Shown: positions 1-64,000 of the stretch, in pieces
Position numbering within the stretch: the first letter of the stretch is position 1
Layout: each line of letters opens with the position of its first letter
NCBI GenBank assembly: GCA_019750255.1
Contig: JAIEOU010000009.1
Span: 5,497 to 69,496 of the forward strand
Length of the DNA: 64,000 nucleotides
Source of the DNA: Patescibacteria group bacterium
GTDB lineage: Bacteria; Patescibacteriota; Minisyncoccia; Phycocordibacterales; UBA918
Direction of reading: 5' to 3'
Translations under genes and position numbers: made by a program
The notes under the pieces: model-generated
What the model saw: the letters and a program-made list of their open reading frames with translations, nothing else
Database searches by the model: none
What the model was told of the DNA's origin: nothing

Positions 1-338
1 CGCAACGCATCTTCAAGGACGTGGGCCTGCACCACGGTGCGCGGAAAACCATCAATGAGCAGGTGTGCGAGCGGGTCGAGCTGATCAAGCATCGCTTCGC
101 CCCAGAGAATGTGCGTGAGGAAGTCAGGTTGGAGGATACCGGTGTCCAGAGTCGACGCCACCTTGCGCTCTGCAAAGGTTTCTTGTTTGGCAGCGAGGGC
201 ACGGAACCGACGACCGGTCTGAATATCAACCACCCGACGCAAAGGGTCCCGTTCGACAAGAACGGTGCGCAGCTTTTCAATCTGGGTTCCCTTACCGCTG
301 CCCTGTGGTCCTACAAAAATTACGGTGAGTGGTGCCAT
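1..338 (-). CDS. adk: adenylate kinase, N-terminal part (gene continues beyond the window start)
   Basis: Hand translation of the reverse complement from ATG at 338 gives MAPLTVIFVGPQGSGKGTQI...LLIDGFPRTVVQAHVLEDAL, i.e. the P-loop and NMP-binding GFPRT motif of Adk. Not in the ORF track because it runs off the window edge. Confidence 0.85.
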   Translation of the reverse strand, partial: MAPLTVIFVGPQGSGKGTQIEKLRTVLVERDPLRRVVDIQTGRRFRALAAKQETFAERKVASTLDTGILQPDFLTHILWGEAMLDQLDPLAHLLIDGFPRTVVQAHVLEDAL

Positions 339-340
339 GA

Positions 341-913
341 TTATGCGCTAAGATAAGTAAATATTTTTTCCGTAACCTCGTCTTGCGTTGCCTCGCCGTC
401 GATATCAATTAGGGTACCTTTATCGCGGAAGAATTCAATCGATCGCTCCGTATAGGTATGGTAGGCCTCAAGCCTACGCTCAATGACTGATCCTATGTCC
501 AGCGTATCACGGAGCCGAGTGGCACTACGGGCCCGCACTACGTCGTCGGGGATGATGAGGTTAAAGACTACGTACGGTCGATCGAGTAGTTCGTGAATTT
601 CATGAAATAACTCCGCTTCATTAGGCTTCTTTGCTACCCCCTCAAACACGATACGTGAATCGACGAACTGAGAAGCAAGGGCATGCGCCATCCAGTATGA
701 TGCCACCCACTCGGGCGCAAGCTGGCCGGCCTCATACATCTCCTTCATCTTGCGACCAAATGACGTTGGCAACTGACTCGCCTCACGCACCTTGTCACCA
801 TTTGAATAAAGTGAGCCTCCGAAACGGTCGAGAATGCGATGGGCTTGGGTTCCCTTCCCCGATGCGATTTTACCCATCAGTACTATACTTTGGTAGTTCG
901 TGTGATTATCCAT
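341..913 (-). CDS. divergent adenylate kinase paralog (short form, GFPRT motif replaced)
   Basis: 190-aa ORF with P-loop GKIASGKGTQA and Adk-like layout (SNGD, AGQLAPEW) but VFEGVAKK in place of LDGFPRT and no LID. Sits immediately upstream of adk in tandem. Confidence 0.6.
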   Translation of the reverse strand: MDNHTNYQSIVLMGKIASGKGTQAHRILDRFGGSLYSNGDKVREASQLPTSFGRKMKEMYEAGQLAPEWVASYWMAHALASQFVDSRIVFEGVAKKPNEAELFHEIHELLDRPYVVFNLIIPDDVVRARSATRLRDTLDIGSVIERRLEAYHTYTERSIEFFRDKGTLIDIDGEATQDEVTEKIFTYLSA

Positions 914-973
914 TGCCCCCGAGGGTACCAGTTTTTATACGCCCACGCAACACATATGCTATGCTGTGGGCGC

Positions 974-1600
974 ATGCAAAAGAAGCACATCATCACTATT
1001 TCAGGAAAGCCAGGAAGCGGCAAATCATCGACTGCCGATAAAGTAGCTGAACTCCTGTCATACACCCGCCACTCATCCGGTGACATGGTGCGGACAATTT
1101 TAAAAGAGAAAGGCATGACCCTCGAAAAGTACAACGCCGAAGCTGAGGACGACCACGACCTCGACGCCCTCGTGGACGAACGCCTGCGGGCACTGCGTGA
1201 CATGGAAGACATTGTGGTTGATTCTCGTCTCGGCTTCTATTGGCTGCCAGAGTCTTTCAAGGTCTACCTGGACCTCGATCTGTCAGTGGCAACCGCTCGC
1301 ATCTACAAGGACACGGTCAGTAACAGTCGGCGTAGCGGCGAGGATGCGAGCTCACTTGATGAAGTAGCCCGCATGGTTGAAAAGCGCGTATCGTCTGAAC
1401 GGAACCGTTTTAAGGCAATGTACAACGTCGATCCTTACAACCGTTCCCACTTCGACCTTATTATCGACACCTCAAACCACAGCCCGCAGACCGTTGCCCT
1501 TACGGTGTTTGATACCTATAAGCAATGGCTTAACACCGACACTTGGAAGCAGGTGAACAGTTCAGTCCCGCTTGGGTATTCGTTCAAAAACCAATACTAG
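974..1600 (+). CDS. archaeal-type cytidylate kinase-like P-loop NMP kinase
   Basis: Internal ATG (MQKKHIITISGKPGSGKSST...) avoids overlap with the upstream gene. Walker A plus DSRLGFYW and LDL motifs fit the Cytidylate_kin2/AAA_18 family. Confidence 0.6.
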   Translation: MQKKHIITISGKPGSGKSSTADKVAELLSYTRHSSGDMVRTILKEKGMTLEKYNAEAEDDHDLDALVDERLRALRDMEDIVVDSRLGFYWLPESFKVYLDLDLSVATARIYKDTVSNSRRSGEDASSLDEVARMVEKRVSSERNRFKAMYNVDPYNRSHFDLIIDTSNHSPQTVALTVFDTYKQWLNTDTWKQVNSSVPLGYSFKNQY

Positions 1601-1714
1601 CCGTAGTAAGGATGTTACGGTCGGTTCAGTTTTGTTTATTCATTAATTGTGTGGTATAAAAAATCATCTTAGCTGCTGTGGCTAAGTGTAGAAAAAATTG
1701 CAAGGAGGTATCTG

Positions 1715-2242
1715 ATGGACTTACGTCATCACCCTGGAGTTATCGCTCCAATGCATGGGAGGTACGGGGAGAATGAGGGCCGGCTGAAACAACTCGAAGC
1801 AGAAGACCTCCTCTCCGTCGTGCGCTTCACTCACAGGAAGATGGCACGACATGGTGAAGTGCCTGTCCTTTCGGAAGAAGAAGCGGTGGCTGCACTCCGC
1901 CAATACTACGCGCTGCCAATCCTAGAATACCCGCGACAGCAGTTCGCAATCTCCTCGATTGTCGATACGTACTGGCATACGCATGTACTCGACACTCGTG
2001 GCTGGCGCGACTTCTGCCAGCGGGTATACGGTCGGATGATGCATCACGTCCCGCTCGACCCCGACAACTACCCTGACTTCGCTCGTGTACGCGCGCTCTA
2101 TATCGAGACGCGGACAATGCTGACGGATCACTTCGGTGAACAAGTCAGCGATCGCGCCTACCCGCACATCAAGGGTGACGGTCACGATGTCGTCATCTGC
2201 AGCTACGACTACTGCATTACCAAGGACTTGTTCGACGAATAA
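1715..2242 (+). CDS. hypothetical protein, DUF1399 (glycine-rich domain protein)-like
   Basis: Strong SD AAGGAGG 7 nt upstream of the ATG. Motif D-TYWHTHVL-x7-FCQRVYGRMM resembles the DLIWHTHQL...C..L.GK.L signature of DUF1399. Confidence 0.5.
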   Translation: MDLRHHPGVIAPMHGRYGENEGRLKQLEAEDLLSVVRFTHRKMARHGEVPVLSEEEAVAALRQYYALPILEYPRQQFAISSIVDTYWHTHVLDTRGWRDFCQRVYGRMMHHVPLDPDNYPDFARVRALYIETRTMLTDHFGEQVSDRAYPHIKGDGHDVVICSYDYCITKDLFDE

Positions 2243-2298
2243 TCGGGCAAGTCCACTAGAACTTTGGGAGCGGCCTCAAACCCGCTCCCTCTCTTTTT

Positions 2299-2640
2299 AT
2301 GAAAAATGTCTTATTTAAAGTTTTACCGGATAAACTTCCCGACTGGGAATCATGGTGTTTTGAAGTGCGTAATAGAGAAACAGAAGCTAAAGAAACGATG
2401 CAATATGAGCACTGCGTGTATGAACGATTCATAATTTTTGAACGTGCTGGGGAGTGGTACACAGTAGGCTCAACAGAATTTTTAAGTGAACCGCGACCTG
2501 CAGACATGAATGTTGACATAAACAAGCGACACCATGAGATGCGAGATAAATGCCTCAGTAAAGCACTCGTGGTATTTTTCGGTGAGATAGTGTTACCCCC
2601 AAACTATTCTGTGTTGTACGAGTTTGATTTGAGGAATTAA
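2299..2640 (+). CDS. hypothetical protein
   Basis: 113-aa ORF co-directional with and 56 bp after the DUF1399-like gene, followed directly by an intrinsic terminator. No recognisable motif. Confidence 0.4.
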   Translation: MKNVLFKVLPDKLPDWESWCFEVRNRETEAKETMQYEHCVYERFIIFERAGEWYTVGSTEFLSEPRPADMNVDINKRHHEMRDKCLSKALVVFFGEIVLPPNYSVLYEFDLRN

Positions 2641-2645
2641 ACTAT

Positions 2646-2682
2646 AAACAGCCGGCCCCGTAAGGGGCCGGCTGTTTTCTTT
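2646..2682. terminator. bidirectional intrinsic terminator
   Basis: aacaGCCGGCCCCgtaaGGGGCCGGCtgtttt: perfect GC-rich hairpin with a 3' T-run. Lies between a convergent plus-strand gene and secY (minus). Confidence 0.8.
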
Positions 2683-2820
2683 AAGTTCCGCCATCAGCAC
2701 GTTCAGAAATTCGTTGACCGCGAGGCGCGACTGAGCGATGAGCCGACACGTACTTTGTGGTACGGAGAGGCTCAGAGCAAAGGAAGCAACAAAGCGGTGG
2801 GCGAATTTTGGACGTGCCTC

Positions 2821-4095
2821 TTAATACTCCCGCAACGACACTTGAGCGTCGAGACGGCGAATCAGGTCCAGCACCACCGACACCACAATGAGTACCGCAG
2901 TACCACCAATCGCGAGCGCTGCCACACCGGTCGCGAGTTGCATACCGATTGGAAGAACTGCGACAAGGGCGAGGAAGGTCGCACCAACCAGGGTAAGACG
3001 AGTAATGAGCGCTCCGAGATACTCCACCGTGTGTGATCCAGGGCGAATACCGGGGATGTACGCACCGTTACGCTGAAGGTTCTTTGCGATACCGTCCGGA
3101 TCAAAGGTGACAGCGGTGTAGAAGTAGGTGAAGACGAATACTAGGAAGAAGTACGTCGCACCGTACCAAATTTGATTAGCTAAGAAAGCCTGCACTGCCT
3201 CATTGGCACCTCCGACCCAGGTGAGTGACGGAAACGCCGTGAGGATGTTGAGCACCATCTGCGGAAAGAGCAGGATGGAAAGTGCAAAGATAATTGGAAT
3301 AACGCCTGCCTGGTTAAGGCGTAGTGGCAAATATGATGAGCTGCCACCGTAGGTAGCGCCACCACGACTTTGCTTAGCGTAGGTGATTGGTACGGGACGT
3401 TCTGCTTCAGTCATAAACACTACAGCGTAAATGATACCGAGAGCAACGAGCCCAAAGCCGAGATAGAGTGGCAGCTGCGAAGGGTCATAGCTGAAGATGA
3501 GCTGACTCACAGTCGACGGGAGTGTCGCGACAATACCCGAAAAGATAATGATCGAGACACCATTTCCAATACCGTACTCGGTGATCAGTTCACCAATCCA
3601 CATGAGGAGCATCGAACCAGCGACAATGAGAACAATGTTCACGATGAAGTCGAAGGTCGAAAGTCCCGTCAGTACACCCTGACTCTGGAGGAGGGTAAGG
3701 AAACCGAAACCTTGGAGGATGGCGAGCGGAAGCGTGAGTAAGCGGCTATACTGCGTAAAGCGGGCTCGGCCAGCCTCACCCTCTTCAGTATAGAGACTCT
3801 TCAACTTCGTACTCATCACCGTGAGAAGTTGCATGATAATTGAGGCCGTAATAAACGGACCAACACCAAGCATTACAATCGAAAGGTTTGAAAGTCCACC
3901 GCCAGAGAAGATATTGAGGAGCCCCAGGAATTGATTATTGTCGAAGAATTGCTGGAGCACAGTCTGATCAACTCCAGGAATTGGAATGGTTGCAAGCGCA
4001 CGGAATACCACGAGGGCAGCCAATACGAAGAGAATACGGTTACGAAGAGCTGGTTCGGTAACGATGAGTTTGAGCTTGTGTACGAATGTATTCAT
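2821..4095 (-). CDS. secY: preprotein translocase subunit SecY
   Basis: 424-aa polytopic membrane protein with typical SecY sequence, downstream of rplO in the spc operon. Confidence 0.95.
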   Translation of the reverse strand: MNTFVHKLKLIVTEPALRNRILFVLAALVVFRALATIPIPGVDQTVLQQFFDNNQFLGLLNIFSGGGLSNLSIVMLGVGPFITASIIMQLLTVMSTKLKSLYTEEGEAGRARFTQYSRLLTLPLAILQGFGFLTLLQSQGVLTGLSTFDFIVNIVLIVAGSMLLMWIGELITEYGIGNGVSIIIFSGIVATLPSTVSQLIFSYDPSQLPLYLGFGLVALGIIYAVVFMTEAERPVPITYAKQSRGGATYGGSSSYLPLRLNQAGVIPIIFALSILLFPQMVLNILTAFPSLTWVGGANEAVQAFLANQIWYGATYFFLVFVFTYFYTAVTFDPDGIAKNLQRNGAYIPGIRPGSHTVEYLGALITRLTLVGATFLALVAVLPIGMQLATGVAALAIGGTAVLIVVSVVLDLIRRLDAQVSLREY

Positions 4096-4114
4096 AGACT
4101 AGGGACTATGCCGT

Positions 4115-4564
4115 CTATTTTACACTACCACCTGCCGCTTCAATCTTGGCCTTAGCTGCCGCCGACACCTCGCACCCCTCAACCACAAAGGCTTTGGTAA
4201 GCTCGCCAGTAGCGAGAATTTTCACCTTTGGGTTCTTCTTGCGGATCTGGCTAATCACGTTCGCTGCCACGAGGGACGCTGAAGTAATCACCATACCCTT
4301 TTCAAAGGTAGCCTCGATCACACCGAGGTTTACTACCGTTGGCTTTACCTTCTCGTTGTTAACCGTATCGGCACGGTTCTTGCCGTGACCACGGAGTTTT
4401 GGATACTTCTTGATGATATCGCGCATTTCTGGACGAGTACTGTTACCAGCACGCGCAGTCTGACCCTTATGGCCACGACCCGACATCTTGCCGCGCTTAC
4501 CACCACGACCGATGCGCTTCTCTGTCTTCTGCGGGGTTGCCCGCTTAAGTTCGTGTAGCTGCAT
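4115..4564 (-). CDS. rplO: 50S ribosomal protein L15
   Basis: MQLHELKRATPQKTEKRIGRGGKRGKMSGRGHKGQ: Gly/Arg-rich L15 N-terminus in the expected spc-operon position. Confidence 0.9.
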   Translation of the reverse strand: MQLHELKRATPQKTEKRIGRGGKRGKMSGRGHKGQTARAGNSTRPEMRDIIKKYPKLRGHGKNRADTVNNEKVKPTVVNLGVIEATFEKGMVITSASLVAANVISQIRKKNPKVKILATGELTKAFVVEGCEVSAAAKAKIEAAGGSVK

Positions 4565-4568
4565 ATAA

Positions 4569-5261
4569 TTACTTCTTTAAGAGTTTAAGCGCTTCGACGG
4601 CGGCGCGAGCATTGTTGAGCTTGTTCTTTGAACGAGAGAAAATCTTAGCGGTAACGTCCTTTACACCACCAAGTTCAAGTACGGTACGAACTGACGAACC
4701 GGCCACGAGTCCACGACCCGGCGCTGGCATAATCATCACTTCACTCGAGGCATACTTGGTATGCACGTCGTGTGGAATGTGACTGTCCTTATTCATCGGA
4801 ATCTGAATCATGTGCTTTTTAGCGTCACGCATCGCCTTGTCGATAGCGAGCTGGGTGTCACCGGCCTTGCCGATACCAACACCAACCTTGCCATTCTTGT
4901 CGCCAAGCACCATCGCTACTGAGAAACTGAACCGACGACCACCAGCCATAACACGGGTTACGCGACGGATACTGATGATCTTCTGGTCAAACTCAGGACG
5001 TGCGCGTTCGGGGCGAGCGGTGCGGCGCTGACGGCGCTCTCCGCCACCAGCTCCACCACGTCGGCCACCACCGGCTCCCGCGGTGCGGTTACCTGGACGG
5101 CGATCACGGAAACCTCGTCCTCCCTCGTCCGTAGCAGGAGCGCCTACAGTAACGTCGGCTCCCGCAGCGGGTGCATCGGTAGAAGGTGTCGCTTCCGACA
5201 CTTCTGGCTCTGGTACCACTGGGGTATCAGTTATAGCTTCCTGCTGCTTATCTTCACTCAT
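4569..5261 (-). CDS. rpsE: 30S ribosomal protein S5 with long low-complexity N-terminal extension
   Basis: Core RFSFSVAMVLGDKNGKVGVGIGKA is the S5 signature. About 110 aa of Ala/Gly/Arg-rich N-terminal tail. No L30 gene between S5 and L15, which is typical of CPR. Confidence 0.9.
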   Translation of the reverse strand: MSEDKQQEAITDTPVVPEPEVSEATPSTDAPAAGADVTVGAPATDEGGRGFRDRRPGNRTAGAGGGRRGGAGGGERRQRRTARPERARPEFDQKIISIRRVTRVMAGGRRFSFSVAMVLGDKNGKVGVGIGKAGDTQLAIDKAMRDAKKHMIQIPMNKDSHIPHDVHTKYASSEVMIMPAPGRGLVAGSSVRTVLELGGVKDVTAKIFSRSKNKLNNARAAVEALKLLKK

Positions 5262-5282
5262 ATAATGAATCTATATAATCTA

Positions 5283-5633
5283 TTAGAACTCTAGTCCGCC
5301 AGCTCTTGCCGAGTCAGCAAGTGCTGCCACGATACCCTGGTAACGGAAACCACCACGGTCAAACACCACCTTTGTGATGCCAGCCGCCTTGGCCTTTTTT
5401 GCTACTTCAGTACCAACCACGACCGCACGCTCTACTGGTGTACCCTTCTTGTCGGTACGTGAGTCAACCGCGAGTAATGTCTTTCCTACTGTGTCATCAA
5501 TCACCTGCGCGTAGACGTAGCGGTTACTACGGAATACTGCGAGACGTGGACGCTCTGGCGTACCAATCACGCGAGCACGAATACGGTTGTGACGGACCAC
5601 ACGCTTCTCGTTTTTGTATTGTGTCTTGTCCAT
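5283..5633 (-). CDS. rplR: 50S ribosomal protein L18
   Basis: 116 aa; [18 protein letters not shown] and C-terminal DRGGFRYQG...AGGLEF are L18 hallmarks. Confidence 0.9.
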
Positions 5634-5636
5634 ATA

Positions 5637-6170
5637 CTATGCCGCCTTCTTACCTTGCTTGCGGATAATGAATTCACCTCGGTATCGAATACCCTTGCCC
5701 TTGTATGGTTCTGGCTTACGTACCTTACGGACATTAGCAGCGAACTGGCCAAGCTGATCCTTGTCGTTACCGGTGAGGGTAATAACACTCTTTTCCACGA
5801 GCGCACCGATACCTTCTGGGATATCAAGTGGTACGGGGTGCGAGAAACCAACTGAAAGCACGAGCTGCTTGCCCTTAACTTCAGCCCGGTACCCGACACC
5901 TTCAAGCTCGAGGATACGAGTGAAACCTTCGGTTACACCAGTCGACATGTTGATGAGGTGCGCAGCGTAGGTTCCCCACAGCTTTGCGCCCAACATCGAA
6001 CCGGCCTGTGGTGTAAACGTTACTTCACTGTCTCCAACAGCCACCGTCACTTCCTTACGTACTGGACGTGAGAGCGTGCCCTTTGGTCCGGTCACGGTGA
6101 GTACCCCACTTTCAAACTTTACCGTTACTCCCTGGGGGATGGGGAACGCTTTTTTTCCTAGACGACTCAT
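5637..6170 (-). CDS. rplF: 50S ribosomal protein L6
   Basis: Two L6 repeats, ending ...GKGIRYRGEFIIRK. Start trimmed to MSRLGKK to remove the overlap with rpsH. Confidence 0.9.
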   Translation of the reverse strand: MSRLGKKAFPIPQGVTVKFESGVLTVTGPKGTLSRPVRKEVTVAVGDSEVTFTPQAGSMLGAKLWGTYAAHLINMSTGVTEGFTRILELEGVGYRAEVKGKQLVLSVGFSHPVPLDIPEGIGALVEKSVITLTGNDKDQLGQFAANVRKVRKPEPYKGKGIRYRGEFIIRKQGKKAA

Positions 6171-6172
6171 AC

Positions 6173-6565
6173 TTACCAAATGATGAAGAGCTCCTCACCA
6201 CCGACCTGCTTTTCTTTAGCTTCCTCATTGGTGAGGATGCCAAGCGGGGTCGAAAGGATGAGATGTCCTTTACCAAACTTAACTTTGTGAATATTGGCGA
6301 CCTTGGTGTAGAGGCGACGACCAGGCTTGCTGATGCGCTTTACACCATTAATACGATGCGCGCCGCCGTTGTAGACGAGGGCAATCGAGAGCGTCTTTCC
6401 GACCTTCTTTCCCTGCTCCTTTACTTCACCGACATATCCAGCAGCCGAGAGCTTTAGAGCTACTGCCTGCTTGAGCTTACTGTACGGGAGTTCAACCTGC
6501 TTCTTTCCGACCATACCAGCATTCTTAAGCTGAATGATGAGGTCGCCGATAGCGTCGCTTACCAT
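6173..6565 (-). CDS. rpsH: 30S ribosomal protein S8
   Basis: 130 aa; [16 protein letters not shown]... with an S8-type C-terminus. Confidence 0.9.
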
Positions 6566-6744
6566 GATGACTTCTTAATGCCTGGTATATGTCCTTCGTG
6601 AGCAAGCTCGCGGAAGCAGATGCGGCAGATATCAAAATCGCGCATATACCCTCGCTTACGTGCACACAACTTGCAGCGTCGTACGACGCGGCAAGCAAAC
6701 TTCGGCGTACGCTGTGAGCGTACGATGATTGATGTTCGTGCCAC
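6559..6744 (-). CDS. rpsN: 30S ribosomal protein S14, zinc-binding type Z
   Basis: 61 aa; GTG start; C..C....C..C zinc ribbon ([10 protein letters not shown]...CRICFRE). Confidence 0.85.
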
Positions 6745-6868
6745 TGTATTTAGTTTTAGGGGTGGAGCCGTATCATGGAGAATCCATGACGTGCGCCGTA
6801 ATAATTCCGCATCAGAAACGGTGTTTCTAAGCGTACGGGTGGGTACCTTTTTAAGGAGAAATAAGAAG

Positions 6869-6950
6869 CACGTAGTGCGACTATATTTTCCTTATGCAAT
6901 CGCCTAAGCAGATTCGACCTTTAAGGGGAGAATCTGGTTGCAGCGACTTG
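6869..6950 (+). repeat. structured repeat element, copy A
   Basis: acgtagtgcgacTATATTTTccttaTGCAAtcgcctaa, then hairpin GCAGATTCGACCtttaaggggaGAATCTG, then gTTGCAgcgacttg. Inner and outer stems; 5' flank shared with copy C. Confidence 0.6.
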
Positions 6951-7029
6951 TGAGAGGCAGAGACCCCGACCGCGTAGGCGCAATACTACTAGAATAAGGT
7001 TATTTGTCAAGGATAAATACAGAGGCCGT

Positions 7030-7105
7030 AGGCCGACAATATTTTCCTTGTGCAATCGCCTAACTGTTTTCGACCCCAGAAGGAGAAAACAGTTGCGGCG
7101 ACTTG
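7030..7105 (+). repeat. structured repeat element, copy B (tandem to A)
   Basis: Same architecture as copy A, but the inner stem is CTGTTTTC...GAAAACAG. Every stem position differs from A while pairing is preserved (covariation). Loop cores TTCGACC and GGAGAA are conserved. Confidence 0.6.
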
Positions 7106-7453
7106 CCTGGGATATAAAAATAAGGAGGCCACCATTGCTTTCATCCGTCCTTGCGAGCCTCAGCGAAGCAATCCAAACAATAATCCTAACCCAAAGGCCA
7201 GGCCTTTGTAGCCCGAACCTAGGAAACCCTACTACGGAGGCCAGGTCTCATAGTAGGAACACGAGGCTATAATCCGAGAAATTCTTTCCCAGCACACATA
7301 AAACCCTAGTCTGTTCAATACTTTTCAAAGCGCCAGGAGTTCTCATTGGCGTGAGACGTAAGTACGTTTATACGAAACGCCTCTAAGAGCCCTAGTCCAG
7401 GCTAGCAATGACAGATATACTTTCTATAACGTTACTATCTAAATAAAAATTCT

Positions 7454-8107
7454 ATGGGTTATAAAGTCAAATTTACTGTACTTGCTACACTACTCCTATT
7501 TGCTGTAAACATAAGCCACGCAAGTAGTCATTCAGAAAATTTCTCGTTTGAAGTTAGCAGTAAAAAGGTCATGTCTGGATCACCAGTACTGCTCCAATGG
7601 GTCGCCCCAGAAGGTTCAATCTGTAATCTTAATGGTACAACGATTGAAAATAGGTACGTTGTTCGTCAAGACTATTATTTGACTGAGAACCCTATAGTGG
7701 ATACGCGATACACCCTTACGTGTAGCAACGGCTTGATTACAAGCAAAATTGTACAGAAAGTGAACGTGGTGCCCGAAAGGAAAAAATCACCCACTGTTAC
7801 CACATCCATCACAGACACAGTGATTTCATATGGTCCAGGAGGTAGGAATAAATCTATTACCGCGAATCTCAACTGGACTTCAACGAATGTAGAATCCTGC
7901 ACACTTAACCAATACTTTAATAACTTTAGGACGGTAAATTTTCTGGAAGGGAGCTCCACACTAGACACTCAAGGTGCACTGGGTATGAGAGTAAGCAATG
8001 GTTCTTTTAGTTCACCAACTGAACGAACGTATCTCATAACTTGCCAAAATAAAAATGGAGTTTCAGCAGGTTCTGAGGTGGTATTTAACTCATCAATTGA
8101 TCTCTAA
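7454..8107 (+). CDS. secreted tandem-repeat protein (signal peptide, two ~90-aa beta-rich repeats)
   Basis: N-terminal signal peptide (LATLLLFAVNISHASS). Internal duplication L.W....C.LN...TY.LTC.N..G appears twice. Markedly AT-rich compared with the surrounding DNA. Confidence 0.6.
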   Translation: MGYKVKFTVLATLLLFAVNISHASSHSENFSFEVSSKKVMSGSPVLLQWVAPEGSICNLNGTTIENRYVVRQDYYLTENPIVDTRYTLTCSNGLITSKIVQKVNVVPERKKSPTVTTSITDTVISYGPGGRNKSITANLNWTSTNVESCTLNQYFNNFRTVNFLEGSSTLDTQGALGMRVSNGSFSSPTERTYLITCQNKNGVSAGSEVVFNSSIDL

Positions 8108-8139
8108 TTCCCTACTCCAAAGAATGGGACTTCGTAGTC

Positions 8140-8409
8140 CTACCTGTAGACATCCTTTCTGTGTTTGATTGTTAATACAATCAGTACCACAATGCCTCCC
8201 TTACCATCGTAGGTAAAAACTACTCGATAGTCACCAATTCGGTATCGGTACTTCCCCGATAACCTCCCTTGCAGAGCTTTGGCCCGAGCCAGCGGTTCAG
8301 CTTGAGAAGCATTATCAGCTATCTTAAGTACAATTCTCTTAGCAATTAAGGGACTCAGCTTTTTTAACTGCTGAAGAGCATCATCTGAGTAGATGACCGT
8401 AGCGCTCAT
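8140..8409 (-). CDS. RelE/ParE-family type II toxin
   Basis: 89 aa; YRYRIGDYRVVFTYDG....IVVLIVLTIKHRKDVY matches the RelE/ParE signature. Confidence 0.8.
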   Translation of the reverse strand: MSATVIYSDDALQQLKKLSPLIAKRIVLKIADNASQAEPLARAKALQGRLSGKYRYRIGDYRVVFTYDGKGGIVVLIVLTIKHRKDVYR

Positions 8410-8414
8410 TGAGA

Positions 8415-8663
8415 TTATGTAATACCAAGTTTTTTAAACACTTCTTCTTGGGTGTGGAAATTACCCCGAACAACATTGGCTTCAGCTTTTACCACATCAG
8501 CAACAAAGGTATCGAGGTACTCATCGTCAACAAACGCTTTAATTTCAAACAACGGCTTGTTTCGATTCATAACAATATAACGAACATCACTCTTTCGGGC
8601 ACGCTTAGCATAATCAGAAATATTCTGACGAAAATCTTTTACTCCGATAAATTTAGTATTCAT
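8415..8663 (-). CDS. Phd/YefM-family antitoxin
   Basis: 82 aa, directly upstream of and abutting the toxin gene. N-terminus MNTKFIGVKDFRQNISDYAKRAR...YIVMNRNKPLFEI is Phd/YefM-like. Confidence 0.7.
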   Translation of the reverse strand: MNTKFIGVKDFRQNISDYAKRARKSDVRYIVMNRNKPLFEIKAFVDDEYLDTFVADVVKAEANVVRGNFHTQEEVFKKLGIT

Positions 8664-8841
8664 ATATTTAAAGTGTACACTTAAGTGTACACTTTTGTCA
8701 AGTATTTATTGAACAGTAGTTTCGAACCGAATCCAGCCCCTTCTCGTGTCTACACAGACTGAGTGCACTTCACCCGCTCCTGCAGCAATTCTTTCAGGCA
8801 GTAACAATCATTGACATCATTAGTCACAGTTGCGTTAATTA

Positions 8842-10137
8842 ATGTATATGCACTTCGGTCTACGGACGTCTGAAGTTACTCCCCAGCGAGATATTCGCTC
8901 TGAGCCTGATTCACCGTCCTCACTTAAGACACTACTCTCTGCGCCTGGCCCACTCTCCATCATTACACTTGTAGAAACCTGTCTTCGAGAGGCACACCAC
9001 CAACACGCTTCCGACATTCATATCGAACCAAACGAACACGCCATCCGTGTTCGTTTTCGTATTGACGGCATGCTCTGCGACATCGTCACCCTTCCACGCA
9101 CTATACATTCGGAAATAATTTCTCGTATTAAAGTACTCTCCCATCTGCGGACCGACGAGCACCAAGCGGCACAGGACGGCCGCTTTCGCGCAACTTTTGC
9201 CACCACTGCGGTTGATATACGCGTTTCGATTGCCCCGACCCATCATGGGGAAAATGCCGTACTGAGACTACTTACTGAACACGCCACCCCGCGCACACTT
9301 AGCACACTCGGACTACATGAGAACGATCAAGCAAAAATTGAGCGGGCGGTCGCCTGCCAGAGCGGCATGATACTGGCAACCGGGCCAACCGGATCGGGAA
9401 AGACCTCAACGTTATATACCCTTCTCAAGTTACTCAATCACTCAGAAATCTCTATCGTCACAATTGAAGACCCTATTGAGTACGCAGTAGCTGGGGTTAC
9501 CCAAATGCAGATCAACCCGAGGTCTAACCTCACTTTCGCCAATGGGCTGCGTACCGTCTTGCGCCAGGACCCCAACGTTATTATGGTTGGTGAAATTCGT
9601 GATGCCGAAACCGCTAACATCGCTATTAATACGGCTCTCACCGGACACCTCCTCCTCTCCACCCTCCATACGAATGACGCTGCCACCACACTACCTCGAC
9701 TGCTCGATATGGGGGTAGATGCCTATCTGGTAGCGTCAACAATAAACATTGCCATCGGCCAACGCCTTGTGAGAAAAATCTGCCTACACTGCCGCACCAA
9801 GCACACGCCCACTGAAGCCGAGACACGCCACCTTAAATTGTCCTCACACACAACAACTGAGAAGTACGAAAACGTACCAAACAAATTTTTTCACGGCGCT
9901 GGCTGCCCTGCCTGCAACCACTCGGGCTATGCCGGGCGAATTGGCATATACGAAGTCCTCGTCGTGTCACCTACCATTCGCGAAGCAATCTTACAACGAG
10001 CTTCAGCTGCGACCATACATACCATCGCTCAAAGTGAAGGCCTTACCTCAATGTTTGAAGATGGCTTACGAAAAGCCGCGAAGGGTGACACAACGATAGC
10101 GGAAGTCTTGCGCGTGGTTGGGACACCAATTTCCTAA
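8842..10137 (+). CDS. pilB: type IV pilus/T2SS assembly ATPase, GspE/PilB family, short form lacking the N1 domain
   Basis: Walker A GPTGSGKTST, Asp box VGEIRD, His box ALTGHLLLSTLHTN and tetracysteine motif CLHC...CPAC. True start codon uncertain. Confidence 0.85.
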   Translation: MYMHFGLRTSEVTPQRDIRSEPDSPSSLKTLLSAPGPLSIITLVETCLREAHHQHASDIHIEPNEHAIRVRFRIDGMLCDIVTLPRTIHSEIISRIKVLSHLRTDEHQAAQDGRFRATFATTAVDIRVSIAPTHHGENAVLRLLTEHATPRTLSTLGLHENDQAKIERAVACQSGMILATGPTGSGKTSTLYTLLKLLNHSEISIVTIEDPIEYAVAGVTQMQINPRSNLTFANGLRTVLRQDPNVIMVGEIRDAETANIAINTALTGHLLLSTLHTNDAATTLPRLLDMGVDAYLVASTINIAIGQRLVRKICLHCRTKHTPTEAETRHLKLSSHTTTEKYENVPNKFFHGAGCPACNHSGYAGRIGIYEVLVVSPTIREAILQRASAATIHTIAQSEGLTSMFEDGLRKAAKGDTTIAEVLRVVGTPIS

Positions 10138-10145
10138 AGCCCTAC

Positions 10146-11327
10146 ATGAAATCTCTTTTCATAATGATATGGAACTTTGTCCGGCCCCATGACCAGCCTC
10201 GGCCGGCGCCAGGAAATACCCCACCGCCCGGACCACCACCCACCGTTACTTCAGCACCAAGTTCCATACTTTTTGTTCGCTTCACCACCAAAGACCGGGT
10301 ACTCTTTGCCCAGCGCTTATCTTTTCTCCTGCGAGCGAATGTAAGTTTAGTTGAAAGTCTCACGCTCATTCATAATCAAACCAAATCACAGCGTCGACAA
10401 CATCTCTACGCTACCGTCATCTCAGATATTCAAGCTGGACACACGCTTTCAAACAGCCTCCGTAAGTACCAATCGTTATTTGGCGAGTTTACCATCAACA
10501 TAATCAACGTTGGTGAGCAGGTCGGTGCACTCTCAGAAAATCTCGCCTATCTGGCCGATGCGCTCGCTAAAAAACACGCACTGGGGCGCAAAGTACGCAG
10601 CGCCCTCATTTATCCTCTATTCATTTCAGTCACCACGCTCGGGGTAACGGGATTTCTCGTGATGTATCTATTCCCAAAAATCATGCCAATTTTTGTTTCA
10701 CTTTCGATTGATCTACCACCTACCACCCGAGCTCTCCTCGCACTTAGTGAGTTTTTACGCGCACACGGTGGTGCGACAGTTGTACTCGGATTATGTATCT
10801 GTGTAACTTTTCTTGTGCTACGCACCAAGATTACCTCTTTGCGATTTGCTACCGACCACCTCATACTGACCACTCCGGTCGCCGGCCCCATTGTCCGTTT
10901 GTATAATTGTGCGAACTTTTGTCGGACGCTCGCACTTTGTCTTCACTCTGGTATCAGTCTTTCTGAAGCCCTTACCATTACCGCACAGACGACTCCTAAC
11001 CTCGTCTTCAAACGGGCATACGGGGCGTTCGCGGAGTCTGTGGCACGTGGTGAAAAAATCTCTAGGGCGATGTCGTCGTATACTTCACTCTTTCCCGAAC
11101 TGCTTCCACAACTACTGCTAATTGGAGAAACAACCGGTACTCTATCTAAAACCCTAACGTATGTCACGGAACTGTACGATACAGAGGTTGATGAAGTAAC
11201 AAAGAATCTCTCAAGCACCATTGAACCGGTTCTCCTTCTCACCATGGGAGTGTTTATTGGGTTGATTGCGGTTTCCGTAATCGCACCAATCTACGAGGTT
11301 ACTCAGCACCTTAACCACTCTTACTAA
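10146..11327 (+). CDS. pilC: type IV pilus platform protein, GspF/PilC family
   Basis: 393-aa polytopic protein with two GspF repeats (KDRVLFAQRLSFLLRANVSLVESL...). Pro-rich N-terminus, so the start is uncertain. Confidence 0.8.
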   Translation: MKSLFIMIWNFVRPHDQPRPAPGNTPPPGPPPTVTSAPSSILFVRFTTKDRVLFAQRLSFLLRANVSLVESLTLIHNQTKSQRRQHLYATVISDIQAGHTLSNSLRKYQSLFGEFTINIINVGEQVGALSENLAYLADALAKKHALGRKVRSALIYPLFISVTTLGVTGFLVMYLFPKIMPIFVSLSIDLPPTTRALLALSEFLRAHGGATVVLGLCICVTFLVLRTKITSLRFATDHLILTTPVAGPIVRLYNCANFCRTLALCLHSGISLSEALTITAQTTPNLVFKRAYGAFAESVARGEKISRAMSSYTSLFPELLPQLLLIGETTGTLSKTLTYVTELYDTEVDEVTKNLSSTIEPVLLLTMGVFIGLIAVSVIAPIYEVTQHLNHSY

Positions 11328-11341
11328 TTCCCCAAGCAATC

Positions 11342-11794
11342 ATGGCCACTACTAGCGGATTTACTCTCATTGAACTGCTCATCGTCATGAGCCTGCTTGC
11401 GGTGATTGCAGCGTTTAGTGCCCCTTTAAGCTTAACGAGTTTGTCACACTCTACCCTGCTTCAAGAGCGTGATGTGTTAGTTTCTCTGGTCCTCATGAAC
11501 GCAAGATCTGCTGCACTAGTGAATAGAGACCGCTCGGCTCAGGGTGTTTTTATAGATCAAACAAATAGACAGTACGTGCTTTTTAATGGCAGTACTTACA
11601 CGCAAGGAGCGCCGAGTAACCGCCTCATACCCTTTATTAGCCAATCGGTTGCGGTCAGTAACAGTGGTGGCGATACCATTATTTTTGCCCCTCACACCGG
11701 AACCATTATCAAGGGTGCCGGTACCATCAGCGTCGGGAGCGGTATTGCTACTCATACTGTTACCACAAACGACGTCGGGATGATTGACTGGTAA
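11342..11794 (+). CDS. type IV pilin-like protein (class III signal peptide)
   Basis: MATTSG|FTLIELLIVMSLLAVIAAF: canonical G-F-T-L-I-E prepilin cleavage and methylation motif. Confidence 0.8.
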   Translation: MATTSGFTLIELLIVMSLLAVIAAFSAPLSLTSLSHSTLLQERDVLVSLVLMNARSAALVNRDRSAQGVFIDQTNRQYVLFNGSTYTQGAPSNRLIPFISQSVAVSNSGGDTIIFAPHTGTIIKGAGTISVGSGIATHTVTTNDVGMIDW

Positions 11795-11797
11795 CGT

Positions 11798-13357
11798 ATG
11801 CATACGAACCCTACCTACAGCGAAGTTTCACCCTCGACGCACGCTGCCGGCTTTTCTACCATTGAAATACTTTTATCTTTTACCGTCGGCACACTGTTTC
11901 TCACCGCTGCCCTCATGCTGGTAGTGAGTGGACCTGGGCTAAATACCCGGTATTCACTAGACAGCAGTAACACCCTTGTGCTCGATGCGGCGCTTGATAC
12001 TCTTGGACTCTCTCTACTCACCCAAAGCCTTACCTCTACCACCGCTGCCCTACAAACTCAGTGGCACCGATCGATTTCTGGTTCAATTCGAATCGACCAA
12101 GGCTATGCAAAAAACCCACCATACATAACTGACATATCACCATGCCTTAAGGTTGTCACTAATGAAATAAGTTGGCTCCTGGGTGGTGGGCGTGTCCGTA
12201 ACAGCAGCCTCAGTGGAGTAGTGAGTAACGAACAGATTACTGGGGCTCTTGGAGGCGACTGCGATAGTGTACCGACGAGCGCAGACTGGTTTGCCCCACA
12301 GGTGCTTAGTCGGCACTCAATCACGTCCGGCACTCCGGTAGCACTCGACGTTCTAGGCGGGGCGGTCTACCTAAGTGACGCTGCCGGCATGTTACACATA
12401 ATTAACTTACAAGGTAATGCTATTAATGAGAACGGTGATTTTATTACTCCCCCGTTTGCAGCTGGTGCTACTTTGTTTGATGTTGATGTGGCAGACCACG
12501 TGGACCCCACAACCGGGGACCGTCACCGGTACGCATACACCGTACGGAACAGCACCTCAGACCAGTTGCAAGTAATTGACGTAGACAATCACACCGCACC
12601 CACGAGCACACCAGGAATGATAGTTACGTTTGGTGGCGCTAATCCTCCTCGCGGCAGCTTTCCCCAGGGATGGAGGCTCACCTACTATGACCGCATGGTC
12701 TACGCGCTCTCGCGTGAGACCGCCGGCTTTGAGTTTCATATTTTCGACGTCGGCGACCCTACTCGTCCCCGCGGGGTCGGACCCGGTTTCGAGGTAAACG
12801 GTACCGCAAACGACATCGCAGTTACTGATGTTTTTTTACCAACCACAACACAGCGAATAGCTATCTTGGGAACCGAACGTTCGGCACACGAAATTATGGT
12901 ACTGAACGTATCAAACCCACTCACACCGACGCTCATCACGAGCCTCGACCTACCCACGACGTTTGATGTGCGCTCCCTCTACCTTATTGGTAATCGTCTC
13001 TACGTCGGCCGCAATCGTACAACCGGCGGACCTGAATTGCTTGTATTTGAAATGACCTACAGCTCGACCTTACCCCTACAGTTAACTCTCACGCAACTTG
13101 GTACGGGAGTCGAAATTGGCGCCGATGTCACGAGCATCAAAGTAAGTGGGGTACAGGCATTTATTACCACCGCCAACGCAAATGACGCCTTCCAAATTTT
13201 TACTATAGAAAAGCCGACAGAAAACATAACCAGGATTGATACAGCCCCACTGCGACTCAGCGGCACTTTTCCGGCCGGGCTCGATTATTCCTCCCCATAC
13301 GTCTTTGTAGTAAGTAATGCCCTTCAGTCACTGCAGGTTATTCAGAGCTCACCATAA
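11798..13357 (+). CDS. large pilin-like protein fused to an LVIVD-repeat beta-propeller (candidate pilus tip/adhesin)
   Basis: N-terminus AAG|FSTIEILLSFTVGTLFL is a prepilin motif. C-terminal 350 aa carry repeated hydrophobic-x-(V/I)-x-(D/N)-(V/I)-(S/D/G)-(N/D)-P-x-x-P units (EIMVLNVSNPLTP, HIFDVGDPTRP, QVIDVDNHTAP, FQIFTIEKPTE), typical of LVIVD repeats. Confidence 0.6.
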   Translation: MHTNPTYSEVSPSTHAAGFSTIEILLSFTVGTLFLTAALMLVVSGPGLNTRYSLDSSNTLVLDAALDTLGLSLLTQSLTSTTAALQTQWHRSISGSIRIDQGYAKNPPYITDISPCLKVVTNEISWLLGGGRVRNSSLSGVVSNEQITGALGGDCDSVPTSADWFAPQVLSRHSITSGTPVALDVLGGAVYLSDAAGMLHIINLQGNAINENGDFITPPFAAGATLFDVDVADHVDPTTGDRHRYAYTVRNSTSDQLQVIDVDNHTAPTSTPGMIVTFGGANPPRGSFPQGWRLTYYDRMVYALSRETAGFEFHIFDVGDPTRPRGVGPGFEVNGTANDIAVTDVFLPTTTQRIAILGTERSAHEIMVLNVSNPLTPTLITSLDLPTTFDVRSLYLIGNRLYVGRNRTTGGPELLVFEMTYSSTLPLQLTLTQLGTGVEIGADVTSIKVSGVQAFITTANANDAFQIFTIEKPTENITRIDTAPLRLSGTFPAGLDYSSPYVFVVSNALQSLQVIQSSP

Positions 13358-13362
13358 TACGT

Positions 13363-13899
13363 ATGCCACTTCATCACGATCATCAACAAGATGGAGTTAC
13401 TCTCCTTGAAGCCATCATTTACGTCGCTCTCTTTAGTGCTCTCACTACCGGTGTTTTGATGAGTGTCTATCCCCTCTTTACCGGAGCCGCTCGTCATACC
13501 GAACTTATTGCAACCCATAGTGACATAGTGTTTATTTTGAAAAAAATTGAACAAACACTTAGCGACAGTATCACCACACCATCCTCCACAATTCTTGTAC
13601 CGCCTTCCGGCCAAAGCGCCGAAACACTCGCTATACAAAGCACGACTGGCAGCATATTTACTTTTACTATTGATACAGCCCCGTCTGGCTGCACACCGCC
13701 GCGTCTCTGCGCCACCCTTACCCTCAAGACCAATAGCGGCCCGGCATTATCGCTTAATAGCAGGAGGATTCACATTAGTGATTTTACGGTGACTCACACT
13801 GAGCAAGGACTCGATTGCTCGAGTGTTCGCTGTCTCGACATATCATTTGCAGCTAACGGACAAGCGGTCGGACCACTCCGTTACTATCTCCGTTTCTAG
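13363..13899 (+). CDS. minor pilin-like protein
   Basis: QQDG|VTLLEAIIYVALFSAL: prepilin N-terminus with Glu at +5. Confidence 0.65.
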   Translation: MPLHHDHQQDGVTLLEAIIYVALFSALTTGVLMSVYPLFTGAARHTELIATHSDIVFILKKIEQTLSDSITTPSSTILVPPSGQSAETLAIQSTTGSIFTFTIDTAPSGCTPPRLCATLTLKTNSGPALSLNSRRIHISDFTVTHTEQGLDCSSVRCLDISFAANGQAVGPLRYYLRF

Positions 13900-13901
13900 T
13901 T

Positions 13902-14303
13902 ATGAAAAATCATTTCGCACCCCGAGGATTCATAGCCCTTCTAACCATGATAATAATTTCATCGGTGTTGCTCGTCACTACTCTGTCTCTAGCACAATTT
14001 GGCCTTACCCATCGCTATTTCATACTTGATCTTGAACATAAGTCCGTGAGTACTCATTTAGCTGAGGCGTGTGTCCACATCGCTCGCGTCCTCATCATGA
14101 ATAGCCAGAGTGATAGCCTGACCTTTCCCCACCCCTTTCCCGTTCACCAAGAGTTCTGCACGATCCATTTAATAACCCGAGCGGGCACGACCAGCGCCGT
14201 AGAAACAGAGGGAACGCATGAAGGTATATCGACACACTACTCCGTCACCGTCGACAACAACAACGGTAGCTTTCTCTCCTGGGAGGAGATAATTAACCCC
14301 TAG
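13902..14303 (+). CDS. pilin-like hydrophobic-N-terminus protein (no Glu+5)
   Basis: APRG|FIALLTMIIISSVLLV is pilin-like but lacks the +5 Glu. Operon context only. Confidence 0.4.
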   Translation: MKNHFAPRGFIALLTMIIISSVLLVTTLSLAQFGLTHRYFILDLEHKSVSTHLAEACVHIARVLIMNSQSDSLTFPHPFPVHQEFCTIHLITRAGTTSAVETEGTHEGISTHYSVTVDNNNGSFLSWEEIINP

Positions 14304-14410
14304 CTATAAACAGAACTATTAATCCAAAAAATTTTAAGCACCCCCTACCGTATATAATTTAGATAACGGAAAGATGCTTCACGCAACTATACTTATCTAT
14401 AATTTATTGT

Positions 14411-14899
14411 ATGAAAAATCACACACAGAGGTCCACCCAAGGATTTACGTTGATTGAGATTCTTATCGTTATTGCAATCTTGGCTGTGCTGGCCGCCATC
14501 GTACTGGTCGCCATTAATCCAGCCCGCCAATTTCGTCAGGCCAATAATGCCCAACGCGTGAGTAACGTTAATGCTCTATTAAATGCCGTTAGCCAATACA
14601 CCGTCGACGAGAAGGGCGCCATTCCGTCCGAAATTGAAGCTGATGCTGACGAGATTAATGGCACGAGTGGTAGCGACCACGCTGATCTCTGCGCACTACT
14701 AGTACCAAAGTATCTCCCCGCCCTACCGGCCGACCCAAGCAAGAGTGACCAAAGTATTACCGAAGACAAGTGCGGTAGCGCATACTCAACCGGCTATGAA
14801 ATTAAAGCTGAGAACGGTCGCGTCGTCGTCTCGGCACCGCTCACCGAGGATGAGGATACCGGGGCGATAGCGAGTGACATCATTAGCGTAACGCGCTAA
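14411..14899 (+). CDS. pilA: type IVa major pilin candidate
   Basis: STQG|FTLIEILIVIAILAVLAAIVLVAI: textbook T4a pilin N-terminus; 162 aa. Last gene before the terminator. Confidence 0.8.
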   Translation: MKNHTQRSTQGFTLIEILIVIAILAVLAAIVLVAINPARQFRQANNAQRVSNVNALLNAVSQYTVDEKGAIPSEIEADADEINGTSGSDHADLCALLVPKYLPALPADPSKSDQSITEDKCGSAYSTGYEIKAENGRVVVSAPLTEDEDTGAIASDIISVTR

Positions 14900-14967
14900 T
14901 AGGACCAACCGCGTAACTCGCCCCACGGCTGAGACGCCGGTCTCTACATCCGCATCGTCAGCTAACA

Positions 14968-14998
14968 CGAAAAAACACCCATTTGGGTGTTTTTTCGT
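14968..14998. terminator. bidirectional intrinsic terminator
   Basis: aaaaaACACCCatttGGGTGTtttttt. Confidence 0.75.
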
Positions 14999-15011
14999 AA
15001 CCAGAAGACAG

Positions 15012-15323
15012 CTACACAAAAAAGGAATATAGCACCTCTGCTTTTGAAACCCGTTCAAGACACTCCTCCTTCATCTGCTTGTGCTTTTGATTAACCTGCC
15101 TATCCGTGTTGGCTGGTAGACACTCACCCACCATTTCACCCAACACATAGGTAGTGCCATCAATAATGAAACTAAACACCGCCTCATGCACCAACCCCTC
15201 TTCACGTAAAGATGCTTCAGCTTCAGTACGAAATTGTGTTGTGAGTTCGACACACCACTCTCTCCAAGCTGCCTCTTTACCTGATTTCACCCTGAATACA
15301 TTGGCCACGGTTTTACTACTCAT
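15012..15323 (-). CDS. hypothetical protein (DUF6176-like pattern, weak)
   Basis: 103-aa ORF flanked by terminators on both sides. VFRVKSGKEAAWREW...EG...E.VF is loosely DUF6176-like. Confidence 0.4.
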   Translation of the reverse strand: MSSKTVANVFRVKSGKEAAWREWCVELTTQFRTEAEASLREEGLVHEAVFSFIIDGTTYVLGEMVGECLPANTDRQVNQKHKQMKEECLERVSKAEVLYSFFV

Positions 15324-15375
15324 ATATCTTTACCACCCATCATATGTCTTACCAAATAAAACTCAATGTGCATGA

Positions 15376-15412
15376 TAACAAAACCGCCACCCTTTCGGGT
15401 GGCGGTTTGTTG
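15376..15412 (-). terminator. intrinsic terminator closing the rpsS-rplE unit
   Basis: On the minus strand: CAAACCGCCACCCgaaaGGGTGGCGGTTTTGTT. Lies downstream of rplE. Confidence 0.7.
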
Positions 15413-15482
15413 TTGCTGCTTCTTCAAGCCTGATTCAAAATTTTCAGATACCAGGAGCCAAGGATGAGCAGAAATAAGGAAC

Positions 15483-15551
15483 ACGTAGTGTGACTATATT
15501 TTGCTGAAACAAAAGCTTGGTTGTATTCGACTTAATTAAGAGAATAGAACC
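15483..15551 (+). repeat. structured repeat element, copy C (right flank of the island)
   Basis: acgtagtgtgacTATATTTTgc matches the copy A flank at 20 of 22 positions. Hairpin GGTTGTATTCGACttaattaagaGAATAGAACC has conserved TTCGAC and GAGAAT with a new covarying base stem. Confidence 0.55.
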
Positions 15552-15645
15552 GTAGCTTTTGAGCGAGGACAGGAGGCGTACATATTGTACGATAACTGTC
15601 CGAGCGAAGTATGCGACAAAGTATCTGGAGATTTTGGGCAGGCGA

Positions 15646-16182
15646 CTACGCGGCCTGGAGAGGTACTCCGATGTGCCGCAAGAAAGCCTCAGCTTCCTTC
15701 TTCCCTTTCGCAGTAGTCACAATCGTGATACCGAGTGGGAACACATCCTTGATTTCTTCTTCACCACACTCCGGGAAAATAGTGTGCTCTTTGATACCGA
15801 TTGAGTAGTTACCCATAGCATCGATAGAGGAACGCTTAAGACCCTGGAAATCGCGCGTCTGTGGGAGCGCAAGGTGAACGAGCTTATCGAGGAAGTGGAC
15901 CATACGAGCGCCGCGCAAGGTAATCTGGTAGCCGATGATATCACCCTTACGTGACTTAAACGACGCCACTGACTGCTTGGCTGGACGTGGTGCCGCCTTC
16001 TGACCAGTGATAAGGGCGAGACGATCGCGGATGAGCGCGAGCTTTGCCTTATCCTGAACGCGGCCGGTACCGACCGAGATAACCACCTTCTCTACCTTTG
16101 GTGCCTGCATCACATTTTTGTAACCAAACTCGTCTTTGAGGGACGCGTAGGCTGACTTGATGCGTGTATTAACTGATTCCAT
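15646..16182 (-). CDS. rplE: 50S ribosomal protein L5
   Basis: 178 aa; NVMQAPKVEKVVISVG and ITLRGARMVHFLDKL are L5 motifs. Confidence 0.9.
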   Translation of the reverse strand: MESVNTRIKSAYASLKDEFGYKNVMQAPKVEKVVISVGTGRVQDKAKLALIRDRLALITGQKAAPRPAKQSVASFKSRKGDIIGYQITLRGARMVHFLDKLVHLALPQTRDFQGLKRSSIDAMGNYSIGIKEHTIFPECGEEEIKDVFPLGITIVTTAKGKKEAEAFLRHIGVPLQAA

Positions 16183-16191
16183 ATATAGTGG

Positions 16192-16503
16192 TTATACCTT
16201 TTTACCGGTAGGGCGAGCCACGCGCACCTTGGTGCGCTTGTCTCCCTCACCTTCAATCTGGTAACCGGTTCGAACTGCCTTGTCGCCCACCATCAGGCCT
16301 ACGTTAGAAATGTGGATCGGCATGCTTTTTTCGATAATCTGTCCCTGGCTGCGCGCGCGGCGGCTCTTCTGGTGACGCTTGACCACATTGAGACCCTCAA
16401 TCACAACCGCGTCGGATTTTACGAGAACAGTCAGTACAGTCCCCGTCTTGCCTTTGTCCTTGCCGGTGCGCACGATGACGGTGTCGCCTTTACGAATTTT
16501 CAT
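16192..16503 (-). CDS. rplX: 50S ribosomal protein L24
   Basis: MKIRKGDTVIVRTGKDKGKTGTV is the KOW motif. Start trimmed to the internal ATG (the ORF-track N-terminus overlaps rplN). Confidence 0.85.
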   Translation of the reverse strand: MKIRKGDTVIVRTGKDKGKTGTVLTVLVKSDAVVIEGLNVVKRHQKSRRARSQGQIIEKSMPIHISNVGLMVGDKAVRTGYQIEGEGDKRTKVRVARPTGKKV

Positions 16504-16519
16504 ACGATTTGACTTGAGA

Positions 16520-16888
16520 CTAGACGACCTCGGGAGCGAGGTTGACGATTTTCTGATAATTAGCCGCGAGCTCGCGTGGAATTGGACCAAACACACGGTT
16601 TGCCTTTGGTTCCTTCTTTACCTTGTCCACAAGCACAACAGCATTATCGTCAAAGCTCACGTACGAACCATCCTTACGACGGAATGGCTTGCGCTGACGA
16701 ACGATTACGCCATACACGACATCCTTCTTCTTTACCGCTTTGCGCGGCTCAGCAGTCTGTACTGAGAGTACGACCATTTCACCAATTTCAGCGTACCGCT
16801 TTTTTGATCCGCCAAGAACCTTGAACACGCGGCCCATCTTGGCACCCGAGTTGTCAGTGATCTTTACGATTGATTGTGGCTGAATCAT
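16520..16888 (-). CDS. rplN: 50S ribosomal protein L14
   Basis: MIQPQSIVKITDNSGAK is the L14 N-terminus. Start trimmed to abut the rpsQ stop. Confidence 0.9.
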   Translation of the reverse strand: MIQPQSIVKITDNSGAKMGRVFKVLGGSKKRYAEIGEMVVLSVQTAEPRKAVKKKDVVYGVIVRQRKPFRRKDGSYVSFDDNAVVLVDKVKKEPKANRVFGPIPRELAANYQKIVNLAPEVV

Positions 16889-16889
16889 A

Positions 16890-17141
16890 TTAGGCGGTCT
16901 TAATGAGTTCGAAACGCTTACGCTTTGAAAGCGGGCGCGTCTCACCAATATCGACAATCTGGCCTACGGTCGCAGTGTTGCCCTCGTCATGCACGAGGAA
17001 CTTCTTGGTGCGGCGCATGAACTTTTTGTACTTTGGGTGCTTCACGTATCGTTCAACCGCAACCGTGATGGTGTCCTTCATTTTTGAAGCCACCACGCGA
17101 CCACGGAGAATACGACGCGTCTGTGTAGTTTCTGGTGTCAT
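16890..17141 (-). CDS. rpsQ: 30S ribosomal protein S17
   Basis: 83 aa; RGRVVASKMKDTITVAVERYVKHPKYKK. Confidence 0.9.
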   Translation of the reverse strand: MTPETTQTRRILRGRVVASKMKDTITVAVERYVKHPKYKKFMRRTKKFLVHDEGNTATVGQIVDIGETRPLSKRKRFELIKTA

Positions 17142-17143
17142 AC

Positions 17144-17344
17144 CTATTTCGTGATTACGTTACGGCGGCGCAGGGAGAGCTCGGTGAGCGCCTGGGCAAT
17201 CTCGAGCTTCGCCTTGCGGATGATGCCAGCCTTGCGACTGAACGCATCCTTGAAGCGCTCTGCTCGTACAGCCTCACGCGCCTCCATGACGATCTCCGCG
17301 AGATCGCGGTCACTCTTTTCCTTGAGAGAGATTTTCTTTGCCAT
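17144..17344 (-). CDS. rpmC: 50S ribosomal protein L29
   Basis: 66-aa helical protein in the L16/S17 context. Confidence 0.85.
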   Translation of the reverse strand: MAKKISLKEKSDRDLAEIVMEAREAVRAERFKDAFSRKAGIIRKAKLEIAQALTELSLRRRNVITK

Positions 17345-17353
17345 ACGTATGTA

Positions 17354-17788
17354 TTAGACGCGCGTTTCCTCGCGGGTCACGAACTTAGCTTGTAATGGGA
17401 GCTTCTTGGTCGCCTTACGGAAGGCTTCACGAGCGATAAGCTCACTCACGCCTTCAATTTCGAAAATGATGCGGCCGGGACGTACTTCAAACACAAAGTG
17501 ATCTGGATCACCCTTACCCTTACCCATCGGTACTTCAGCCGCCTTGCGGGTGACTGGTCGGTCCGGGAAGATACGAATCCATACCTTTCCTGCTTTACCG
17601 AGTGTACGTGAGATAACACGACGCGCCGCTTCAATCTGATTACTCTTTACGCGACACGCGGAGGTAGCCTTGAGGCCGTACGAACCAAACGAAACAGTGA
17701 TGCCGCGCGTCTCAGGAAGAGAACGCTTGGCCTCGCTGCGGCGGCCAGTTTGCCACTTGCGGTGCTTAACTTTTTTCGGGAATAACAT
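17354..17788 (-). CDS. rplP: 50S ribosomal protein L16
   Basis: MLFPKKVKHRKWQTGRR is the L16 N-terminus. Confidence 0.9.
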   Translation of the reverse strand: MLFPKKVKHRKWQTGRRSEAKRSLPETRGITVSFGSYGLKATSACRVKSNQIEAARRVISRTLGKAGKVWIRIFPDRPVTRKAAEVPMGKGKGDPDHFVFEVRPGRIIFEIEGVSELIAREAFRKATKKLPLQAKFVTREETRV

Positions 17789-17798
17789 AGCAGATTAC

Positions 17799-18563
17799 TT
17801 AGGCGGTGCGGTTAGTAGGACGTGGGCTGCGGGGTGTCCGAGACGCTGGAGCTGACTCACGTTCGCGAGTAGACGCTGGTGCCTGGGCAGTTTGTCCGGC
17901 CTTGCGGTCGGTAAACACTTCACCCCGGTAAATCCACACCTTGATACCGATAGCACCGTACGGAAGGCGGGCAGTAACGCGAGCAAAGTCGATGTCGGCT
18001 CGAAGAGTTTGGAGTGGAATACGACCACGCTTCAATTCTTCGTTACGAGCCATGTCGGCGCCACCGAGACGACCGGCCAAAGCCATACGTACTCCGATAA
18101 CGTCACGATTCGCCATCACCTTCTCAATCGTCTGCTTCATCACGCGGCGGAAGGTCATACGCTTCTCAAGACCGTCAGCAAGCATGAGTCCAACAATGCG
18201 AGCGCTCGATTCTGGTGAGCGGATCTCTTCAATGTCGAGCTTGATCTCTGGCTTTGAGGTGAGCTTCATCTTGCGGAACATCATGTCGAGCTCCTTCTTG
18301 AGCGCGACGGCTCCTTCTCCACTGCGACCAATAACGAGACCAGGTCGTGCAGTCTTGATAATAATACGTACTTCCTTTTCGTTGCGCTCAATTTCTACCG
18401 TGTCGACTGACATCGTGCGGAGCTTCTTTTCGAGATGCGCGCGGATGGCAGCGTCGGTGCGAATGTATTCACGAAACTTCTTTGGGTCGGTGGTGTACCA
18501 GCGACTGCGCCAATCTCGGTTGATACCGATACGCTGTACATAAGGATGTGCTACGTGTGTCAT
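17799..18563 (-). CDS. rpsC: 30S ribosomal protein S3 with low-complexity C-terminal tail
   Basis: KH and S3-C domains; roughly 30-aa Pro/Arg/Ser/Thr tail. Confidence 0.9.
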   Translation of the reverse strand: MTHVAHPYVQRIGINRDWRSRWYTTDPKKFREYIRTDAAIRAHLEKKLRTMSVDTVEIERNEKEVRIIIKTARPGLVIGRSGEGAVALKKELDMMFRKMKLTSKPEIKLDIEEIRSPESSARIVGLMLADGLEKRMTFRRVMKQTIEKVMANRDVIGVRMALAGRLGGADMARNEELKRGRIPLQTLRADIDFARVTARLPYGAIGIKVWIYRGEVFTDRKAGQTAQAPASTRERESAPASRTPRSPRPTNRTA

Positions 18564-18568
18564 AGATA

Positions 18569-18889
18569 TTATTCGCTTAACTCCACGACGATGTGGCTAC
18601 TGCGCTTATTAATACGTGAGGCAGAACCACGGGCGCGAGGCATAAAACGCTTCGCGACTACACCCTTCTGTACCATTACCTTAGCAATTTTGAGCTTAGT
18701 CTCATCCTTCCCTGCCTGCTTGGCATTGGCCATCGCTGACTCAATTACTTTTGCAAACGGCAGAGCGGCACGCTTGTCAGCAAACCGAAGGGTAGAAAGC
18801 GCAACCGAAACCTTCTTTCCACGCACGAGATCAGCGAGCAAGCGAACCTTGCGCGGTGACTGACGGTAGTTCTTAAGAATTGCTTTCAT
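18569..18889 (-). CDS. rplV: 50S ribosomal protein L22
   Basis: 106 aa; MKAILKNYRQSPRKVRLLADLVRGK. Confidence 0.9.
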   Translation of the reverse strand: MKAILKNYRQSPRKVRLLADLVRGKKVSVALSTLRFADKRAALPFAKVIESAMANAKQAGKDETKLKIAKVMVQKGVVAKRFMPRARGSASRINKRSSHIVVELSE

Positions 18890-18891
18890 AA

Positions 18892-19242
18892 TTATTTCTT
18901 CTTAGCTGAAGCAGACGGTGACGCCTTTGCAGCCTTCGCAGCAGCAATATCTGCTACTTGCTTCTTCTGCTCGAGTTCCTTCTGCATCTTACCGCCGTGA
19001 CGATGGAACTTCTTGGTCGGTGAGAACTCGCCGAGGCGGTGTCCTACCATTTCTTCAACGACGAGTACTGGGATGTGGTCTTTACCGTTGTGAACGCCAA
19101 AGGTGTGTCCAACCATCTCGGGAGCGATTTGCGCATCGCGAGACCAGGTCTTCACTACACCACTCTCTCCGGGTTTTTTACCGGCGATTTTTTTGAGCAG
19201 ACGCTCGTCAACGTAAGGTCCTTTATAGAGTGAACGTGACAT
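18892..19242 (-). CDS. rpsS: 30S ribosomal protein S19 with Lys/Ala-rich C-terminal tail
   Basis: [19 protein letters not shown]...[20 protein letters not shown]. Start trimmed to the internal ATG at 19242. Confidence 0.9.
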
Positions 19243-19710
19243 TAAATGATGAAAGGAGTGTAACGACAATTACGAATTTCGCCACAAGGGCATTTCCATT
19301 TTTATGGTCGAGCAAAGCTCTTCCTAAAAATTGGTCAGTTCCGAATCTGCCCTTTCCTTAGGCAGATTCCTGGAACAACTACTCTTCCTTGTCGCGTATG
19401 CTCCAGTTAGTTTTTAATAAACCGCATAGATTGGGATTTTCTTATACATAAAACCCCGCTCGCAGTGGCGGTGAGGTGAGAACCTCTTGTAAAGAAAGGT
19501 AACGGCCTTGCTTAAAAGAGGTACCCACACGTCCGGTAGTTGTTCGGCCTACTTCCTGTGTGTTTCCTGCTCGTAGATAGCGAGCACTCGACACAGCGAC
19601 ATGAGGATTGGAACGGGGCCAATACTAATGGAAATTGGGCGAAATGTCAACGGAATTCGGATACTACTGTCAGTGAAACGTTCCCGACCCACCCGGGGTA
19701 CAATAGACCC

Positions 19711-20022
19711 ATGAAACACCGCGGGCGCAGCCACACCACCCTCACCGATACCGCCAAAGAAGTGGTGACCGTCCTCGAGAAAATCCCTGGCGTGAAAATG
19801 ATTGCGCCTGGCATCATCGACGGGAAACGTAATGCTAGCAAGCGTCATATCACCGCGGTCTTTACCACCGCGGGCATGGAACTGATCATTTCGGGCCAGG
19901 GGGTCCAGAAAGTAGCGGTCCATACTACTGCTAATTCCCTCTCGGTATTCAGGACTCTTGCCGAGTCAAAATCACTCTCTCATTTTAGCTTTAAGCACCG
20001 TGAACGGATGCCGGGCCGATAG
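19711..20022 (+). CDS. hypothetical small protein
   Basis: Roughly 100-aa plus-strand ORF (MKHRGRSHTTLTDTAKEVVTVLEKIPG...) inside the insertion between rpsS and rplB. Amino-acid composition looks like coding sequence, but nothing recognisable. Confidence 0.35.
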   Translation: MKHRGRSHTTLTDTAKEVVTVLEKIPGVKMIAPGIIDGKRNASKRHITAVFTTAGMELIISGQGVQKVAVHTTANSLSVFRTLAESKSLSHFSFKHRERMPGR

Positions 20023-20186
20023 CGCTGCGATTATGTTTATCAGGGTCTGAAGGTCGCGCTGTCTTCTCTCTTTCATATATGAAAGCGATACTTCAACCTT
20101 CTTAGGATGTATCACACGGTACGTGGCAGGCAAACACACGACCGCGTTTTATGTGAGACTGTACTAAAACTTACAGGCAGAGACCT

Positions 20187-20822
20187 CTACAACGAATCAT
20201 TTTGCTTCACACCCTCTTCTATAATCTTCCCCACCAGACCACGCTCTTTCCACCTTATGTACCGGTACCCGCTGACTGCTATCACTAAAGCTCCGACAAT
20301 TGAAATCATTAAGTCAGTCATAGTATCGGTGTTACTCAGTTGCATGAGCGGGTCAGGCGCGAAGAGGATATCGATGAGAAACTCATACACCTCCCACACT
20401 ACGGCGAGAGCGAGGGCAAAGGACACCGACAAAATAGTCGCTACGAGGGTTTTAGATTTAAGTTCGCTATGAGAAAAAATTAATAGCAGCAGTATAAACC
20501 CAATCAAGGTGAGGCCAGCGGTTGCTGCGCCATGAAGCACAATGTCCCACCAGGCAAAGGTGGTGTAGAAACCAACAATTTCACCGAGAATCAGTGTCAT
20601 AAACATGAACACACTGATGCCGATACGCAGTACATGTGGTATATGGATGCCAGTTTTGGATTTTAGAATATAAGGAAGTGCACTCACGACCATGGCCTGC
20701 ACCACAACAAAGATTCCGATCCAATCTTTTTCCCATAACTTGTACATTCCCACCGCCAGAAAAATAAACTGGGATATGTGCATGCTCGTGCGCGAGCACC
20801 ACGCAAGCTTTTGTTCGGACAT
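20187..20822 (-). CDS. polytopic inner-membrane protein, unknown function
   Basis: 211 aa with 5-6 hydrophobic helices and WWD..LH / WEVYEF motifs. Confidence 0.6.
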   Translation of the reverse strand: MSEQKLAWCSRTSMHISQFIFLAVGMYKLWEKDWIGIFVVVQAMVVSALPYILKSKTGIHIPHVLRIGISVFMFMTLILGEIVGFYTTFAWWDIVLHGAATAGLTLIGFILLLLIFSHSELKSKTLVATILSVSFALALAVVWEVYEFLIDILFAPDPLMQLSNTDTMTDLMISIVGALVIAVSGYRYIRWKERGLVGKIIEEGVKQNDSL

Positions 20823-20884
20823 ACTAATCAGTGTAGCAAAAATTGTGTGCCCCGGTTAACTAGTCGTATACATAATCAGGCACA

Positions 20885-20924
20885 CAAATACCCCGCGACT
20901 GTAGTCGCGGGGTATTTGTCATTT
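20885..20924. terminator. intrinsic terminator after rplB
   Basis: CAAATACCCCGCGACtgtaGTCGCGGGGTATTTG with T-rich flanks, immediately downstream of the rplB stop. Confidence 0.6.
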
Positions 20925-20936
20925 TTCTCTCTCTTT

Positions 20937-21800
20937 CTACCTTCCGCCAATCGCCATGAGGCGGCCTGGCTTGCGGCGAGAAACAATTGAGCCGTTCGAG
21001 TACTTCTTTGGTGAACGGGTCTTTTGTCCCTTTCCGGTCGGACGTCCCTGCTTGGTACGTGAGCGGCGGTGACCACGTGGTGAGCGGCCTTCACCACCAC
21101 CGTGTGGGTGGTCTACGGCGTTACGCGCAGTACCACGGTTCTTTGGGCGGAGGCCTTTGTGTCGCGCACGACCAGCCTTACCGAGATCAACGAGACGATA
21201 CTCTTCGTTTGAGACCGCACCGATTGATGCCCACGAGTGACCAATAATCTTTCGGATTTCCGTTGATGGCATCTTGATGAGGGTGTAGGCACCGTCTTGG
21301 GCTACCACTTCAGCATAACTACCAGCACTCCGAACGAGCTGCGCTCCCTTCCCTGGCTTGATTTCGATGTTGTACACGAATGCTCCAACCGGGATAGCAG
21401 TGAGCGGGAGACGGTTACCAATTTTTGGCTTGGCGTCTGCTGCTGTCACCACCTCATCACCCTTGCCGAGACCCTGTGGGGCAATCACGTAGCGGCGTTC
21501 ACCGTCACGGTACACGATTAGGGCGATAAAGGCGTTGCGGTTTGGATCGTATTCAATCGCCTCTACCTTCGCTGGTACACCTAGCTTGTTGTACTTGAAG
21601 TCCACCATACGGTAGGTGCGCTTGTTTCCGCCACCACGATAGTGGTTAGTCGTACGACCCTGGCTGTTTCGGCCACCAGTCGAACGCTTTCCCGCTACGA
21701 GTGCCTTGTGCGGCTCACTCTTTGTAGTCGTGAGCTTCTTTTTGTACTCGACGACCGATCCATCGCGACGGCCGGCCGAGGTTGGTTTATAGAATTTCAT
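20937..21800 (-). CDS. rplB: 50S ribosomal protein L2
   Basis: 287 aa; KPTSAGRR...YRMVDFKYNKLGVPAKVEAIEYDPNRNAFIALIVYRDGERRYVIAPQGL. Confidence 0.95.
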   Translation of the reverse strand: MKFYKPTSAGRRDGSVVEYKKKLTTTKSEPHKALVAGKRSTGGRNSQGRTTNHYRGGGNKRTYRMVDFKYNKLGVPAKVEAIEYDPNRNAFIALIVYRDGERRYVIAPQGLGKGDEVVTAADAKPKIGNRLPLTAIPVGAFVYNIEIKPGKGAQLVRSAGSYAEVVAQDGAYTLIKMPSTEIRKIIGHSWASIGAVSNEEYRLVDLGKAGRARHKGLRPKNRGTARNAVDHPHGGGEGRSPRGHRRSRTKQGRPTGKGQKTRSPKKYSNGSIVSRRKPGRLMAIGGR

Positions 21801-21802
21801 AA

Positions 21803-22174
21803 TTAGACGAGATTAATGGTGTCGCCTTTCTTAAGGTACACGTACGCCTTCTTCATGCCGGCAACCTTGACCATACGGTTACGTGAACCTGATGGACGAA
21901 CCGCTGGTGCCTTGGTAACGGTGCGAATCTTTTCTGGCGTTACCTTGTAGAGTTCCTTGATAGCGTCCCGGACATCAAATTTAGTTGCGCCTTGGCGAAT
22001 GAGAAACGTGTACACATTTTGGTCTGACTTACTTACTGCCTTTTCAGTTACTCGCGGCCGGATGATGACACCACGGAGATCACGGTCGGTTGCGAGTGGT
22101 CCAGCTCCTTTGTTACTTACCTTGGCTGCAGCCTTTGGGGCTTCAGCCTTCTTTGTTCGTGTGAAGAGTCCCAT
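21803..22174 (-). CDS. rplW: 50S ribosomal protein L23
   Basis: VIIRPRVTEKA...YTFLIRQGATKFDVRDAIKELYKV. Confidence 0.85.
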   Translation of the reverse strand: MGLFTRTKKAEAPKAAAKVSNKGAGPLATDRDLRGVIIRPRVTEKAVSKSDQNVYTFLIRQGATKFDVRDAIKELYKVTPEKIRTVTKAPAVRPSGSRNRMVKVAGMKKAYVYLKKGDTINLV

Positions 22175-22175
22175 A

Positions 22176-22856
22176 TTACTTTGCCTTAGAGGTTGCTACC
22201 ACGCGCTTCTCAAGTACCTCGATGGCACTTATCGGCTCCGCGACAATAACGTACTTATAAGTAAGCAGGTCAACTGGACTCACATCCTTAGCCTGCATGA
22301 CGGTCATGTTACCGAAGTTTCGGAACGAAAGTTCGGTGGCTTCGTGACGAGCTGGCAAGAGCACGAGGGCAGCATTCTTGCGCTTCGTTGCTAGTTGCGC
22401 CTGTCCGCTTCCCTTGGCCACAGCAGCAATCACGGCCTTGGCATCCTTTGCTTTTGGTGCACCCACGCCGAGAGATTCGACAAAAAGAATCTCACCGTCG
22501 GTCAGTTTTCGAGAGAGCACGCAGGCGAGCGCCTTTTGGCGTACTTTCTTATTAATCTTTACCGAATAGTCTTTGTCACTCCGTGGTCCGTGTGAGATAC
22601 CACCACCAGTCCAGATTGGACTACGCGTGGAACCATGTCGTGCGCGACCAGTACCCTTCTGCTTCCATGGCTTCTTACCACCACCACGTACTTCTCCACG
22701 AGTTTTTGTGTTCGCGGTTCCAGCGCGCGCGTTGGCTTGCATGCCGACCACCACTTCATGAACGAGGTCGTCGTTCCAGGCCACACCAAAGAGCGTCTCA
22801 GGGAGGTTGACCATTCCCTTCTCTACGCCGTCGTGTGTATATACTTTTGCATCCAT
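22176..22856 (-). CDS. rplD: 50S ribosomal protein L4
   Basis: 226 aa; GGGKKPWKQKGTGRARHGSTRSPIWTGGG. Confidence 0.9.
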   Translation of the reverse strand: MDAKVYTHDGVEKGMVNLPETLFGVAWNDDLVHEVVVGMQANARAGTANTKTRGEVRGGGKKPWKQKGTGRARHGSTRSPIWTGGGISHGPRSDKDYSVKINKKVRQKALACVLSRKLTDGEILFVESLGVGAPKAKDAKAVIAAVAKGSGQAQLATKRKNAALVLLPARHEATELSFRNFGNMTVMQAKDVSPVDLLTYKYVIVAEPISAIEVLEKRVVATSKAK

Positions 22857-22874
22857 ATAATATTAGTAATTAGG

Positions 22875-23480
22875 TTAGATGCTACGCACCTCGACTAAGG
22901 TTCCTGCTCGACCTGGAACGGCACCGGAAACGAGGAGGAGATTTTCCGCCGCATTTACCTGGAGAACCTTGAGGTTCTTTACCGTGATAGTATCGCCACC
23001 CATACGGCCGGCCATACGCATACCCTTGGCAACGCGACCGCCAGCGCGGCCACCACCACCAATTGATCCTGGTTCACGTTCTGAGTGCTTCTGACCATGA
23101 GTGCGCCGCCCACCGGCAAAGCCGTGACGCTTTACTACACCCTGGAAACCCTTACCCTTTGAAATAGCCGTCACCATAATGGTGTCGCCAGGGACAAAGA
23201 CTGAAACATCAAACTGCGCACCCTTCTCAAGATCACCTGAGATTTCCATTTCACGAACGTGCTTAAACGCGCCGCCAAAGGCAATCCGCTGAGCCTTTGC
23301 TACACGCTCTTCTTTCTGTACACCACTGGCTACCTGCGCGCTGTGGTATCCATCTTTTTCAACCGTCTTTATCTGAGTGACTACCTGTGGTGCGACACGG
23401 AGAACCGTACCTGCCCACGCGCGGCCAGTCTCATCGAAGACTTGGGTCATGCGCTCTTTGGTTCCGAGAACGAATTTCAT
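22875..23480 (-). CDS. rplC: 50S ribosomal protein L3
   Basis: 201 aa; MKFVLGTKERMTQVFDETG...GKGFQGVVKRHGFAGG. Confidence 0.9.
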   Translation of the reverse strand: MKFVLGTKERMTQVFDETGRAWAGTVLRVAPQVVTQIKTVEKDGYHSAQVASGVQKEERVAKAQRIAFGGAFKHVREMEISGDLEKGAQFDVSVFVPGDTIMVTAISKGKGFQGVVKRHGFAGGRRTHGQKHSEREPGSIGGGGRAGGRVAKGMRMAGRMGGDTITVKNLKVLQVNAAENLLLVSGAVPGRAGTLVEVRSI

Positions 23481-23757
23481 AGTTGCTTATAAGTGATAAA
23501 TGCTCGCCATTTATAACAAAACCACGACCAGGGACAGTGCCCCACGGACGTGGTATTGCAGCTGCCCATTGGTTCTCCCGGGGTAATTAGCCCTAGGGGG
23601 ACGTAGGTCTTATATGAATGTCCCCGGTACTATACGTGGGTTTGCTAAAAATGCAAGGCTAAGGAAGGCTCCACTTTTTGCCTTAAGCTCTATAAAAGGT
23701 GAGGACCGCTGTCATTACTGACAGCGGTCCGGGATTTTGTGCCCCGAGAGGCCTAAT

Positions 23758-23934
23758 TCAGTTCTTATTCGGCTTGGCTGCAAGCCTGAACAGGCTCCGC
23801 GCTCGGCGAATCACCGCCGAGTCGTCTGAGCCTGTCATTTGTTTACTCTGCTTCTCGAGAAACTGGACTGCCTCGTCAGAGGAAATTTTGAATGGTGGGC
23901 GCGCAGTCGGTTCAGGAGTCGGCTTTTTTGCCAT
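23758..23934 (-). CDS. hypothetical small basic protein
   Basis: 58-aa ORF from the internal ATG (MAKKPTPEP...). Hairpin-flanked; weak. Confidence 0.3.
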   Translation of the reverse strand: MAKKPTPEPTARPPFKISSDEAVQFLEKQSKQMTGSDDSAVIRRARSLFRLAAKPNKN

Positions 23935-23976
23935 TGGAGTGTCCTTCGGGTTGCTTCCGCGCTGGAGAATACTCCA

Positions 23977-24020
23977 ACAAAAAACAGCCGTCAACGACGG
24001 CTGTTTCTCCTTTCGTTTTA
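23977..24020 (-). terminator. intrinsic terminator after the giant surface protein gene
   Basis: On the minus strand: AAACAGCCGTcgttGACGGCTGTTTTTTGTTGG, 10 nt after the stop. Confidence 0.75.
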
Positions 24021-24026
24021 GCGGGA

Positions 24027-27000
24027 TTATTGCTGGGTGCCGAGCAGCAGGCGTGTCTGCGGTCCCACGATGCCAAGGGCATCAAGGGCATGGGCAGCCT
24101 GGAATGATCGTACCGCAGCTTCGGTAACCGGTCCGAAATAACCGGTAGCCTCCCCACTAAAGTAGCCAAGACGCTTGAGGGCTGCTTGCAGGACACGGAC
24201 CTGTTCGCCTGAAGAGCGAAGTGAGAGACGGTCAGATATCGTGAAGCGTATGTCGTTGATTCCTAATACAGATCCACTCGCAGGAACATTCGGAAAACGA
24301 GCCGGTGTAAAATCAGTGAGCACCTTGTTAACGAACGTTAACGTCTCACCATTCTTGAATGTCAGTACTACGTTCGAGCCGACCTGAGTCAACGCTGCCC
24401 TTAGCTCTGTCCAGTTATTAAAGGCTCCACTTGAAAGGATTATTTCGTCCGGACGAGTGCTTCCTGTAGCAAAACCGATAATAGTGTCTGATCCATTACC
24501 TGATGAAACTGTAATTTCTTCAGCCTGGTTTCTCGCAACAATCGTATCGTTTCCACCCATACCATTAATCCTGAACCTTGTATCAGATGTATTTTGTGAG
24601 CCAACCAAAATATTTGCACTCGCATTGCCTTCGATGGTTAAGTTAGACGTCGCGTCTCCGCCATAGATAATAGTATCGATGGCGCTTGGAAGCGTGTACA
24701 CTCCCCAGCCGTGACGGGTAATTACGGCAGTGTTAGCGCTTACATCCACTCCCTCTATGACTTCAGAACCTCCGACATAGAACACATCGTTACCGCCACC
24801 ACTAACGAACGTAGCTCCTCCACCAAATTCGACAGCTTCAAACACATCGTTCGCGGTAGTACCAACAAGACGTGGCACCCAGGCACCGCGCTCCGCAGCA
24901 ATCGTGACGGTTGGCAGCGTGAGGGGATTGAGCAGGTTCTGACTTGTCCCTGCCAAGGTAATGGTGTAGCTGGTGGGAGTTACAATAGTTGGTTCTACAC
25001 TCGTTCGCGGGTCGCTTACTTGTTTCCAAGCACCATTACTATATTCATACCAGACGCTTGTGTTGTTGAGCGTATAGAGCTTTCCGCCATTAAGCACATG
25101 AAGTTCAACACCTCCACCTCCGACAGCCGATGCTCCGTTAAGAAGAACCAGATTACCGCCGGGTACTGTCTGGGTGCTAAACGACCACGTTCCTGCGGCT
25201 GTAGTTAGACTACCACCACTGGACACTGAAATGACTGCTCCATCTGGACTCAATCCAGGAGTAGTAGGTGGCGGGAGTGAGGTTTCTGGGTTTATCGTTC
25301 GACTCCACGTCGCAGCAGCTACATCCCGGAGATACCAGACACCCTTACTGTTGCGTGCGTACAATTTTCCACCATTGAGTACCACCATCCGATTCCCGGT
25401 CAACAGAGCGGATTTACCATTCAGGTTAATCCTCCAACCACCACTTATTCTACTAGTACCGAACGACCACGTTCCTTCAGGAGTTATCAGGGTAGAACGT
25501 GAACCTCCACCGACCGACGTACCATCAGAACTGATTGATACGGTTGAGGTTGGTGCTGTGCTGGCTAACTTGAAGTAACACGCCTTAACAACGCCTGGCA
25601 ACGGATCACCAAACACTGCATTGGTGCAGGCGGTACTGGCTGTTATTGAGCGGTAATTGAAGGCTCCGTTAGCACCATAAGCAACACTTGCGGTACCGGC
25701 AAACGAACAGGTACCTCCCTCCTCTGCACACTTGGTATACCCCGTAGGACCGCCAGCATCTGCTTGTGCTACTGGTGCAGATACAGCTACTACAACAGAC
25801 TTCTGTGCGGAGCCGCCAGTGCCAGTGCAGGTGAGTGTATAGGTGGTTGTAGTTTCTGGAGAAAGGCTTTGTGAACCAGCAGTCGCTCCAGCGGTAAAGC
25901 CGGTACCGGTACACGCAGTGGCGTTCGCGCTTGACCAAGTCAGCGTTGTAGTTTGACCCCTAACAATACTAGAGGAAGTGAGACTCAGCGTTACGGTCGG
26001 TACCAAGGTTGGAATTGGGGATGGAGTAGGTGTGGATGCACTACTTTTTGTCATGTACATATCAACACTGTAACCATCAAGCCCAGAATCATAATCGACA
26101 CTCCACCAATTGTACCCACCAGCACTGATCGGACCAGAGCGAAGCGTTCCAAGGGCTCCAAAAGGCTGCGTGCCGAGGATGGTACCGTTAGCGGTCGCAC
26201 GGACATTCGTACCAGTGGTTAGACTAATTCGGTCACCAGTAATGAAACCTAGTGCTGGCAGAGCGGGGAGTGGAGCTGGTTCTGGAATTGGAGTTGTCGG
26301 TACAGAAATCATTCCTGAGCGGCGTGGAGTAACTCTAAACTGAAAATCTTTTTGATACGACTCAACATCAGTAAATTTTGGTTTGAGGGCCAACATTTTG
26401 TCGTAGGTCTGCAAGGCTTCACTAGACCCCGTGACATTATAGACGTTTGCGAGAGACATAAGACCACTTGGACCGTAGGTGCCTTCCCCACCATCGTACT
26501 CCACGTTTAAGTTCGAGATTCCTAACCACGTAGTAACCGGCTTACCATTAGCGTACATGGCAAAACCGTAGTTAAAGCCCACTAATGGATTGTTCATTTT
26601 ATTGTAGCGGTTGATAACGTAGTTAGACATTATCCCGACCACCTGTTTTGCTTTGGCACTACCACGATTTGCAGACGCAGCCAAAGAACTCAACAGATAA
26701 TCTTGTTGCCACGGCTTAACGGCCGGAGGAAAATCACCGTCTACACCCGTGAAGTAGCCACGCGCCTCACCTTGTGCAGGACCCTCGGCGGCGGCTCGAC
26801 TAATTAAGTGGTCAAGATTATTGTTTAGAATTTTTTGCCAATAATTTTTAGCTGTCGTTCCATCAGGATTAGCCCACGCTGCCTCATCAATTTGTCGAAG
26901 ATCCCAGCCAGCACCTCTAACCTGGTTCATATCATGAACAACCAAACCAAGTCCATCTTGCCGAGGCGCATTCCACCCAGCCATCACTGTCCAAGATGCT

Positions 27001-28253
27001 TGGGCATTTATTTGATCAAGATGATAGCGGCTACCAGTAAACAGGTACGGAATGAAACTAAGCGCAGGCTGATGGGCATTTTCAGGTGACCACACATCAT
27101 CTTTCGTGAATTGAGTTAGAGTTGGGTAGCCTCGACCATCAGCCCAGAGGGTCGGATATTTATCAAGAGAAAGATAATCCTTAGTGGTTGGGTCGTAGTA
27201 GTGCCACGGCACACTCCCTGCGGCATCGGCTTGAGCGAGCGCTGACTTGGCCGCAGTATCACTTTGAGTCAGCAACCACGCACCATTTGTGCCGGTAATT
27301 GGACCAATGTCCTGGCGTCCACCAGTCCCAGGCATGTAGGTAGCGATACCTCCAATTCCTAGTGGCTCATAGGTATTACTAGGCATGTGGTTACTATCAA
27401 CCCCAAATGATGTTTCGAAGTTGAGAATTGCACCTGTAGACATAAGGTACGGGATATCACGCTGCACATTCACCCGCGTCTCTTGCCCGGTACTGTAAAT
27501 CATCTTGTGCCAGGTTTGATACTGGTGGTGGGTGAGACTGCCACTGTTGTACACCGTCGAACCATTCTGGGCGATAGTGGCCGTGTAGTTTAAAGTGTCT
27601 CCACTACTCGTCATTGCATGATCATTGTTGAAGTGCACATCAGTCGTGTACGTACCATCAGCAAACTTCGAGACGTCGAATACAAGGCGCATTGATGAGA
27701 CAACCGGTACCTCAAACCGACCTTCAGTTACCACTGGCCCTTGGCGCCAGTAGGTAACCCGTCCCGCAGTGAGCTCAGTCGCAAGCAGCTTGGCGGCATC
27801 AAACGTATAGGTATTACTAGAAGTTTTCAGAGTCACGACCACAGAGTAGTTCGGCATGGTAGCGAGCGAGAGTGGAGTACCACTTTGGGAAGCAGGATTC
27901 AGCATGGCGTTGCTGCTTGAGTTGGCCGCAATACTCGGTGCCAGCATGGTGACGACACCAAACCGGACCGAGCCGTCGGGATACTTGGTCTTAACGTCGA
28001 TTTGGGTAGGGACATTATTTCCTCGTACTTCCGCGACTACTCCTGAATTCCCGGGAAGATCCCCGGCCACGAAGGCCTGCCCCATCTGCACTGGCCCGGC
28101 TGGGATACTGCTTGAGGTAGGGTTTTGGAGGATAAAACCGACAAGCTCGCCAGTAGCAGGCTGCGGGATGGTTGGTAGGTTAATTATTTGTGCGGCAGCG
28201 AGCGCTGGCGCCATGAACAGCAGACAGACAGCTCCAATAAGTCTTGAAATCAT
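24027..28253 (-). CDS. giant secreted multidomain surface protein with C-terminal peptidoglycan-binding domain, RTX-like Ca-binding repeats, Ig-like domain and central alpha-helical (putative glycan-active) module
   Basis: Start set at the ATG preceding signal peptide MISRLIGAVCLLFMAPALAAAQ; the ORF-track start is an upstream GTG. C-terminus GEQVRVLQAALKRLGYFSGEATGYFGPVTEAAVRSFQ...GIVGPQT is PG_binding_1. GGGNDVFYVGG, GMGGNDTIV and SGNGSDTII are RTX-like. Duplicated ~80-aa GTWSF...LNGGKLY domain. Thr-rich Ig-like linker. Confidence 0.8.
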   Translation of the reverse strand: MISRLIGAVCLLFMAPALAAAQIINLPTIPQPATGELVGFILQNPTSSSIPAGPVQMGQAFVAGDLPGNSGVVAEVRGNNVPTQIDVKTKYPDGSVRFGVVTMLAPSIAANSSSNAMLNPASQSGTPLSLATMPNYSVVVTLKTSSNTYTFDAAKLLATELTAGRVTYWRQGPVVTEGRFEVPVVSSMRLVFDVSKFADGTYTTDVHFNNDHAMTSSGDTLNYTATIAQNGSTVYNSGSLTHHQYQTWHKMIYSTGQETRVNVQRDIPYLMSTGAILNFETSFGVDSNHMPSNTYEPLGIGGIATYMPGTGGRQDIGPITGTNGAWLLTQSDTAAKSALAQADAAGSVPWHYYDPTTKDYLSLDKYPTLWADGRGYPTLTQFTKDDVWSPENAHQPALSFIPYLFTGSRYHLDQINAQASWTVMAGWNAPRQDGLGLVVHDMNQVRGAGWDLRQIDEAAWANPDGTTAKNYWQKILNNNLDHLISRAAAEGPAQGEARGYFTGVDGDFPPAVKPWQQDYLLSSLAASANRGSAKAKQVVGIMSNYVINRYNKMNNPLVGFNYGFAMYANGKPVTTWLGISNLNVEYDGGEGTYGPSGLMSLANVYNVTGSSEALQTYDKMLALKPKFTDVESYQKDFQFRVTPRRSGMISVPTTPIPEPAPLPALPALGFITGDRISLTTGTNVRATANGTILGTQPFGALGTLRSGPISAGGYNWWSVDYDSGLDGYSVDMYMTKSSASTPTPSPIPTLVPTVTLSLTSSSIVRGQTTTLTWSSANATACTGTGFTAGATAGSQSLSPETTTTYTLTCTGTGGSAQKSVVVAVSAPVAQADAGGPTGYTKCAEEGGTCSFAGTASVAYGANGAFNYRSITASTACTNAVFGDPLPGVVKACYFKLASTAPTSTVSISSDGTSVGGGSRSTLITPEGTWSFGTSRISGGWRINLNGKSALLTGNRMVVLNGGKLYARNSKGVWYLRDVAAATWSRTINPETSLPPPTTPGLSPDGAVISVSSGGSLTTAAGTWSFSTQTVPGGNLVLLNGASAVGGGGVELHVLNGGKLYTLNNTSVWYEYSNGAWKQVSDPRTSVEPTIVTPTSYTITLAGTSQNLLNPLTLPTVTIAAERGAWVPRLVGTTANDVFEAVEFGGGATFVSGGGNDVFYVGGSEVIEGVDVSANTAVITRHGWGVYTLPSAIDTIIYGGDATSNLTIEGNASANILVGSQNTSDTRFRINGMGGNDTIVARNQAEEITVSSGNGSDTIIGFATGSTRPDEIILSSGAFNNWTELRAALTQVGSNVVLTFKNGETLTFVNKVLTDFTPARFPNVPASGSVLGINDIRFTISDRLSLRSSGEQVRVLQAALKRLGYFSGEATGYFGPVTEAAVRSFQAAHALDALGIVGPQTRLLLGTQQ

Positions 28254-28667
28254 AATACTTTTTAATTCGCGATAATGAATTAAGTATACTCCATAAAAAA
28301 AACGCCATGTTTGTTTCCCACAATTAGTAGCATTCACCACTACGACACATACAAATTATTTGGTAAAGATTATACAAAATTGATTGACCCCCCGGTAAGG
28401 GGTACGGTCGGAGTAAGAGCAGCGGCTAGCGCTCCGATATTTTTCTGTAAGAACATTTCCTTTCTCATACTAAAGAATATCGAGACCATGTGTACCGCGC
28501 ACCATGGCTTGGAGTGGTTACTCACTCGATGGAGATGCTGGGCGCAGTCAGGCAACAAAATTTTTGTGGCTCAGCTCGCATTAAAGCAGCCAGGATTACC
28601 ACCGTCTTGACTTCAAATAAAGACCTCCCCAATCGGGCTCGTGTGGCACCATCGGCTACTCGTCCAT

Positions 28668-28698
28668 GCAAAAAAAACGCCGGGATAAGCCCGGCGCT
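28668..28698 (-). terminator. intrinsic terminator
   Basis: On the minus strand: CGCCGGGcttatCCCGGCGTTTTTTTT, downstream of the 28723-29358 gene. Confidence 0.7.
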
Positions 28699-28722
28699 GA
28701 GGCGCACCTGTTTGTATGTTTA

Positions 28723-29358
28723 TCATTCAGTCGAAAGGAGTTCGTTCCAGTAGGCGGTTACCGCCACTACAGAAAGCCCCAACATATCGGCTACCATATC
28801 GGCTGATACTCCCGCCATCTTGGTGCGCATGGCAAAGTACCCAGCAACCTGCCGGCGCTCCCCGAGAGTTAAAGTAGTCTTGTTCGACTTTTGTTCAGTG
28901 GATTTCTGAGACGGCGGCAGAGGCGACGGTCCAGCGGTTTCCGTCTTCGGCCTGGTTTTTTTCTGACGGTTACGCTTCCAGTCGTCCCGCTGAAGCTCAA
29001 GCTTCACTACGTCGTTTCGCGCCACAAACGGTTGGGCGGCACCCACCCGCCAAGGCTCGTCACGCTGCACTTGAGGCATCGGGCGCCTTGGTGGGACGTC
29101 CACTTTTCGAACATCTCGCGCATGGTCAGTACAAAGAGTTGATTCTCTTGAGCTCAGATTAACCGCGTAACAGTGGCGCGGAGACTCTTTTACACACAGG
29201 GCACAGGCTCGGTTTACTGAGGGACACCGGAATTCATGGCAGCTCAGATTAATGCTTGGCCTTACCGTCAGCTCCTTACATTCACCCAGAGTCATCGAGC
29301 GACGATTCGGGAAAATTGGGCAGAAAATAAAGCTATCTGGGGATCCTTGACTACTCAT
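28723..29358 (-). CDS. hypothetical Cys-rich protein with C-terminal HTH-like segment
   Basis: 211 aa (the start may be an internal M). CHEFRCPSVNRACALC...C..C cluster. C-terminal GVSADMVADMLGLSVVAVTAYW looks like a helix-turn-helix. Has its own terminator. Confidence 0.45.
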   Translation of the reverse strand: MSSQGSPDSFIFCPIFPNRRSMTLGECKELTVRPSINLSCHEFRCPSVNRACALCVKESPRHCYAVNLSSRESTLCTDHARDVRKVDVPPRRPMPQVQRDEPWRVGAAQPFVARNDVVKLELQRDDWKRNRQKKTRPKTETAGPSPLPPSQKSTEQKSNKTTLTLGERRQVAGYFAMRTKMAGVSADMVADMLGLSVVAVTAYWNELLSTE

Positions 29359-29464
29359 CGCGGCTCTCCTTTACAGATTGTGAAGAACGTATTGCATCAC
29401 CGTACTGTATCGGACATTAGATGTAAAGGTAGCAAAACGCCGCCCCATGAGAGGGCGGCGCTCT

Positions 29465-29710
29465 TTACCACCAGGAATTCCAACGAGCGACTACGTCAAA
29501 ATATGATGGTCGCTCGTGAAAGGTGGTAGGCTCGATGTGGGGGTGAGGCTCTTGCTGCTGACGGAGAAGTATTAGTCCATCGCGGATGACCTGGGCTTCA
29601 GTTTGTCCGCGCACGCGCGCTGTCTGCTTAATCCAGCGTGCCAACTGTTGATCAAGTGTCAGCTCCATGCCTTCGCGTGGCTTATGGCAGAGTTCAAAAT
29701 ACGGATCCAT
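29465..29710 (-). CDS. ribbon-helix-helix (CopG/ParD-like) small protein
   Basis: 81 aa; LTLDQQLARWIKQTARVRGQTEAQVIRDGLILL fits the RHH beta-alpha-alpha pattern. Confidence 0.4.
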   Translation of the reverse strand: MDPYFELCHKPREGMELTLDQQLARWIKQTARVRGQTEAQVIRDGLILLRQQQEPHPHIEPTTFHERPSYFDVVARWNSWW

Positions 29711-30164
29711 AATCGGATTCCTTTCTTCTCGGATGTACTATTCCTGAATACCCTAGCACAGGAATGTGGTATTAAAAAACACAACAAATTTTTTAAAGCC
29801 TCGCACGCACTCCACCCGAACCAGCCAAGTACTTCGCCTAAAAATTTAGGCTCCACTCATATATATGAGTGGAGCCTTAGGTTAAGGAGCGTTAAGGGAA
29901 CAGGTACTCACGCACATGAAGTGAGGCAATTAAAAACAGTGATGACATTTTTTTATTTGCGAACAAACGTAGACAGCAACAACCAAAAAGAACCCCGGCG
30001 AAAGCCGGTAGTTCTTTGTAGTTCGCTGTCGGAGCTAATTCCTCTTTGAGGAACAATGCATACCGAGCGATACGAGCGAATTTAATGCACGTGATAGCCT
30101 CTATTAATTTCCGAGTAAGCGAAGGGAGTAAGCTTAAAACGTAGTTAACGTATTTCTAAATAGC

Positions 30165-30192
30165 AAAAACCCCACCGAGGTGGAGTTTTTAC
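30165..30192. terminator. hairpin with U-tail in ORF-free region
   Basis: aaaaaCCCCACCgagGTGGAGttttt. Confidence 0.45.
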
Positions 30193-30247
30193 TTTGCTGT
30201 AACTTCGTAAAGAAGTTTTGAGCTTACTACCAAACGAAGTGAGAGAA

Positions 30248-30283
30248 GCAAAAAAACCTCTGCCAAGCAGAGGTTTTTTTTGC
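30248..30283. terminator. bidirectional intrinsic terminator immediately downstream of rpsJ
   Basis: aaaaaaACCTCTGCcaaGCAGAGGTttttttt. Confidence 0.8.
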
Positions 30284-30326
30284 TTCCGAGCAAGTGCTGG
30301 GAGGAATAATTTGCCTAAGCAAATTA

Positions 30327-30698
30327 TTACATCATCTTCACGTCCACATTCACGCCTGATGGGAGTGAGAGGTTCGTGAGGGCTTCAATGATCTTTGGTC
30401 CAGGATTGAGAATATCGATTACTCGCTTGTGCATACGCATCTCGAACTGTTCTCGCGCGTCTTTATGCACGAAGGTCGAGCGATTAACCGTGTACTTCTT
30501 AATCTCGGTCGGGAGTGGAATGGGTCCCACTGCCTTCACGTCGAAGCGTGCAGCGGTGTCTATGATTTGCTTTACTGACGCATCGAGAATCTTGTGCTCG
30601 TAGGCACGGACTCGGATCCGCAGCTTGCTGATTTCACCAGGCACTGCCTTAGGCTCCTTTACGGCCTTGGCTTCCTTTTTTGAGGTATCAGTGGCCAT
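30327..30698 (-). CDS. rpsJ: 30S ribosomal protein S10 (N-terminal extension)
   Basis: LRIRVRAYEHKILDASVKQIIDTA...RSTFVHKDAREQFEMRMHKRVIDI. Confidence 0.9.
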   Translation of the reverse strand: MATDTSKKEAKAVKEPKAVPGEISKLRIRVRAYEHKILDASVKQIIDTAARFDVKAVGPIPLPTEIKKYTVNRSTFVHKDAREQFEMRMHKRVIDILNPGPKIIEALTNLSLPSGVNVDVKMM

Positions 30699-30734
30699 AA
30701 CAGATTGGTAATTAATCTAGAAGAAGCGTTGCGG

Positions 30735-31925
30735 TTAAGCGACGATCTTAGTTACGACACCGGCACCTACCGTCTTACCACCTTCACGAATCGCGAAGTT
30801 CTGCTGGTCTTCGAGAGCGACTGGAGCTACGAGTTTTACCTTGAACTTTGCAGTGTCGCCTGGCATAACCATTTCAACACCTTCTGCCAATGTTACGTCA
30901 CCAGTTACGTCCGTAGTACGGATGTAGAACTGCGGCTTGTAGCCAGTAAAGAACGGGGTGTGACGACCACCTTCATCCTTCGAAAGTACGTATACTTCCG
31001 CCTCGAACTCAGTATGTGGAGTAACAGAACCCTTCTTCGCGAGTACCTGACCACGGTGCACTTCTTCCTTCTTTGCACCACGGAGGAGGATACCAGCATT
31101 GTCACCAGCCTGGGCAGCATCGAGCTGCTTGTTGAACATTTCAACTCCAGTAACAGTGGTGTTTGCGGTTGGCTTTATACCAACGATTTCTACTTCCTCA
31201 CCTACCTTTACTTTTCCTCGCTCTACACGACCAGTCACTACCGTACCGCGACCTTCAATTGAGAAGATGTCTTCGATCGGCATAAGGAATGGCTTGTCGA
31301 GGTCACGTACTGGCATTGGGAAGTACGAGTCCATAGCATCAACGAGTTCGATAACCTTGTCGCCCCATGGTGAGGTTGGGTCGTTGAGGGCCTGGAGGCC
31401 TGAACCCTTGATCACTGGTGCGTTTGCGCCATCAAAGCCGTTCTTGGTGAGGAGCTCTCGGAGCTCTTCTTCTACAAGCATCACCATTTCTTCGTCATCA
31501 ACCATGTCTACCTTGTTGAGGAACACGATGATGTTTGGTACACCCACCTGCTTTGCGAGGAGAACGTGCTCACGTGTCTGTGGCATCGCACCGTCGGTTG
31601 CAGCCACCACGAGTACAGCACCATCCATCTGGGCAGCACCCGTAATCATGTTCTTGATGTAGTCAGCGTGACCTGGCGCGTCGATGTGCGCGTAGTGTCG
31701 ATTTGGAGTTTCGTACTCAGAGTGTGAGAGCGAAATAGTAATACCGCGGGCCTTTTCTTCTGGGGCCTTATCGATATCTTCTACAGCCTTAACGTTAGCA
31801 GCGTATCCACCACCACGCTTGTTGAGCGTATTGAGGATCGCAGCGGTCAAGGTGGTCTTTCCGTGGTCAACGTGGCCAATAGTACCTACGTTGACGTGTG
31901 GCTTTGTACGATCGAAATCTGCCAT
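30735..31925 (-). CDS. tuf: elongation factor Tu
   Basis: [26 protein letters not shown]. Start trimmed to the canonical ATG. Confidence 0.97.
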
Positions 31926-32413
31926 AAAATTAAGTAAATGACGTTGATAATTACCGTACACAGCTGCTTACGAAAAAGCCGGGCTAGGCGTGCAAGCGAC
32001 GCGGCGCGAGAACAAGCGCGCGTCGACTACACACCACAGCGGTGTAAAAGAGCAGTATATATTCGCTCCTTCGCAATCCTGTAAGGACTGTGACGGTGCG
32101 GCAATAGTACCAGACGAGCGTAGATTTGCAACCTGAGAAAGCCGCCACGGTAATTAGGTGGCGGCTTTGCCTTCTTCTATCCCCGACAACGTCCCTTCTG
32201 ATGTAATTTGCACGACCAGGATAACATCTGGTCTGATTATCCCCCGCTTTTGCTGCAGCTTGAGATACTCAAAGATAATGCCCGGTTCGACCACTACGGT
32301 CTTTATGACTCCGTCCATGGCGTTTCTCCTTCCCTACTTCCAGCATACACCCGAAGGAGATGCAGAAACCCCGCCGTACCCACGACTGTAACTACCGATA
32401 GTCTCTAGTGATT

Positions 32414-32452
32414 ACAAAAGCAGCGCGGGCCTCTGGCCCGCGCTGCTTTTGC
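32414..32452. terminator. bidirectional intrinsic terminator after fusA
   Basis: aaaaGCAGCGCGGGCCtctGGCCCGCGCTGCtttt. Confidence 0.8.
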
Positions 32453-32469
32453 TTCCAGCCTATTAACTT

Positions 32470-32555
32470 AGGCTTACAAACACTAATGGCTAGATTCTCC
32501 CCTTGAAGGTCGAATCTAGCCAAGTGTTTGCCTAAATAAAATATAGTCGCCGTAA
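32470..32555 (-). repeat. structured repeat element, copy D (inverted orientation, in the fusA-tuf spacer)
   Basis: The reverse complement reads cggcgacTATATTTTatttaggCAAACACTtggcTAGATTCGACCttcaaggggaGAATCTAgccattAGTGTTTG. The inner hairpin matches copy A apart from the closing-pair swap (C-G to U-A) and one loop substitution (tttaa to ttcaa). The outer stem is recoded (CAAACACT/AGTGTTTG versus TGCAA/TTGCA). Confidence 0.6.
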
Positions 32556-32685
32556 ACGGCTCCTTATTTCTAGACATCTTCTTCCACATCCTTCACCGCC
32601 TACAGCGGCCAGCACACCTTGTGGCCACTTTGTTTCGCTTCACTCACAAAGTAGCTCACAAGATTCGTAAAAGACTTGCGTCGGC

Positions 32686-34857
32686 TTAGGCCTCCTCTTC
32701 AACGTCTTTTACGCCTCGCGCCTTCCGAATCTCCATAGCCACGTTTGGTGGTACCACTTCGTAGTGGTCAAACGTCATCGTCATTGATGCGCGGCCCTGG
32801 GTCATTGATCGGAGGTTGTTCGTGTACCCAAACATTTCCTTAAGCGGCACAAGCGCGGTAATCACCTTCTTGTCACCGAGCTCGCTCATACCTTCAACCT
32901 GACCTCGCTTACTTGAGATGTTTCCGTTGATGTCACCCATGAACTGCTCTGGAGTACGCACTTCAATCTTCATCACTGGCTCAAGGAGCACGGCGCCGGC
33001 CTTGTTGGCTGCCTCCTTAAAGGCATAGATAGAAGCGAGCTTGAAGGCAATTTCTGAAGAGTCCACATCGTGGAAGGAACCGTCATAGAGCTCAACCGTA
33101 ACGTCTTCCATCTTGTACCCAGCCACAAATCCACGAGCCATCGCTTCTTTGGCACCCTTCATAACGGCTGGAATAAACTCGTTTGGAATCGCACCACCCT
33201 TAATACTGTTGATGAATTCGAAGTGATCTTCACGAGTGACGTTCTTGGCAGTGGTCTCACCTTCCTCGAGCGGCTGCATTGGGCGAATCTTAATCTTTAC
33301 GTGACCATACTGACCACGACCGCCTGACTGCTTGGCGTACTTGTAGTCAGCTTCTGCTTCGCGCTGAATGGTTTCTCGGTAGGCCACCTGTGGTGCGCCG
33401 ACGTTTGCTTCTACGCCGAATTCTCGCTTCATGCGGTCAACGAGAATTTCAAGGTGGAGCTCACCCATACCAGCAATAATGGTTTCCATGGTCTCTTCGT
33501 CGGTTGAAACTTTGAACGTAGGGTCCTCGTCAGAAAGACGCTTGAGCGCAGTACCCATCTTCTCCTGGTCGTTCTTTGTCTTTGGCTCAACCCGCATCGC
33601 TACCACTGGGTTTGGGAAAGTAATCTGCTCGAGCACAATTGGCTTTGCTTCGTCACAGAGGGTGTGTGAGGTCTTCACTTCCTTAAACCCGACACCGGCA
33701 GCAATTTCACCAGCATACACTTCTTCAATTTCAGTACGCTTGTCAGCCTGGAGGCGAACGATGCGACCAACGCGCTCTTTATTTCCGGTCGTTGAGTTGT
33801 AGATGTAACTCCCGGCCTTCACGGTACCTGAGTACACGCGGAAGAACACGAGCTGACCGACAAACTTGTCGTCCTGGAGCTTAAAGGCGAGCGCTGAAAG
33901 CGGCTCGTCGTCAGAGTGCTTGCGGGTAATGTCATCGCCGCTGTCTGGGTGAGTGCCCTTAATGTCAGCAAGATCGGTTGGCGCCGGAAGGTAGTCCACC
34001 ACACCGTCGAGCACGAGCTGTACGCCGATATTCTTAAGCGCTGAACCGGTAAACACGGGGAAAATTTCATTTGCGAGCACCGCCTTGCGGAGGGTTTTCA
34101 TGAGGTCTTCGAGCGTTGGCTCTACGCCACCGAGAAAAGCTTCCATGAGCACATCATCGTGCTCAACTACTTTCTCAATAAGCTCAGCTCGGTACTTCTT
34201 AGCGTCAGCGAGAAGTTCATCTGGAATTTCTACTTCGGTAATAATGGTACCCATTTCACCAGAGAACGTGTAGGCCTTCATTTTCACGAGGTCAACCACC
34301 CCCTTAAACTGGTCTTCAGCACCCCAGGGAAGCTGCACACGCACCGCCTTCTTTGAAAGACGCTCGAGGATACTCTTGTATGACTTTTCAAAGTCTGCCC
34401 CCATACGGTCCATCTTATTGATGAAACAGATACGTGGCACCTTCGCTTCGTCCGCATAGCCCCAGTTGGTTTCACTTTGTGGCTCTACACCAGCAACCGA
34501 GTCGAACACAACCACTGCACCGTCGAGCACGCGCATAGACCGCTTAACCTCGGCAGTAAAGTCGATGTGACCTGGAGTGTCGATGATGTTGAACGTGTAC
34601 ATCTGTGACTTGTCCTTACGGTCAACCACATTTGTCTTTGACCAGTTACACGAAATTGCAGCAGCCGTAATCGTAATACCTCGCTCACGCTCTTGCTCCA
34701 TCCAGTCGGTAACGGTGGCACCATCGTGCACCTCACCAATCTTGTGACTCATACCCGTGTAAAAGAGCACTCGCTCTGAAGTGGTGGTCTTTCCGGCATC
34801 AACGTGCGCAACAATACCAAAGTTACGTAGTCGCTCTAGGGGGAATTCTCGGGCCAT
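32686..34857 (-). CDS. fusA: elongation factor G
   Basis: 723 aa; [31 protein letters not shown]. Confidence 0.97.
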
Positions 34858-34993
34858 ACTTATATATGTATTAAATAAAATAATGTGTTTGTAATTCCTT
34901 CTTTTTCACCTCGCTGACGCGCTTAGAGAAAAGAAAAAGCCTTGCGGCCGAAACGCGAGTACTATACGACACTGGGGCAAAAACGGCAACCAG

Positions 34994-35677
34994 CTAGAGG
35001 TCACTGAAAACGGTTACTTTTGGTAACCTGTGCCACAGGGCGGCCGGGTACATCTCGGGGTCAGTCGTTGCGGTCAGTTTGTGGAGGACTGTCCGCTTCT
35101 CGTTCCCGACGACCAGTGCTATCGCACTCTCAATCTCGCTTGTGAGAAACCGCGGGGTGACAGTCACCCGTACCGTGAAAGGATTCATACTCGATGGCAC
35201 CCCATAGGCAGCCACCCACTCCCCCGCCGCACTCAGTACCTCGACATAGCCCGGAAAGATTCCAGCTGTATGTCCATCAGCCCCCATTCCAAGCGTGGCA
35301 ATCACGACACCATCCAGATTGGTGGCACGCCAGGTGCGCAAAAATAATTCATACCGAGCAGCCAGAGCAACCGCTGTCTCATCTCTGTGGGGGCGTGAGT
35401 CGAAAAACGTTGCTCCGGCCGCACGGCCACGTTTATAAAAATCGGTCGTCATGAGCTGCGCGTAGTTGTTAATCGTCTCGTCGTTACTCCACCGCTCGTC
35501 GAGCATGGCAATTGCGAGATCAGGGCCAAACACGCTGTCGGGGAGCTGATCTAGCAGAGCAAGAGCAGAACCTCCTGACAGCAAAAGCAGCACTGCATTA
35601 TCACTACTGGCTCTTAAAACATCCTCGAGGGCTTTCACGGCTCCACTTACGGGATCGCTGTGAGTTTTAATGTTCAT
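34994..35677 (-). CDS. pgl: 6-phosphogluconolactonase
   Basis: LLLSGGSALALL, glucosamine-6-P isomerase/6PGL fold. Start trimmed to MNIKTHS to remove the 100-bp overlap with zwf. Confidence 0.75.
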   Translation of the reverse strand: MNIKTHSDPVSGAVKALEDVLRASSDNAVLLLLSGGSALALLDQLPDSVFGPDLAIAMLDERWSNDETINNYAQLMTTDFYKRGRAAGATFFDSRPHRDETAVALAARYELFLRTWRATNLDGVVIATLGMGADGHTAGIFPGYVEVLSAAGEWVAAYGVPSSMNPFTVRVTVTPRFLTSEIESAIALVVGNEKRTVLHKLTATTDPEMYPAALWHRLPKVTVFSDL

Positions 35678-35685
35678 AAGAAATT

Positions 35686-37116
35686 TTATTGAGCGATATT
35701 CGTATCCGAAACATCGTCGGGATTTTCGCACCCCACCGCGTAGTAGCGTAGCGGCGCTTCGCTTGCCAGCAGTGGTGTAATAAACTGCCAAGCGGCGGTC
35801 ACTTCTTCGCTGCTCACAAACCGGGTTTGGTCGCCGGCTATACAGTCATACAGAACCCGGGCATAGGCTTCGGGTGAGTAACTATCGGCGGCCAGTGTGT
35901 GCGTAAGCTCAAGCTCACGGGGTTCAAGCGCAAACGCAAAACCGGGTTTCTTTACATAGACACGTAAGGTAATACGTACTTCTGGGGCAATCGTTATAGT
36001 GAGCACATTATGATGAGGCACCCCATCCGTCGCCGACAGCTGCTTCGCCTTAAAGGTAATCACCGCGTCAATCCGGTTTTCTTTAAGTGCCTTACCCGCC
36101 TCGAGAAATATCGGCACCCCCTGCCACTGCGGCACATCGATAGTGGTTACTACTTTGAAGTACGTTTCCGTACGTGAGTCGGTAGAGACGCCTTCGGTAT
36201 CGAGGTACCCATCATATTGACCTCGCACAAAAATGGTTGGAGACGTGAGCGCTCCTAAGACCCTGGCCCGAGCCCGACGCATTGCCGCTACGTCTCCAAG
36301 GGCTGTCGCTTCCATGGTGATGAGTGCCAATATTTGCAGAACGTGATTTTGCCCAACATCACGGAGTGCGCCGATGCCATCATAAAAAGATCCACGAGTG
36401 GCAACATCCTTCGTTTCATGGACGCGTATCGCTAGACTCTCTACTTCACCTCTATGCCATGAGTCCGCAAGGACTCGATTGCCAAAGCGGAGGGCCAAAA
36501 TATTTTCAATCGCATCTTTCGCTAGATAATGATCAATGCGATAAATTTGGTCTTCGGAAAATTGCTCGGCAAGCTGCGCCTCAAGCGCCTTCGCGGTCTC
36601 GAGGTCACGCCCAAAGGGCTTTTCCACCAAGACCCGCGACCAGGCCTCGTACCTATTGCAGAGCGTCATCACGCCTGAGGTCGCCAGCTGGGTAAAAATA
36701 CTGCTATAAAATTGTGGTGGTACGGCGAGGTAAAATAGTTTGTTTGTACACTGACCAAAACCTGCGTCGGCCAAGGTCAAGGCCTCCTTAAGCGCTTCAT
36801 AGGTGAGTGCGTCGTCAAAGGCCCCGCGTCGATAGCGCGCCAGTCCGGCAAAATCTGTAAGGGCTGACTGAGCAGCGTGCGGCCGAGCGAGCGACACCGC
36901 CTCCCTCACATAGCGCTGATAGTCAGCATCCCCCCAGGCCTTACGGGAAAGTCCGATGACCACAAAAGCCGACGGTAAATCTTTACGTACAAATAAATCA
37001 AAGAGCGCCGGCAGGAGTTTCGTTTCCGCTAAATTTCCTGTACCCCCTAAAATAACAATCGCGGTGGGCGGCACGCTGATTACCGATGCTGCATTCATAC
37101 CATTTAGTGTACGCAC
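35686..37116 (-). CDS. zwf: glucose-6-phosphate 1-dehydrogenase
   Basis: N-terminal GGTGNLAETKLLPALF dinucleotide-binding motif and the RIDHYLAKDAIENI signature. Confidence 0.9.
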   Translation of the reverse strand: MRTLNGMNAASVISVPPTAIVILGGTGNLAETKLLPALFDLFVRKDLPSAFVVIGLSRKAWGDADYQRYVREAVSLARPHAAQSALTDFAGLARYRRGAFDDALTYEALKEALTLADAGFGQCTNKLFYLAVPPQFYSSIFTQLATSGVMTLCNRYEAWSRVLVEKPFGRDLETAKALEAQLAEQFSEDQIYRIDHYLAKDAIENILALRFGNRVLADSWHRGEVESLAIRVHETKDVATRGSFYDGIGALRDVGQNHVLQILALITMEATALGDVAAMRRARARVLGALTSPTIFVRGQYDGYLDTEGVSTDSRTETYFKVVTTIDVPQWQGVPIFLEAGKALKENRIDAVITFKAKQLSATDGVPHHNVLTITIAPEVRITLRVYVKKPGFAFALEPRELELTHTLAADSYSPEAYARVLYDCIAGDQTRFVSSEEVTAAWQFITPLLASEAPLRYYAVGCENPDDVSDTNIAQ

Positions 37117-37159
37117 GAAACGCCTACGCGTCCACGACTGTGGTACGCTACGAAGGACT

Positions 37160-37882
37160 ATGCGCTTGGCTTCCGTATTTAAAACCAGTCGCTTTCACAT
37201 CCCCGCCACCTGGGTAGCGGCGGCTTTGTGGTGTATAGCCATCTTTTGTCTGTATTATTACTACGGTACTCACGGCCTTTCCATGAAAGACATGCTGTAT
37301 GAACTATTTGTCTTTCTTTCTACAGACCCACGTGCACCCCTCTTATATATCATCGCCTATACGTTGCAACCGTTTGCGTTTTTACCAAGCACCGTCTTTA
37401 CCGTCCTTGCCGGTAGTATTTTTGGGTTTTGGCCAGCCCTCGTGTATACGCTCATCGGGGCCAACCTTTCTGCCAGCACCGCCTATGGCGTCGGGCGCGT
37501 CTTGGCCCGACCGGCGCCCGGACTCATGAACCAGCTTGCCCGCTGGATTGGACCACTGCAGCGTGCACCCTTTGAAACCATTCTTTTTATGCGCCTCGCC
37601 TATTTTCCCTTTGATGTAGTAAACTTTGTATCGGGAATTTTAAAACTACGTTACCTGCCGTTCGTTATTGCTACCGCCGTTGGGTCCGTCCCTGGCATCG
37701 CTACTTTGACCGCGCTGGGCACAGCGGTAAGTCTCAAAAGCTTACTTGCAGAAGGTCTCTCTTTTTCGATGATTGATATCCGCCTGGTCGGTGTTTCAGT
37801 GGTCTTATTCGTCGTTTCAATTGTTATCGCTGAAGGGGTTCGTCGGGTCCAAAAGCGCTCTCTTAAAGCCGGCCAACAGTAG
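37160..37882 (+). CDS. DedA/TVP38 family membrane protein
   Basis: Start trimmed to MRLASVF after the zwf start. VLAGSIFGFWPALVYTLIGANLSASTAYGVGR is the DedA core. Confidence 0.7.
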   Translation: MRLASVFKTSRFHIPATWVAAALWCIAIFCLYYYYGTHGLSMKDMLYELFVFLSTDPRAPLLYIIAYTLQPFAFLPSTVFTVLAGSIFGFWPALVYTLIGANLSASTAYGVGRVLARPAPGLMNQLARWIGPLQRAPFETILFMRLAYFPFDVVNFVSGILKLRYLPFVIATAVGSVPGIATLTALGTAVSLKSLLAEGLSFSMIDIRLVGVSVVLFVVSIVIAEGVRRVQKRSLKAGQQ

Positions 37883-37918
37883 CCTTTCGGCCACCCGAGA
37901 CTGTGGTATACTTAATAT

Positions 37919-38638
37919 ATGTTTGCATTTACCGGAGGCCGCATCTTGGTTGCTAGTATCATCGCTGCGTTTATCGGTCTCAGCAGTTACGTCATGCAGG
38001 TAGAGGTACCTGCGACCAGCATGGCAATTTCTCCAAGCAGCGCAATGAGTCTCGCTGGTGCAGAAATAGTTGTGCAGGTGGTCGTCGAATCATCCATACC
38101 CGTTAACGCCTTTGCGGGAGAACTGCAATTCGATAGCACAAAGCTTGAAGTTGCCCGTATTGATTACAACAATTCCATCGCCGACCTATGGGCCGAAGAA
38201 CCGTGGTATAAAAACAGTGACGGAACTGTCGGCTTTGCCGGTGGTAGCACAAGAGCCGGTGGCTTCACAGGGAGCGGTACTCTCATTACTATCACCTTCA
38301 AAAGCAAAGTGGTAGGCGTGAGCGCTATCGAAATTACCCGTGCTCAAATTCTTAAACACGATGGGCTTGGCTCCGACGCAACGATTCCTCCCCCTATCGA
38401 CGCTCTCTTTACCGTCACTGCCGAGGCAACACCAATCGTACATATGGATCAGCGCACGACCCAGGTGGTGGTAACGAGTACAGCCGTAAACATCGACCTC
38501 TCCGGCGACGGACAGCAATCGCTGGCTGACGTCAGTGTCTTCCTGCAACACTTCGTGGCCGGCAACCTCGCCGGCGACCTAAACGAAGACGGTCGGGTAT
38601 CACTCTCAGATATGAGTATTCTACTTGAATCGTTTTAA
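37919..38638 (+). CDS. cohesin-domain protein with C-terminal dockerin (two Ca-binding repeats)
   Basis: N-terminal TM/signal, cohesin-like beta-sandwich, then DLSGDGQQSLADVSVFLQHF and DLNEDGRVSLSDMSILLESF (D.N.DG.V...D...L). Confidence 0.65.
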   Translation: MFAFTGGRILVASIIAAFIGLSSYVMQVEVPATSMAISPSSAMSLAGAEIVVQVVVESSIPVNAFAGELQFDSTKLEVARIDYNNSIADLWAEEPWYKNSDGTVGFAGGSTRAGGFTGSGTLITITFKSKVVGVSAIEITRAQILKHDGLGSDATIPPPIDALFTVTAEATPIVHMDQRTTQVVVTSTAVNIDLSGDGQQSLADVSVFLQHFVAGNLAGDLNEDGRVSLSDMSILLESF

Positions 38639-38666
38639 CTGACACATACACTAATGTTAAAGCGTA

Positions 38667-38712
38667 TCAAAACCCCTCCTACTACCAGGCATGGTAGTAG
38701 GAGGGGTTTTCG
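38667..38712. terminator. bidirectional intrinsic terminator
   Basis: aaAACCCCTCCTACTACCaggcatGGTAGTAGGAGGGGTTtt. Confidence 0.85.
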
Positions 38713-38737
38713 GACACTGACTGTATTAGATAGTCGA

Positions 38738-40225
38738 TTATTTTTTAGTTGAAAGCTTGGCAAGGTCGAGGGTATCGTCAATACGAATCTGCGAAACAAA
38801 ATCAGGGACGTGTGACACCAAAATCATTGCGCCCTTATATTCATTCAGCGCTGCGGCAATCACCGGCAGGTGCCTAAAGTTTACGTGGTTTGTAGGTTCG
38901 TCGAGAATGAGGAGGCCCGGTTTTTCCATCGTAAGCTTACAAAACGCGAGGAGCGCCTTTTGTCCTTCCGAGAGATTCCCCACCTTAGTCTTCATTACGT
39001 TTCCAAACAAGAGGAAGCCGGCCGCGATTGAGCGCATTTCTTCTTCAAGCTTCTTTTGCATCGAGGCCATCAGGGTTTCAAATACAGTCTTATCAAAATC
39101 AAGGTTCGAAAAGTCCTGGCGATAGTAGCCAATCTTTACCCCGGGTGTTACATGCTCACCCTTAGCATGTCCTGAGGCCAGCTTTTCTAAGAGAGTTGTC
39201 TTTCCAATACCGTTTGGTCCGACAATCTGGAGATGCATCGCACGCTTGAGAACTAACTGCACTTCCGCTTCTTTGGCTTCGTGGTTTTTGATGACGGTCA
39301 CTGAAGTTAGCTTCACTACCTCAAGCGGAATATCCTGGTGTGGTTCAATAGTGAATGGTCGGATAGTTTTATCTTCTCGTCGCACATCCACTTTATTCTC
39401 TTCGGCTTCTTCAATCTCATCACGCATGCGCTTGGCTACCAGACGCATCTTGCCTCCTTTGTTCGAGAAGTAGTTAACCTTATCCTTATTTGCCTGAATT
39501 TCTTTCTCAAGCTGGGCATTTTGGCGCTGCTCTTTCTCTACCTGCGCGGCGATGTCGCGAACCACCGTATGGTAGTTCCCGTTGTACTGCTCGACCTGGC
39601 GACGCTGAGTGTTGAGGTATAAAACGCCGTGAGTAAAGGCATTAAGGAAGTCAGCATCGTGCGAAATAACGAGAACGGTTTTTTTGTACTCTTTTAGAAA
39701 AGTAGTGAGGTGTTCAATACCACCTACATCGAGGTTGTTAGTTGGCTCGTCTAGCAGCAAAATGTCGGGGTCTTGAATGAGGGCCTGCGCAAGGAGGAGG
39801 CGCGCTTGCTGTCCACCAGAAAAACTGCCGATGATGCGCTCTTTAAACGTCTCGCGCTGCTTTTCGGTCGGGGTCAGGTTCACCACCTCAAGTACCGCTT
39901 CAATCCGCGGGTCAATGTCATAAACTTTTTCAGAGAAGCACTTGAGGAAGAATTCCCGGACAGTGAGGGTCATCTCTTCCCGCGGAATAATCTGGCGCGC
40001 GGTCGCGATGGTGGTGCGCGGCTCGAGGTTAACCATGCCGGATTCGGGTTTGAGAGTGCCCGTGATAAGACCAAAGATAGTACTCTTCCCCGCGCCATTT
40101 TGCCCCATGAGGGTGAGTTTCGCACCCCGGCGCACCACAAAATCGGCCTCTTTAAGAATAGGCCGCGTGGTGTCGTATTCAAACGACACCCCTTTAAATA
40201 CAATGATACCGTCGCCGCGTGACAT
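38738..40225 (-). CDS. ABC-F family ATPase (two tandem ABC domains, no TMD)
   Basis: Two Walker A motifs (GQNGAGKST; GPNGIGKTT), two LSGGQ-like signatures and a charged inter-domain linker. Confidence 0.85.
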   Translation of the reverse strand: MSRGDGIIVFKGVSFEYDTTRPILKEADFVVRRGAKLTLMGQNGAGKSTIFGLITGTLKPESGMVNLEPRTTIATARQIIPREEMTLTVREFFLKCFSEKVYDIDPRIEAVLEVVNLTPTEKQRETFKERIIGSFSGGQQARLLLAQALIQDPDILLLDEPTNNLDVGGIEHLTTFLKEYKKTVLVISHDADFLNAFTHGVLYLNTQRRQVEQYNGNYHTVVRDIAAQVEKEQRQNAQLEKEIQANKDKVNYFSNKGGKMRLVAKRMRDEIEEAEENKVDVRREDKTIRPFTIEPHQDIPLEVVKLTSVTVIKNHEAKEAEVQLVLKRAMHLQIVGPNGIGKTTLLEKLASGHAKGEHVTPGVKIGYYRQDFSNLDFDKTVFETLMASMQKKLEEEMRSIAAGFLLFGNVMKTKVGNLSEGQKALLAFCKLTMEKPGLLILDEPTNHVNFRHLPVIAAALNEYKGAMILVSHVPDFVSQIRIDDTLDLAKLSTKK

Positions 40226-40308
40226 AGCTTTAGAGCACTACCTTACACTATTCTAAGCTTATTTTCCATAAGGTAGAGACGTGCTCATGGCTCTTTACAT
40301 TCCACACT

Positions 40309-40653
40309 CTACGGACGGTTATCAGCTTCGGGTTTTTCCGGTCCCCACTGCCAGTGCGGTGACTCTCCCTTCACGTAACAGGTAAGCAGCAACAGGAGTG
40401 TGAGGATGGCAAACGGTAGTGCAATGGCACGTGGCGCCGCTTCGTTTGGCACCACGGTGTACTCTACCCACAAAGCCATAACTAACACCGCCACCAGATA
40501 GCCACCAAGTACCGCCCACCCTTGCCACCTGGCTGGCGTCCAGCCCCACCCGTATAGTTTCCGCTTAAACCAATAGCCCTCTGGGTTATCTTTAAGATAG
40601 GCTCGGTAGGATGAAAATATACTCATGTACCTATTGTACGCCCCTACCCGCAC
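40309..40653 (-). CDS. small Trp-rich membrane protein, hypothetical
   Basis: YWFKRKLYGWGWTPARWQGW followed by a TM helix. Confidence 0.4.
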   Translation of the reverse strand: MRVGAYNRYMSIFSSYRAYLKDNPEGYWFKRKLYGWGWTPARWQGWAVLGGYLVAVLVMALWVEYTVVPNEAAPRAIALPFAILTLLLLLTCYVKGESPHWQWGPEKPEADNRP

Positions 40654-40659
40654 CCCGCA

Positions 40660-40694
40660 ACAAAAAGACGACCGTGGTGGTCGCCTTTTATTTA
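40660..40694 (-). terminator. intrinsic terminator after the Gmad2 gene
   Basis: On the minus strand: GGCGACCaccacGGTCGTCTTTTTGTTG. Confidence 0.6.
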
Positions 40695-40981
40695 GGTGAT
40701 TTTTCGATTCAGACTAGCAATTCTCCTTTCGCAGGTCGCTGCCACTCGTTTTTTCGCTATGATGCTCAAAACGAGTGAAGCGACTGCATAAGGGAAATTT
40801 AGTCGGGCTAGAGCCCTCCTAATTTACCCTTATCTTTTTTTGGTTTCTTCTTCTCTTTCCGCATATCGGTGCCTTTGGCCATATAATGATGTTAGTTAAT
40901 TAACGTCTGATCTTAAAATTAATTGCGCATGGTGAGTTACTTATACTTTTCGGATACTCTCAGTATAGAACGGACAATGAC

Positions 40982-41566
40982 TTATGGTGCAAACTGGACG
41001 GGGATTTCTAGGGCGTCATCGTGCTCAGGCAAACCAGAGGGATTATCTTTTTTAAGAATAAGAGTCCCTCGCTTCATGAACTCGGGATCACCTTCCTTAT
41101 ACGGATTCACAAAATCAAGCTCGGCTACAAAAGGTACAAAGTCCTCAGTCATCCAATCTCCCTGCGCGGCTGCGACAGTTTGTGAAATAATGAGACCGTC
41201 CCAGTTGGTGAGAAAAATTGGAAAGGACGCTTCAAAGTACCACGGTCCGCGAGCTTGACCACTGATGGTAAACGGATTAATCACTACCGCCAGAGGAGCG
41301 GGTCCAGTCAGCTTAATTTTGTCGCTCTTTGCGTCAATCTGCGCCGCGATGTCGCCTGGTACTTCTGGTGCAGGTGGGCACGCAAACTCGCAGTTTGGTC
41401 CCGACCGCCCAACCATGCTTCCATCAGCACACACCATCGCGTCCATCGTACACGCTATTATTTCTTCCTCCTTTGGGGACAGAAAGGTACTAGCAATTCC
41501 AGCAATAAGGGCCAGCGCAATTAGTCCGAACAGTGCGTATTTCATACATGCCATTGTACCAAACAT
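40982..41566 (-). CDS. secreted Gmad2 immunoglobulin-like domain protein
   Basis: Signal/TM, then ISGQARGPWYFEASFPIFLTNWDGLII, typical of Gmad2. Confidence 0.6.
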   Translation of the reverse strand: MFGTMACMKYALFGLIALALIAGIASTFLSPKEEEIIACTMDAMVCADGSMVGRSGPNCEFACPPAPEVPGDIAAQIDAKSDKIKLTGPAPLAVVINPFTISGQARGPWYFEASFPIFLTNWDGLIISQTVAAAQGDWMTEDFVPFVAELDFVNPYKEGDPEFMKRGTLILKKDNPSGLPEHDDALEIPVQFAP

Positions 41567-41572
41567 CTCTCG

Positions 41573-42622
41573 CTACCCTAAGTCGCGTACTTTTTTAAGT
41601 GCCACTACGTACATGCTAACCGCCCACCCGAGAGGCGTATGATCATTCCATTTGTCCGTATGAGAATAATAAAGCTCGGGCACCATCCCGTCGGGGGTAA
41701 CCGTTGCTTTGGCCCGCCTCAGGTAGTAAAAGGCTTTATCCTTTTCACCGCGCTCAGCGTAAATTATGGCTAGCCATGAGAGACCAAAACACCACTCGGC
41801 CTCTTCGCTCCAGCCATCACGATTGTTATTGAAGTAACGGTCGCACTTATAACGGAGAACACCCTTATCCCGGACAAGGTGGTACTCAACGTTGCGGAGA
41901 ATTTCTTTGGTTTGTTCTTCGGTCGTAATCTGGAAGGGGTAGATGAGTGACATGAGGGCCAAGTCACAAAACTTGCTCTCCGATTCGCGCGGAAGCAATG
42001 CAGTGAGCGCGCGCTCACCTTCAACCAGCGCGTAATCTGGAACGGTCAGCCACGGAATCTCAGCCGCTTTTTTAAGCGCAGCGAGTACTGAGCCAATCGA
42101 AGAAGCATGCACTTCCATCGCCTCTTCCCAAATACCATTGTCAGGATCTTGCCAATACTCTAGACGTACCAGGTAGTCAATAATGGTCTGCACCATCGCG
42201 CGCTCATCATCAGTTTCAACGACACTCCAGCCCATCTGTTCGAGAGTAACAAGCAGGTTAAGCACCTCCCCGACAGCATCATTCTGACTATTACCCCACT
42301 CCTCCCAATACTCCTCAAACGTCTCTGGGTGAAACCTAGCGTGGATGTATTGCCAGGCCGCATGAGGCTTATGCTCGACTGCCCAATTGATTTTGTCCTG
42401 GTGTTTTACAAAGACCGTAAGGAGAGCCTTGGCTGCTGAGCGGGTTACCTCTTTATCGCCCGTCTCAAGGAAGGCCAGGGTGGTGAAATAGATATCACGG
42501 AGCCACGCTTTTCCGTACCACGTCTCCATTGGAGCGGCGGTAAAGACACCATTGGGGCGACGGAGGGTAAGAATGACGGAGAGGTGGTGTTTTATTTCGG
42601 CATCAAAATCAAATGAGGACAT
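41573..42622 (-). CDS. glycoside hydrolase family 15-like (alpha/alpha)6-barrel protein
   Basis: YGKAWLRDIYFT (W.RD motif), YWEEWG and abundant aromatic residues. Only 349 aa. Confidence 0.4.
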   Translation of the reverse strand: MSSFDFDAEIKHHLSVILTLRRPNGVFTAAPMETWYGKAWLRDIYFTTLAFLETGDKEVTRSAAKALLTVFVKHQDKINWAVEHKPHAAWQYIHARFHPETFEEYWEEWGNSQNDAVGEVLNLLVTLEQMGWSVVETDDERAMVQTIIDYLVRLEYWQDPDNGIWEEAMEVHASSIGSVLAALKKAAEIPWLTVPDYALVEGERALTALLPRESESKFCDLALMSLIYPFQITTEEQTKEILRNVEYHLVRDKGVLRYKCDRYFNNNRDGWSEEAEWCFGLSWLAIIYAERGEKDKAFYYLRRAKATVTPDGMVPELYYSHTDKWNDHTPLGWAVSMYVVALKKVRDLG

Positions 42623-42661
42623 GGGTGAAAGAACAAAGGAACAAATTGATAAGTGGGCAGT

Positions 42662-43021
42662 CTAGGCAGCGACTCTACTTTGCTCGACACTATTGTCGTT
42701 CGCAATTAGGTCAGGGATGGGTACATTTTTGAGGCGACTTACAAGACTCTTATACGTTTTTTGGGCGTCAGCCATGGCCTCATACATCTTACGGGTACAG
42801 GCCACTTCTTCGATTCTATCTAAGTCAGACATTTCGAGCACACCGCCATTATTGTTGGCCTTTTTCTCGTATGACTTAAGGACGGTAGCAGTTGCCTCGA
42901 GCACTTGAGTGACGGTGGCTTCTTTCATCGAAAGACCGAGCTCCGCTTCTATGAGTTCAACACCAGACTTCTGCACTAACTGCTCTTGAGCTCTCCCGTT
43001 TTCAAAATTCATGCGCGACAC
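42662..43021 (-). CDS. hypothetical protein
   Basis: 119-aa helical ORF; no motif recognised. Confidence 0.35.
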   Translation of the reverse strand: MSRMNFENGRAQEQLVQKSGVELIEAELGLSMKEATVTQVLEATATVLKSYEKKANNNGGVLEMSDLDRIEEVACTRKMYEAMADAQKTYKSLVSRLKNVPIPDLIANDNSVEQSRVAA

Positions 43022-43115
43022 ATAACTAGGATAATGGTGTCATTTTAGCATGGCCAGTATTCATCCACGAAATACGTCCTGCCCGAAGAAGGCCTATCTC
43101 TGGTACTATGACTAT

Positions 43116-43466
43116 ATGAAAACATATACTGGCAGTTGTCACTGCGGAGCGGTGGCCTATACGGTAGAAGGTGAGTTTACGGAAGGCATGCGCTGCAACT
43201 GTTCCCACTGTAGGCGAAAGGGGTTTTTGCTCGCATTTGCTCCTGACTCAGCCTTCACCCTTTTGCGCGGAGCTGACGCACAGACGATCTACCACTTCAA
43301 CAAACATCACATCGATCACACCTTTTGCAAAACCTGCGGCGTCCAGTCATATGGGCACGGCCAAGACGGCAAGGGTAACTACATGACCATGATTAACCTA
43401 AACTGCCTCGAAGACTTTGACCTCTCTACCGTCAAAGTCAATGAGTTCGACGGCGCGAGTTTGTAA
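43116..43466 (+). CDS. GFA-family (CENP-V/glutathione-dependent formaldehyde-activating enzyme-like) zinc protein
   Basis: GSCHCGAV...CNCSHC...C..CG Cys pattern; start trimmed to MKTYTGS. Confidence 0.7.
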   Translation: MKTYTGSCHCGAVAYTVEGEFTEGMRCNCSHCRRKGFLLAFAPDSAFTLLRGADAQTIYHFNKHHIDHTFCKTCGVQSYGHGQDGKGNYMTMINLNCLEDFDLSTVKVNEFDGASL

Positions 43467-43498
43467 GCTTTTTGATACATACACCAGGGGTTCAACTG

Positions 43499-43625
43499 TA
43501 AAGAAAAAGCTAAATCGAGATGAGTCACGCGAAGCACAAGAAAAAAGACCCGACTGGGACAAATGTCCAGGGAGGGTCTTTTTTCGTAGTGCGACAAAGT
43601 GAATCGCTCGATTTAGCTTTTTCTT
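43499..43625. repeat. 127-nt nested palindrome/terminator overlapping the rpsG 3' end
   Basis: Outer arms aaagaaaaagctaaatcgag ... ctcgatttagctttttctt, enclosing the hairpin aaaaaAGACCC...GGGTCTttttt. Confidence 0.6.
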
Positions 43626-44097
43626 ACCAGGCGAAGTGAGCAAAGGCACGGTTAGCCTCAGCCATCTTGTGCGTATCCTCTCGCTTCTTCACAGCGTTTC
43701 CTTCTTCCTTCGCTGCGAGGATGAGCTCTTGCGCGAGGGCCTTATGCATTGGCACTCCCTTTTGATTTCGGGCTGAACCGATAATCCAACGGAGGGCAAG
43801 GGCGGTGCGGCGCTCTGGGCGCACCTCACGCGGTACCTGGTAGTTTGCTCCACCAACGCGACGTGAACGAACTTCCATGAGTGGACCGGCGTTTCGCATC
43901 GCTGTGTTGAACACTTCAAGTGGCTCGACAGCCTCCTTGTTCGCCTTCTTAATTTCTTCAAAGGCGCCGTATACAATCTTGCGTGCGGTTTCCTTCTGAC
44001 CACGGAGCATGATGTAGTTGATCAAACGTTCTACTTCCACCGATGAGTGCACAACGTCTGGCTGCACAACTGGGCGCTTCTTAATTGGTCGTCGCAT
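43624..44097 (-). CDS. rpsG: 30S ribosomal protein S7
   Basis: [14 protein letters not shown]...[13 protein letters not shown]. Start trimmed to the internal ATG at 44097. Confidence 0.9.
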
Positions 44098-44365
44098 AAT
44101 AATTTTGTTTAACTGTGTAATTAAATACGTACGCGACTCTCTATTGTTTCGACAAACTAGAATGGGCTCAAAGGAGCCGTGCGCTTGGGCGCTCATTCTT
44201 CGCATAATGCCCTAGGGATGTACCCTGGCACTCATGATCTGTAGCGAATATAGACTATTTTGATATCGCGTGTCCGCAAGCACTCACTAGCCCATGTGGC
44301 CACTGAACACTTCAGGAAACACAATTGTGTTTCTGGTAGCCCGCCCTGCCGGGTGGCGACACTTC

Positions 44366-44800
44366 CTATTTCTTTTTAGCTGCGGTAGCTCCAGCCTTTG
44401 GCTTCTTAGCGCCGTAGCGTGAGCGGCCCATGCGGCGTTCTGCAACACCAGTCGCGTCGTACTTTCCACGAACGATTGTGTACTGAACACCAATGTCCTT
44501 TACGCGACCACCGCGAACAAGTACCACTGAGTGCTCCTGGAGGTTGTGTTTAATACCTGGAATGTATGCAGTAATTTCCTGACCATTTGAAAGGCGCACA
44601 CGAGCAATCTTACGGATAGCTGAGTTTGGCTTACGTGGAGTCTTCGTAGTAACACGCGTACACACACCACGCTTAAAGGGTGAATTGTACTTGTTTGGGT
44701 GGTTTTCAATTTTGTTGAAACCAGTATGGAGCGCTCCCGTCTTACTCTTACGAATAGGGTCGCGGCGCTTGTTCTTTGTGAGCTGTTGAATGGTGGCCAT
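44366..44800 (-). CDS. rpsL: 30S ribosomal protein S12
   Basis: [28 protein letters not shown]...[10 protein letters not shown]. Confidence 0.95.
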
Positions 44801-44874
44801 AAATGTAGCCCGCGTAGCATACTACAGGCTTATTTTTTTGCAAGCCCGACCGGCTAATGCCTCCCCCGTTTCAC

Positions 44875-45510
44875 CTACGCAAAGGCCAGGAAGTACGCCA
44901 TAAGCTGGGTCAGGTAAGCCAGTGGCTCGCCCAAAAACATGACAAACACCAAAATAACGACACCGAATGAGAGCATGACGTTGTGCTCCATCACGCGACG
45001 AAGACTCTCATACCGCACGGATAAAGCATATGGCAAAAGGCGCGGGAGGATTTTTGACCCATCAAGTGGCGGAATCGGTATCATGTTAAAGAGTGCCAAA
45101 AAGATGTTTAGGGCAATGATGCCAATAGCCAACTCTACGAAACTGGCCGATAAACCAAGTACGTCCGCACTTCGAATCAGACCAGCAAAAATAAGTGCTA
45201 TCACTATATTAGAGAGTGGCCCAGCCACCGCCACAATGGCCTCGCCCCAGCGCTGATTGCGGAAGTTGTACGGGTTATAGGGTACGGGCTTGGCAGCTCC
45301 AAACAGGATGGGCGATCCGCTCAAAATGAGGAGGCCGGGAATAATGACCGACATGAGAGGGTCAAGGTGTACGAGGGGATTAGGGGAAAGGCGACCGGCG
45401 AGCCTAGCTGTTGGGTCACCAAGCCAGTTGGCAGCATGACCATGCGCCATTTCGTGAATAACTACGGAAAGGATAAGGGCAATGATGAGAGCAATCTGTT
45501 GTGGTTCCAT
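44875..45510 (-). CDS. M50 (site-2 protease) family membrane metalloprotease
   Basis: HEMAHG (HExxH) in a TM helix; start trimmed to MEPQQIA. Confidence 0.75.
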   Translation of the reverse strand: MEPQQIALIIALILSVVIHEMAHGHAANWLGDPTARLAGRLSPNPLVHLDPLMSVIIPGLLILSGSPILFGAAKPVPYNPYNFRNQRWGEAIVAVAGPLSNIVIALIFAGLIRSADVLGLSASFVELAIGIIALNIFLALFNMIPIPPLDGSKILPRLLPYALSVRYESLRRVMEHNVMLSFGVVILVFVMFLGEPLAYLTQLMAYFLAFA

Positions 45511-45587
45511 AGTGCTTTGTATACTACGTAAGCTCTCTTGCAATATCAAGCGCGCGTGGTAGTATAGCCCCACTAAAACAATCCTTT

Positions 45588-45830
45588 ATGGCAAAGCAAT
45601 GCGACATCACCGGAAAGAAGACACAAATCGGCGGCGGCTATAGTAACCGTACTCGTGCTACCCAATTTAACCCTGTAGGCAAAGTACGTCGCTCACCGAA
45701 CCTCCAGAAGAAGCGAATCTACGTACCAGAGCTCGGCAAGACCGTTACTGTAAAGGTATCGACGAAGGGTCTCCGCACGGTTGCGAAGAACGGCGCCTAC
45801 CAGACACTGAAGAAGGCGAAACTTATCTAG
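45588..45830 (+). CDS. rpmB: 50S ribosomal protein L28
   Basis: MAKQCDITGKKTQIGGGYSNRTRATQ is the L28 N-terminus; 80 aa. Confidence 0.8.
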   Translation: MAKQCDITGKKTQIGGGYSNRTRATQFNPVGKVRRSPNLQKKRIYVPELGKTVTVKVSTKGLRTVAKNGAYQTLKKAKLI

Positions 45831-45835
45831 AAACA

Positions 45836-45880
45836 AGAAAAACAGCGGCCGGTCCCTAGGGACCGGCCGCTGTTTTTTAT
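45836..45880. terminator. bidirectional intrinsic terminator
   Basis: aaaaACAGCGGCCGGTCCCtagGGACCGGCCGCTGTtttttt. Confidence 0.85.
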
Positions 45881-45918
45881 ACTTCATTCTGATCAGCTGC
45901 TTTGGTGCGTAAAATATT

Positions 45919-46506
45919 CTAGCTACCTGATGGCGCTGCTTGGGCAGTCCCGCTACCCACACCTTGTGCAGTTATTCCTAAACTCTGTTCACTTATGAGC
46001 TTCGGTGAAGAGTTACGGGCAGCCAATAAATCTCTTACCTGAGTCGCGAGATCAATGACGTGTTTCTTTAACTCATCATCATTACTGGTCGACACACCCA
46101 GCACGCTCGTTTTCACTGCTCGAGTGCTCGAGGCCTTTTCTTTCAATTTTTCTCGCTTATCAATGCTACCCCGAGTAGAACTTGCTGTACCCTCTGCCGC
46201 TTTCAGACGCTGTAAAAGTCCCTCGTAGCGTTCAACATGTTTCTTGAGCTCGGCTATCCGCCGCTCTACCTGTTTGATCTTCATGGCGACGGCGCGCTTA
46301 TCGCGCATATTTGTCCCTTTTTCAACAAAGGCTTTGAGTTCTTTTTCAAGCTTTTCAGGAGCCACCGTCACGCTACTTGATGGTGTCGTAGTAGTAGCCT
46401 CCTCTGCATGCGCGAATGGTGCATACAAGGCCAGCACGAGTGCCGCGAATACTCCAGCAAAAAGTAATGACGGAAGTGTGACGGCCATGGTTCTAGCGTT
46501 GTTCAT
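45919..46506 (-). CDS. secreted coiled-coil protein, hypothetical
   Basis: Signal peptide, then a Lys/Glu-rich heptad region and a Ser/Thr tail. Confidence 0.5.
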   Translation of the reverse strand: MNNARTMAVTLPSLLFAGVFAALVLALYAPFAHAEEATTTTPSSSVTVAPEKLEKELKAFVEKGTNMRDKRAVAMKIKQVERRIAELKKHVERYEGLLQRLKAAEGTASSTRGSIDKREKLKEKASSTRAVKTSVLGVSTSNDDELKKHVIDLATQVRDLLAARNSSPKLISEQSLGITAQGVGSGTAQAAPSGS

Positions 46507-46624
46507 AGTAAAATTTATGTTGGTTATTAACGCAACAAAAATGACCCGTGTTGCTCGGGCCCTCCATGACTATGAATATACTCGTTTACAGACCAACACA
46601 AAAGCGCGCTCTGGGGATAAGCAC

Positions 46625-47512
46625 CTACGGTATCAACTGCACCGTCTTCCCATCACTTCGAAATACAAGTGTCCCCCTTTCGGCAGTGCTCACGAGGGAC
46701 GCACTCACCGCCTCAACTCGCTCTACCACCTCGCTGTGCGGATGACCGTAGTCGTTATCCTTTCCGGCGGACACGACCGCGTACCGAGGCGCTACCGTTT
46801 TCATAAAGATCTCACTCGATGAAGTGCGTGAACCATGATGTCCGAGTTTAAGCACATCACTCTCAAGAGTCGCACCATACCGCTCTACTAAATAGTGTTC
46901 CGTTCCCTCTCCAGCATCCCCCGTTAAAAGGAATTCGGTCTGGCCATACCGCAACAAAGCCACTATCGACGCCGCGTTACTCTCCCACTCTTTTGGGTTG
47001 GCTGCGGGAGAAAGAATGGTGAGCGTGGTCGATGCCCCTAACTGCCACACCTGCCCCGCCCGCGCGTACGTTACCTGTGCCCCTTCTGTTTCTACCGCCC
47101 GATTAAACGCTTCGGAGGGTGCGGTATCGTTTATATTTTCGGTACGAATAACCTGGGCGACCCGGTAGCGCGCAAGCACATCGACCAACCCCGCCACATG
47201 ATCCTTGTCGGGATGGGTCCCCACCACCACATCAATCGCTCGGTCGCCGATGCTCATTACGTCGCCAAGCGATCGCAAGACAGTTGCGTCCGGCCCACCA
47301 TCAATGAGCACCTGGATACCCTCAGGGGTCTCTATAAAAATCCCATCACCCTGCCCCACAGCTAAAAAGGCGACCGTTAACTCCCCTTCGGCGCCCGCAG
47401 ACCGCGCCACTCCTTGTGTAAACGGAAGCAGTGGCAACCACAGCAAAACCGTCACCGCCGCCACAATAGCCAGCCCAATCTTTCGCCTCCGCATAAACTG
47501 ATCTTCCATCAT
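46625..47512 (-). CDS. ComEC C-terminal metallo-beta-lactamase module, encoded as a separate ORF
   Basis: N-terminal TM helix, then VLIDGGPDATVLRSL...VVGTHPDKDHVAGL, the MBL H.H.DH motif of ComEC/Rec2 domain 3. Confidence 0.75.
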   Translation of the reverse strand: MMEDQFMRRRKIGLAIVAAVTVLLWLPLLPFTQGVARSAGAEGELTVAFLAVGQGDGIFIETPEGIQVLIDGGPDATVLRSLGDVMSIGDRAIDVVVGTHPDKDHVAGLVDVLARYRVAQVIRTENINDTAPSEAFNRAVETEGAQVTYARAGQVWQLGASTTLTILSPAANPKEWESNAASIVALLRYGQTEFLLTGDAGEGTEHYLVERYGATLESDVLKLGHHGSRTSSSEIFMKTVAPRYAVVSAGKDNDYGHPHSEVVERVEAVSASLVSTAERGTLVFRSDGKTVQLIP

Positions 47513-47586
47513 TACATTCTAATACACGACAAAGCGGTAGCGTGATAGGATACGTAAACATTTAGCCACGTAAATACGAGACACTT

Positions 47587-48165
47587 ATGAAATACGAACC
47601 TTTAAATTTTGAAATTGGTGAGCTTGACGGTATCTCGAGCGAGACTGTTGCTGAACACCTTGGTCTCTACCAAGGCTACGTAAAGCACGTAAACCTCATT
47701 AGCGACAAAATCTCTGCCTTTGAGATGGACCTTGAAAACAACGCCTACCCCATTGCCGAAATGCAGCGTCGCTTGGGGTTTGAGTTTGGGGGAATGCGTA
47801 ACCACGAGTACTACTTCTCGCAGCTCGAGGGCGGCCCCAAAGAGCTCCCTGATGGCACCCTCAAAGAAAAACTGATGGCCGAGTGGGGAACGATTGAAGG
47901 GTTTATAGAAAAGTTTACCCGCCTCGCCCTCACGCGCGGCGTCGGCTGGGCCATGCTCTACCACGATCCGCACACCGACCAACTGGTAGCAGCCTGGGTG
48001 GACGAGCAACACCTTGGACAACTGGCCGACCTCGATATTGTCCTTGCGCTCGATATGTGGGAACACTCGTACATGCTTGATTACCCGCCAAGCAAAAAGA
48101 AGGAGTACGTCGCCGCCTTCTTTGCGAACTTAAACTGGGAGGTAGTGGCCGGACGGTTGGTGTAA
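47587..48165 (+). CDS. sodA: Fe/Mn superoxide dismutase
   Basis: DMWEHSYM and the Fe/Mn-SOD fold; 192 aa. Confidence 0.85.
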   Translation: MKYEPLNFEIGELDGISSETVAEHLGLYQGYVKHVNLISDKISAFEMDLENNAYPIAEMQRRLGFEFGGMRNHEYYFSQLEGGPKELPDGTLKEKLMAEWGTIEGFIEKFTRLALTRGVGWAMLYHDPHTDQLVAAWVDEQHLGQLADLDIVLALDMWEHSYMLDYPPSKKKEYVAAFFANLNWEVVAGRLV

Positions 48166-48180
48166 CATTTTGACTGATGT

Positions 48181-48228
48181 AAAAGCAGCCGTGTAACTCA
48201 CCTTACACGGCTGCTTTTCTTTTTTCTA
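48181..48228. terminator. bidirectional intrinsic terminator
   Basis: aaaAGCAGCCGTGTAActcaccTTACACGGCTGCTtttcttttttc. Confidence 0.8.
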
Positions 48229-49810
48229 CCCGTGCCACCACAGCACTTTCCTCTTCAATTACCCAGTCCGAGTATTGCTTAGTATCCTCGGCTGTTATGT
48301 CCGTTTTCTCTATTCGAGTGAAACGGTACACCACATAGCCAAGTACCGCGTACGCCACAATCACCCACCCGAAAGAAAACTGTGGTACCGGTACCGCGGC
48401 GTAAGGAACCGTCGCAAACAGCTGAGCTGTTTCAATGATGTAGGTAAGCACCAGAGTGGTTGGGTAGGCACTTACGGTTGCTACCGCGGGAACTACGAGC
48501 GCAGCCACGCCAGTGATAAAGGTAAGCATCATGGCAAAGGGTACGGCTGGTAACACCAAGACGTTAACGAGAAGCGCAATTAGTGAAACCTCGCCGATGT
48601 GATAGAGCAAAAGTGGAGTCACCGCCACCTGAGCGGCCAGGGTAGCGATAAAAAACTGACGCGAACTCATCATCCACTTCCCCTCAACAAACAATGTTTC
48701 AAGTTGGGGCGCTACCAGAATAAGTCCGAGCGTTGCCAGAAATGAAAACTGAAAGCCAATATCATACATAAGAAGCCACGGATTCCACACGAGCATGAGC
48801 ACACCCGCAAAAAGAAGCCCACGCAGGATGATGTAGCCTCGGCCAAAGGCCTGGGCAATGAGCGCGAGGGCGGCCATGGTAGCTGCCCGCACTACGGTGG
48901 CCGACAGACCAACAAGCAGCGTAAAGAGCGCAAGCGCAAGCAAGGCCAATACCACCCGCGGGCGCGGTGTGAGCAGGAAACTTAACAGGACCGTCACAAA
49001 GGTAACCACAAGCGCCAGGTTATATCCCGAGAGCACCACAATATGAATAATGCCGGTGGTGCGAAACGCATCCTCAATCTCTTCACCGAGTGACTGCTTT
49101 ACCCCTAAAAGTAGACCGACCCCCAGCCCCAGCGCTGGCTCAGGAAGCACGCGGGCAAGCGCAGATATAAATGTCTCTTTGAAGGAGTAGAGTCCCGCCA
49201 ACACGGTATTGCCTTGGGCCGAATTCAGCACCACTACCTCGTCAGGGAAGCTCATGCGGTACTCTACGCCACGCGCGCGTAAGTAGCCGGGATAGTTAAA
49301 CGTTCGCCCGAGATCGGTGGTAAATGACTCAGGAACTAAGAGCTGGCCGGTGACCAACACACGGTCCCCGAATGCAATTGCTTCATACCGATCGGTGGTA
49401 ACCAAGATAAGATTGTCCCCCATTTTGATATAAACGTGCAACGACTGTTCGCGCCGCTCCGGCTCGCGCGCCACGACACCCTCTAGGGTTATTTTGTTCC
49501 CCACCGCGGCCACAAGTGGTGAAACCCCCAGCTGCGACCACGCGTAATCTGTACGTACAACCCCGAGCGAAAAACCAACCCCAGCAGCACAGATCAAAAG
49601 GAGCGCAGGAGAAGCACCGTAGCGTCGGATGATAACGAGAAGCGCTGCACCAATAACGACGAGGAGACCCGCGAAAGCCAACGGTACCGCCAGAACTGTC
49701 CGTAGCGCCACACCAAGAGTAAATGCGAGCACTGTCGTATAAAAAACCTGGACGGCCGCCATACGATAATTATAGGGGAAGTATATAAAGAAAGCGCCGG
49801 CCTTGCGCAA
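48203..49810 (-). CDS. comEC: ComEC/Rec2 competence channel, membrane module (DUF4131 + Competence domains)
   Basis: 535-aa polytopic protein with the HIVVLSGYNLALV region characteristic of the ComEC competence domain. Confidence 0.8.
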   Translation of the reverse strand: MRKAGAFFIYFPYNYRMAAVQVFYTTVLAFTLGVALRTVLAVPLAFAGLLVVIGAALLVIIRRYGASPALLLICAAGVGFSLGVVRTDYAWSQLGVSPLVAAVGNKITLEGVVAREPERREQSLHVYIKMGDNLILVTTDRYEAIAFGDRVLVTGQLLVPESFTTDLGRTFNYPGYLRARGVEYRMSFPDEVVVLNSAQGNTVLAGLYSFKETFISALARVLPEPALGLGVGLLLGVKQSLGEEIEDAFRTTGIIHIVVLSGYNLALVVTFVTVLLSFLLTPRPRVVLALLALALFTLLVGLSATVVRAATMAALALIAQAFGRGYIILRGLLFAGVLMLVWNPWLLMYDIGFQFSFLATLGLILVAPQLETLFVEGKWMMSSRQFFIATLAAQVAVTPLLLYHIGEVSLIALLVNVLVLPAVPFAMMLTFITGVAALVVPAVATVSAYPTTLVLTYIIETAQLFATVPYAAVPVPQFSFGWVIVAYAVLGYVVYRFTRIEKTDITAEDTKQYSDWVIEEESAVVARVEKRKAAV

Positions 49811-50144
49811 GTAAGCGCAAGGCCGGGTATGTTGGTCGGCATCTCACCGACTGGTACTAAGGGGAAGGCGTCTCAGTCCCACGAGACCTGCGTGTTGATA
49901 TCGCGATCAGGGTCAAAGACACCCTCGATGTTCTTTTGTTCTGAATCAAAATTGTTCCGAGCGGACATATTTGGCGCTCCAGCGGGTTGTCTCACAAAGC
50001 ACGTTTGATACATCTGCGTCGCCCGGTGGCGGCGTCGACGACAGCCTGTTCTTAGTGCTGCTTTCAGACTACAAGCCGCACCGCTATCCGTCAACTGATC
50101 CCCACTGCGCAAGCAAAAAACCACCCCGCAGGATGGCTCGTAGT

Positions 50145-50178
50145 GGAGGCGGCCACATGGCCGCCTCCCATCTTTTAG
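50145..50178 (+). terminator. orphan hairpin with a T-tract, no upstream plus-strand gene
   Basis: GGAGGCGGCCacatGGCCGCCTCCcatctttt. Confidence 0.4.
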
Positions 50179-50194
50179 TAAGGTTCTGGTCAAC

Positions 50195-50443
50195 CTACAC
50201 GGGCTGGGTACCCGGAAGGTCCTTCATCTCGATGACACGGCCGCGGGGAATGATGCGCTTGTTCGCGCGACCGTTGGTCCCCACGACCACGATAGCGGCC
50301 TGGCCAGCCCTCCGCTTGGTCAGAGGCACACCCGTGCCCACCCTTCCGTCGCGCAGAATCACTTGCTTCTTCAATGAAACTGATCCTTCCCTCGGTTTTC
50401 CCCAATACAGTATCGGGGAATAAGCCACGAAAAACAGTAGCAA
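50195..50443 (-). CDS. hypothetical small basic protein
   Basis: 82-aa ORF between rnhA and comEC (..KKQVILRDGRVGTGVPLTKRRAGQAAIVVVGTNGR..). No confident family match. Confidence 0.3.
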   Translation of the reverse strand: MLLFFVAYSPILYWGKPREGSVSLKKQVILRDGRVGTGVPLTKRRAGQAAIVVVGTNGRANKRIIPRGRVIEMKDLPGTQPV

Positions 50444-50449
50444 GAGAAG

Positions 50450-50869
50450 CTACTTCCCGTCAAGGGCTTCATTCACCAGTCGATCGGCCTCCTTATTAAG
50501 CGCGCGTCGCACGTGGGTAAGCGTAAGGTGCGGGAAGTTGTCGACTCGTTCGTTATGAACCGCCAAGAATAGCGCCATGAGGCTTGGCTCTTTTACGCGA
50601 TACTCTCCGGTTATCTGCTTTTTCACCAGCTCACTATCAAGGCGCAATTCAAATTCCATAGTGGCAGTAGCCTCACCATAGAGTTGACGAAGAATATCGA
50701 GCGCGACAATCACCGCCTGGTACTCGGCATAGTTATTGGTGGCGTTTCCAATCGTCTGCTTATGCTCTCTTATCACTACGCCACTCGCGTCAGTGATGTA
50801 CACCCCAATCGCTGAGGGTCCGGGGTTTCCACGCGCGCCGCCGTCAGTATAGATGATTACTTTTTCCAT
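50450..50869 (-). CDS. rnhA: ribonuclease HI
   Basis: MEKVIIYTDGGARGNPGPSAIGV plus the DEDD residues. Confidence 0.85.
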   Translation of the reverse strand: MEKVIIYTDGGARGNPGPSAIGVYITDASGVVIREHKQTIGNATNNYAEYQAVIVALDILRQLYGEATATMEFELRLDSELVKKQITGEYRVKEPSLMALFLAVHNERVDNFPHLTLTHVRRALNKEADRLVNEALDGK

Positions 50870-50889
50870 AATTTAAAAGGTACCACGGG

Positions 50890-52560
50890 TTATGCTATCG
50901 CACCACCAGCCACATCTGTCGACAAGATATCTATAATCCGTAAGCGGACCTGCCGACGGTTCATGAAATACGATTCCTCAACATGGGCAAGGAGCGAGAT
51001 CGGTACACCGGCTTGTGGCCGCACAGTAAAGCTGTCAAGGCCAGCAAAAAACGCAATCGCTTCAAGAGTCCCGCGGTCACGCTGAAAGACGAGCTTAAGA
51101 TGATCTTTAGCTTTACCAAAGACTTCTACCTTTTCTGGTAGTACCTTTGAAAAGGAAAACAGGGGCTTTGGGTTACCGGTACCATAGGGCGCTAGAGTAC
51201 GGAGCATGGACACGAGCGAATCGTTAACCTCACCAAGAGTCAGGTCTGCCTCGGGTAGGCGATCTTGTTTTATAAGTACCGCCTCACCAAGCGCAGCGTA
51301 GTGTTCATTAAGTAGTTCACCGAAGGTAAAAATGTGTTCGTCTCGGACCGAGAAGCCTCCGGAAAAGTGGTGGCCCCCATGCTCGTGAAAGAGGTGCGCA
51401 GCGGCTTCCATGAGACGCACGACGCTCGCTCCTCCGCCTGACCGGCAAGAACCCTTGTAGACATCATTACCATCTCGCCCCCAGAGAAAAGCCGGCCGAC
51501 CATATTCCTCGGCGAGCTTATTCGCTGCGAGCCCTACGAGTGCCGGCCGCCAGTCAGGAGAACCGAATACCAGCACGGGCGGTAGCGGATCAGTATGTGA
51601 CTTGAGACGCTCGTGGATTTCGCGCGTCATCAATGCCACCGCCGCTTTGCGCTTTAGGTTCAGTTCTTCCAGATGATTGACCCGCACACCGGCATCAAGC
51701 TCATCGGTCGCCGCTAGCATATAAAAGGCCTCTTTTGGTTCACCCATACGCGAGGCGGCGTTAATCCGGGGTCCAATGGAAAAGCCAATATCATCTTCCG
51801 TCAAAAGTCGCTGGTCGAGTTTCTGCTTACGAAGAAGTTTTTGTAGTCCTGGTCGCCGAGACTTCCGGAGGACCATAAGGCCATAGTGTGCGAACACCCG
51901 ATTCTCACCAATGAGCGGCACCATATCAGCAATCGTGGCGATACCCACCATATCAAGCAGCCACTTCTCTTTTCCGGGAGGGAGTGCAAAGCCGCCACGA
52001 GCAATAATCGCCTGAACAAGCTTGAACACCACCGCACTGCCACACAGTTCGGTAAACGGATAGGTGCCAAGTTTTGGGTTTACGATCGCCACTGCCGCAG
52101 GCAACTCATGGCCAGGTTCATGATGGTCAGTAATAATCACATCAATACCAAGTAAGCGTGCGTGCGTTACCGCTTCACTATTTGTAGTTCCACAATCAAT
52201 CGTAATTACGAGGGCTGTGGAACTTTTGTGTAGGGTATCGATGGCGCTCGTAGACAGTCCAAATCCCTCGAAGTGTCGATGTGGAATATAGTTCTCAAAA
52301 TTAGTGTACCCAATCGCCACAAAAAAATCGTGGAGCACCACTGCACCTGGAATTCCGTCACAGTCATAATCACTAAATATTGCAATGTGCTCGTCGGCCG
52401 CTATAGCAGCCAGAATGCGCGCGACCGCTTTCTCCATATCATGAAGCAGAAACGGGTCGTGCAGGTGTTCGTCAAACAAAGGCGTAAGAAATCGCTCAAT
52501 GTCGGTCGGATCAGTAAGGTTGCGGTTCTTTAGGAGCGTATCAATAAGCGAGGAGGGCAT
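50890..52560 (-). CDS. recJ: single-stranded-DNA-specific exonuclease RecJ (DHH/DHHA1)
   Basis: IAIFSDYDCDGI, ITDHHEP and the DHHA1 GGGH region. Start trimmed to MPSSLID to avoid convergence with the HIT gene. Confidence 0.8.
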   Translation of the reverse strand: MPSSLIDTLLKNRNLTDPTDIERFLTPLFDEHLHDPFLLHDMEKAVARILAAIAADEHIAIFSDYDCDGIPGAVVLHDFFVAIGYTNFENYIPHRHFEGFGLSTSAIDTLHKSSTALVITIDCGTTNSEAVTHARLLGIDVIITDHHEPGHELPAAVAIVNPKLGTYPFTELCGSAVVFKLVQAIIARGGFALPPGKEKWLLDMVGIATIADMVPLIGENRVFAHYGLMVLRKSRRPGLQKLLRKQKLDQRLLTEDDIGFSIGPRINAASRMGEPKEAFYMLAATDELDAGVRVNHLEELNLKRKAAVALMTREIHERLKSHTDPLPPVLVFGSPDWRPALVGLAANKLAEEYGRPAFLWGRDGNDVYKGSCRSGGGASVVRLMEAAAHLFHEHGGHHFSGGFSVRDEHIFTFGELLNEHYAALGEAVLIKQDRLPEADLTLGEVNDSLVSMLRTLAPYGTGNPKPLFSFSKVLPEKVEVFGKAKDHLKLVFQRDRGTLEAIAFFAGLDSFTVRPQAGVPISLLAHVEESYFMNRRQVRLRIIDILSTDVAGGAIA

Positions 52561-52608
52561 ACGCGAGTAGTGGTTGCTATGGTACCATGTCCCACATAAT
52601 TTTATTGT

Positions 52609-53010
52609 ATGACTACGATTTTTGAAAAAATTATCGCCCGTGAGGTACCGGCTGACATTATTTATGAAGATGATACGGTACTGGTATTTCTGGATATAAA
52701 GCCAGTCCATCTGGGACATGCCCTCGTTGTACCTAAGGTACCCTTTGTTAATATCTTTGATGGCGATTCAGAGGTGCTTGCGCACATGATGAAAGTTGCG
52801 ACTCAAGTAGGTCAGCGCCAACAGACGGTACTGGGGGCTCATGGCGTTAATTTTATTATGAACAACGGTGCTGCTGCCGGCCAAGAAGTTTTTCATGCTC
52901 ACCTCCACGTCATCCCTCGCTTTATGGGTGACAAGGTCTTTACACCCCCGACGCACGAAAACCTGACCCCCGAGGAGATTACCGCGGTGGCAGCAAGGCT
53001 ACAAATGTAA
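52609..53010 (+). CDS. HIT-family hydrolase
   Basis: HAHLHVIPR histidine triad. Confidence 0.85.
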   Translation: MTTIFEKIIAREVPADIIYEDDTVLVFLDIKPVHLGHALVVPKVPFVNIFDGDSEVLAHMMKVATQVGQRQQTVLGAHGVNFIMNNGAAAGQEVFHAHLHVIPRFMGDKVFTPPTHENLTPEEITAVAARLQM

Positions 53011-53048
53011 CCTGACAAAAACAGCCGAGACACTAGTTCGTGTCTCGG
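53005..53048. terminator. bidirectional intrinsic terminator
   Basis: aaaaACAGCCGAGACACtagttcGTGTCTCGGCTGTtttt. Confidence 0.85.
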
Positions 53049-53067
53049 CTGTTTTTGTAGAAATTTT

Positions 53068-54195
53068 TTACTTTTTCAATAGATCAATCGCTTCGGTACT
53101 CCCATGCTCGAGATACGTGAGCATCGCGCCACCACCAATGGAGACGAAGCCTAGATTGTCGTTAAGCCCAAGCTTTTCAATAGCCGCCACGGTATCGCCA
53201 CCACCTACCACCGAGAAAGCAGTCACCTCTGCAAGTGTCTGTGCAGTCAGCTCAGTGGTTTCAACAAAACCCGCTTCATAGTTTCCAAACGGCCCATTCC
53301 AGAGCACAGTCTTTGCCTGTTTCATCAACTCAACCAATTGCTCCATTGTTTTGGGTCCAGCATCCATAATTTTATCGGTACTTTGTACCGCATCAATGAA
53401 ACGCACCGCTCGCTCACCAGCGTCCGTCAACACCACCACATCAATCGGAATAATGAGTTTCGGATTATTAAGAAACGGAGCACCGACCAATGAAACATCA
53501 GAAACGAGAGAGGTTCCTACTTCGTATCCCCGAGCCTTCATGATGTCGTGCACAAGTGCGCCGCCGATAAATACCTGGTCATAATTAGCGAGGTACTTCT
53601 CCACCAATGGCATCTTCGTTTCAAACTTCGCCCCACCCAGAAGAAATAAAGAGGGGTGCTGCGGAACCATTGCTTTCGCGAGCTCGACCACCTCTTGTGC
53701 CAGCGTGATGCCAGCGTACGCCGGGAGTAGTGTTGCTACGCCCACAGTGGAGACGTGCGCACGATGCGCTTCAGCGAAACCATCATTTACATACACCTCA
53801 CCAAAGGACGCAATGAGAGACGCGAGCGTCACATCATTTTCTTCCTCTCGGCCGTCCTGTCGCAAATTTTCGCACAAGACAATATCACCATCGTTCATAG
53901 CATCATGCGTCGCACTAAATTCTGGCGCAGTGATTGGTCCGCCCCAAGTAAGGGGCAGCCGTGACTCTAGGGCTTTGAACACCGGATAGAGGGTTTCATC
54001 GTCCTTCCGGCCAATGTGAGAAATTACAATCGTCCGTGCTCCTTGTGCGCGTAAATACTCGAGCGTAGGCAGTGCGCGCAGCAGACGAAAGAGGTTGCGC
54101 GGTTTTCCCTCTTCAAGGGGGATATTAAACGAGGAGCGAACGATGACGTATTTCGATGCGAGGTCAGTGCGGGAAGTCAATAAGCGTAACTCCAT
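53068..54195 (-). CDS. pgk: phosphoglycerate kinase
   Basis: 375 aa; PGK N- and C-domain motifs (SHIGR, GGGDT). Confidence 0.9.
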   Translation of the reverse strand: MELRLLTSRTDLASKYVIVRSSFNIPLEEGKPRNLFRLLRALPTLEYLRAQGARTIVISHIGRKDDETLYPVFKALESRLPLTWGGPITAPEFSATHDAMNDGDIVLCENLRQDGREEENDVTLASLIASFGEVYVNDGFAEAHRAHVSTVGVATLLPAYAGITLAQEVVELAKAMVPQHPSLFLLGGAKFETKMPLVEKYLANYDQVFIGGALVHDIMKARGYEVGTSLVSDVSLVGAPFLNNPKLIIPIDVVVLTDAGERAVRFIDAVQSTDKIMDAGPKTMEQLVELMKQAKTVLWNGPFGNYEAGFVETTELTAQTLAEVTAFSVVGGGDTVAAIEKLGLNDNLGFVSIGGGAMLTYLEHGSTEAIDLLKK

Positions 54196-54198
54196 AAA

Positions 54199-54978
54199 TT
54201 ATTTAGAGACTGAACGGACAATACTTATAAAATCATCCGGCTTGAGACTCGCGCCTCCAACCAGGAAGCCATGCATCCCGCCGCCCTCATGGAGCGCCTT
54301 CGCATTATCGGGCTTAACTGATCCTCCGTAAATAATACGTACCCGTTTTCCGGTGGGGCGATCGTAGAGTTTGGTGAGGACGGTAGTAATAAACAACTGC
54401 ATCTCCTTCACATCGTCTGGAGTCGCCGTCTTCCCGGTACCGATAGCCCAGATTGGCTCGTAAGCAATAACGACCTGTGCCATCTGACGCGCAGTGAGTC
54501 CGGTCGCCAAGGAACGGAGCTGGGCTTCCACAAAACCATAGAACTTTGCCTGACCGTCACGTTCACTCTCACCAATACACACGACGGGCACCAGCTTGCG
54601 TTTCAGTACAGCGTGGATTTTTTTATTGATAACCTCATCAGTTTCCCCTTTTGCGCGCCGTTCTGAATGTCCAATAATGACATGCGATACACCAAATGAA
54701 GCGAGCATCGTCGCCGAAACCTCGCCCGTATGCGCACCGCTCTCTTCATAAAATACATCCTGGGCCGCTACAGGAAGGCGACCGGCCGGTGATAGCCGCG
54801 TAAGGTCAGGAATAAATGGAAATGGTGGTGCTACGACGACGGTCACTGACTCATCCTTCTTTAGCTGCTTGCGGACAGCCAAGAACAAAGCCTTGGTTTC
54901 AGCACTGGTGGTCGGATTTAGCTTCCAATTGCCAATAACAAGCGGGGTTGGTGATGACATACAGAACAATCTTAGCAT
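54199..54978 (-). CDS. tpiA: triosephosphate isomerase
   Basis: IGNWKLN, GHSERR and GGASLK. Confidence 0.9.
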   Translation of the reverse strand: MLRLFCMSSPTPLVIGNWKLNPTTSAETKALFLAVRKQLKKDESVTVVVAPPFPFIPDLTRLSPAGRLPVAAQDVFYEESGAHTGEVSATMLASFGVSHVIIGHSERRAKGETDEVINKKIHAVLKRKLVPVVCIGESERDGQAKFYGFVEAQLRSLATGLTARQMAQVVIAYEPIWAIGTGKTATPDDVKEMQLFITTVLTKLYDRPTGKRVRIIYGGSVKPDNAKALHEGGGMHGFLVGGASLKPDDFISIVRSVSK

Positions 54979-55204
54979 GTCGATTCATCAACAATCAGCA
55001 CCTAAAGTCGATTTATTAATTAGCTACAAAACACCCTAGGTAAGACTAACTGAAGCAGGGGGTAGATTTATACGTACCATTTTAAAACTAAGTGGAAGAC
55101 CGGTGCAGCTGCGCGGCGTCTAAGAGCAGAAATATGAGGCGTACTTCTTGTACGATGATTATTTCTGCGATTCAGACTACAAAGCAGATGTGCCGGTGTT
55201 GCAC

Positions 55205-56638
55205 TTAGTCCGCTTCGCGCCAATCGCGAAAGACATACACATCCGAAGTCTGCGGCACCAGCGGGGGTGGGTTTTCTACCAGGTCACGGTCGTAGGTATT
55301 GAAACGAAAACGAAAACCCGAGTTGTAGCCACCAGTACAACCAGATCCAGTCCATTGGGTACCGACACGTCCATTTGAAACTATCGTACCGTTCATCGTG
55401 AGCGAGTTACGACAGCGACTACCACCGTTACTGTTGACCACGTATTGATTGCGGCCAAACTTACCGTTTTGAGCAATAAAAATACCATTTATGGTCATAT
55501 CATTAGGCACATCGTAGCCAACAAGCATATCTTGCTCCGCCACCGCGAGGAGGCCGGACGAGGAACTGTTGTAGGTAATATTTCCGTTTAGTACCATCGA
55601 GTAATCATTCCCAGGAGTATCAGGGTCAGCTGCCGCAATGGTAACTCGTTGGTTTACCACACTGTCTTCGATCCACACTTTGTCTTCAGCAAAAATTAAA
55701 GGGCAGTCGGGATTAATAGTATAGATGGTCGCAGTATTAAGCGTACGAATCAGATTATTAGCGGTATACCACACCCCCGCTTCAGTGGAAAATTCATCAT
55801 GACTCCAGGTTCTGTCTACCACGCGCACCGAAATGGTACCGTTGGAGTTAAAATTAATTTGGTAGCCCTCATCACCAGAGTCCGGTAAATAAATTCCACC
55901 GGCGTTTTGCGCCCGGTCCTTCATCTGGGCAATGCCAATCATCAAGCCGGTAAAGTTAATAGGTGCTGAAGGAAAAGAAAACAGTGCCTGATTCGCATTG
56001 GCGGTCGTGGTAAAGACACCATTGCGATTGCCACTTGGGGTGCAGCCGAATGATCCCGTACAACTCCACGTCGCTTGGCCGCTTGTCACCGTAGAGAGGT
56101 TGGTGCCGTCCATGCGAATGCCGCCATTGCTGTGATAGGGCCCAATAATATTTAAACTTGGCCCCGCCCACACATTACTATTAATAATGTACGCGTATTC
56201 GGCGACGGTTGGCCTCGAATAAAGGACGCTCACCGTACGCTTGAGTGCTGGCCGGGCGTACGTATGACCGGTCGACTCCACAAATATTGAAGCGACCTGC
56301 CCACAGTAGGTGCTACTCGCAACCTCTAGCGAGAACTCACCTATCGCCGCCCCCTCAGGGTCAAAGTACTGCTGCACATACGGTCCTGGTGCATTGGTGC
56401 CATTAGTGACGTCACCGGGATAGTGCGCGAGAAACCAGCGGTAATAATTTAGTCCCGCCTCGGCAATATCAACCGCCCGTTGTACCTCGAGCCGCGCCGT
56501 CACTACCTGACTCTGCCCGACGACATACCCAAGGGTCGACGATAGAACAACAAACAGGATGGAGCCAAACACGAGCACGAGCACGAGCAAGTACCCTCCT
56601 TTTGTCCGCCACGACTCTGCATTAGAAGAACACATCAT
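55205..56638 (-). CDS. PilX N-terminal domain protein (pilus-associated, large beta-rich C-terminal region)
   Basis: TM helix, then QVVTARLEVQRAVDIAEAGL is the PilX_N consensus. Last gene of pilus locus 2. Confidence 0.55.
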   Translation of the reverse strand: MMCSSNAESWRTKGGYLLVLVLVFGSILFVVLSSTLGYVVGQSQVVTARLEVQRAVDIAEAGLNYYRWFLAHYPGDVTNGTNAPGPYVQQYFDPEGAAIGEFSLEVASSTYCGQVASIFVESTGHTYARPALKRTVSVLYSRPTVAEYAYIINSNVWAGPSLNIIGPYHSNGGIRMDGTNLSTVTSGQATWSCTGSFGCTPSGNRNGVFTTTANANQALFSFPSAPINFTGLMIGIAQMKDRAQNAGGIYLPDSGDEGYQINFNSNGTISVRVVDRTWSHDEFSTEAGVWYTANNLIRTLNTATIYTINPDCPLIFAEDKVWIEDSVVNQRVTIAAADPDTPGNDYSMVLNGNITYNSSSSGLLAVAEQDMLVGYDVPNDMTINGIFIAQNGKFGRNQYVVNSNGGSRCRNSLTMNGTIVSNGRVGTQWTGSGCTGGYNSGFRFRFNTYDRDLVENPPPLVPQTSDVYVFRDWREAD

Positions 56639-57249
56639 AGATTGTCTTTAAGGTTACGTGGTGCCGCGCTTGAACGCAAGACGAATTCTCCCGGCGAGCG
56701 GATAGGGTCAATGTTTACAATCAAGTGCACCTGGATATAACGAACATCGGTTAAGAGACCGGTTGGCGCAACCGCCACTCCAGCAGCATTAAAGTAGCGA
56801 AAGGTCGAGGTGGCCTGTACCAGATTTTGGACGAACTCAGAAATAATAAACGTCCGGCTCGGCGTTGAGGTTGAATATGAGGACGTAGCGCTTGGCTCGT
56901 ACGTGTATTTATACAGCGTGGTTGAAGCGAGCGAATAAACCACGTACTCAATGACACTATCCTTATCAACATCACTGTAAAAACCGATCCGGTTTGGCTC
57001 CATGATGGCAACGGGCCAGGTACCCTCTGCCGACGGAATCATTTCACGCGCATCTTTTGTCCAAGTAGTGAGACCACGCCGGGCGGTATCCACCTCTTGC
57101 GCCTGGGCTACGGCATACGAGTTTGTTTGGTATAAAAAACTAACGGTGCTGGTGACGGAAATCATCAGTACCGCGTAAATCGCAATCACAACAATTACCT
57201 CAACCAGAGTCATTCCACTACGATATAGATACGGTCGAAACACATTCAT
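56635..57249 (-). CDS. pilin/pseudopilin-like protein
   Basis: YRSG|MTLVEVIVVIAIYAVLM prepilin motif. Confidence 0.7.
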   Translation of the reverse strand: MNVFRPYLYRSGMTLVEVIVVIAIYAVLMISVTSTVSFLYQTNSYAVAQAQEVDTARRGLTTWTKDAREMIPSAEGTWPVAIMEPNRIGFYSDVDKDSVIEYVVYSLASTTLYKYTYEPSATSSYSTSTPSRTFIISEFVQNLVQATSTFRYFNAAGVAVAPTGLLTDVRYIQVHLIVNIDPIRSPGEFVLRSSAAPRNLKDNL

Positions 57250-57250
57250 A

Positions 57251-58990
57251 TTATGGTGTCAGTGTCACAGTTACTGACGTGTCACCATTAATCGCTACCG
57301 GGTTTATGGTGCTCGCGGTAAAACCAGGCGCACTTACCTCAAGTTCATAGTCGGGCTCCGGGGCTATACCGCTACTAAAGAAGGTTTGGCCACAGGCATC
57401 AGCAGTATCGGTCTCAGAAAAAGCGCCGCGTCTAAGCTCTACGGTCGCCACCGGTACCGGTACCCCCGTACCATCGACCACACTCACGCGCAGATTATCT
57501 GCAGGAGCGTTAACAGCGAGCACCTCGTAGGTACTCGTACTCCCCGGCGCGACCCCAAGTGGATTACCTCCACACGCAGCGGCGATCGTAAAGCTTGGCA
57601 GCGTGAGCGTATAGGTATCCCACTCAATATTATTAAAAGAATAACTCCCACTCCCGTCCACGCTCCCACTCACACTGGTTTTATAGATTGGTTGCGTGAA
57701 CGCGTCCGAACCAATGACCTTCGTGCCACGCAGTGAAAATGCGGTACCGGCCCTTAGTGTCGAAGTCTCTCGATAATGAAATGCCGTTTCGAGCACTTGC
57801 GGAGTTAGGGTGGTATTTGCTGTGCGTAGCGTCAGTCCCACCACCAGTGCTGGATAGGTCGTCACCGAAAGATCGCGCACATTAATTACGCGAGCGTCAA
57901 AGCCGGCAGCGTTGCCGGGCAGGTCGCTTTCAGGAATGAGCGTGGGGGTCGTGGTGCCAGTATAAAACCGAGTTAATACGGACGTCCCCGGCGGAAGCTC
58001 GGTGGCGATACTAAACACCTCCCAGCGTTCAAGAGTTGTTGGTGTGAGCTCATTTAAGTACACACTACCGACTGACTCGTATACTCCGGCAGTATCATTA
58101 AGGACCAGTTCGCCAGCCACTACCCCTGCCGCCGTTGCTGATGCTACACCAGTCATATCCGCAAAGTCCTCAATCACCGTCTGCTCGGTAATGCTTGAGT
58201 ACGTCTTTAGTCGCAAGGTCGCGAGACGGTCAATCTGAAAATTCATAGTCGAGACATCAGATTCAAGTACGGAAACGGTGGGAGTTACGGGATTCGGATT
58301 ACTCGTGGTTGCCACATACGTTTGGTCAGTCGAGTAACCAGTATCGGTAACAAAAATCTGATAGTTAGAGCCCGCTGGTGCTCCGGCAAAGAGCGCCACT
58401 CCCGTTGCATCAGTGAGTCGCGTTATATCAATGGTTGAAGTACCACTAGTATTGAGCAACCGAACCGATGCTCCCGGCAGAGGGGCCGTAAACGCATCAA
58501 CCACATTCACCCGAATCGTGCCACCGCCAGCTGTCGTCTCAATTGAACGGGGCACAATGTTACTAATAAGCGCAATAGAGCTCGTAGCGCCAGATACATT
58601 CCACGATATCTCCACCTTAACCTGCTTGTAGTCAGCCACAATGCCGTTACTATCGATCGCTCCTACCCCATCGGCATCGTCATCAACGTACTGGATGAGT
58701 ACCCGCTCATAGAGTGTGTAGTTATTAAGGGAAGTAGTACGGTTTTGCGGAATCGCACCCGGAGGAACACCGGCAACCGTTCCTACCGCATCGTACGAAA
58801 GCGAACGAATATACTCGACCCGCTCTTGCGCAAGCGACAGTGCCGATAGCCTTACCCGGGCGTTCGTGAGTACATCAAGCATGTACGTAACAAGAGTAAA
58901 AAGACCGGCAAAGAATAACAACATCACCGCCGATACGACGAGCACCTCAACCATCGAGAAGCCACGGCCTTGAGGGTGTCGCTCATTCAT
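57251..58990 (-). CDS. large PilV-like minor pilin with Ig/CarboxypepD_reg-like repeats
   Basis: GRG|FSMVEVLVVSAVMLL prepilin motif; the 550-aa C-terminus is Thr/Val-rich and beta-sandwich-like. Confidence 0.7.
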   Translation of the reverse strand: MNERHPQGRGFSMVEVLVVSAVMLLFFAGLFTLVTYMLDVLTNARVRLSALSLAQERVEYIRSLSYDAVGTVAGVPPGAIPQNRTTSLNNYTLYERVLIQYVDDDADGVGAIDSNGIVADYKQVKVEISWNVSGATSSIALISNIVPRSIETTAGGGTIRVNVVDAFTAPLPGASVRLLNTSGTSTIDITRLTDATGVALFAGAPAGSNYQIFVTDTGYSTDQTYVATTSNPNPVTPTVSVLESDVSTMNFQIDRLATLRLKTYSSITEQTVIEDFADMTGVASATAAGVVAGELVLNDTAGVYESVGSVYLNELTPTTLERWEVFSIATELPPGTSVLTRFYTGTTTPTLIPESDLPGNAAGFDARVINVRDLSVTTYPALVVGLTLRTANTTLTPQVLETAFHYRETSTLRAGTAFSLRGTKVIGSDAFTQPIYKTSVSGSVDGSGSYSFNNIEWDTYTLTLPSFTIAAACGGNPLGVAPGSTSTYEVLAVNAPADNLRVSVVDGTGVPVPVATVELRRGAFSETDTADACGQTFFSSGIAPEPDYELEVSAPGFTASTINPVAINGDTSVTVTLTP

Positions 58991-58993
58991 ACA

Positions 58994-60223
58994 TTAACTC
59001 ATGCCGTTTGAGATTGAGTAAATTGGGGCAATGAGTGCAAGGGCAAAGAAACCGACACCTGCACCAATGACCACCATTAAGAGCGGCTCGATGATGGTCG
59101 ACAAGTCTTTTGTCTTTCGCTCGACCTCTGTTTCATAAAACTGCGCGAGTTCACTGAGCATCCCCGAAATTTGTCCAGTCTCTTCACCAACCAAAATCAT
59201 TTCTCCAACCAGGACCGGGTACAGTGTTGAATTAGCAACAAACACTTCTGAAAGCGGCGCTCCTGTCTCTACTTTATTTCTCGCTTCCCGCACAATTTTT
59301 TTGTAGTAGACATTCTGAACTACCTCTTCCGTAATCTCGAGCGACTGGATAACGTCCACTCCGGAACGAAGCAGTGAAGACAAGGTTCGGGCTGTGCGAG
59401 CGGCGTTCGTCTCCTTCGCCATAGTGCCAATGACCGGTATGCGCGTAACTGAAAAGGAAATAACAATTTTACCCATCTTGGTTTTAAAGAAGTACATCAA
59501 TCCCAGAAACGTCGCCACCATGCCGCCAATCACAAACAGAGTGTAGGCGGTCATCACATGCGTAAGCCAAATCAGGAATTTAGTCGTGGCCGGAAGCTCC
59601 ATTTTCCCACCCTCAAACACAGCGATGATTTGCGGCATTACGAATATCATCATGAGAACCGCAATCACAATCATGACCAGTATTACGATACTGGGATACA
59701 TCATCGCGCCCTTAATCTTTTTTTTCAGATTGTTAGCACGCTCAATTTGCATCGACAGTGTCGAGAGAGCCTCCGCTAAATTACCACTCTCCTCCCCTGC
59801 CTTCACCATCGCCACGTACAAATTGTTAAATTCTTTTGGAAACTCTTTAAGCCCTTCAAAAAATTGGTCACCTTTATTAATACGCTCAATAAGACGCTTA
59901 ATCACGAGCTTAAGGCGAGGGTTAGTGCTCTGCCGCTCAATCACCGACAAGGCTCGACTAACGGTAAGTCCGGCGGTAATCATCGAACCCAAGTTGCGAG
60001 TGATCATTACAATTTCATCATCCTTTACGCGACTTATCATCGCATTGATGCGATCCATGGTTAACCCACCTCCGAGCGAAAAACCACCTCCTTCTTTAAT
60101 TGAGCTTACCGTATGGCCGTTCTGACGAGCGATCGCGTACACAGCAAAGCGATCATTAGCGGTGACTGTCTCGGTGACAGCAACCCCTTCTCTGTCTTCG
60201 CCACTATAGATGAACGTAGCCAT
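58994..60223 (-). CDS. pilC: type IV pilus platform protein PilC/GspF family
   Basis: 409 aa with two GspF repeats. Confidence 0.85.
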   Translation of the reverse strand: MATFIYSGEDREGVAVTETVTANDRFAVYAIARQNGHTVSSIKEGGGFSLGGGLTMDRINAMISRVKDDEIVMITRNLGSMITAGLTVSRALSVIERQSTNPRLKLVIKRLIERINKGDQFFEGLKEFPKEFNNLYVAMVKAGEESGNLAEALSTLSMQIERANNLKKKIKGAMMYPSIVILVMIVIAVLMMIFVMPQIIAVFEGGKMELPATTKFLIWLTHVMTAYTLFVIGGMVATFLGLMYFFKTKMGKIVISFSVTRIPVIGTMAKETNAARTARTLSSLLRSGVDVIQSLEITEEVVQNVYYKKIVREARNKVETGAPLSEVFVANSTLYPVLVGEMILVGEETGQISGMLSELAQFYETEVERKTKDLSTIIEPLLMVVIGAGVGFFALALIAPIYSISNGMS

Positions 60224-60229
60224 ACCCTA

Positions 60230-62017
60230 CTATTCGTTTATCACACGAAGCACTTCTTCCACACTCGTTAGTCCCTTGGCTGCTTTGTAGATGCCGTCTT
60301 CAAGCATGGTAAGCATCCCCTCTTTACGCGCCTGTGCCTCAATGTCATCACTTGACTTGTGTGATAGTACGAGCTCTTTAATTGTCGGAGTAATCTCGAG
60401 CACTTCGTGAATGCCGATACGCCCCTTATATCCATCTTCGGTTTCGCCATTTTCTTTCGGCCGGTAAAAAGTGATGTCATTCCAGGTAGCGCTCTCTTTC
60501 ACAATTTTTTCCTCCTTTAAAACAGCGAGCACATGCGCCATGTCGGCATGAACGGCAAGCTCATCGCGCTCAGCCTTAGTAAGGATGTATGGCTCTTTAT
60601 CGTCCGCGAGCTTACGTACCAGTCGTTGCCCAATAGCGACACGTAGGGTTGATACCATTAAAAACGCCTCCGCTCCCATATCAATAAGACGAGCGACCGT
60701 CCCCGAAGCTGAGTTGGTATGCAGGGTGGCAAGCACGAGGTGACCAGTAAGCGCTGCATTAATTGCGAGACTGGCAGTTTCTTCATCACGAATTTCTCCT
60801 ACCATGATGATGTCGGGATCCTGGCGCATGAGTGCGCGCAGTCCGGCTGAAAAGGTAAACCCAATTTCCGGCTTTACTTGACTCTGGTTCACGCGTGGCA
60901 TCTGGTACTCAATCGGATCTTCAATCGTTGAAATATTAACTTCAGGGGTATTGAGTAGGTCAAGAACGGTATACAGTGTGGTCGACTTACCTGAGCCAGT
61001 CGGACCTGTGACAAGAATGATTCCAGTTGTCGCCCTTGTCGCCTTGTGCACACGCTCGAGAGTAGAGCCGTGAAAGCCAATCCCTTCGAGCGAAAAGCCA
61101 CTGCGACTTTCACGCAAAAGACGCATCACCACCTTTTCACCATAAAACACTGGCAACAGTGAGACACGGAACGATACTTTCTGTCCGTCCATCTCCATTT
61201 TAAAACGACCGTCTTGCGGTAAACGTTTCTGGTCTAGCTTGAGATTAGAAAGCACCTTCAATCGCGCCACAATAGTGCCTGAAACATGCTTGGGAAGCTT
61301 CATTGCGTCACTCAAAATGCCGTCGATACGATAGCGCACAATTACTTCTTCTTCAGCGGGCTCTATATGAATATCAGACGCGCCCTGAATGATGGCGTGT
61401 CGAAGCAAAGTGTCCACGATACGCACCACCGGCAAGTCTTCTGCCAATTTCTTGAGGTCGCTCTCACTCATTTCTTCCTTACCCTCTTCTCCAATCACCT
61501 TAAGAGCCGAAGCGTCCTTCATGATGATGTCGCCAAACTCATCTTTAAGGGTTTTTTGGTATTGACGAAGCGCGGTACGCATCGATTCCGTATCAGTGAG
61601 ACGCGGCAAAATACGCAAACCAACCTTCTTCTTCACAAAATCGATAGCCGGGAGATCGGCAGTATCAAGCATCGCCACCTCAAGCGCATCAGCTGTCTTT
61701 TTGAAGGCAATAATGTTGTGGGTGCGGGCAACCGGTTCGGGGATGAGGGTGAGAATGTCAAATGCGACCTTAATATTCTTCAGCGAAACAAACGGAATAC
61801 CCATCACATAGGATTCCACTCGACGCATATCATCTTCTGTCATGTGCCCCTGTGCAATCAATGCCTCAGCGAGGGTGCGACCTTCCGTTTCTGCTATCTT
61901 TTCAGCCGCAGCAATATCACCCTTTGTGAGAAGGTTGGCGTCTAAAATAAAACGCTTTAGTTGGTCATTAAGAATACGCACGGTACAAGAAAGATCACAC
62001 CCGCAAGCAGCACACAC
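60230..62017 (-). CDS. pilB: type IV pilus assembly ATPase PilB/GspE, full length with N-terminal GSPII_E_N domain
   Basis: Walker A GPTGSGKSTT, VGEIRD and ALTGHLVLATLHTN, plus the N1 domain. GTG start in the ORF track, so the true start is uncertain. Confidence 0.9.
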   Translation of the reverse strand: MCAACGCDLSCTVRILNDQLKRFILDANLLTKGDIAAAEKIAETEGRTLAEALIAQGHMTEDDMRRVESYVMGIPFVSLKNIKVAFDILTLIPEPVARTHNIIAFKKTADALEVAMLDTADLPAIDFVKKKVGLRILPRLTDTESMRTALRQYQKTLKDEFGDIIMKDASALKVIGEEGKEEMSESDLKKLAEDLPVVRIVDTLLRHAIIQGASDIHIEPAEEEVIVRYRIDGILSDAMKLPKHVSGTIVARLKVLSNLKLDQKRLPQDGRFKMEMDGQKVSFRVSLLPVFYGEKVVMRLLRESRSGFSLEGIGFHGSTLERVHKATRATTGIILVTGPTGSGKSTTLYTVLDLLNTPEVNISTIEDPIEYQMPRVNQSQVKPEIGFTFSAGLRALMRQDPDIIMVGEIRDEETASLAINAALTGHLVLATLHTNSASGTVARLIDMGAEAFLMVSTLRVAIGQRLVRKLADDKEPYILTKAERDELAVHADMAHVLAVLKEEKIVKESATWNDITFYRPKENGETEDGYKGRIGIHEVLEITPTIKELVLSHKSSDDIEAQARKEGMLTMLEDGIYKAAKGLTSVEEVLRVINE

Positions 62018-62316
62018 TGCGCACCACTTACTTATGTTTTTATTGTATCACCACGTATGAAAAAATAGGTGTCATGCTGCCCACAGCCACTCCTTGGCTT
62101 TGCGAGCCGGACGGAGAAATCTATGATTACGTCATCTTGTTTTTACATTAATTGAACCGCATTACCATGTCCCGCAGCGTCATAAAAAGTTTTTGATTTT
62201 GACAATTCACCCCACCTCACATACTATGTAATAACTACTGAATGCTCGGCCTGCGCCGGGCATTCTTGCGTAGTCTGAGAGCCATTATTTCAAAAATACC
62301 CTTAATTAATAACTAT

Positions 62317-63729
62317 ATGTTGTTTGACCTCAAAGCCATGAATGCCGTCCTCCAAGAACTAGAGGAGGAGCGGGGCATCGCGAAAGCCAAGATGATTGAC
62401 GCTATCGAGCAATCACTTGCTACCGCCTACAAAAAGGAGTTCGGAAAGCGCGGCCAAATCATTAATGCCACCTTTGACCTCGCAAGCGGAGCGACCGCCT
62501 TTAATCAAGTGAAAATCGTCGTGGATGAAAGCATGCTAAAGTCTGAAGACGAAAGCCACGACGAAACTGAAGGCATTACCGGCGCCAGCCCCGACGACGC
62601 CGCGTCGACTGACACCCGCGTACGCTTTGATGATGAGAAGCACATCATGATTGGAACTGCCCGCATGATCAAGAAAGATGTACAGCTCGGTGAAGAGCTT
62701 GTTTTCCCCCTTGAACCCAAGGATGAATTTGGTCGCATCGCCGCTCAGACTGCTAAGCAGGTGATTGTTCAGAAAATTCGTGAGGCGGAGAAGGAATCTG
62801 CTTTGGCTGAATTTGGTCAAAAAGCGGGCGATATCATCATTGGCCATGTACAGCGATTTGAACGCGGGAACCTCTATGTTGACCTTGGTCGCGTCACTGC
62901 CATCATGCCGTATGACGAACAAATTCCTGGCGAACGGTACCGCCCGGGCGAACGCGTGCGTGCCCTCCTCTTGGCGGTAGAAGAAACGCCGCGGGGTATT
63001 TTCCTCAAACTCTCTCGCTCGCACCCCGATTTCTTGGCTGCCCTGTTTGCCATTGAAGCACCCGAACTTCAGTCGGGTGCCGTTGAGGTAAAGGCGATCG
63101 CTCGCGAAGCGGGCGGCCGCTCAAAGATTGCGGTTCACGCCACTGACAGTCATATTGACCCAGTCGGATCACTCGTGGGCCAGCGCGGGGTTCGTGTATC
63201 AACCGTGATGAGCGAGCTCGGTGGTGAAAAAATTGACATTATTGAGTGGTCATCGAGTTCAGCTGCATTTATTGAAGACGCTCTCTCGCCCGCCCAAGTA
63301 CTTAAGGTCACCATCGTGGCTGAACCTGACGCAGAAAATCGTGAGCGTGGTCACGCCATTGCCGAAGTCCTCCCTGAACAGCAATCACTGGCGATTGGAC
63401 GTGGCGGCCAGAACGTTCGCCTCGCTGCCAAGCTTACTGGCTGGAAAATTGATATTGTCTCAGCCCAAAATGGCGAGCAGCTCGCGGAAGCGACAGCCGA
63501 AGGCGAGGTAGACCTCGACAGCACCGACACCATCTCTCTCGATGAAGATATTGATGTACTGGAAAGCGAAGACGCTACCACCACGAAAGTTGCGCTTCCA
63601 GAGGAAGACGAAGCTACCAGCGACCGTGATGTGAACCCGGACGATGAAGAAGCCGACGAAATCGATACCCCTGAAGAGGCAGAAGCGCTCGTCGACGCAG
63701 AAAAAGCAGTCAACGATAAAACGGCTTAG
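62317..63729 (+). CDS. nusA: transcription termination/antitermination factor NusA
   Basis: NusA N-terminal, S1 and 2xKH domains plus an acidic tail. Start trimmed to MLFDLKAMNAVLQELEEERGI. Confidence 0.9.
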   Translation: MLFDLKAMNAVLQELEEERGIAKAKMIDAIEQSLATAYKKEFGKRGQIINATFDLASGATAFNQVKIVVDESMLKSEDESHDETEGITGASPDDAASTDTRVRFDDEKHIMIGTARMIKKDVQLGEELVFPLEPKDEFGRIAAQTAKQVIVQKIREAEKESALAEFGQKAGDIIIGHVQRFERGNLYVDLGRVTAIMPYDEQIPGERYRPGERVRALLLAVEETPRGIFLKLSRSHPDFLAALFAIEAPELQSGAVEVKAIAREAGGRSKIAVHATDSHIDPVGSLVGQRGVRVSTVMSELGGEKIDIIEWSSSSAAFIEDALSPAQVLKVTIVAEPDAENRERGHAIAEVLPEQQSLAIGRGGQNVRLAAKLTGWKIDIVSAQNGEQLAEATAEGEVDLDSTDTISLDEDIDVLESEDATTTKVALPEEDEATSDRDVNPDDEEADEIDTPEEAEALVDAEKAVNDKTA

Positions 63730-63753
63730 TAGTATTCTTTAATCTACACACTC

Positions 63754-64000
63754 ATGAATTTACTCCACGATGTCCCGGCCGGCACAGCCGAAGTGATGAA
63801 TGTAATAATAGAGATTCCTAAGTTCTCAAAGAACAAGTACGAAATCGACAAAGAAACTGGACTGATTGCCCTCGACCGCGTAATGCATACATCTCAGGAC
63901 TACCCTTTCGACTACGGTTTTGTGCCCCAAACTCTCTTTGACGACGGAGACGCCCTCGACGTAGTGGTTCTGACTACTTACCCGCTCGCCCCTGGTATTT
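63754..64000 (+). CDS. ppa: inorganic pyrophosphatase, N-terminal part (runs off the window)
   Basis: Hand translation from ATG at 63754: MNLLHDVPAGTAEVMNVIIEIPKFSKNKYEIDKETGLIALDRVMHTSQDYPFDYGFVPQTLFDDGDALDVVVL, the family I PPase signature. Confidence 0.8.
   Translation, partial: MNLLHDVPAGTAEVMNVIIEIPKFSKNKYEIDKETGLIALDRVMHTSQDYPFDYGFVPQTLFDDGDALDVVVLTTYPLAPGI

Follow-up and report, generated by a model that had tools for sequence, protein, structure and literature searches.

Insertions between the units of the ribosomal protein cluster have been described before, among them tusDCB between rpoBC and str, bfd-bfr or ilv-leu between str and S10, and nrdHEF. In these cases gene order is kept, the inserted genes are often not retained, full disconnection has followed in some lineages, and most of the insertions lie at classical operon boundaries. 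In cyanobacteria, plastids and archaea, rpsJ is linked to tuf and stands apart from the rplC-led block, usually at a distant locus. The stretch of DNA analyzed here, a window of 64,000 nt from an ultra-small member of the Paceibacteria (Parcubacteria, CPR), resembles the former systems in its preserved order and the latter in the separation of tuf-rpsJ from the rplC block, and Paceibacteria also share with the former the poor retention of inserted genes and the disconnection of units (rpsS or fusA is more than 6-10 kb distant in some relatives, and rpsS lies more than 10 kb away from rplB in some). However, the Paceibacteria breaks fall inside the E. coli str, S10 and spc operons (rpsG/fusA, fusA/tuf, rpsJ/rplC, rplB/rpsS and rplE/rpsN), are near-universal in the class, occur several per genome and are accompanied by new leaders. 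In contrast to cyanobacteria, plastids and archaea, the blocks still follow one another in collinear order, separated by variable cargo, and the rpsJ/rplC separation is limited to one subclade.

The str-S10-spc order was retained on the minus strand of the window as rpsL-rpsG, fusA, tuf-rpsJ, rplC-rplD-rplW-rplB, rpsS to rplE, rpsN to secY, and adk, with 8.8, 0.7, 6.8, 1.7, 8.9 and 1.9 kb of other DNA at the successive breaks. Gene identities were assigned with NCBIfam on the window and with Pfam on other assemblies of the same DNA. Unit 1 extends from rpsL (S12; 44366-44800, TIGR00981, 181 bits) to rpsG (S7; 43624-44205, TIGR01029), and an M50-peptidase gene (44875-45573, Pfam M50) lies 74 nt upstream of rpsL on the same strand. 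Unit 2 consists of fusA alone (EF-G; 32686-34857, TIGR00484, 1023 bits), whereas unit 3 (30327-31961, NCBIfam) joins tuf (30735-31961, or from 31925 in an alternative gene call) to rpsJ (30327-30698) across only 36 nt. Unit 4 (20937-23480, NCBIfam) runs from rplC (22875-23480) to rplB (20937-21800). Unit 5, rpsS-rplV-rpsC-rplP-(rpmC)-rpsQ-rplN-rplX-rplE (15646-19269; NCBIfam, and Pfam in contigs L001 and L084), begins with rpsS (18892-19269), ends with rplE (15646-16182) and passes without a gap, through overlapping genes, over rpsQ/rplN, the S10/spc boundary of E. coli. Whereas most known insertions lie at classical boundaries, the classical boundaries tuf/rpsJ and rpsQ/rplN are tight in the window. 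Unit 6, rpsN-rpsH-rplF-rplR-rpsE-rplO-secY (2821-6744; NCBIfam, and Pfam in contig L086), is bounded by rpsN (6559-6744) and secY (2821-4095), and adk (341-913; Pfam ADK, NCBIfam) follows. No L30 gene was found in unit 6 by the NCBIfam/Pfam gene calls in the window; its absence is a CPR trait.

The fragmentation reported in the original prediction was thereby confirmed: gene order and intrinsic-terminator hairpins describe a collinear cluster split into terminator-bounded units, and the five insert positions were recovered at edges 43623/34858, 32685/31962, 30326/23481, 20936/19270 and 15645/6745. The statement that adk lies further on past secY also held, and the secY/adk gap constitutes a sixth break; the genes after secY, described as divergent, proved to be three plus-strand genes convergent with it.

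Strong intrinsic-terminator hairpins follow rpsG, fusA, rpsJ, rplB, rplE and secY, as well as several cargo genes. That after rpsG (43538-43587, dG -23 kcal/mol, with an A-run on one side and a U-run on the other) is predicted to be bidirectional and to serve the convergent GFA gene as well. About 230 nt past fusA lies an 18-bp hairpin with a U-tail (32412-32452, dG -37 kcal/mol). The putative rpsJ terminator (30241-30290, minus strand) is followed by three further terminator-like hairpins down to 29836, a 16-bp hairpin stands immediately past rplB (20884-20919), and predicted terminators follow rplE (15381-15408) and, in bidirectional form, secY (2646-2677). Of 125 occupied junctions, 101 have a terminator-like hairpin no more than 150 nt from the upstream gene, compared with 32 of 248 coding-region controls. 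At the sequence level there is good support for the proposal that every fragment possesses a promoter of its own, since promoter-like, sigma-70-type elements precede the downstream fragments and three of these carry conserved leaders. On the minus strand, such elements were located upstream of fusA (TTGCCG-17-TATAGT, 34961-34989), tuf (TTGCAA-16-TACTAT, 32104-32131), the rplC unit (TTGCAT-16-TATAGT, 23629-23656), the rpsS unit (TTGACA-17-TAGTAT, 19622-19650) and the rpsN unit (TTGACA-16-TAGTAT, 6983-7010); in alignments, the -35 and -10 elements of the rplC unit correspond to TTGC(A/T)N and GTATA(C/G)T, respectively, in relatives. Promoters and terminators were called as consensus or pattern matches, and a relaxed promoter pattern, derived after inspecting these same sequences, preceded the downstream gene at 89 of 166 junctions versus 33 of 744 controls. 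It was found upstream of fusA in 0 of 6 relatives and, as the -10 element of rplC reads TATA(C/G)T, it is rare upstream of that gene. By these predicted promoters and terminators, the ribosomal cluster of the window divides into no fewer than six blocks that would be expressed separately, with unrelated genes lying in between.

Ribosomal protein leaders such as the E. coli S8 operator are reported to be narrowly distributed (Rfam; Fu et al. 2013, PMC3616713). The conserved rplC leader of the window (23481-23623, minus strand; alignment A1) contains, in order, AAGACCUAYGU, hairpin P1, (G/A)ACCAAUGGGCA, a terminator-like attenuator hairpin (23515-23554) and a U-run, and 7 of its pairs show compensatory change among 28 species. 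Its core, together with the rpsJ/rplC break, is common to 31 of the 32 genomes of the closer subclade, was found at 0 of 37 loci outside it, and all 32 metagenome examples lie 68-339 nt upstream of rplC. The E. coli S10 leader, which acts through L4-mediated, NusA-dependent attenuation, likewise combines a conserved element, a terminator-like hairpin and a U-run ahead of a unit encoding L4, and the hairpin marks the rplC leader as a candidate attenuator. Unlike the S10 leader, it stands upstream of rplC rather than rpsJ, its attenuation is a prediction from the hairpin, and it matched no Rfam leader in sequence or structure. The rpsS leader (about 200 nt, 19424-19620, minus strand; alignment A3) consists of a long helix, whose loop GGCCGUUACC is invariant, and of a terminator-like hairpin after it; compensatory changes affect 14 of 19 predicted pairs, and no Rfam match was obtained. 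Neither the rplC nor the rpsS leader core matched E. coli rRNAs.

The third leader contains a hairpin, GU-CAUGG…CCAUG-AUAC (6760-6800, minus strand), 26 nt upstream of rpsN. It reproduces the S8-binding core of 16S rRNA helix 21, namely G597-U598-C599-A600 and U638-G639-A640-U641-A642-C643 (E. coli 16S reads AAGUCAG at 595-601 and UGAUAC at 638-643), and is therefore a candidate S8 operator acting by sequence mimicry. Of the 15 closest loci, 12 have the motif, whereas 0.007 would be expected per region. Covariation extends to each of the four inner-helix pairs, 98% of cells being paired, and the distance to rpsN is 21-31 nt in 8 of the 12 loci and 93-134 nt in the other 4; no Rfam family matched it. 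The E. coli S8 operator, itself a mimic of helix 21, is also a small hairpin in the mRNA encoding S8, with the GUCA/UGAUAC core just 5' of a start codon. It overlaps the beginning of rplE, which is third in the operon, and its control is propagated by coupling. The rpsN hairpin differs in lying in a 5' leader upstream of rpsN, in an operon cut at rplE/rpsN, and S8 binding is in its case predicted.

The breaks were then compared in the window and in a set of 81 loci, which comprises 80 related Paceibacteria species and L001, another assembly of the window organism. Since the relatives' loci, all from within Paceibacteria, were limited to ±10 kb around rplB, large inserts are censored and the gap counts are lower bounds, with approximate edges taken from tblastn alignments. 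Gaps above 400 nt were found at rpsG/fusA in at least 6 of 12 loci, at fusA/tuf in at least 16 of 25, at rpsJ/rplC in at least 28 of 55, at rplB/rpsS in at least 52 of 62 and at rplE/rpsN in at least 24 of 38; one more occurred at rplW/rplB, and there were none at 17 other junctions in this set. Both rplB/rpsS and rpsJ/rplC were occupied in every close relative in which the two flanking genes were recovered. The secY-adk gap, in contrast, measures 36-750 nt in relatives and 1.9 kb in the window. The use of the same cut points across the class points to a lineage-wide re-wiring rather than to a one-off accident or an assembly error. What had appeared as exceptional, genome-specific fragmentation thus turned out to be clade-wide in its positions, with only the cargo and its size specific to the genome; cargo differs almost everywhere, so the layout is shared in the first respect and not in the second. 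Similarly, the description of this cluster as among the most syntenic loci, including in CPR, stands for gene order and fails for contiguity in the class Paceibacteria.

The cargo of the window is diverse. Insert A (rpsG/fusA, 34858-43623, both strands; Pfam) has host-like GC and encodes GFA (+), hyp119, GH15, Gmad2, hyp114, ABC-F, cohesin-like (+), VTT/DedA (+), G6PD and 6PGL. Spacer B (fusA/tuf, 31962-32685), which had been counted among the insertions, holds no ordinary gene: it comprises a 54-codon ORF (32154-32318, minus strand) that has an SD site and a terminator of its own (32135-32170), a structured-repeat copy (32483-32610, plus strand), two terminators and the putative tuf promoter. 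In insert C (rpsJ/rplC, 23481-30326; Pfam, PHROGs, hairpins) an RHH-like gene of 81 aa (29465-29710), hyp211, a small ORF and a gene (24027-28340) whose 1437-aa product has a peptidoglycan-binding domain at its C-terminus each have their own terminator hairpin. Insert D (rplB/rpsS, 19270-20936; Pfam) carries DUF2238 (20187-20822, minus strand) and DUF2103 (19711-20022, plus strand), the latter antisense to the cluster and divergent from rpsS. Insert E (rplE/rpsN, 6745-15645; Pfam, GC) contains DUF6176 (-), a type IV pilus operon (+; T2SSE, T2SSF, three pilins and two hypothetical genes), a Phd/ParE toxin-antitoxin pair (8140-8663, minus strand) and a secreted 217-aa protein (+); another structured-repeat copy (15430-15560) precedes the post-rplE terminator. 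The secY/adk break (914-2820, plus strand; Pfam) encodes DUF6176, hyp175 and a cytidylate-kinase-like gene. The window is a heavily loaded case, its S10/spc part holding 17.4 kb of cargo.

We favor, at a probability of roughly 75%, the explanation that this lineage re-partitioned the str-S10-spc supercluster into short, independent, autoregulated units, whose spacers collect variable genes. The units would be rpsL-rpsG (possibly with the M50 gene), fusA, tuf-rpsJ, rplC-D-W-B, rpsS to rplE, rpsN to secY, and adk with what follows, each presumably with a sigma-70-like promoter at its start and an intrinsic terminator at its end. Three leaders probably mediate autogenous control by a ribosomal protein of the same unit: S8 is the proposed regulator of the rpsN unit, L4 or another unit protein may control the rplC unit through attenuation, and the structured rpsS leader may respond to a protein of its own unit. 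As neither transcription nor translational coupling would cross the boundaries, the spacers would be the sole sites of the cluster at which insertion, loss and exchange cause no polar damage. We infer that they serve as neutral landing sites in which a changing mix of ordinary genes gathers over time.

It is extremely improbable that this genome, assembled from a metagenome, has a contiguous cluster into which contig mis-joins introduced the inserts. The window is evidently metagenomic, look-ups with rpsG, fusA, the 1437-aa protein and a 58-aa ORF returned no match, and the junction-adjoining segment 23530-28368, between the rplC leader and the 1437-aa gene, is covered by no other assembly; yet 9 of the 10 edges of the five inserts are spanned, at 99.9% identity or more, by per-run assemblies of at least six other sequencing runs (Logan; DRR851307, DRR851322, DRR851323, DRR851326, DRR851327, SRR15085119 and SRR15085122). 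These seven runs cover 4861-9789, 13153-23529, 28369-32170, 34408-40777 and 41264-44051, including rpsG/GFA with the rpsG end (contig L089, 41264-44051, 100% identity), 6PGL/fusA, tuf and rpsJ into insert C (L082, 29775-32170), the entire rplB/rpsS junction (L001, 17605-23094), rplE/DUF6176/pilins and T2SSE to rpsN. The suspected chimerism was thus dispelled for all edges outside the uncovered segment, and relatives from unrelated studies are broken at identical junctions and carry homologs of the rplC leader. A recent, genome-specific invasion, in which mobile or horizontally acquired DNA broke a continuous cluster and promoters came later, as the original prediction implied, is also improbable. 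It would account for cargo nearly all different from that of relatives, for inserts that are the largest seen at three junctions, for the Phd/ParE module and low GC (0.36-0.44 at 7454-8663) of insert E, and for the dispersed-repeat copies flanking this insert in the same orientation. However, the break points, promoters and leaders are common to 30 to 80 other species and are therefore older than this genome, and the repeat copies are only 68-76% identical, hence not fresh att sites. Nor does the cargo look like mobile DNA: it consists mostly of ordinary chromosomal genes (G6PD, 6PGL, the ABC-F ATPase, the type IV pilus operon, DUF2103), GC and GC3 are host-like for most of it (GC departing at 7454-8663 and in the two DUF6176 genes), and no integrase, transposase or phage gene was found among the cargo genes scanned with Pfam, PHROGs or NCBIfam, which were all but a few small ORFs.

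Selected co-location, by which cargo would gain from strong ribosomal protein promoters through terminator read-through or from ties to the ribosome, e.g., for DUF2103, and the spacers would not be neutral, strikes us as unlikely. In 16 related species, as in the window, DUF2103 is kept at rplB/rpsS on the identical strand, but its antisense orientation makes co-transcription with the cluster impossible. Co-orientation reaches 69-72% of cargo ORFs at fusA/tuf and rpsJ/rplC, but only 199 of 346 ORFs overall. One secreted Cys-rich protein family recurs at three junctions (8 loci), and the window has 6PGL and G6PD immediately ahead of fusA without an intervening strong terminator; against this, 257 of 276 cargo families in the window and relatives are singletons, their functions are a miscellany of housekeeping genes (e.g., DHODH, OMP decarboxylase, enolase, pyruvate kinase, QueA), and strong terminators separate most cargo from the ribosomal units.

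The re-partitioning that we favor also draws support from boundaries free of cargo. 'Empty' rplB/rpsS spacers (134-273 nt) contain TTGAC(T/A)-N17-TA(G/C)(T/C)AT promoter matches and, in some, terminators; 'empty' rplE/rpsN spacers (73-390 nt) have TTGAC(T/A)-N17-TA(G/C/A)TAT in some cases but not in all, including 6 of the 11 spacers that measure 100-400 nt. Such spacers could equally be sites left after cargo loss, and boundary first, cargo later is one possible order of events. At rpsJ/rplC, 18 loci have empty spacers of 8-99 nt, too short for a promoter, and the pattern was found in 0 of 9 empty spacers of 100-400 nt. In one relative (L076), the rpsN-secY unit lies upstream of tuf, showing that the units move as blocks.

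The cluster genes were located by ORF and family searches, with Pfam labels from other assemblies for the rplC, rpsS, and rpsN units. All lie on the minus strand, as rpsL-rpsG (44800-43624), fusA (34857-32686), tuf-rpsJ (31961-30327), rplC-rplD-rplW-rplB (23480-20937), rpsS-rplV-rpsC-rplP-(rpmC)-rpsQ-rplN-rplX-rplE (19269-15646), rpsN-rpsH-rplF-rplR-rpsE-rplO-secY (6744-2821), and adk (913-341). Every gene of the canonical order rpsL-rpsG-fusA-tuf-rpsJ-rplCDWB-rpsS-…-rplE-rpsN-…-secY was identified in sequence in the window, as the original prediction had stated, and the break coordinates that it gave were correct. The contiguity of the canonical supercluster is lost: six spacers of 0.7 to 8.9 kb separate the units, and the same junctions are open in relatives. 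The sixth break, secY|adk, measures 1.9 kb (1911 nt) in the window versus 36 to 750 nt in relatives. At fusA|tuf, where a 0.7-kb insertion had been claimed, the break was confirmed, but as a spacer and not as an inserted gene; this 0.7-kb stretch holds two terminators, a 54-codon ORF, a copy of a dispersed repeat, and the tuf promoter. Judged by sequence, boundaries of the E. coli type are absent from the window, with tuf and rpsJ 36 nt apart and rpsQ and rplN overlapping. The L30 gene is missing and several cluster proteins carry N-terminal extensions, both of which are usual for CPR bacteria. The nearest species representatives are Paceibacteria/Parcubacteria MAGs with L2 identity of at most 78%.

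The junctions were compared with contigs from seven other sequencing runs, namely DRR851307, DRR851322, DRR851323, DRR851326, DRR851327, SRR15085119, and SRR15085122, assembled separately and found by exact-protein look-ups. These contigs match the window at 99.9 to 100% identity and cover 4861-9789, 13153-23529, 28369-32170, 34408-40777, and 41264-44051. They bridge the rpsG|GFA and 6PGL|fusA edges, run from tuf and rpsJ into the insert before rplC, span the entire rplB-DUF2238-DUF2103-rpsS junction, and also bridge rplE|DUF6176|pilins and T2SSE…ParE…|rpsN-rpsH. The sole junction-adjoining stretch without cover from another assembly is 23530-28368, which contains the gene for a 1437-aa protein and its junction with the rplC leader. 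Exact-protein look-ups with rpsG, fusA, the 1437-aa protein, and a 58-aa ORF gave no record, so that the edge between the 1437-aa gene and rplC is without second-assembly confirmation. With this one exception, the junctions are spanned by separate-run contigs, and the fragmented layout is not an assembly artefact.

To place the breaks in the clade, regions of ±10 kb around rplB were taken from 80 GTDB species representatives, all Paceibacteria with 55 to 78% L2 identity, and 25 cluster genes were mapped per locus, the gap edges being approximate as they derive from tblastn alignments. Gaps were counted in the window and 81 loci (the 80 species and another assembly of the window organism), and larger inserts in the relatives escape counting because their loci end 10 kb either side of rplB. 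Gaps of more than 400 nt were present at rplB|rpsS in 52 of 62 loci, at rpsJ|rplC in 28 of 55, at rplE|rpsN in 24 of 38, at fusA|tuf in 16 of 25, at rpsG|fusA in 6 of 12, and at rplW|rplB in a single locus. The 17 other junctions, including the classical E. coli operon boundaries tuf|rpsJ and rpsQ|rplN (median gap in relatives 100 and 11 nt, respectively), had none in any locus. Furthermore, rplB|rpsS and rpsJ|rplC were occupied in all relatives whose L2 identity is 65% or more, wherever both flanking genes were recovered. The break points are thus a property of the clade: the rplB|rpsS and rplE|rpsN boundaries are class-wide, and the rpsJ|rplC boundary arose, with its leader, in the subclade of the window. 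This weakens the claim that accessory DNA had fragmented the cluster of this organism to an exceptional degree. The window does hold the largest insert seen at three junctions and a rpsJ-secY span of 27.9 kb versus 10.5 to 16.1 kb, both comparisons being biased by the 10-kb ends of the relatives' loci. In L076, one of the relatives, the rpsN-secY block is relocated to 1.3 kb upstream of tuf, which indicates that blocks move as units; rpsS is absent within 10 kb of rplB in L030, L042, L060, L062, and L076, and together these cases argue that the units delimited by the breaks are likewise the units of rearrangement. Many relatives lack fusA in the 6 to 7 kb of sequence compared upstream of tuf.

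The units of the original prediction were said to be bounded by terminators, and canonical hairpins predicted to act as intrinsic terminators were indeed found 3′ of rpsG (43538-43587), fusA (32412-32452), rpsJ (30241-30290, then three more hairpins), rplB (20884-20919), rplE (15381-15408), and secY (2646-2677). Among all loci, 101 of 125 occupied junctions have a terminator-like hairpin no further than 150 nt from the upstream gene, versus 32 of 248 coding-region controls. Several cargo genes in the window, i.e. non-cluster genes between the units, also end in canonical intrinsic terminators by the same kind of pattern. Promoters were predicted on the minus strand before rpsN (6983-7010, TTGACA-16-TAGTAT), rpsS (19622-19650, TTGACA-17-TAGTAT), rplC (23629-23656, TTGCAT-16-TATAGT), tuf (32104-32131, TTGCAA-16-TACTAT), and fusA (34961-34989, TTGCCG-17-TATAGT). 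A strict E. coli consensus (at least 10 of 12 matches) was dropped, since it under-detects in a clade whose −10 elements are TAGTAT, TACTAT, and TATA(C/G)T. The pattern TTGNNN-N16-18-TANNAT, searched in the 300 nt before the downstream gene and scored with coding-region controls, was present at 89 of 166 junctions versus 33 of 744 controls, with 23 of 25 at fusA|tuf, 36 of 60 at rplB|rpsS, and 21 of 35 at rplE|rpsN. Empty rplB|rpsS spacers of relatives (134-273 nt), which lack cargo, also hold promoter matches, some together with a terminator, and some empty rplE|rpsN spacers (73-390 nt) hold a promoter match (6 of 11 in the 100-400 nt class). Empty rpsJ|rplC spacers of at most 100 nt (18 loci, 8-99 nt) leave no room for a promoter, and those of 100-400 nt had the pattern in 0 of 9 loci. 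The insertion points thus coincide with predicted unit boundaries, a terminator upstream and a promoter downstream, which are sequence predictions and not mapped transcripts. The four successive terminator-like hairpins 3′ of rpsJ occupy about 450 nt of non-coding DNA (29836-30290, minus strand), for which Rfam returned weak sRNA matches only, far below threshold.

Three of the units begin with a conserved structured leader. That of rplC comprises, downstream of the promoter and in this order, AAAGACCUAYGU, a variable hairpin, GACCAAUGGGCA, a long terminator-like hairpin, and a U-run, and an alignment of 28 species revealed compensatory changes at seven pairs of the putative attenuator stem. 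Its core motif was found in 31 of the 32 loci whose L2 identity is 65% or more, versus 0 of 37 below that value, and the subclade carrying it is the one in which rpsJ|rplC is open. A pattern scan of metagenomes gave 80 matches, of which 48 were due to chance and only the 32 preceding rplC were used; all of these lie 68-339 nt upstream of the rplC gene, and in the loci retaining rpsJ the end of that gene lies 575-2741 nt upstream of the motif. The predicted terminator hairpin and U-run ahead of rplC-rplD, where rplD encodes L4, would fit an L4-dependent attenuator. The rplC leader differs from the S10 leader in sitting after rpsJ and not before it, and a 200-nt stretch of it gave no Rfam match even at E≤10 that would point to homology with the described S10 leader.

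Ahead of rpsN, a hairpin of the form GU-CAnn…nnUG-A(U/G)AC was found in 12 of the 15 closest loci (0.007 expected per region), at 21-31 nt from the rpsN start in eight of them and at 93-134 nt in the other four; a GUCG variant was noticed by eye in the alignment of L026 and L027, two relatives. All four pairs of the inner helix covary, and 98% of cells are paired versus 25-43% with the partners slid. The flanks correspond to AAGUCAG (595-601) and UGAUAC (638-643) of E. coli 16S rRNA, positions that were verified, and these segments form the S8-binding core of helix 21; the hairpin contains the residues of that core, G597-U598-C599-A600 and U638-G639-A640-U641-A642-C643. Since rpsH, the gene for S8, is the second of the unit, right after rpsN, the hairpin would lie on the S8-encoding mRNA, close to a ribosome-binding site. 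It is therefore a candidate S8 autoregulatory operator mimicking helix 21, the comparison being with the E. coli 16S site and not the host's own. The rpsS leader, of about 200 nt, has a helix for which 19 pairs are predicted, with compensatory changes at 14. The loop of this helix, GGCCGUUACC, is invariant, and a terminator-like hairpin comes next. A 5S rRNA mimic recognized by L5 was considered for this leader and found unsupported, its core being without a match in E. coli rRNA; the cores of both the rplC and the rpsS leader had no match in E. coli 16S, 23S, or 5S rRNA. Short stretches of all three leaders matched no Rfam 15 family at E≤10, and a search with the whole window, at the gathering threshold and at E≤1, gave nothing relevant.

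The DNA between the units was examined for marks of genomic islands or mobile elements. The rpsG|fusA insert (8.8 kb) encodes GFA, GH15, Gmad2, an ABC-F ATPase, a cohesin-like protein, VTT/DedA, G6PD, and 6PGL; that at rpsJ|rplC (6.8 kb) the 1437-aa protein with its peptidoglycan-binding domain and small genes; that at rplB|rpsS (1.7 kb) DUF2238 and an antisense DUF2103 gene; and that at rplE|rpsN (8.9 kb) DUF6176, an opposite-strand type IV pilus operon, a Phd/ParE pair, and a secreted protein. Over all loci, 346 cargo ORFs fell into 276 families, 257 of them singletons, in mixed orientation (199 of 346 on the strand of the cluster). The Pfam families in 150 cargo representatives include dihydroorotate dehydrogenase, OMP decarboxylase, pyruvate kinase, enolase, QueA, SAICAR synthetase, PhoH, and SpoU, among others, which are ordinary chromosomal functions, and no transposase or integrase occurs among the 25 most frequent. 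Window cargo scanned with Pfam, PHROGs, or NCBIfam (all but a few small ORFs) contained no integrase, transposase, or phage gene, and a tRNA scan for island attachment sites found none. The sole PHROGs match of the unidentified cargo proteins, to endolysin families, came from the peptidoglycan-binding domain of the 1437-aa protein and thus constitutes no prophage signal. Cargo GC is 0.48-0.56, with GC and GC3 like those of the ribosomal-protein genes, so the deviant base composition of a mobile island is confined to 7454-8663 and two DUF6176 genes. In the cargo, only the stretch 7454-8663 (GC 0.36-0.44 versus about 0.51 elsewhere) has the look of a recent acquisition; it encodes a secreted 217-aa protein and the Phd/YefM-ParE toxin-antitoxin pair (8415-8663 and 8140-8409, minus strand).

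The simplest account of these data is that in Paceibacteria the supercluster would be read as several short transcription units, every one having a promoter and a terminator to itself, and that at least three of them would carry a feedback element of their own. The spacers between them would then be the sole positions at which insertion, deletion, or exchange of DNA incurs no polar cost, and hence permissive sites that gain and lose unrelated genes. Transcription, attenuation, and protein binding in these units are inferred from sequence, which fits equally a promoter that preceded the first insertion and one that followed it. A more far-reaching reading, to which we assign a probability of about 0.5, holds that the class rebuilt the regulation of its core ribosomal proteins by cutting the S10 and spc operons at the non-canonical points rpsJ|rplC, rplB|rpsS, and rplE|rpsN and providing each new unit with a promoter and a previously undescribed cis-regulatory RNA, after which the spacers became tolerated parking bays for gene flux within a locus that is otherwise untouchable. 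The RNAs would be an S8 operator shifted to the 5′ leader of rpsN, a new rplC attenuator, and the new rpsS leader of about 200 nt.

In Gammaproteobacteria and Bacilli, alterations of the cluster typically start as a few genes inserted between operons, which are frequently not retained, and complete disconnection may come later (Brandis 2021, PMC8046335). The window and its relatives resemble this pattern in having unrelated genes between units with an unchanged order of cluster genes, and full disconnection is seen in some relatives (the five loci lacking rpsS near rplB, and fusA off tuf in many). However, the Paceibacteria breaks fall inside the E. coli str, S10, and spc operons, the classical boundaries being tight; they reach up to six sites per genome and are near-universal in the class; and they come with new leaders, including an S8-site mimic at a new position. 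The literature searched contains no account of a split ribosomal-protein cluster in CPR, nor of ribosomal-protein leaders in that group.

The str-S10-spc cluster is the textbook case of extreme synteny and the backbone of the 16-protein marker set used for placing CPR genomes. One of the largest CPR classes has kept the order of this cluster and lost its contiguity, the cuts being at fixed, non-canonical junctions. This gives "conserved" a more precise meaning at this locus, and binning or marker pipelines that presume a compact block should allow for a split cluster. The fixed junctions map the minimal co-transcription blocks protected by selection. To our knowledge, gene regulation in organisms of this type is almost unknown; the three leaders are candidate new ribosomal-protein autoregulatory RNAs, and the putative S8 mimic upstream of rpsN offers a directly testable case of an operator that re-evolves or moves once its operon has been split. 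The variable spacers, natural insertion sites of neutral appearance, could be used as landing pads should Paceibacteria become genetically tractable. Both the general phenomenon and the leaders merit targeted follow-up.

Analysis of the window also revealed five intergenic copies of a dispersed repeat, structured and about 130 nt long: two in tandem before rpsN (6826-6949 and 6973-7104, minus strand), one after rplE (15430-15560, minus), one antisense in the fusA 3′ region (32483-32610, plus), and one in the rpsG|fusA insert (40733-40865, plus). Its 5′ part is a long hairpin, and a second hairpin domain surrounds a conserved AAAAUAUAGUC; compensatory changes occur at 18 pairs, as judged from five copies only. 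Same-orientation copies, 68-76% identical, flank the rplE|rpsN insert, further copies occur elsewhere in both orientations, and two of the other-run contigs (L088 and L213) terminate within a copy. The repeat had no significant nhmmer match in the 80 relatives' loci and none in Rfam, and it may represent either a REP/MITE-like element or a family of small RNAs.

Several cargo genes deserve separate mention. DUF2103 (about 105 aa) is the only widely kept one, being present in the window and 16 related species, on the strand opposite to the cluster and divergent from rpsS. In the window the gene calls conflict over 19549-20022: the automatic call in L001, the other assembly of this organism, is a 124-aa minus-strand ORF (19549-19923), and the plus-strand ORF 19711-20022 (103 aa) is the real gene, given its Pfam match to DUF2103 and this conservation. 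As a small basic protein encoded beside rpsS, it might be ribosome-associated. The DUF6176 genes are diverged paralogues (2299-2640, plus strand, GC 0.40; 15012-15323, minus strand, GC 0.45), each the first gene past a unit terminator, of secY and rplE, respectively. The 54-codon ORF in the fusA|tuf spacer (32154-32318, minus strand) has a strong Shine-Dalgarno sequence, AAGGAG, and a terminator overlapping its stop codon, and may encode a real small protein. A secreted Cys-rich family of 103-366 aa, whose N terminus has a signal or transmembrane segment and which is absent from the window, has 18 members in eight loci (L008, L012-L015, L018, L027, and L031), at rpsJ|rplC, rplB|rpsS, and fusA|tuf, in every case on the strand of the cluster.

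A second type IV pilus cluster (55205-62017, minus strand), paralogous to the operon between rplE and rpsN, comprises a T2SSE with MshEN domain, T2SSF, a 579-aa CarboxypepD_reg protein, a pilin, and a 477-aa protein among ordinary neighbors (NusA, TIM, PGK, RecJ, ComEC, and SOD). Upstream of rpsL, rpoB and rpoC are absent, and an M50-family peptidase gene (44875-45573) lies 74 nt away on the same strand, with a promoter-like site at 45521-45549 and a strong terminator at 45838-45877; given this arrangement, rpsL-rpsG may be co-transcribed with the peptidase gene.

Follow-up and report, generated by a model that had tools for sequence, protein, structure and literature searches.

No gene block in bacteria is more conserved than the S10-spc-alpha ribosomal-protein cluster, the backbone of phylogenomics for uncultured lineages, and within it rplE and rpsN are normally adjacent. 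Gene content may nevertheless turn over between core genes at chromosomal hotspots, many of which lack recognisable integrases and carry toxin-antitoxin pairs and orphan genes as typical cargo. The concept of such hotspots of gene turnover between core genes is reportedly that of Oliveira, Touchon, Cury & Rocha in 2017. The rplE-rpsN interval described here resembles them in that two conserved core genes bracket content that differs from genome to genome; unlike them, it lies inside the otherwise near-universal S10-spc-alpha cluster, and some of its cargo probably came by relocation of a core operon and not by horizontal gene acquisition. It also recalls islands that target tRNA genes or gene 3′ ends, given the direct repeats at both edges, the accessory-looking content, and a duplicated rplE 3′ end in one relative (L013). 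However, the interval holds no integrase, empty sites show no single-copy attB, and the repeat is multi-copy and structured, its copies having diverged under structural constraint.

The repeat at these edges has counterparts of its own. REP/BIME, ERIC, BOX, Correia, and RPE elements are about 100 nt long, intergenic, often 3′ of genes, and present in many copies per genome; families of the REP/BIME type form hairpins, occasionally lie in tandem arrays, and can serve as recombination substrates or transcript elements. Our repeat is likewise multi-copy, ~100 nt long, intergenic, hairpin-forming, and often found just 3′ of genes. Unlike those families, it is retained at orthologous positions in different species, with compensatory changes between copies, and its loops and internal loops are asymmetric and strongly conserved (GACUAUAUUUU, UUCGACC, GGGAGAA), both hairpins carrying 5′-GA/5′-GA internal loops. 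It resembles a functional RNA more closely than a MITE that spread recently. Integron attC sites are similar in being structured, in conserving fold more than sequence, and in flanking cassettes in direct orientation, but an integron integrase, a promoterless cassette array, and the R′/R″ core (GTTRRRY) are all missing here, and the neighbours of most copies are housekeeping genes, not cassettes. Finally, the S8 operator of the Escherichia coli spc operon is an autoregulatory ribosomal-protein leader. A conserved covarying structure likewise lies directly upstream of rpsN-rpsH in our lineage, although before rpsN instead of rplE and with no match in Rfam. We found nothing relevant in the literature on a split rplE-rpsN or on structured repeats in CPR/Patescibacteria.

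Anatomy and cargo of the interval

The window analysed here comprises 64 kb of a 79-kb contig (Table 1). Pfam confirmed rplE and rpsN, the latter opening the distal half of the spc cluster (rpsN-rpsH-rplF-rplR-rpsE-rplO-secY), and the two lie 8,901 bp apart, in line with the ~8.9 kb given in an earlier note on this DNA. Exact-protein look-ups returned no record for S14 (V or M start) or P0001. The earlier note had described the content as a pilus-like operon, a RelE/Phd pair, and an AT-rich secreted protein gene, with no integrase or transposase. Pfam supports most of this cargo but gave no match for the AT-rich gene, and a recombinase domain was absent from all 11 island ORFs, although a recombinase may be encoded elsewhere in the genome.

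Table 1. Positions of genes, repeat copies, and predicted signals (window coordinates)
Feature	Position	Strand	Details
rpsN	6559..6744	-	61-aa zinc-type S14, GTG start (translation); Pfam Ribosomal_S14 1.3e-22
Conserved structured 5′ leader of rpsN	6745..6850	-	common to relatives; alignments A4 and A5
Repeat copy A	6856..6953	+	holds left 20-mer; CM R1 104 bits, R2 84 bits; fold z = -3.7
Left 20-mer, ACGTAGTGCGACTATATTTT	6870-6889	+
Promoter-like site TTGACA-16-TAGTAT	6983..7010	-	towards rpsN, between copies A and B; consensus scan, 10/12 matches, pattern match only
Repeat copy B	7012..7108	+	156 nt downstream of A; CM R1 96 bits; fold z = -4.3
Orphan 217-aa ORF	7454..8107	+	signal-peptide-like N-terminus; no Pfam match; within low-GC block
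ParE/RelE-superfamily toxin	8140..8409	-	Pfam ParE_toxin 2.7e-10
Phd/YefM-like antitoxin	8415..8663	-	Pfam PhdYeFM 7.6e-5, 22.8 bits, below curated cut-off 29.8
PilB-type assembly ATPase	8842..10137	+	first of 7 cassette genes; Pfam T2SSE 5e-121; orthologues 61-66% identity
PilC-type platform protein	10146..11327	+	Pfam T2SSF 9e-49
Four cassette genes: 150-aa prepilin-like, 519-aa, 178-aa prepilin-like, 133-aa	11342..14303	+	N_methyl motifs
162-aa prepilin-like protein	14411..14899	+	last cassette gene; Pfam N_methyl 1e-8; 55-61% identical to relatives
Hairpin and T-run after last cassette gene	~14969-14996		terminator read directly from sequence
DUF6176 gene	15012..15323	-	Pfam 9e-13
Hairpin, 12-bp, GC-rich	15381..15408		T-run downstream on + strand; terminator scan, + strand only
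Repeat copy C	15469..15565	+	holds right 20-mer; CM R1 92 bits; fold z = -5.9
Right 20-mer, ACGTAGTGTGACTATATTTT	15483-15502	+
rplE	15646..16182	-	last gene, proximal cluster half; Pfam Ribosomal_L5 + L5_C
Repeat copy D	32474..32572	-	between fusA and tuf, then intrinsic terminator; CM R1 91 bits
Repeat copy E	40729..40828	-	between two unrelated genes, then intrinsic terminator; CM R1 74 bits

Most of the cargo is a type IV pilus/T2SS-like operon, with T2SSE at 404 bits, T2SSF at 165 bits, and N_methyl in three ORFs; a prepilin peptidase is not encoded within the island. The four genes that follow the PilC-type gene are collinear with those of relatives at 27 to 48% amino acid identity. In five relatives the entire seven-gene cassette is collinear, occupying at least four different neighbourhoods and never the r-protein cluster. 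Because a cassette of this lineage is conserved at these other locations, we suggest that the operon is vertically inherited and was probably relocated here rather than acquired from outside. Since its composition (GC 0.497, tetranucleotide r 0.67) falls at the lower end of native values, it may also have been transferred from a related Paceibacteria genome.

The two small genes beside the cassette form a type II toxin-antitoxin pair of the ParE/Phd kind, being adjacent and carrying the family domains, above cut-off for ParE_toxin (41 bits) and below it for Phd. The Phd gene lies upstream of the toxin gene, with 6 bp between the ORFs. A ParE homologue occurs in the same gap of relative L021 (57% amino acid identity), together with a Phd/YefM homologue (60%), the pair being inverted there relative to the r-protein genes. 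The block from 7454 to 8700 has 39.9% GC, compared with 46.8% in the lowest of 76 same-size control blocks. Only this 7.45- to 8.7-kb stretch, with the orphan secreted protein and ParE/Phd, is compositionally foreign; the compositional shift noted earlier is real for this block, with the pil operon at the edge of what is native. By eye, the GC-rich hairpin between the DUF6176 gene and copy C has A/T runs on both sides and is terminator-like, possibly on either strand.

The 20-mer and the structured repeat family

The 20-mers at the two edges are identical at 19/20 positions, with no matches expected in 100 shuffles. Their placement near both ends in the same orientation was correctly recorded before, save that the left one starts at 6870 instead of 6869. 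A copy of a structured repeat was said to follow each; such a copy is indeed present at each edge, and the 20-mer belongs to it, making up the 3′ half of its hairpin 1; the element is ~97 nt long and has GACTATATTTT as its core. Where the two 20-mers differ (C/T), the change is compensated on the other side of the stem (GCAC/GTGC versus ACAC/GTGT). Hairpin 1 is 88% identical between A and C, its stem being more alike than in any other pair of copies, but hairpin 2 only 54%; A and D are already 81% identical in hairpin 1, and hairpin 2 of A is closest to those of B (73%) and D (71%). The 20-mers match at both edges because they are the most conserved segment of the family, and they are no integration scar. 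The earlier reading, in which the 20-mer marks the edge of an island or a duplicated att site, therefore gives way to that of a conserved core within a dispersed repeat that has 5 window copies and 50 in metagenomes; the core recurs at many unrelated loci, an outcome that the earlier note itself had counted against that reading. The single 20-mer that it had proposed to look for at related junctions was not found either: 468 kb of related loci contained no match within 4 mismatches, and no unoccupied site held a single copy.

The repeat consists of two hairpins in a unit of 97 to 99 nt. Besides the five copies in the window, at least 50 were found in 34 loci of metagenome contigs, tandem arrays included, where the flanking genes are housekeeping genes. 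Copies are intergenic, occur in both orientations relative to neighbouring genes, and often begin where a housekeeping gene ends, at its stop codon; on the antisense strand, hairpin 2 of copy C ends in GCUUUUGUUU, 81 nt past the stop of rplE. With multiple copies and a shared hairpin fold, this is a dispersed structured intergenic repeat. In an alignment fitted to the repeat model, 90.6% of cells were paired and double changes affected 29/33 pairs, as expected of a functional RNA; none of 500 shuffles reached the observed values, and slid controls were 34 to 48% paired. The named strand folded 1 to 11 kcal/mol better than the antisense in all four copies compared. Since its structure is under selection, the repeat most likely acts as an RNA cis-element. 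Copies or variants also lie in the rplE/rpsN spacer of L022, L013, and L017, whereas most relatives with cargo in the gap carry no such element, and no copies adjoin the pil cassette in five relatives.

Rfam 15 gave no gathering-score match in the window or in nine related loci, and its E-value mode returned only sub-threshold, chance-level matches to the repeat elements. A scan of viral contigs for the repeat pattern produced 0 matches and hence no sign of phage origin. In the repeat loci that were read, we noticed no RAYT-type gene, terminal inverted repeats, or target duplications. Several other identities were considered and set aside. TATATT within the repeat could pass for a sigma-70 -10 box, but by eye it lacks an acceptable -35 at 16 to 18 nt and probably lies in transcribed sequence, given that hairpin 1 covaries. 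One small ORF (AAGGAG...TTG/ATG) varies in length and frame, its AUG being AGG or UGG in many copies. The right "arm" of a putative dif/Xer site is a covarying stem that differs between copies. A TIGR array or type III antitoxin array fits poorly with a 97- to 99-nt unit that is mostly solitary and whose variable parts are base-paired. A weak R2 match at 19294-19332 proved on inspection to be no repeat copy.

The interval across relatives and its predicted transcription boundary

In 24 related Paceibacteria species loci holding both genes, the rplE-rpsN gap had a median of about 1.6 kb and ranged from 130 to 6,984 bp, and in three further loci it exceeded 3.6 to 4.4 kb without reaching rpsN. 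By comparison, the tblastn matches to the two genes in other phyla lay 47 to 194 bp apart in 16/18 loci, a spacing that fits adjacent genes, the S14 matches starting inside the protein. The cargo ORFs of the 24 loci are mostly unrelated to one another; Pfam searches of 10 of them found no shared families, only weak HTH matches, and no recombinase. The same core genes thus flank different content in related genomes, as at a hotspot. L003, the species representative nearest to this genome (L5 82% identical), has a gap of 492 bp, and pil genes are absent from the gap in all of about 27 related loci. In relative L013, the 3′ end of rplE is duplicated 1.46 kb downstream of rplE. The proposal that the interval content is not ancestral is borne out by the short gap of L003, the different cargo of relatives, and the 1.25-kb compositional outlier. 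The split itself is not peculiar to this genome but shared by the lineage.

Signals on both sides of the gap suggest why. A hairpin and T-run follow rplE within about 100 nt in at least 13/16 relatives, as read by eye. In relatives, TTGACT-17-TACTNT promoter boxes precede the structured leader of rpsN; the window keeps this leader, which shows compensatory changes at 14/18 predicted pairs across 13 genomes and has no Rfam match. An independent terminator and promoter are therefore present at the interval as sequence-level patterns, and the rplE/rpsN junction is, on these predicted promoters and terminators, a lineage-wide transcription-unit boundary.

Origin of the interval and its meaning

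We favour, at a probability of roughly 0.72, a chromosomal hotspot, located where the operon was already broken in the ancestor, over a classical integrated island. The rplE/rpsN junction of this Paceibacteria group would be an old transcription-unit boundary, predating its cargo, and not a freshly broken operon: rplE would usually end in an intrinsic terminator, and rpsN would open another unit that has a separate promoter and a conserved structured leader. Because no read-through would be needed, the spacer could tolerate insertions and become a hotspot whose cargo turns over between species. Here it would have received the pilus cassette, a small foreign module (the orphan and ParE/Phd), and the DUF6176 gene, while copies A and B on the left and C on the right would be instances of a scattered intergenic RNA cis-element whose most conserved segment is the 20-mer. 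What such a passive spacer does not predict is that repeats lie exactly at both edges in direct orientation.

That placement would be the outcome if recombination between repeat copies had moved the pilus cassette into a pre-existing copy in the spacer, whether by homologous recombination on the hairpin-1 core or through a core-recognising protein, and with or without the neighbouring genes. Such a translocation is consistent with the seemingly mosaic copy A (hairpin 1 nearest C, hairpin 2 nearest B and D), the copies or variants in the same spacer of three relatives, and the lack of a fixed home for the pil cassette. However, the shared core spans only about 33 nt and is family-wide, such that similarity is expected without exchange, and the repeat is missing both beside the cassette in five relatives and from most gaps with cargo. 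We consider this explanation unlikely. By analogy with attC, a protein could even recognise the repeat as a portable site for recombination or docking, with exchange at the near-invariant GACUAUAUUUU hairpin junction. This would explain the C-like hairpin 1 and B/D-like hairpin 2 of copy A as well as the direct-orientation copies bracketing the cargo, and it would make the Paceibacteria rplE/rpsN spacer a cassette-acceptor locus run by a putative enzyme. We regard it as improbable; likelier is its weaker version, in which the repeat, its two hairpins each with a 5′-GA/5′-GA internal loop, would represent a functional RNA cis-element of a new class, located 3′ of housekeeping genes.

Site-specific integration of a mobile element into the rplE-rpsN junction, with duplication of a 20-nt att core, is very improbable and already largely refuted. 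Its appeal lay in the directly oriented 20-mers, the toxin-antitoxin pair with its low-GC block, and the absence of the cargo from L003. Against it, the island has no recombinase, no related junction has a single 20-mer, the 20-mer belongs to a multi-copy structured family, the mismatch between its two edge copies is half of a compensatory pair, the flanks of these copies diverge to 54% identity, and the bulk of the cargo is native, an operon conserved by vertical descent. Slightly less probable still is an original pilus operon between rplE and rpsN that other genomes lost or moved. The ParE/Phd homologue of L021 means that part of the cargo could be old, but that pair is inverted, the gaps of about 27 related loci are free of pil genes, and the five closest PilB-bearing contigs hold the cassette elsewhere. 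An assembly chimera of two unrelated contigs joined at repeat copies, where assemblers can misjoin, is refuted by independent Logan assemblies from at least five samples, which cross both junctions into unique sequence (L24-L5-C-DUF6176-pilins in L001; L18-L6-S8-A-B-orphan-ParE-Phd-PilB in L090), and the arrangement is therefore no misassembly.

Returning to the hotspot reading, an entire Paceibacteria group has a stable rplE/rpsN break that has turned into a hotspot for cargo of up to 9 kb. The break affects marker-gene binning and synteny assumptions and points to different regulation of the distal spc genes. Our analysis also defines a widespread, strongly covarying ~97-nt repeat without an Rfam match and a candidate rpsN leader. 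To our knowledge, almost no non-coding RNA biology has been described for this phylum, and the repeat and the rpsN leader provide testable RNA elements in Patescibacteria.

Separation of rplE and rpsN in the window

The S10-spc-alpha ribosomal-protein cluster lies on the minus strand of the window in the order L16 to S17, L14, L24, rplE, 8,901 bp of other DNA, rpsN (a 61-aa S14), rpsH, rplF, rplR, rpsE, rplO, and secY. An earlier note had reported both the separation of rplE from rpsN and a direct 20-nt repeat near the edges of the interval. Both observations hold: the 20-mers at 6870 to 6889 and 15483 to 15502 are identical at 19 of 20 positions, with zero such matches expected by chance. Logan assemblies made independently from several samples read through each junction and on into unique sequence, so misassembly of the interval was ruled out. 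Within the cluster, rplO follows rpsE directly, without rpmD (L30) between them (4115 to 5261, minus strand), which fits the known absence of L30 in CPR/Patescibacteria.

Pfam searches confirmed most of the cargo proposed for the interval, a type IV pilus-like (pil) operon and a toxin-antitoxin pair: PilB, PilC, three N-methyl prepilin-like ORFs, a DUF6176 gene, a ParE toxin, and a Phd-like antitoxin, the last scoring under the curated cutoff. ORFs of 519 and 133 aa had no Pfam domain match, while the N terminus of an orphan 217-aa ORF resembles a signal peptide. A recombinase domain was found by Pfam in no ORF of the island.

Coordinates of the ribosomal-protein genes bordering the interval and of the five repeat copies (A to E) in the window
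Feature	Position	Strand or orientation	Location or remark
rpsN	6559-6744	-	after interval
Repeat copy A	6856-6953	+	interval
Repeat copy B	7012-7108	+	interval
Repeat copy C	15469-15565	+	interval
rplE	15646-16182	-	before 8,901-bp interval
Repeat copy D	32474-32572	inverse relative to A-C	between fusA and tuf
Repeat copy E	40729-40828		found by covariance model built on copies A-D

The rplE-rpsN boundary across the lineage

With the L5 protein as query, species-representative genomes gave 31 loci from Patescibacteria, belonging to Paceibacteria/Parcubacteria (L5 54 to 82% identical), and 18 from other phyla. In 16 of the latter 18, the tblastn matches to L5 and S14 were spaced by 47 to 194 bp, which is compatible with adjacent genes, since the S14 matches begin inside the protein. 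The break is not peculiar to this genome: in the 24 Patescibacteria loci with both genes, the gap ranged from 130 to 6,984 bp (median, about 1.6 kb), and three more loci extended 3.6 to 4.4 kb beyond rplE without reaching rpsN. ORFs in these gaps are mostly unrelated among genomes and mostly lack Pfam domains, although some are common to small subsets of relatives. The same gap in one relative (L021) holds ParE/Phd homologues at 57 to 60% identity, inverted with respect to the ribosomal-protein genes. Both the boundary and its variability were directly observed lineage-wide.

Where junctions were read directly, a strong hairpin and T-run follow soon after rplE in at least 13 of 16 relatives. 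A TTGACT-17-TACTNT site lies ~130 nt 5′ of rpsN in most relatives (among L004 to L021); behind it comes a structured leader, and over 13 genomes 14 of its 18 predicted pairs covary. This leader has no Rfam match, and its 3′ part is kept in the window (6745 to 6850, minus strand); it is a candidate autoregulatory leader, perhaps responding to S8 or S14, for the distal spc genes. Together, a terminator-like hairpin after rplE and a promoter and leader before rpsN suggest that transcription units have long been separated at this boundary in the lineage and that the spacer has turned into a hotspot. Because rplE and rpsN would be transcribed separately, insertions into the spacer would be tolerated and would accumulate. 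In the window, rplE transcription may terminate at copy C read antisense, the hairpin of which ends in GCUUUUGUUU 81 nt past the rplE stop, and possibly also at a hairpin at 15381 to 15408. Transcription of rpsN could start from a TTGACA-16-TAGTAT site (7010 to 6983) or, alternatively, from a remnant −10 element near 6850, beside copy A.

Two further features were seen past rplE in relatives. L013 carries, 1.46 kb past an intact rplE, a duplicated rplE 3′ end (11988 to 12128; aa 132 to 178, 64% identical to the window L5) together with the post-rplE sequence conserved in other relatives. A duplication of this kind is the hallmark of an insertion that substituted the 3′ end of the gene; neither of the two ORFs between the intact gene and the duplicated end has a Pfam domain. 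A conserved region of ~150 nt starting in the last rplE codons (L008, ~3590 to 3760; L016, ~10516 to 10690; L013, ~12120 to 12260; also L012 and L018) may be another structured RNA. In it, a CGGCAGCGG-like segment located downstream seems to base-pair with the 3′ end of rplE, and L008 and L016 have a UUUUCGACC-N4-GGRAGRAAA mini-hairpin resembling the apex of repeat hairpin 2.

A dispersed, structured repeat

The 20-mer sits within a longer repeat of ~97 nt with two hairpins. Searching the 64 kb without filters, an improved covariance model gave five full copies and no others; three of the five are inside the interval. The lower stem of hairpin 1 is A/U-rich (AGAAAUAAG pairing with CUAUAUUUU) and is topped by a 5′-GA/5′-GA internal loop, a 3- to 4-bp stem, and a 3-nt loop; the 20-mer corresponds to the loop and 3′ half of this hairpin. 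Hairpin 2 is a long stem terminating in UUCGACC-N5-GGGAGAA, its apex formed by another 5′-GA/5′-GA internal loop with closing C-G pairs. In each of four copies examined, folding was better for the named strand than for the complementary one, and intrinsic terminators follow copies D and E. From the terminator past copy D to the likely tuf start, ~450 nt (31962 to 32410, minus strand) hold no convincing ORF, an unusually long spacer given the compactness of the genome. A lysine-rich 24-codon ORF (MAKGTDMRKEKKKPKKDKGKLGGL; 40808 to 40882, minus strand) terminates within hairpin 1 of copy E; this is probably incidental, yet it echoes the habit of the repeat of starting at stop codons.

A single scan of public metagenome contigs, with a pattern taken from the conserved parts of the repeat, gave 34 loci, in which the covariance model found 50 copies. 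In an alignment of 43 distinct sequences, itself fitted to the model, standard pairs filled 90.6% of cells and 29 of 33 pairs showed both-sided changes, values matched by none of 500 shuffles; pairing fell to 34 to 48% when partners were slid. Family and covariation alike are direct observations. Near-invariant positions comprise GAcUAUaUUuU, CUU, AG, UUCGACC, and GGGAG. Neither Rfam 15 nor viral contigs yielded a match. Copies neighbor ordinary housekeeping genes (ftsZ, groES|groEL, secDF, rpsA|pth, smc|rnr, rpsG, dnaX, ftsK, and tyrS), and about a dozen start at the stop codon of the same-strand upstream gene. Where different organisms have copies at orthologous positions, such as 3′ of ftsZ in L057 and L067, these differ by compensatory changes, which speaks for elements of long standing under selection and against recent insertion.

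Other arrangements were also seen. Two loci contain head-to-tail arrays (period, about 94 to 99 nt) of at least three to four near-identical units, at 6964 to 7333 in L084 and 12453 to 12761 in L088, reaching the end of the examined sequence in the former and of the contig in the latter. Between the convergent rpsA and pth genes, orientation is opposite between organisms at the same orthologous site (L061, L074, and L086 versus L062); the repeat adjoins the pth stop codon in L086 and that of rpsA in L062. LAGLIDADG-type homing-endonuclease-like ORFs, recognized by eye from the motif, lie near copies in L059 (3918 to 4571) and L076 (2124 to 2600).

The proposal that the 20-mers are att-type boundaries of an island did not survive these comparisons, since they belong to copies of a dispersed family whose core occurs at many unrelated loci. 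Nor are they a target duplication. Between copies A and C, hairpin 1 is 88% identical (A versus D, 81%; A versus B, 80%) but hairpin 2 only 54%, and the sole mismatch in the 20-mer is compensated on the opposite side of the stem (GCAC/GTGC for A, ACAC/GTGT for C). Furthermore, the single copy predicted at the junction of relatives was absent: about 30 related loci (468 kb) contained no 20-mer within four mismatches and hence no single-copy empty site. The repeated 20-mer is therefore sequence shared by the family.

Origin of the cargo

The same seven pil genes occur in the same order on five contigs of related organisms, the closest PilB relatives being 61 to 66% identical. There they neighbor clpB/aminotransferase/infB genes (two contigs), a sigma factor (one), PhoH/PIN (one), or a RelB/YafQ pair and other genes (one); none of the five lies in the ribosomal-protein cluster or is flanked by the repeat. 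The differing locations of the cassette are directly documented. Only part of the compositional shift ascribed to the interval was recovered: the block at 7454 to 8700 (orphan ORF and ParE/Phd) has a GC of 0.399, under all 76 control blocks, whereas the pil cassette (GC, 0.497; tetranucleotide r, 0.67) lies at the lower margin of values native to the window. The simplest reading of these sequences is that a native operon without a fixed home relocated to the spacer, beside a small foreign module. Divergent toxin-antitoxin pairs of the RelE/ParE superfamily lie just 5′ of pilB both in L097 (RelB/YafQ, 8307 to 8868) and in the window (Phd/ParE, 8140 to 8663), although the remaining neighborhood differs. 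A second, paralogous PilB/PilC pair (58997 to 61435, minus strand), ~47% and 27% identical to the relatives' PilB and PilC, shows that this genome encodes two pilus/secretion ATPase systems.

The main alternative is that the repeats supplied homology for the move of the cargo. Copy A looks mosaic, and repeat copies or variants occur in the same rplE-rpsN spacer of three other loci (L022, L013, and L017); nevertheless, we consider such a role rather unlikely. Of the integrated or recombined island first proposed, the variable region and the block of foreign composition stand, while the att-bounded element does not. The interval is a variable region, a chromosomal hotspot similar to known ones but unusually sited inside a ribosomal-protein cluster. 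More novel than the hotspot itself are two by-products, the structured repeat and the rpsN leader.

Follow-up and report, generated by a model that had tools for sequence, protein, structure and literature searches.

The window, the whole 64-kb stretch of Patescibacteria DNA that was analyzed, contains five units of a two-hairpin repeat, three of which (A, B, and C) lie on the plus strand and two (D and E) on the minus strand (Table 1). The sequence-only reading had listed the first four, all of which were confirmed at the positions that it gave; E was absent from it. Each unit is ~100 nt long and is made up of two independent hairpins, H1 (~50 nt) and H2 (~55 nt). Copies A and B lie upstream of a gene at 7454-8107, which the same reading had described as encoding a secreted protein, and copy D is the one H1 copy that follows fusA. 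A truncated third H1 follows copy B, and the junction between the two is also seen among the units of tandem arrays elsewhere. No tRNA was found in the window by ARAGORN.

Table 1. Units of the two-hairpin repeat, their hairpins, and adjoining terminators in the 64-kb window
Feature	Positions	Strand	Composition or evidence
Unit A	6850-6952	+	H1 + H2
Unit B	7006-7106	+	H1 + H2
Unit C	15463-15566	+	H1 + H2
Unit D	32576-32475	-	H1 + H2; 102 nt
Unit E	40834-40731	-	H1 + variant H2
Copy A, H1	6850-6898	+	R1 covariance model, 55.5 bits, E 4e-10
Copy A, H2	6893-6952	+	Fold z -3.45; row of alignment A2
Copy B, H1, degenerate core (AAAUACAGAG / GACAAUAUUUU)	7006-7054	+	R1, 32.0 bits, E 1e-4
Copy B, H2	7049-7106	+	Fold z -5.10; row of alignment A2
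Third H1, truncated 5' half (AAAAAUAAGGAGGCC), directly 3' of copy B	7116-7130	+	AATAAGGA match
Copy C, H1	15463-15511	+	R1, 45.4 bits, E 9e-8
Copy C, H2, degenerate tip with single A opposite GA	15506-15566	+	Fold z -5.77
Copy D, H1 by model	32578-32529	-	R1, 48.5 bits
Copy D, complete unit	32475-32576	-	Fold z -9.78; limits from filled/empty comparison
Terminator, canonical hairpin-plus-U, ~20 nt 3' of copy D	32418-32453	-	Sequence
Copy E, H1, compensatory change in AU helix (AAAUUAGGAG / CGACUAAAUUU)	40785-40834	-	R1, 33.9 bits, E 4e-5
Copy E, variant H2	40731-40789	-	GCAGUCGC..UUUU-GA-GC AUCAU AGC-GA-AAAA..GCGACCUGC
Terminator, canonical, ~45 nt 3' of copy E	40658-40688	-	Sequence

In H1, the 5' half of which had previously gone undescribed, AAAUAAGGAG is followed by a small covarying hairpin and then by CGACUAUAUUUU. 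A variable lower stem leads into a conserved AU helix (AAAUA/UAUUU), in which one A is bulged, and then into a 3x3 loop with tandem G.A (N-G-A / G-A-C; GGAG/CGAC); beyond the loop lie a G-C pair and a short, variable hairpin whose cap is mostly a GNA/ANA triloop. In copy A, the layout is UUUAAGGAG-AAAUAAGAAG-GCAC GUA GUGC-GACUAUAUUUU-CCUUA. H2 is a long covarying hairpin with a C-GA-C/G-GA-G motif adjoining the loop, as in H1 (UGCAAUCGCC..CAGAUUC-GA-CC UUUAA GG-GGA-GAAUCUG..GCGACUUG in copy A). The TATATTTT box, which had been taken for a separate element, is really the 3' arm of H1, and the spacing, which had been put at 17 to 22 nt, is exactly 23 nt from GACTATATTTT to TTCGAC in all copies. 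C-GNA-G and C-AAA-G triloops with tandem G.A dominate among the loops, with few GNRA loops and no UNCG loops. Triloop and tandem G.A chemistry is typical of stable single-stranded DNA hairpins. The kink-turn, the sarcin-ricin loop, the UAA/GAN motif, and hairpin-ribozyme loop B were compared by eye only and were rejected because the AU stretch pairs as a Watson-Crick helix, in which changes are compensatory, and no 3-nt bulge lies beside the G.A; loop B had been considered because UAUAUUUUAC resembles GUAUAUUAC. A role for the UAA in AAAUAAGG as the stop codon of upstream ORFs was also rejected, since 3 long ORFs end in that frame versus 5 and 6 in the other two.

As the sequence-only reading had held, the repeat is not a product of chance. 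The pattern TTCGAC-N4-14-GAGAA occurs 4 times against 0.41 expected, the four stretches have fold z values of -3.5, -5.1, -5.8, and -9.8, and the covariance model scores the upstream module in the four copies at 32 to 55 bits (E, 1e-4 to 4e-10), compared with a best match of 25 bits in 274 kb of unrelated DNA. The compensatory stem changes listed for the four copies are correct except for one mismatch, in C, and selection on the structure is borne out by double-sided changes in 14/14 H2 stem pairs. In H2, 93.5% of cells are paired, versus 76% in shuffles. Covariation scores are 0.51 for H2 (shuffles, 0.20, with 0/500 reaching the observed value; slid controls, maximum of 0.13) and 0.370 for H1 (shuffles, 0.138, 0/500; slid controls, maximum of 0.148). 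Compensatory changes are found even inside the "invariant" AU helix, both in copies outside the search-pattern selection and in copy E, in which the box variant AAAUUA...UAAAUUU has both strands of the helix changed. The H2 variant of copy E is also present in L038 and L083. Since G.U far exceeds A.C (~49:6 in full units and 65:18 in H1), the strand originally proposed is the folding strand. The folds are under selection and strand-specific.

This two-hairpin repeat is undescribed and is confined to Parcubacteria-type ultra-small bacteria. More than 100 homologues were found, all of them from Parcubacteria/Paceibacteria-type genomes and metagenomes. A scan of one genome per species gave 18 true matches, all in CPR MAGs, along with one chance match; a metagenome scan gave at least 120 stretches, part of which were chance matches without the hairpin; and the covariance model identified 105 H1 copies in the 85 loci on which it was run. 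Viral contigs yielded chance matches only, and a phage origin was rejected. No match to Rfam 15 was found at the gathering score in the 64-kb window, in agreement with the earlier statement that the element matched no named family. At E values up to 10, there were just sub-threshold miRNA-hairpin look-alikes around A, B, and D, and a search of 19 related loci with Rfam returned tRNAs only. Nothing relevant was found in the literature on the core sequences or on CPR repeats. Across the family, H1 is the universal module and H2 is one among several partners, with H1 also joined to several distinct conserved downstream RNAs, such as a ACCCCGUUAAAAGUCC class ending in a terminator. Tandem arrays are frequent among the units. 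The core sequence is conserved across genomes with just ~85% EF-G identity, a range wider than that of typical REP families.

The copy number and position of the units differ between strains of 98% EF-G identity. In one such strain, L170, fusA is followed by three copies of H1, compared with one in the window; a 92% relative has the E-site copy only, and relatives at 91% and 89% have no H1 in ~20 kb. In L170, a 102-nt copy (8703-8804) that is identical to D at 98/102 positions lies within the last fusA codons, between GAAGAGGA and GGCCTAAG, and the same site is empty in the window. This insert provides a stop codon; the terminal part of a coding sequence can be replaced upon insertion. Because this copy occupies another site, both ends of D are fixed, and the unit ends given by the filled and empty sites, TGTCTAG... 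and ...GTGTTTGTA, are not inverted repeats. The comparison of GAAGAGGA/GGCCTAAG in the window with GAAGAGGA[102 nt]GGCCTAAG in L170 limits any target duplication to ≤1 nt. The flanks of D in the window are GAAGAAGA and AGCCTAAG, and those of the two D-type sites are similar, being alike over ~17 nt. Units are also found nested within the H2 tips of other units (L170 and L036), and degenerate remnants are present upstream of aldolase genes. Among the three candidates raised by the sequence-only reading, the small MITE-like element is the best fit in terms of behavior, since filled and empty sites differ between 98% strains, near-identical copies occur elsewhere, and units are nested. However, the units have neither terminal inverted repeats nor a target duplication, and a DDE-derived MITE is rejected on both counts. 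On either side of some tRNA-linked units lies a direct repeat of 10 nt, CTCCACAAAA (≥9/10 matches in 11/95 units versus 2 expected).

The other two candidates fared less well. A relative whose homologue of the protein is 77% identical carries neither A nor B at the orthologous gene, which argues against a leader of the secreted-protein gene. Orientation relative to neighboring protein genes is random, and neighboring and downstream genes are heterogeneous and belong to no consistent class, at odds with a gene-specific cis-regulator or a conserved cis-regulatory leader. Orientation is independent of gene direction and of GC skew: it is divided 30:31 with respect to skew (forward strand G-rich in 30 loci and C-rich in 31) and 33:31 with respect to the majority coding strand, and the window itself has uniform skew yet carries A to C on one strand and D and E on the other. 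It is fixed, however, relative to tRNA 3' ends and terminators. H1 lies on the same strand after the tRNA 3' end in 20/21 pairs within 400 nt and starts 2 to 5 nt past the tRNA end in 10 tRNA-H1 pairs, some of them inside tRNA clusters. A canonical terminator is found on the H2 side in 24/89 units and on the H1 side in 3 to 6 of 89.

These tRNA and terminator polarities are explained by a transcribed RNA unit no less well than by a target preference. The copies may represent functional small RNAs or 3'-end RNA modules, transcribed forward behind a tRNA or ORF or from a start of their own and ending at the next terminator, an explanation that we regard as possible but clearly short of probable. 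In this scheme, H1 would be a shared protein-binding 5' domain (with its tandem G.A and SD-like AAGGAG), specificity would reside in H2 and the other partners, and the copies would have arisen via ordinary duplication. Besides the two polarities, the strand-specific fold, the separate terminators of D and E, and the joining of H1 to several conserved downstream RNAs support such RNAs. So does copy E, which has a syntenic counterpart at 3487-3535 in L171 and which differs from the syntenic copy of the 92% relative by many compensatory changes while the tips are conserved; changes of this kind suggest that selection maintains the fold at its present site, something for which a purely selfish element would have no need. 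However, promoter-like signals upstream of H1 are not enriched (17% versus 15% in shuffles, with no positional peak), six copies begin right after the U-tract of a terminator, and the stems are fully paired and thus offer no guide-like loops. The differences between 98% strains, the nesting, the copy in the fusA codons, and the density of 5 copies per 64 kb in the window are also difficult to reconcile with this role, for which we know of no partner protein.

A further possibility is that the unit is a promoter, with TATATT in GACTATATTTT as the -10 element, a start a few bases downstream, H2 as a 5' leader or short RNA, and the H1 palindrome as a promoter DNA feature or a terminator of incoming transcription. 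TATATT is a good -10 element, and all of its variants (TATGTT, TATACT, TATAAT, TAAATT, and AATATT) keep A at position 2 and T at position 6. Units also occur upstream of terminators as well as directly after terminators (the six copies mentioned above) and tRNA genes, some of the co-oriented genes downstream of them are highly expressed (aldolase, in two cases, as well as DnaK, pilin, and L16), and no other promoter is detectable upstream. Nevertheless, TATATTTT covaries with AAAUA and G.U is tolerated on one strand, neither of which is required by a duplex promoter. The distance from AAATAAGGAG to TATATT ranges from 9 to >15 nt with the length of the inner hairpin, a variation of >6 nt between the two conserved boxes that leaves no -35 partner, and the hexamer is preceded by GAC, not TGn. 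A sigma-70 promoter with a -35 element at 16 to 18 bp or a TG extension is rejected on these grounds, and the general promoter with a structured 5' leader that had been suggested is not supported, although TATATT might still act as a promoter with a -10 element only. A promoter scan found none at D, about half of the units face the 3' end of a convergent gene, and the absence of A and B upstream of the orthologous gene in a relative also weighs against a promoter, which we consider unlikely.

The layout of H1 (an A-tract, a hairpin, and UAUAUUUU) is reminiscent of a terminator, and the reverse complement of H1 was flagged by the terminator scan. H1 could conceivably punctuate transcripts as a protein-dependent terminator, an RNase III-like endonuclease site, or a self-cleaving site, setting the upstream 3' end and the downstream 5' end. 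It has a total helix length of ~22 bp, which suits RNase III; it abuts tRNA ends and stop codons and, in L078, lies between S3 and L16; and its outer stem is paired to both the trailer and the acceptor end of the tRNA. However, separate canonical terminators follow D, E, and many other units, which indicates that H1 itself is not the transcript end, and mismatches lie beside the U-tract, where the G.A/G.A/N.C loop parts the stable stem from it. Many copies are antisense to both neighboring genes, units are neither enriched in convergent spacers nor depleted in divergent ones, some being found in the latter, and known ribozyme models gave no match. Taken with the points in its favor, this makes punctuation a doubtful explanation.

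The best reading is that of a structured, mobile REP/RPE-like element and not a gene-specific switch. We assign a probability of roughly 0.5 to a lineage-specific family of ~100-nt noncoding structured repeats that duplicate and insert at new sites in Parcubacteria/Paceibacteria-type CPR genomes. The element would be mobilized as a single strand, with the hairpins and G.A motifs as the recognition features for a putative enzyme. Insertion would favor purine/A-rich sites beside gene ends and may be aided by pairing of an internal segment with the flank. After insertion, the unit would be cotranscribed with its neighbors, its hairpins may serve, like those of REP or Correia elements, as processing sites or 3'-end hairpins, and an outward -10-like TATATT may be carried along. 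Counting against mobility, besides the tRNA and terminator polarities, the in-place changes of copy E, and the breadth of core conservation, are two further observations: among the ~30 window ORFs scanned, there is no transposase, reverse transcriptase, or Nop-domain gene, and the left flanks (GAGGA, GAAGA, AAGCG, and GGGAC) share no common target motif.

The pairing with flanks raises a related idea. In the clean cases, the segment between the hairpins is complementary to a flank already present in the empty site (UUAGGC/GCCUAA at both D-type sites and CCCUUAU/AUAAGGG at the E site), and in tRNA-linked units, the pairing partners are the trailer and acceptor end of the tRNA. The element may be a protein-less module that picks its insertion site by base pairing, which would suggest a guide-directed mobile nucleic acid with a putative enzyme, or else an RNA that processes itself, such as a new small ribozyme or an intron-like element, in which the two G.A loops dock with each other; we think this improbable.

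The prevailing view of CPR/Patescibacteria genomes is that they are extremely streamlined with little mobile DNA, and to our knowledge, almost nothing is known of their noncoding repertoire. The element described here is structured and widespread, and its conserved core, an AU helix and a tandem G.A loop, is sharply delimited. Copies occur within ribosomal-protein operons, at the 3' ends of tRNAs, and even among the final codons of fusA, and they turn over between strains of 98% EF-G identity. It provides a ready covariance-model marker for the annotation of CPR genomes, explains variable spacers and possible assembly breaks in MAGs, and offers a natural set of filled and empty sites for strain typing. 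It also gives a handle on a motif-recognizing enzyme or an RNA-level function, and, if the flank pairing is functional, the family would represent a new kind of guided insertion.

Palindrome-associated elements derived from IS200/IS605 move by single-strand "peel and paste" transposition. The CPR unit resembles them in its subterminal hairpins, strand-specific fold, precise filled and empty sites, lack of inverted repeats and target duplication, and internal segment complementary to the flank. It differs from them in having no fixed 4- to 5-nt target, no replication-strand orientation (30:31 against GC skew), a longer flank pairing of 6 to 10 nt, and no Y1 transposase among the ~30 window ORFs. 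TIGR arrays share with it tandem stem-loop units, little sequence conservation, and occurrence in CPR genomes (PMC12045711). However, TIGR units have two unpaired 8- to 12-nt spacers flanked by box C/D and adjoin a Nop-domain Tas gene (TIGR-Tas; PMC12045711), whereas the CPR stems are fully paired, the copies are mostly solitary, and no PF01798-type match was found among the ORFs scanned; a TIGR array was rejected.

The REP, RPE, CIR, and Correia families offer published precedents for such behavior: their members are small and structured, occupy intergenic as well as intragenic positions, and in some cases have no known transposase (PMC3733652, PMC2229807). The Correia/NEMIS elements of Neisseria are small mobile repeats that are cotranscribed with their neighbors, as is predicted for the CPR unit; they form long RNA hairpins (RNase III substrates in Neisseria), can carry promoter-like -10 boxes, and, like the CPR unit, are defined by the comparison of filled and empty sites (PMC2229807). 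Their 24-bp terminal inverted repeats, TA target duplications, and IHF site are all lacking in the CPR unit. REP/BIME elements (GTAG- or CGTC-tagged; PMC3733652) are likewise short imperfect palindromes in many copies, mostly intergenic and downstream of coding regions but sometimes inside genes, plausibly transcribed as RNA hairpins, and conserved in the hairpin rather than in the exact stem sequence; some families (the CGTC type) have no known transposase, and the Y1 transposase domain of RAYT was not found in the ~30 window ORFs. However, they are 20 to 40 nt long, whereas the CPR unit is ~100 nt long with two different hairpins, bears no GTAG or CGTC tag, occurs in direct tandem rather than in inverted pairs, and has a conserved core that spans many genera. 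The RPEs of Rickettsia and the CIRs of Caulobacter/Brucella are unrelated to the CPR unit in sequence and do not have its fixed relation to tRNA 3' ends and terminators, and RPEs have terminal inverted repeats and are usually in-frame protein-coding inserts, whereas the CPR insert provides a stop codon. In other respects, these are similar elements: structured repeats of 100 to 150 nt in small or host-dependent genomes, with no known transposase, whose insertion sites may be intergenic or lie within coding sequences (compare the end of fusA in L170), and the RNA models of CIR, like the CPR unit, consist of two independent stem-loops without terminal inverted repeats (PMC2229807).

The four repeat stretches described in the sequence-only reading are present in the window at the positions it gave, and alignment of the copies confirms that the stem differences it listed are compensatory. 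The loop-proximal motif TTCGAC-N4-14-GAGAA occurs 4 times (0.41 expected), and the four stretches fold with z scores of -3.5, -5.1, -5.8, and -9.8 relative to shuffled sequences. In every copy, TTCGAC lies at a distance of exactly 23 nt from the conserved box, GACTATATTTT, rather than the 17 to 22 nt reported. Upstream of this box lie a conserved AGAAATAAGGAG and then a small hairpin with a different stem in each copy (GCAC/GUGC, GGCC/GGCC, ACAC/GUGU, and GCCG/CGGC). The repeat is a unit of ~100 nt with an upstream hairpin, H1 (~50 nt), and a downstream hairpin, H2 (~55 nt), the latter being the one first noticed. A search of Rfam 15, the comparison suggested at the outset, gave no match around the copies at the gathering score or with E up to 10.

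A covariance model of H1, run on the window with all filters off, identified five copies, namely, A to D and a new copy, E; the best model score in 274 kb of unrelated DNA was 25 bits. Copy E has a compensatory change within the AU helix of H1 and a variant H2 that is also found in two homologous loci (L038 and L083), and its own terminator lies behind the unit. Copy D is followed by a terminator, the 54-aa ORF, a second terminator, and tuf.

Repeat copies and neighboring features (window coordinates, except in the last line)
Feature	Position	Strand	Remarks
Copy A	6850-6952	+	
Copy B	7006-7106	+	
Copy C	15463-15566	+	
Copy D	32576-32475	-	
Copy E	40834-40731	-	
H1 of copy E	40834-40785	-	Covariance model, 33.9 bits
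S14 gene	6559-6744	-	
Interruption of spc operon	6744-15646		~9 kb
Gene with 77%-identical ortholog	7454-8107		
T2SSE/PilB-type ATPase	8842-10137		
rplE	15646-16182	-	
1437-aa ORF	24027-28340	-	Between S10-operon genes and tuf
54-aa ORF	32318-32154	-	fusA-tuf spacer; strong Shine-Dalgarno sequence, own terminator
114-aa ORF	40309-40653		
GAGTATATTTT	40624-40614	-	Near copy of H1 3' box, rest of hairpin absent; within or upstream of 114-aa ORF
Lysine-rich micro-ORF (MAKGTDMRKEKKKPKKDKGKLGGL)	40882-40808	-	End falls within H1 of copy E
Small RNase H/RVT_3 domain protein	50450-50869	-	Sole nucleic-acid enzyme of that kind among ORFs scanned
H1 copy in homologous locus L078	7776-7827 (of L078)		Between S3 and L16 genes, inside S10 operon; stop of S3 frame is UAA of AAAUAAAGAG

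By Pfam, the copies lie in a minus-strand ribosomal-protein region (L24, L5, S14, S8, L6, EF-G, and EF-Tu), with a 9-kb plus-strand block containing type IV pilus genes between L5 and S14. The EF-G matches a protein of a "Patescibacteria group bacterium" contig at 100% identity and Kaiserbacteria EF-G at ~85%. The block that interrupts the spc operon, mostly on the opposite strand, encodes an unknown 217-aa protein, a ParE-like toxin pair, the ATPase, pilin-like N_methyl proteins, and DUF6176. Other insertions (PIN/MazE and DUF2103) are found in the S10 operon of relatives, and the fusA-tuf spacer among relatives ranges from about 120 to 1351 nt, with varied small ORFs.

In the metagenome set, the 4 to 8 nt before AAATAA are complementary to the 4 to 8 nt after TATATTTT, forming an outer stem of H1 that covaries (e.g., aagc/GCTT, gtaaga/TCTTAC, and cgacac/GTGTCG). 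Across 76 sequences picked by the inner hairpin and not by the outer stem, the H1 fold is 80.6% paired, compared to 66.8% in shuffles, and the covariation score is 0.370 versus 0.138 (0 of 500 shuffles as high; slid controls, <=0.148). The search patterns themselves account for part of the apparent invariance of AAATAA and GACTATATTTT; only the secondary model matches are unbiased. Among model-found copies outside the exact-pattern selection, compensatory changes occur within the "invariant" AU helix, where one pair changes from A:U to G:C, U:A, or G:U and the adjoining pair changes from U:A to C:G or U:G. Thus, the "TATATTTT box" is the 3' strand of a helix. The constant unpaired part of H1 consists of a bulged A and a 3x3 loop, N-G-A opposite G-A-C, which contains two adjacent G.A mismatch pairs (tandem G.A) and in which N varies freely against the invariant C. 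The inner-hairpin caps are mostly triloops (C-GUA-G, 8; C-GAA-G, 6; C-AAA-G, 5), with few GNRA loops and no UNCG loops among the caps examined.

The long stem of H2 has double-sided changes in 14 of 14 pairs across 28 full units, with 93.5% of cells paired (76.0% shuffled) and a covariation score of 0.510 versus 0.197 (0 of 500 as high; slid controls, <=0.128). Its tip (UUC-GA-CC, loop, GG-GA-GAA) shares the C-GA-C/G-GA-G tandem G.A with H1, reversed relative to the loop. G.U/U.G cells outnumber A.C/C.A cells by about 49:6 in the full units and by 65:18 in well-defined H1 pairs, indicating that the strand originally chosen is the one that folds. Stable single-stranded DNA hairpins are characterized by GNA triloops and tandem G.A pairs, which are possible in RNA too; thus, the fold is no proof of RNA.

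Scanning one genome per species for exact pattern matches returned 19 loci, 18 of them true homologs, all from Parcubacteria, Paceibacteria, Kaiserbacteria, or "Saccharibacteria"-labeled MAGs; the 19th, from Paenibacillus, is a chance match. The upstream module alone (AAATAA-N-RAG, N9-14, GACTATATTTT) matched at least 120 metagenome stretches, with 129 occurrences in metagenome and viral loci, although some of the matches listed are due to chance and lack the hairpin. Since H2 follows the module in only ~10 of the matches listed, H1 is the universal module and H2 is one partner among several. The covariance model of H1 found 105 copies in 85 loci, counted per locus rather than per genome in a sample of MAGs and metagenome contigs. 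Directly after H1, ACCCCGUUAAA is common to several H1 classes. In two metagenome loci (L129 and L143), a long perfect palindrome (AACCCYGUUAAAU...) comes after H1, and past it the other strand carries an inverted H1-like sequence in which the A- and U-tracts have changed places (UUUUUAAGGAG..GACUAUAAAAAU).

Orientation relative to neighboring protein genes looks random. Based on simple ORF calls, of the units for which both neighbors were called, 19 run antisense to the two genes and 12 run sense to them; convergent spacers hold 8 and divergent ones hold 5. In 30 loci the forward strand is the G-rich one and in 31 the C-rich one; it is the majority coding strand in 33 of 64. Co-oriented downstream genes are mixed (aldolase [twice], formyltransferase, DnaK, pilin, L16, thioredoxin reductase, ABC transporters, and unknowns). 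Identical strains (L178 to L180) also carry copies A and B; upstream of the 77%-identical ortholog of the nearby gene, both copies are missing. This absence and the mixture of downstream genes exclude a gene-specific leader, which the sequence-only reading had considered. By E. coli-type consensus rules, sigma-70-like promoters are not enriched upstream of H1 (17% versus 15% shuffled); -10-only promoter activity of TATATT and a role in RNA punctuation are possible, less well supported explanations.

The fusA loci of relatives, scanned with the H1 model, reveal differences in copy number. Three H1 copies follow fusA in L170 (EF-G identity, 98%), compared to one in the window; L171 (92%) has one copy, syntenic with E, and L172 (91%) and L173 (89%) have none in about 20 kb. 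Alignment of the fusA-tuf spacers shows that L170 has a 102-nt unit within the last fusA codons, flanked directly by GAAGAGGA and GGCCTAAG, at a site that is uninterrupted in the window. This insertion, seen in one assembled contig, supplies a new stop codon and duplicates at most 1 base of target. The unit is identical to copy D at 98 of 102 positions; of the four that differ, two compensate for each other as a pair within the inner hairpin. Copy D itself, flanked by GAAGAAGA and AGCCTAAG, is 110 nt farther along; at its position, L170 has a different unit, nested in the tip of an E-type H2. Such nesting, with degenerate remnants, is also found upstream of an aldolase gene in L036 and L030. 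Together, the data show a double-hairpin unit that is under selection and specific to one strand; it duplicates and inserts precisely, nests within other units, and decays, irrespective of gene orientation.

Copy E and its L171 counterpart occupy the same place, after the conserved lysine-rich micro-ORF and before an ABC transporter. Between the two copies, all three helices show many compensatory substitutions and the tips are constant, in spacers that cannot be aligned, which suggests either in-place selection for the fold or repeated insertion at one site. The micro-ORF (counterpart in L171, MAKGRDMRKEKKKPKKDKGK*) may encode a real small protein, because the differences are mostly synonymous. 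In L170, E is missing and its left flank, GATAAGGGT, remains; this flank is complementary to CCCUUAU within E. Likewise, UUAGGC of the D-type unit is complementary to GCCUAA in the right flank, which predates the unit, at each of the two D-type sites. In some units, H2 is followed by a 10-nt direct repeat of the 5' flank; 11 of 95 units match at >=9 of 10 positions, versus 2 expected.

H1 starts 2 to 5 nt behind a tRNA gene in at least 10 loci. Of the 21 cases in which a tRNA and H1 lie within 400 nt of each other, 20 have both on one strand, several of these within tRNA clusters. In tRNA-linked units, the outer stem pairs with the tRNA trailer, discriminator, and last acceptor bases. By E. 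coli-type rules, 24 of 89 units have a canonical terminator hairpin on the H2 side, at a distance of up to 250 nt, versus 3 of 89 (reverse strand) or 6 of 89 (forward strand) on the H1 side. Because of these fixed polarities and the in-place compensation at E, a role as a transcribed RNA, either a 3'-end module or a small RNA, is the main rival to the mobile double-hairpin unit.

No mobilizing enzyme was found among the ~30 window ORFs scanned, so that any mechanism of movement is one we infer rather than observe. The small MITE-like element proposed from sequence agrees with the mobile-repeat behavior; however, MITEs are defined by inverted ends and duplication, both absent from the unit. The unit also lacks the tag of REP/RAYT systems, with no RAYT found among the ORFs scanned, and the fixed target and replication-strand bias of IS200/IS605 derivatives. 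Its behavior is that of the small structured repeats REP, RPE, CIR, and Correia elements (PMC3733652, PMC2229807). With this behavior and without the class-defining features, the repeat falls outside any named family, and we file it as a newly recognized relative in kind of REP, RPE, CIR, and Correia elements.
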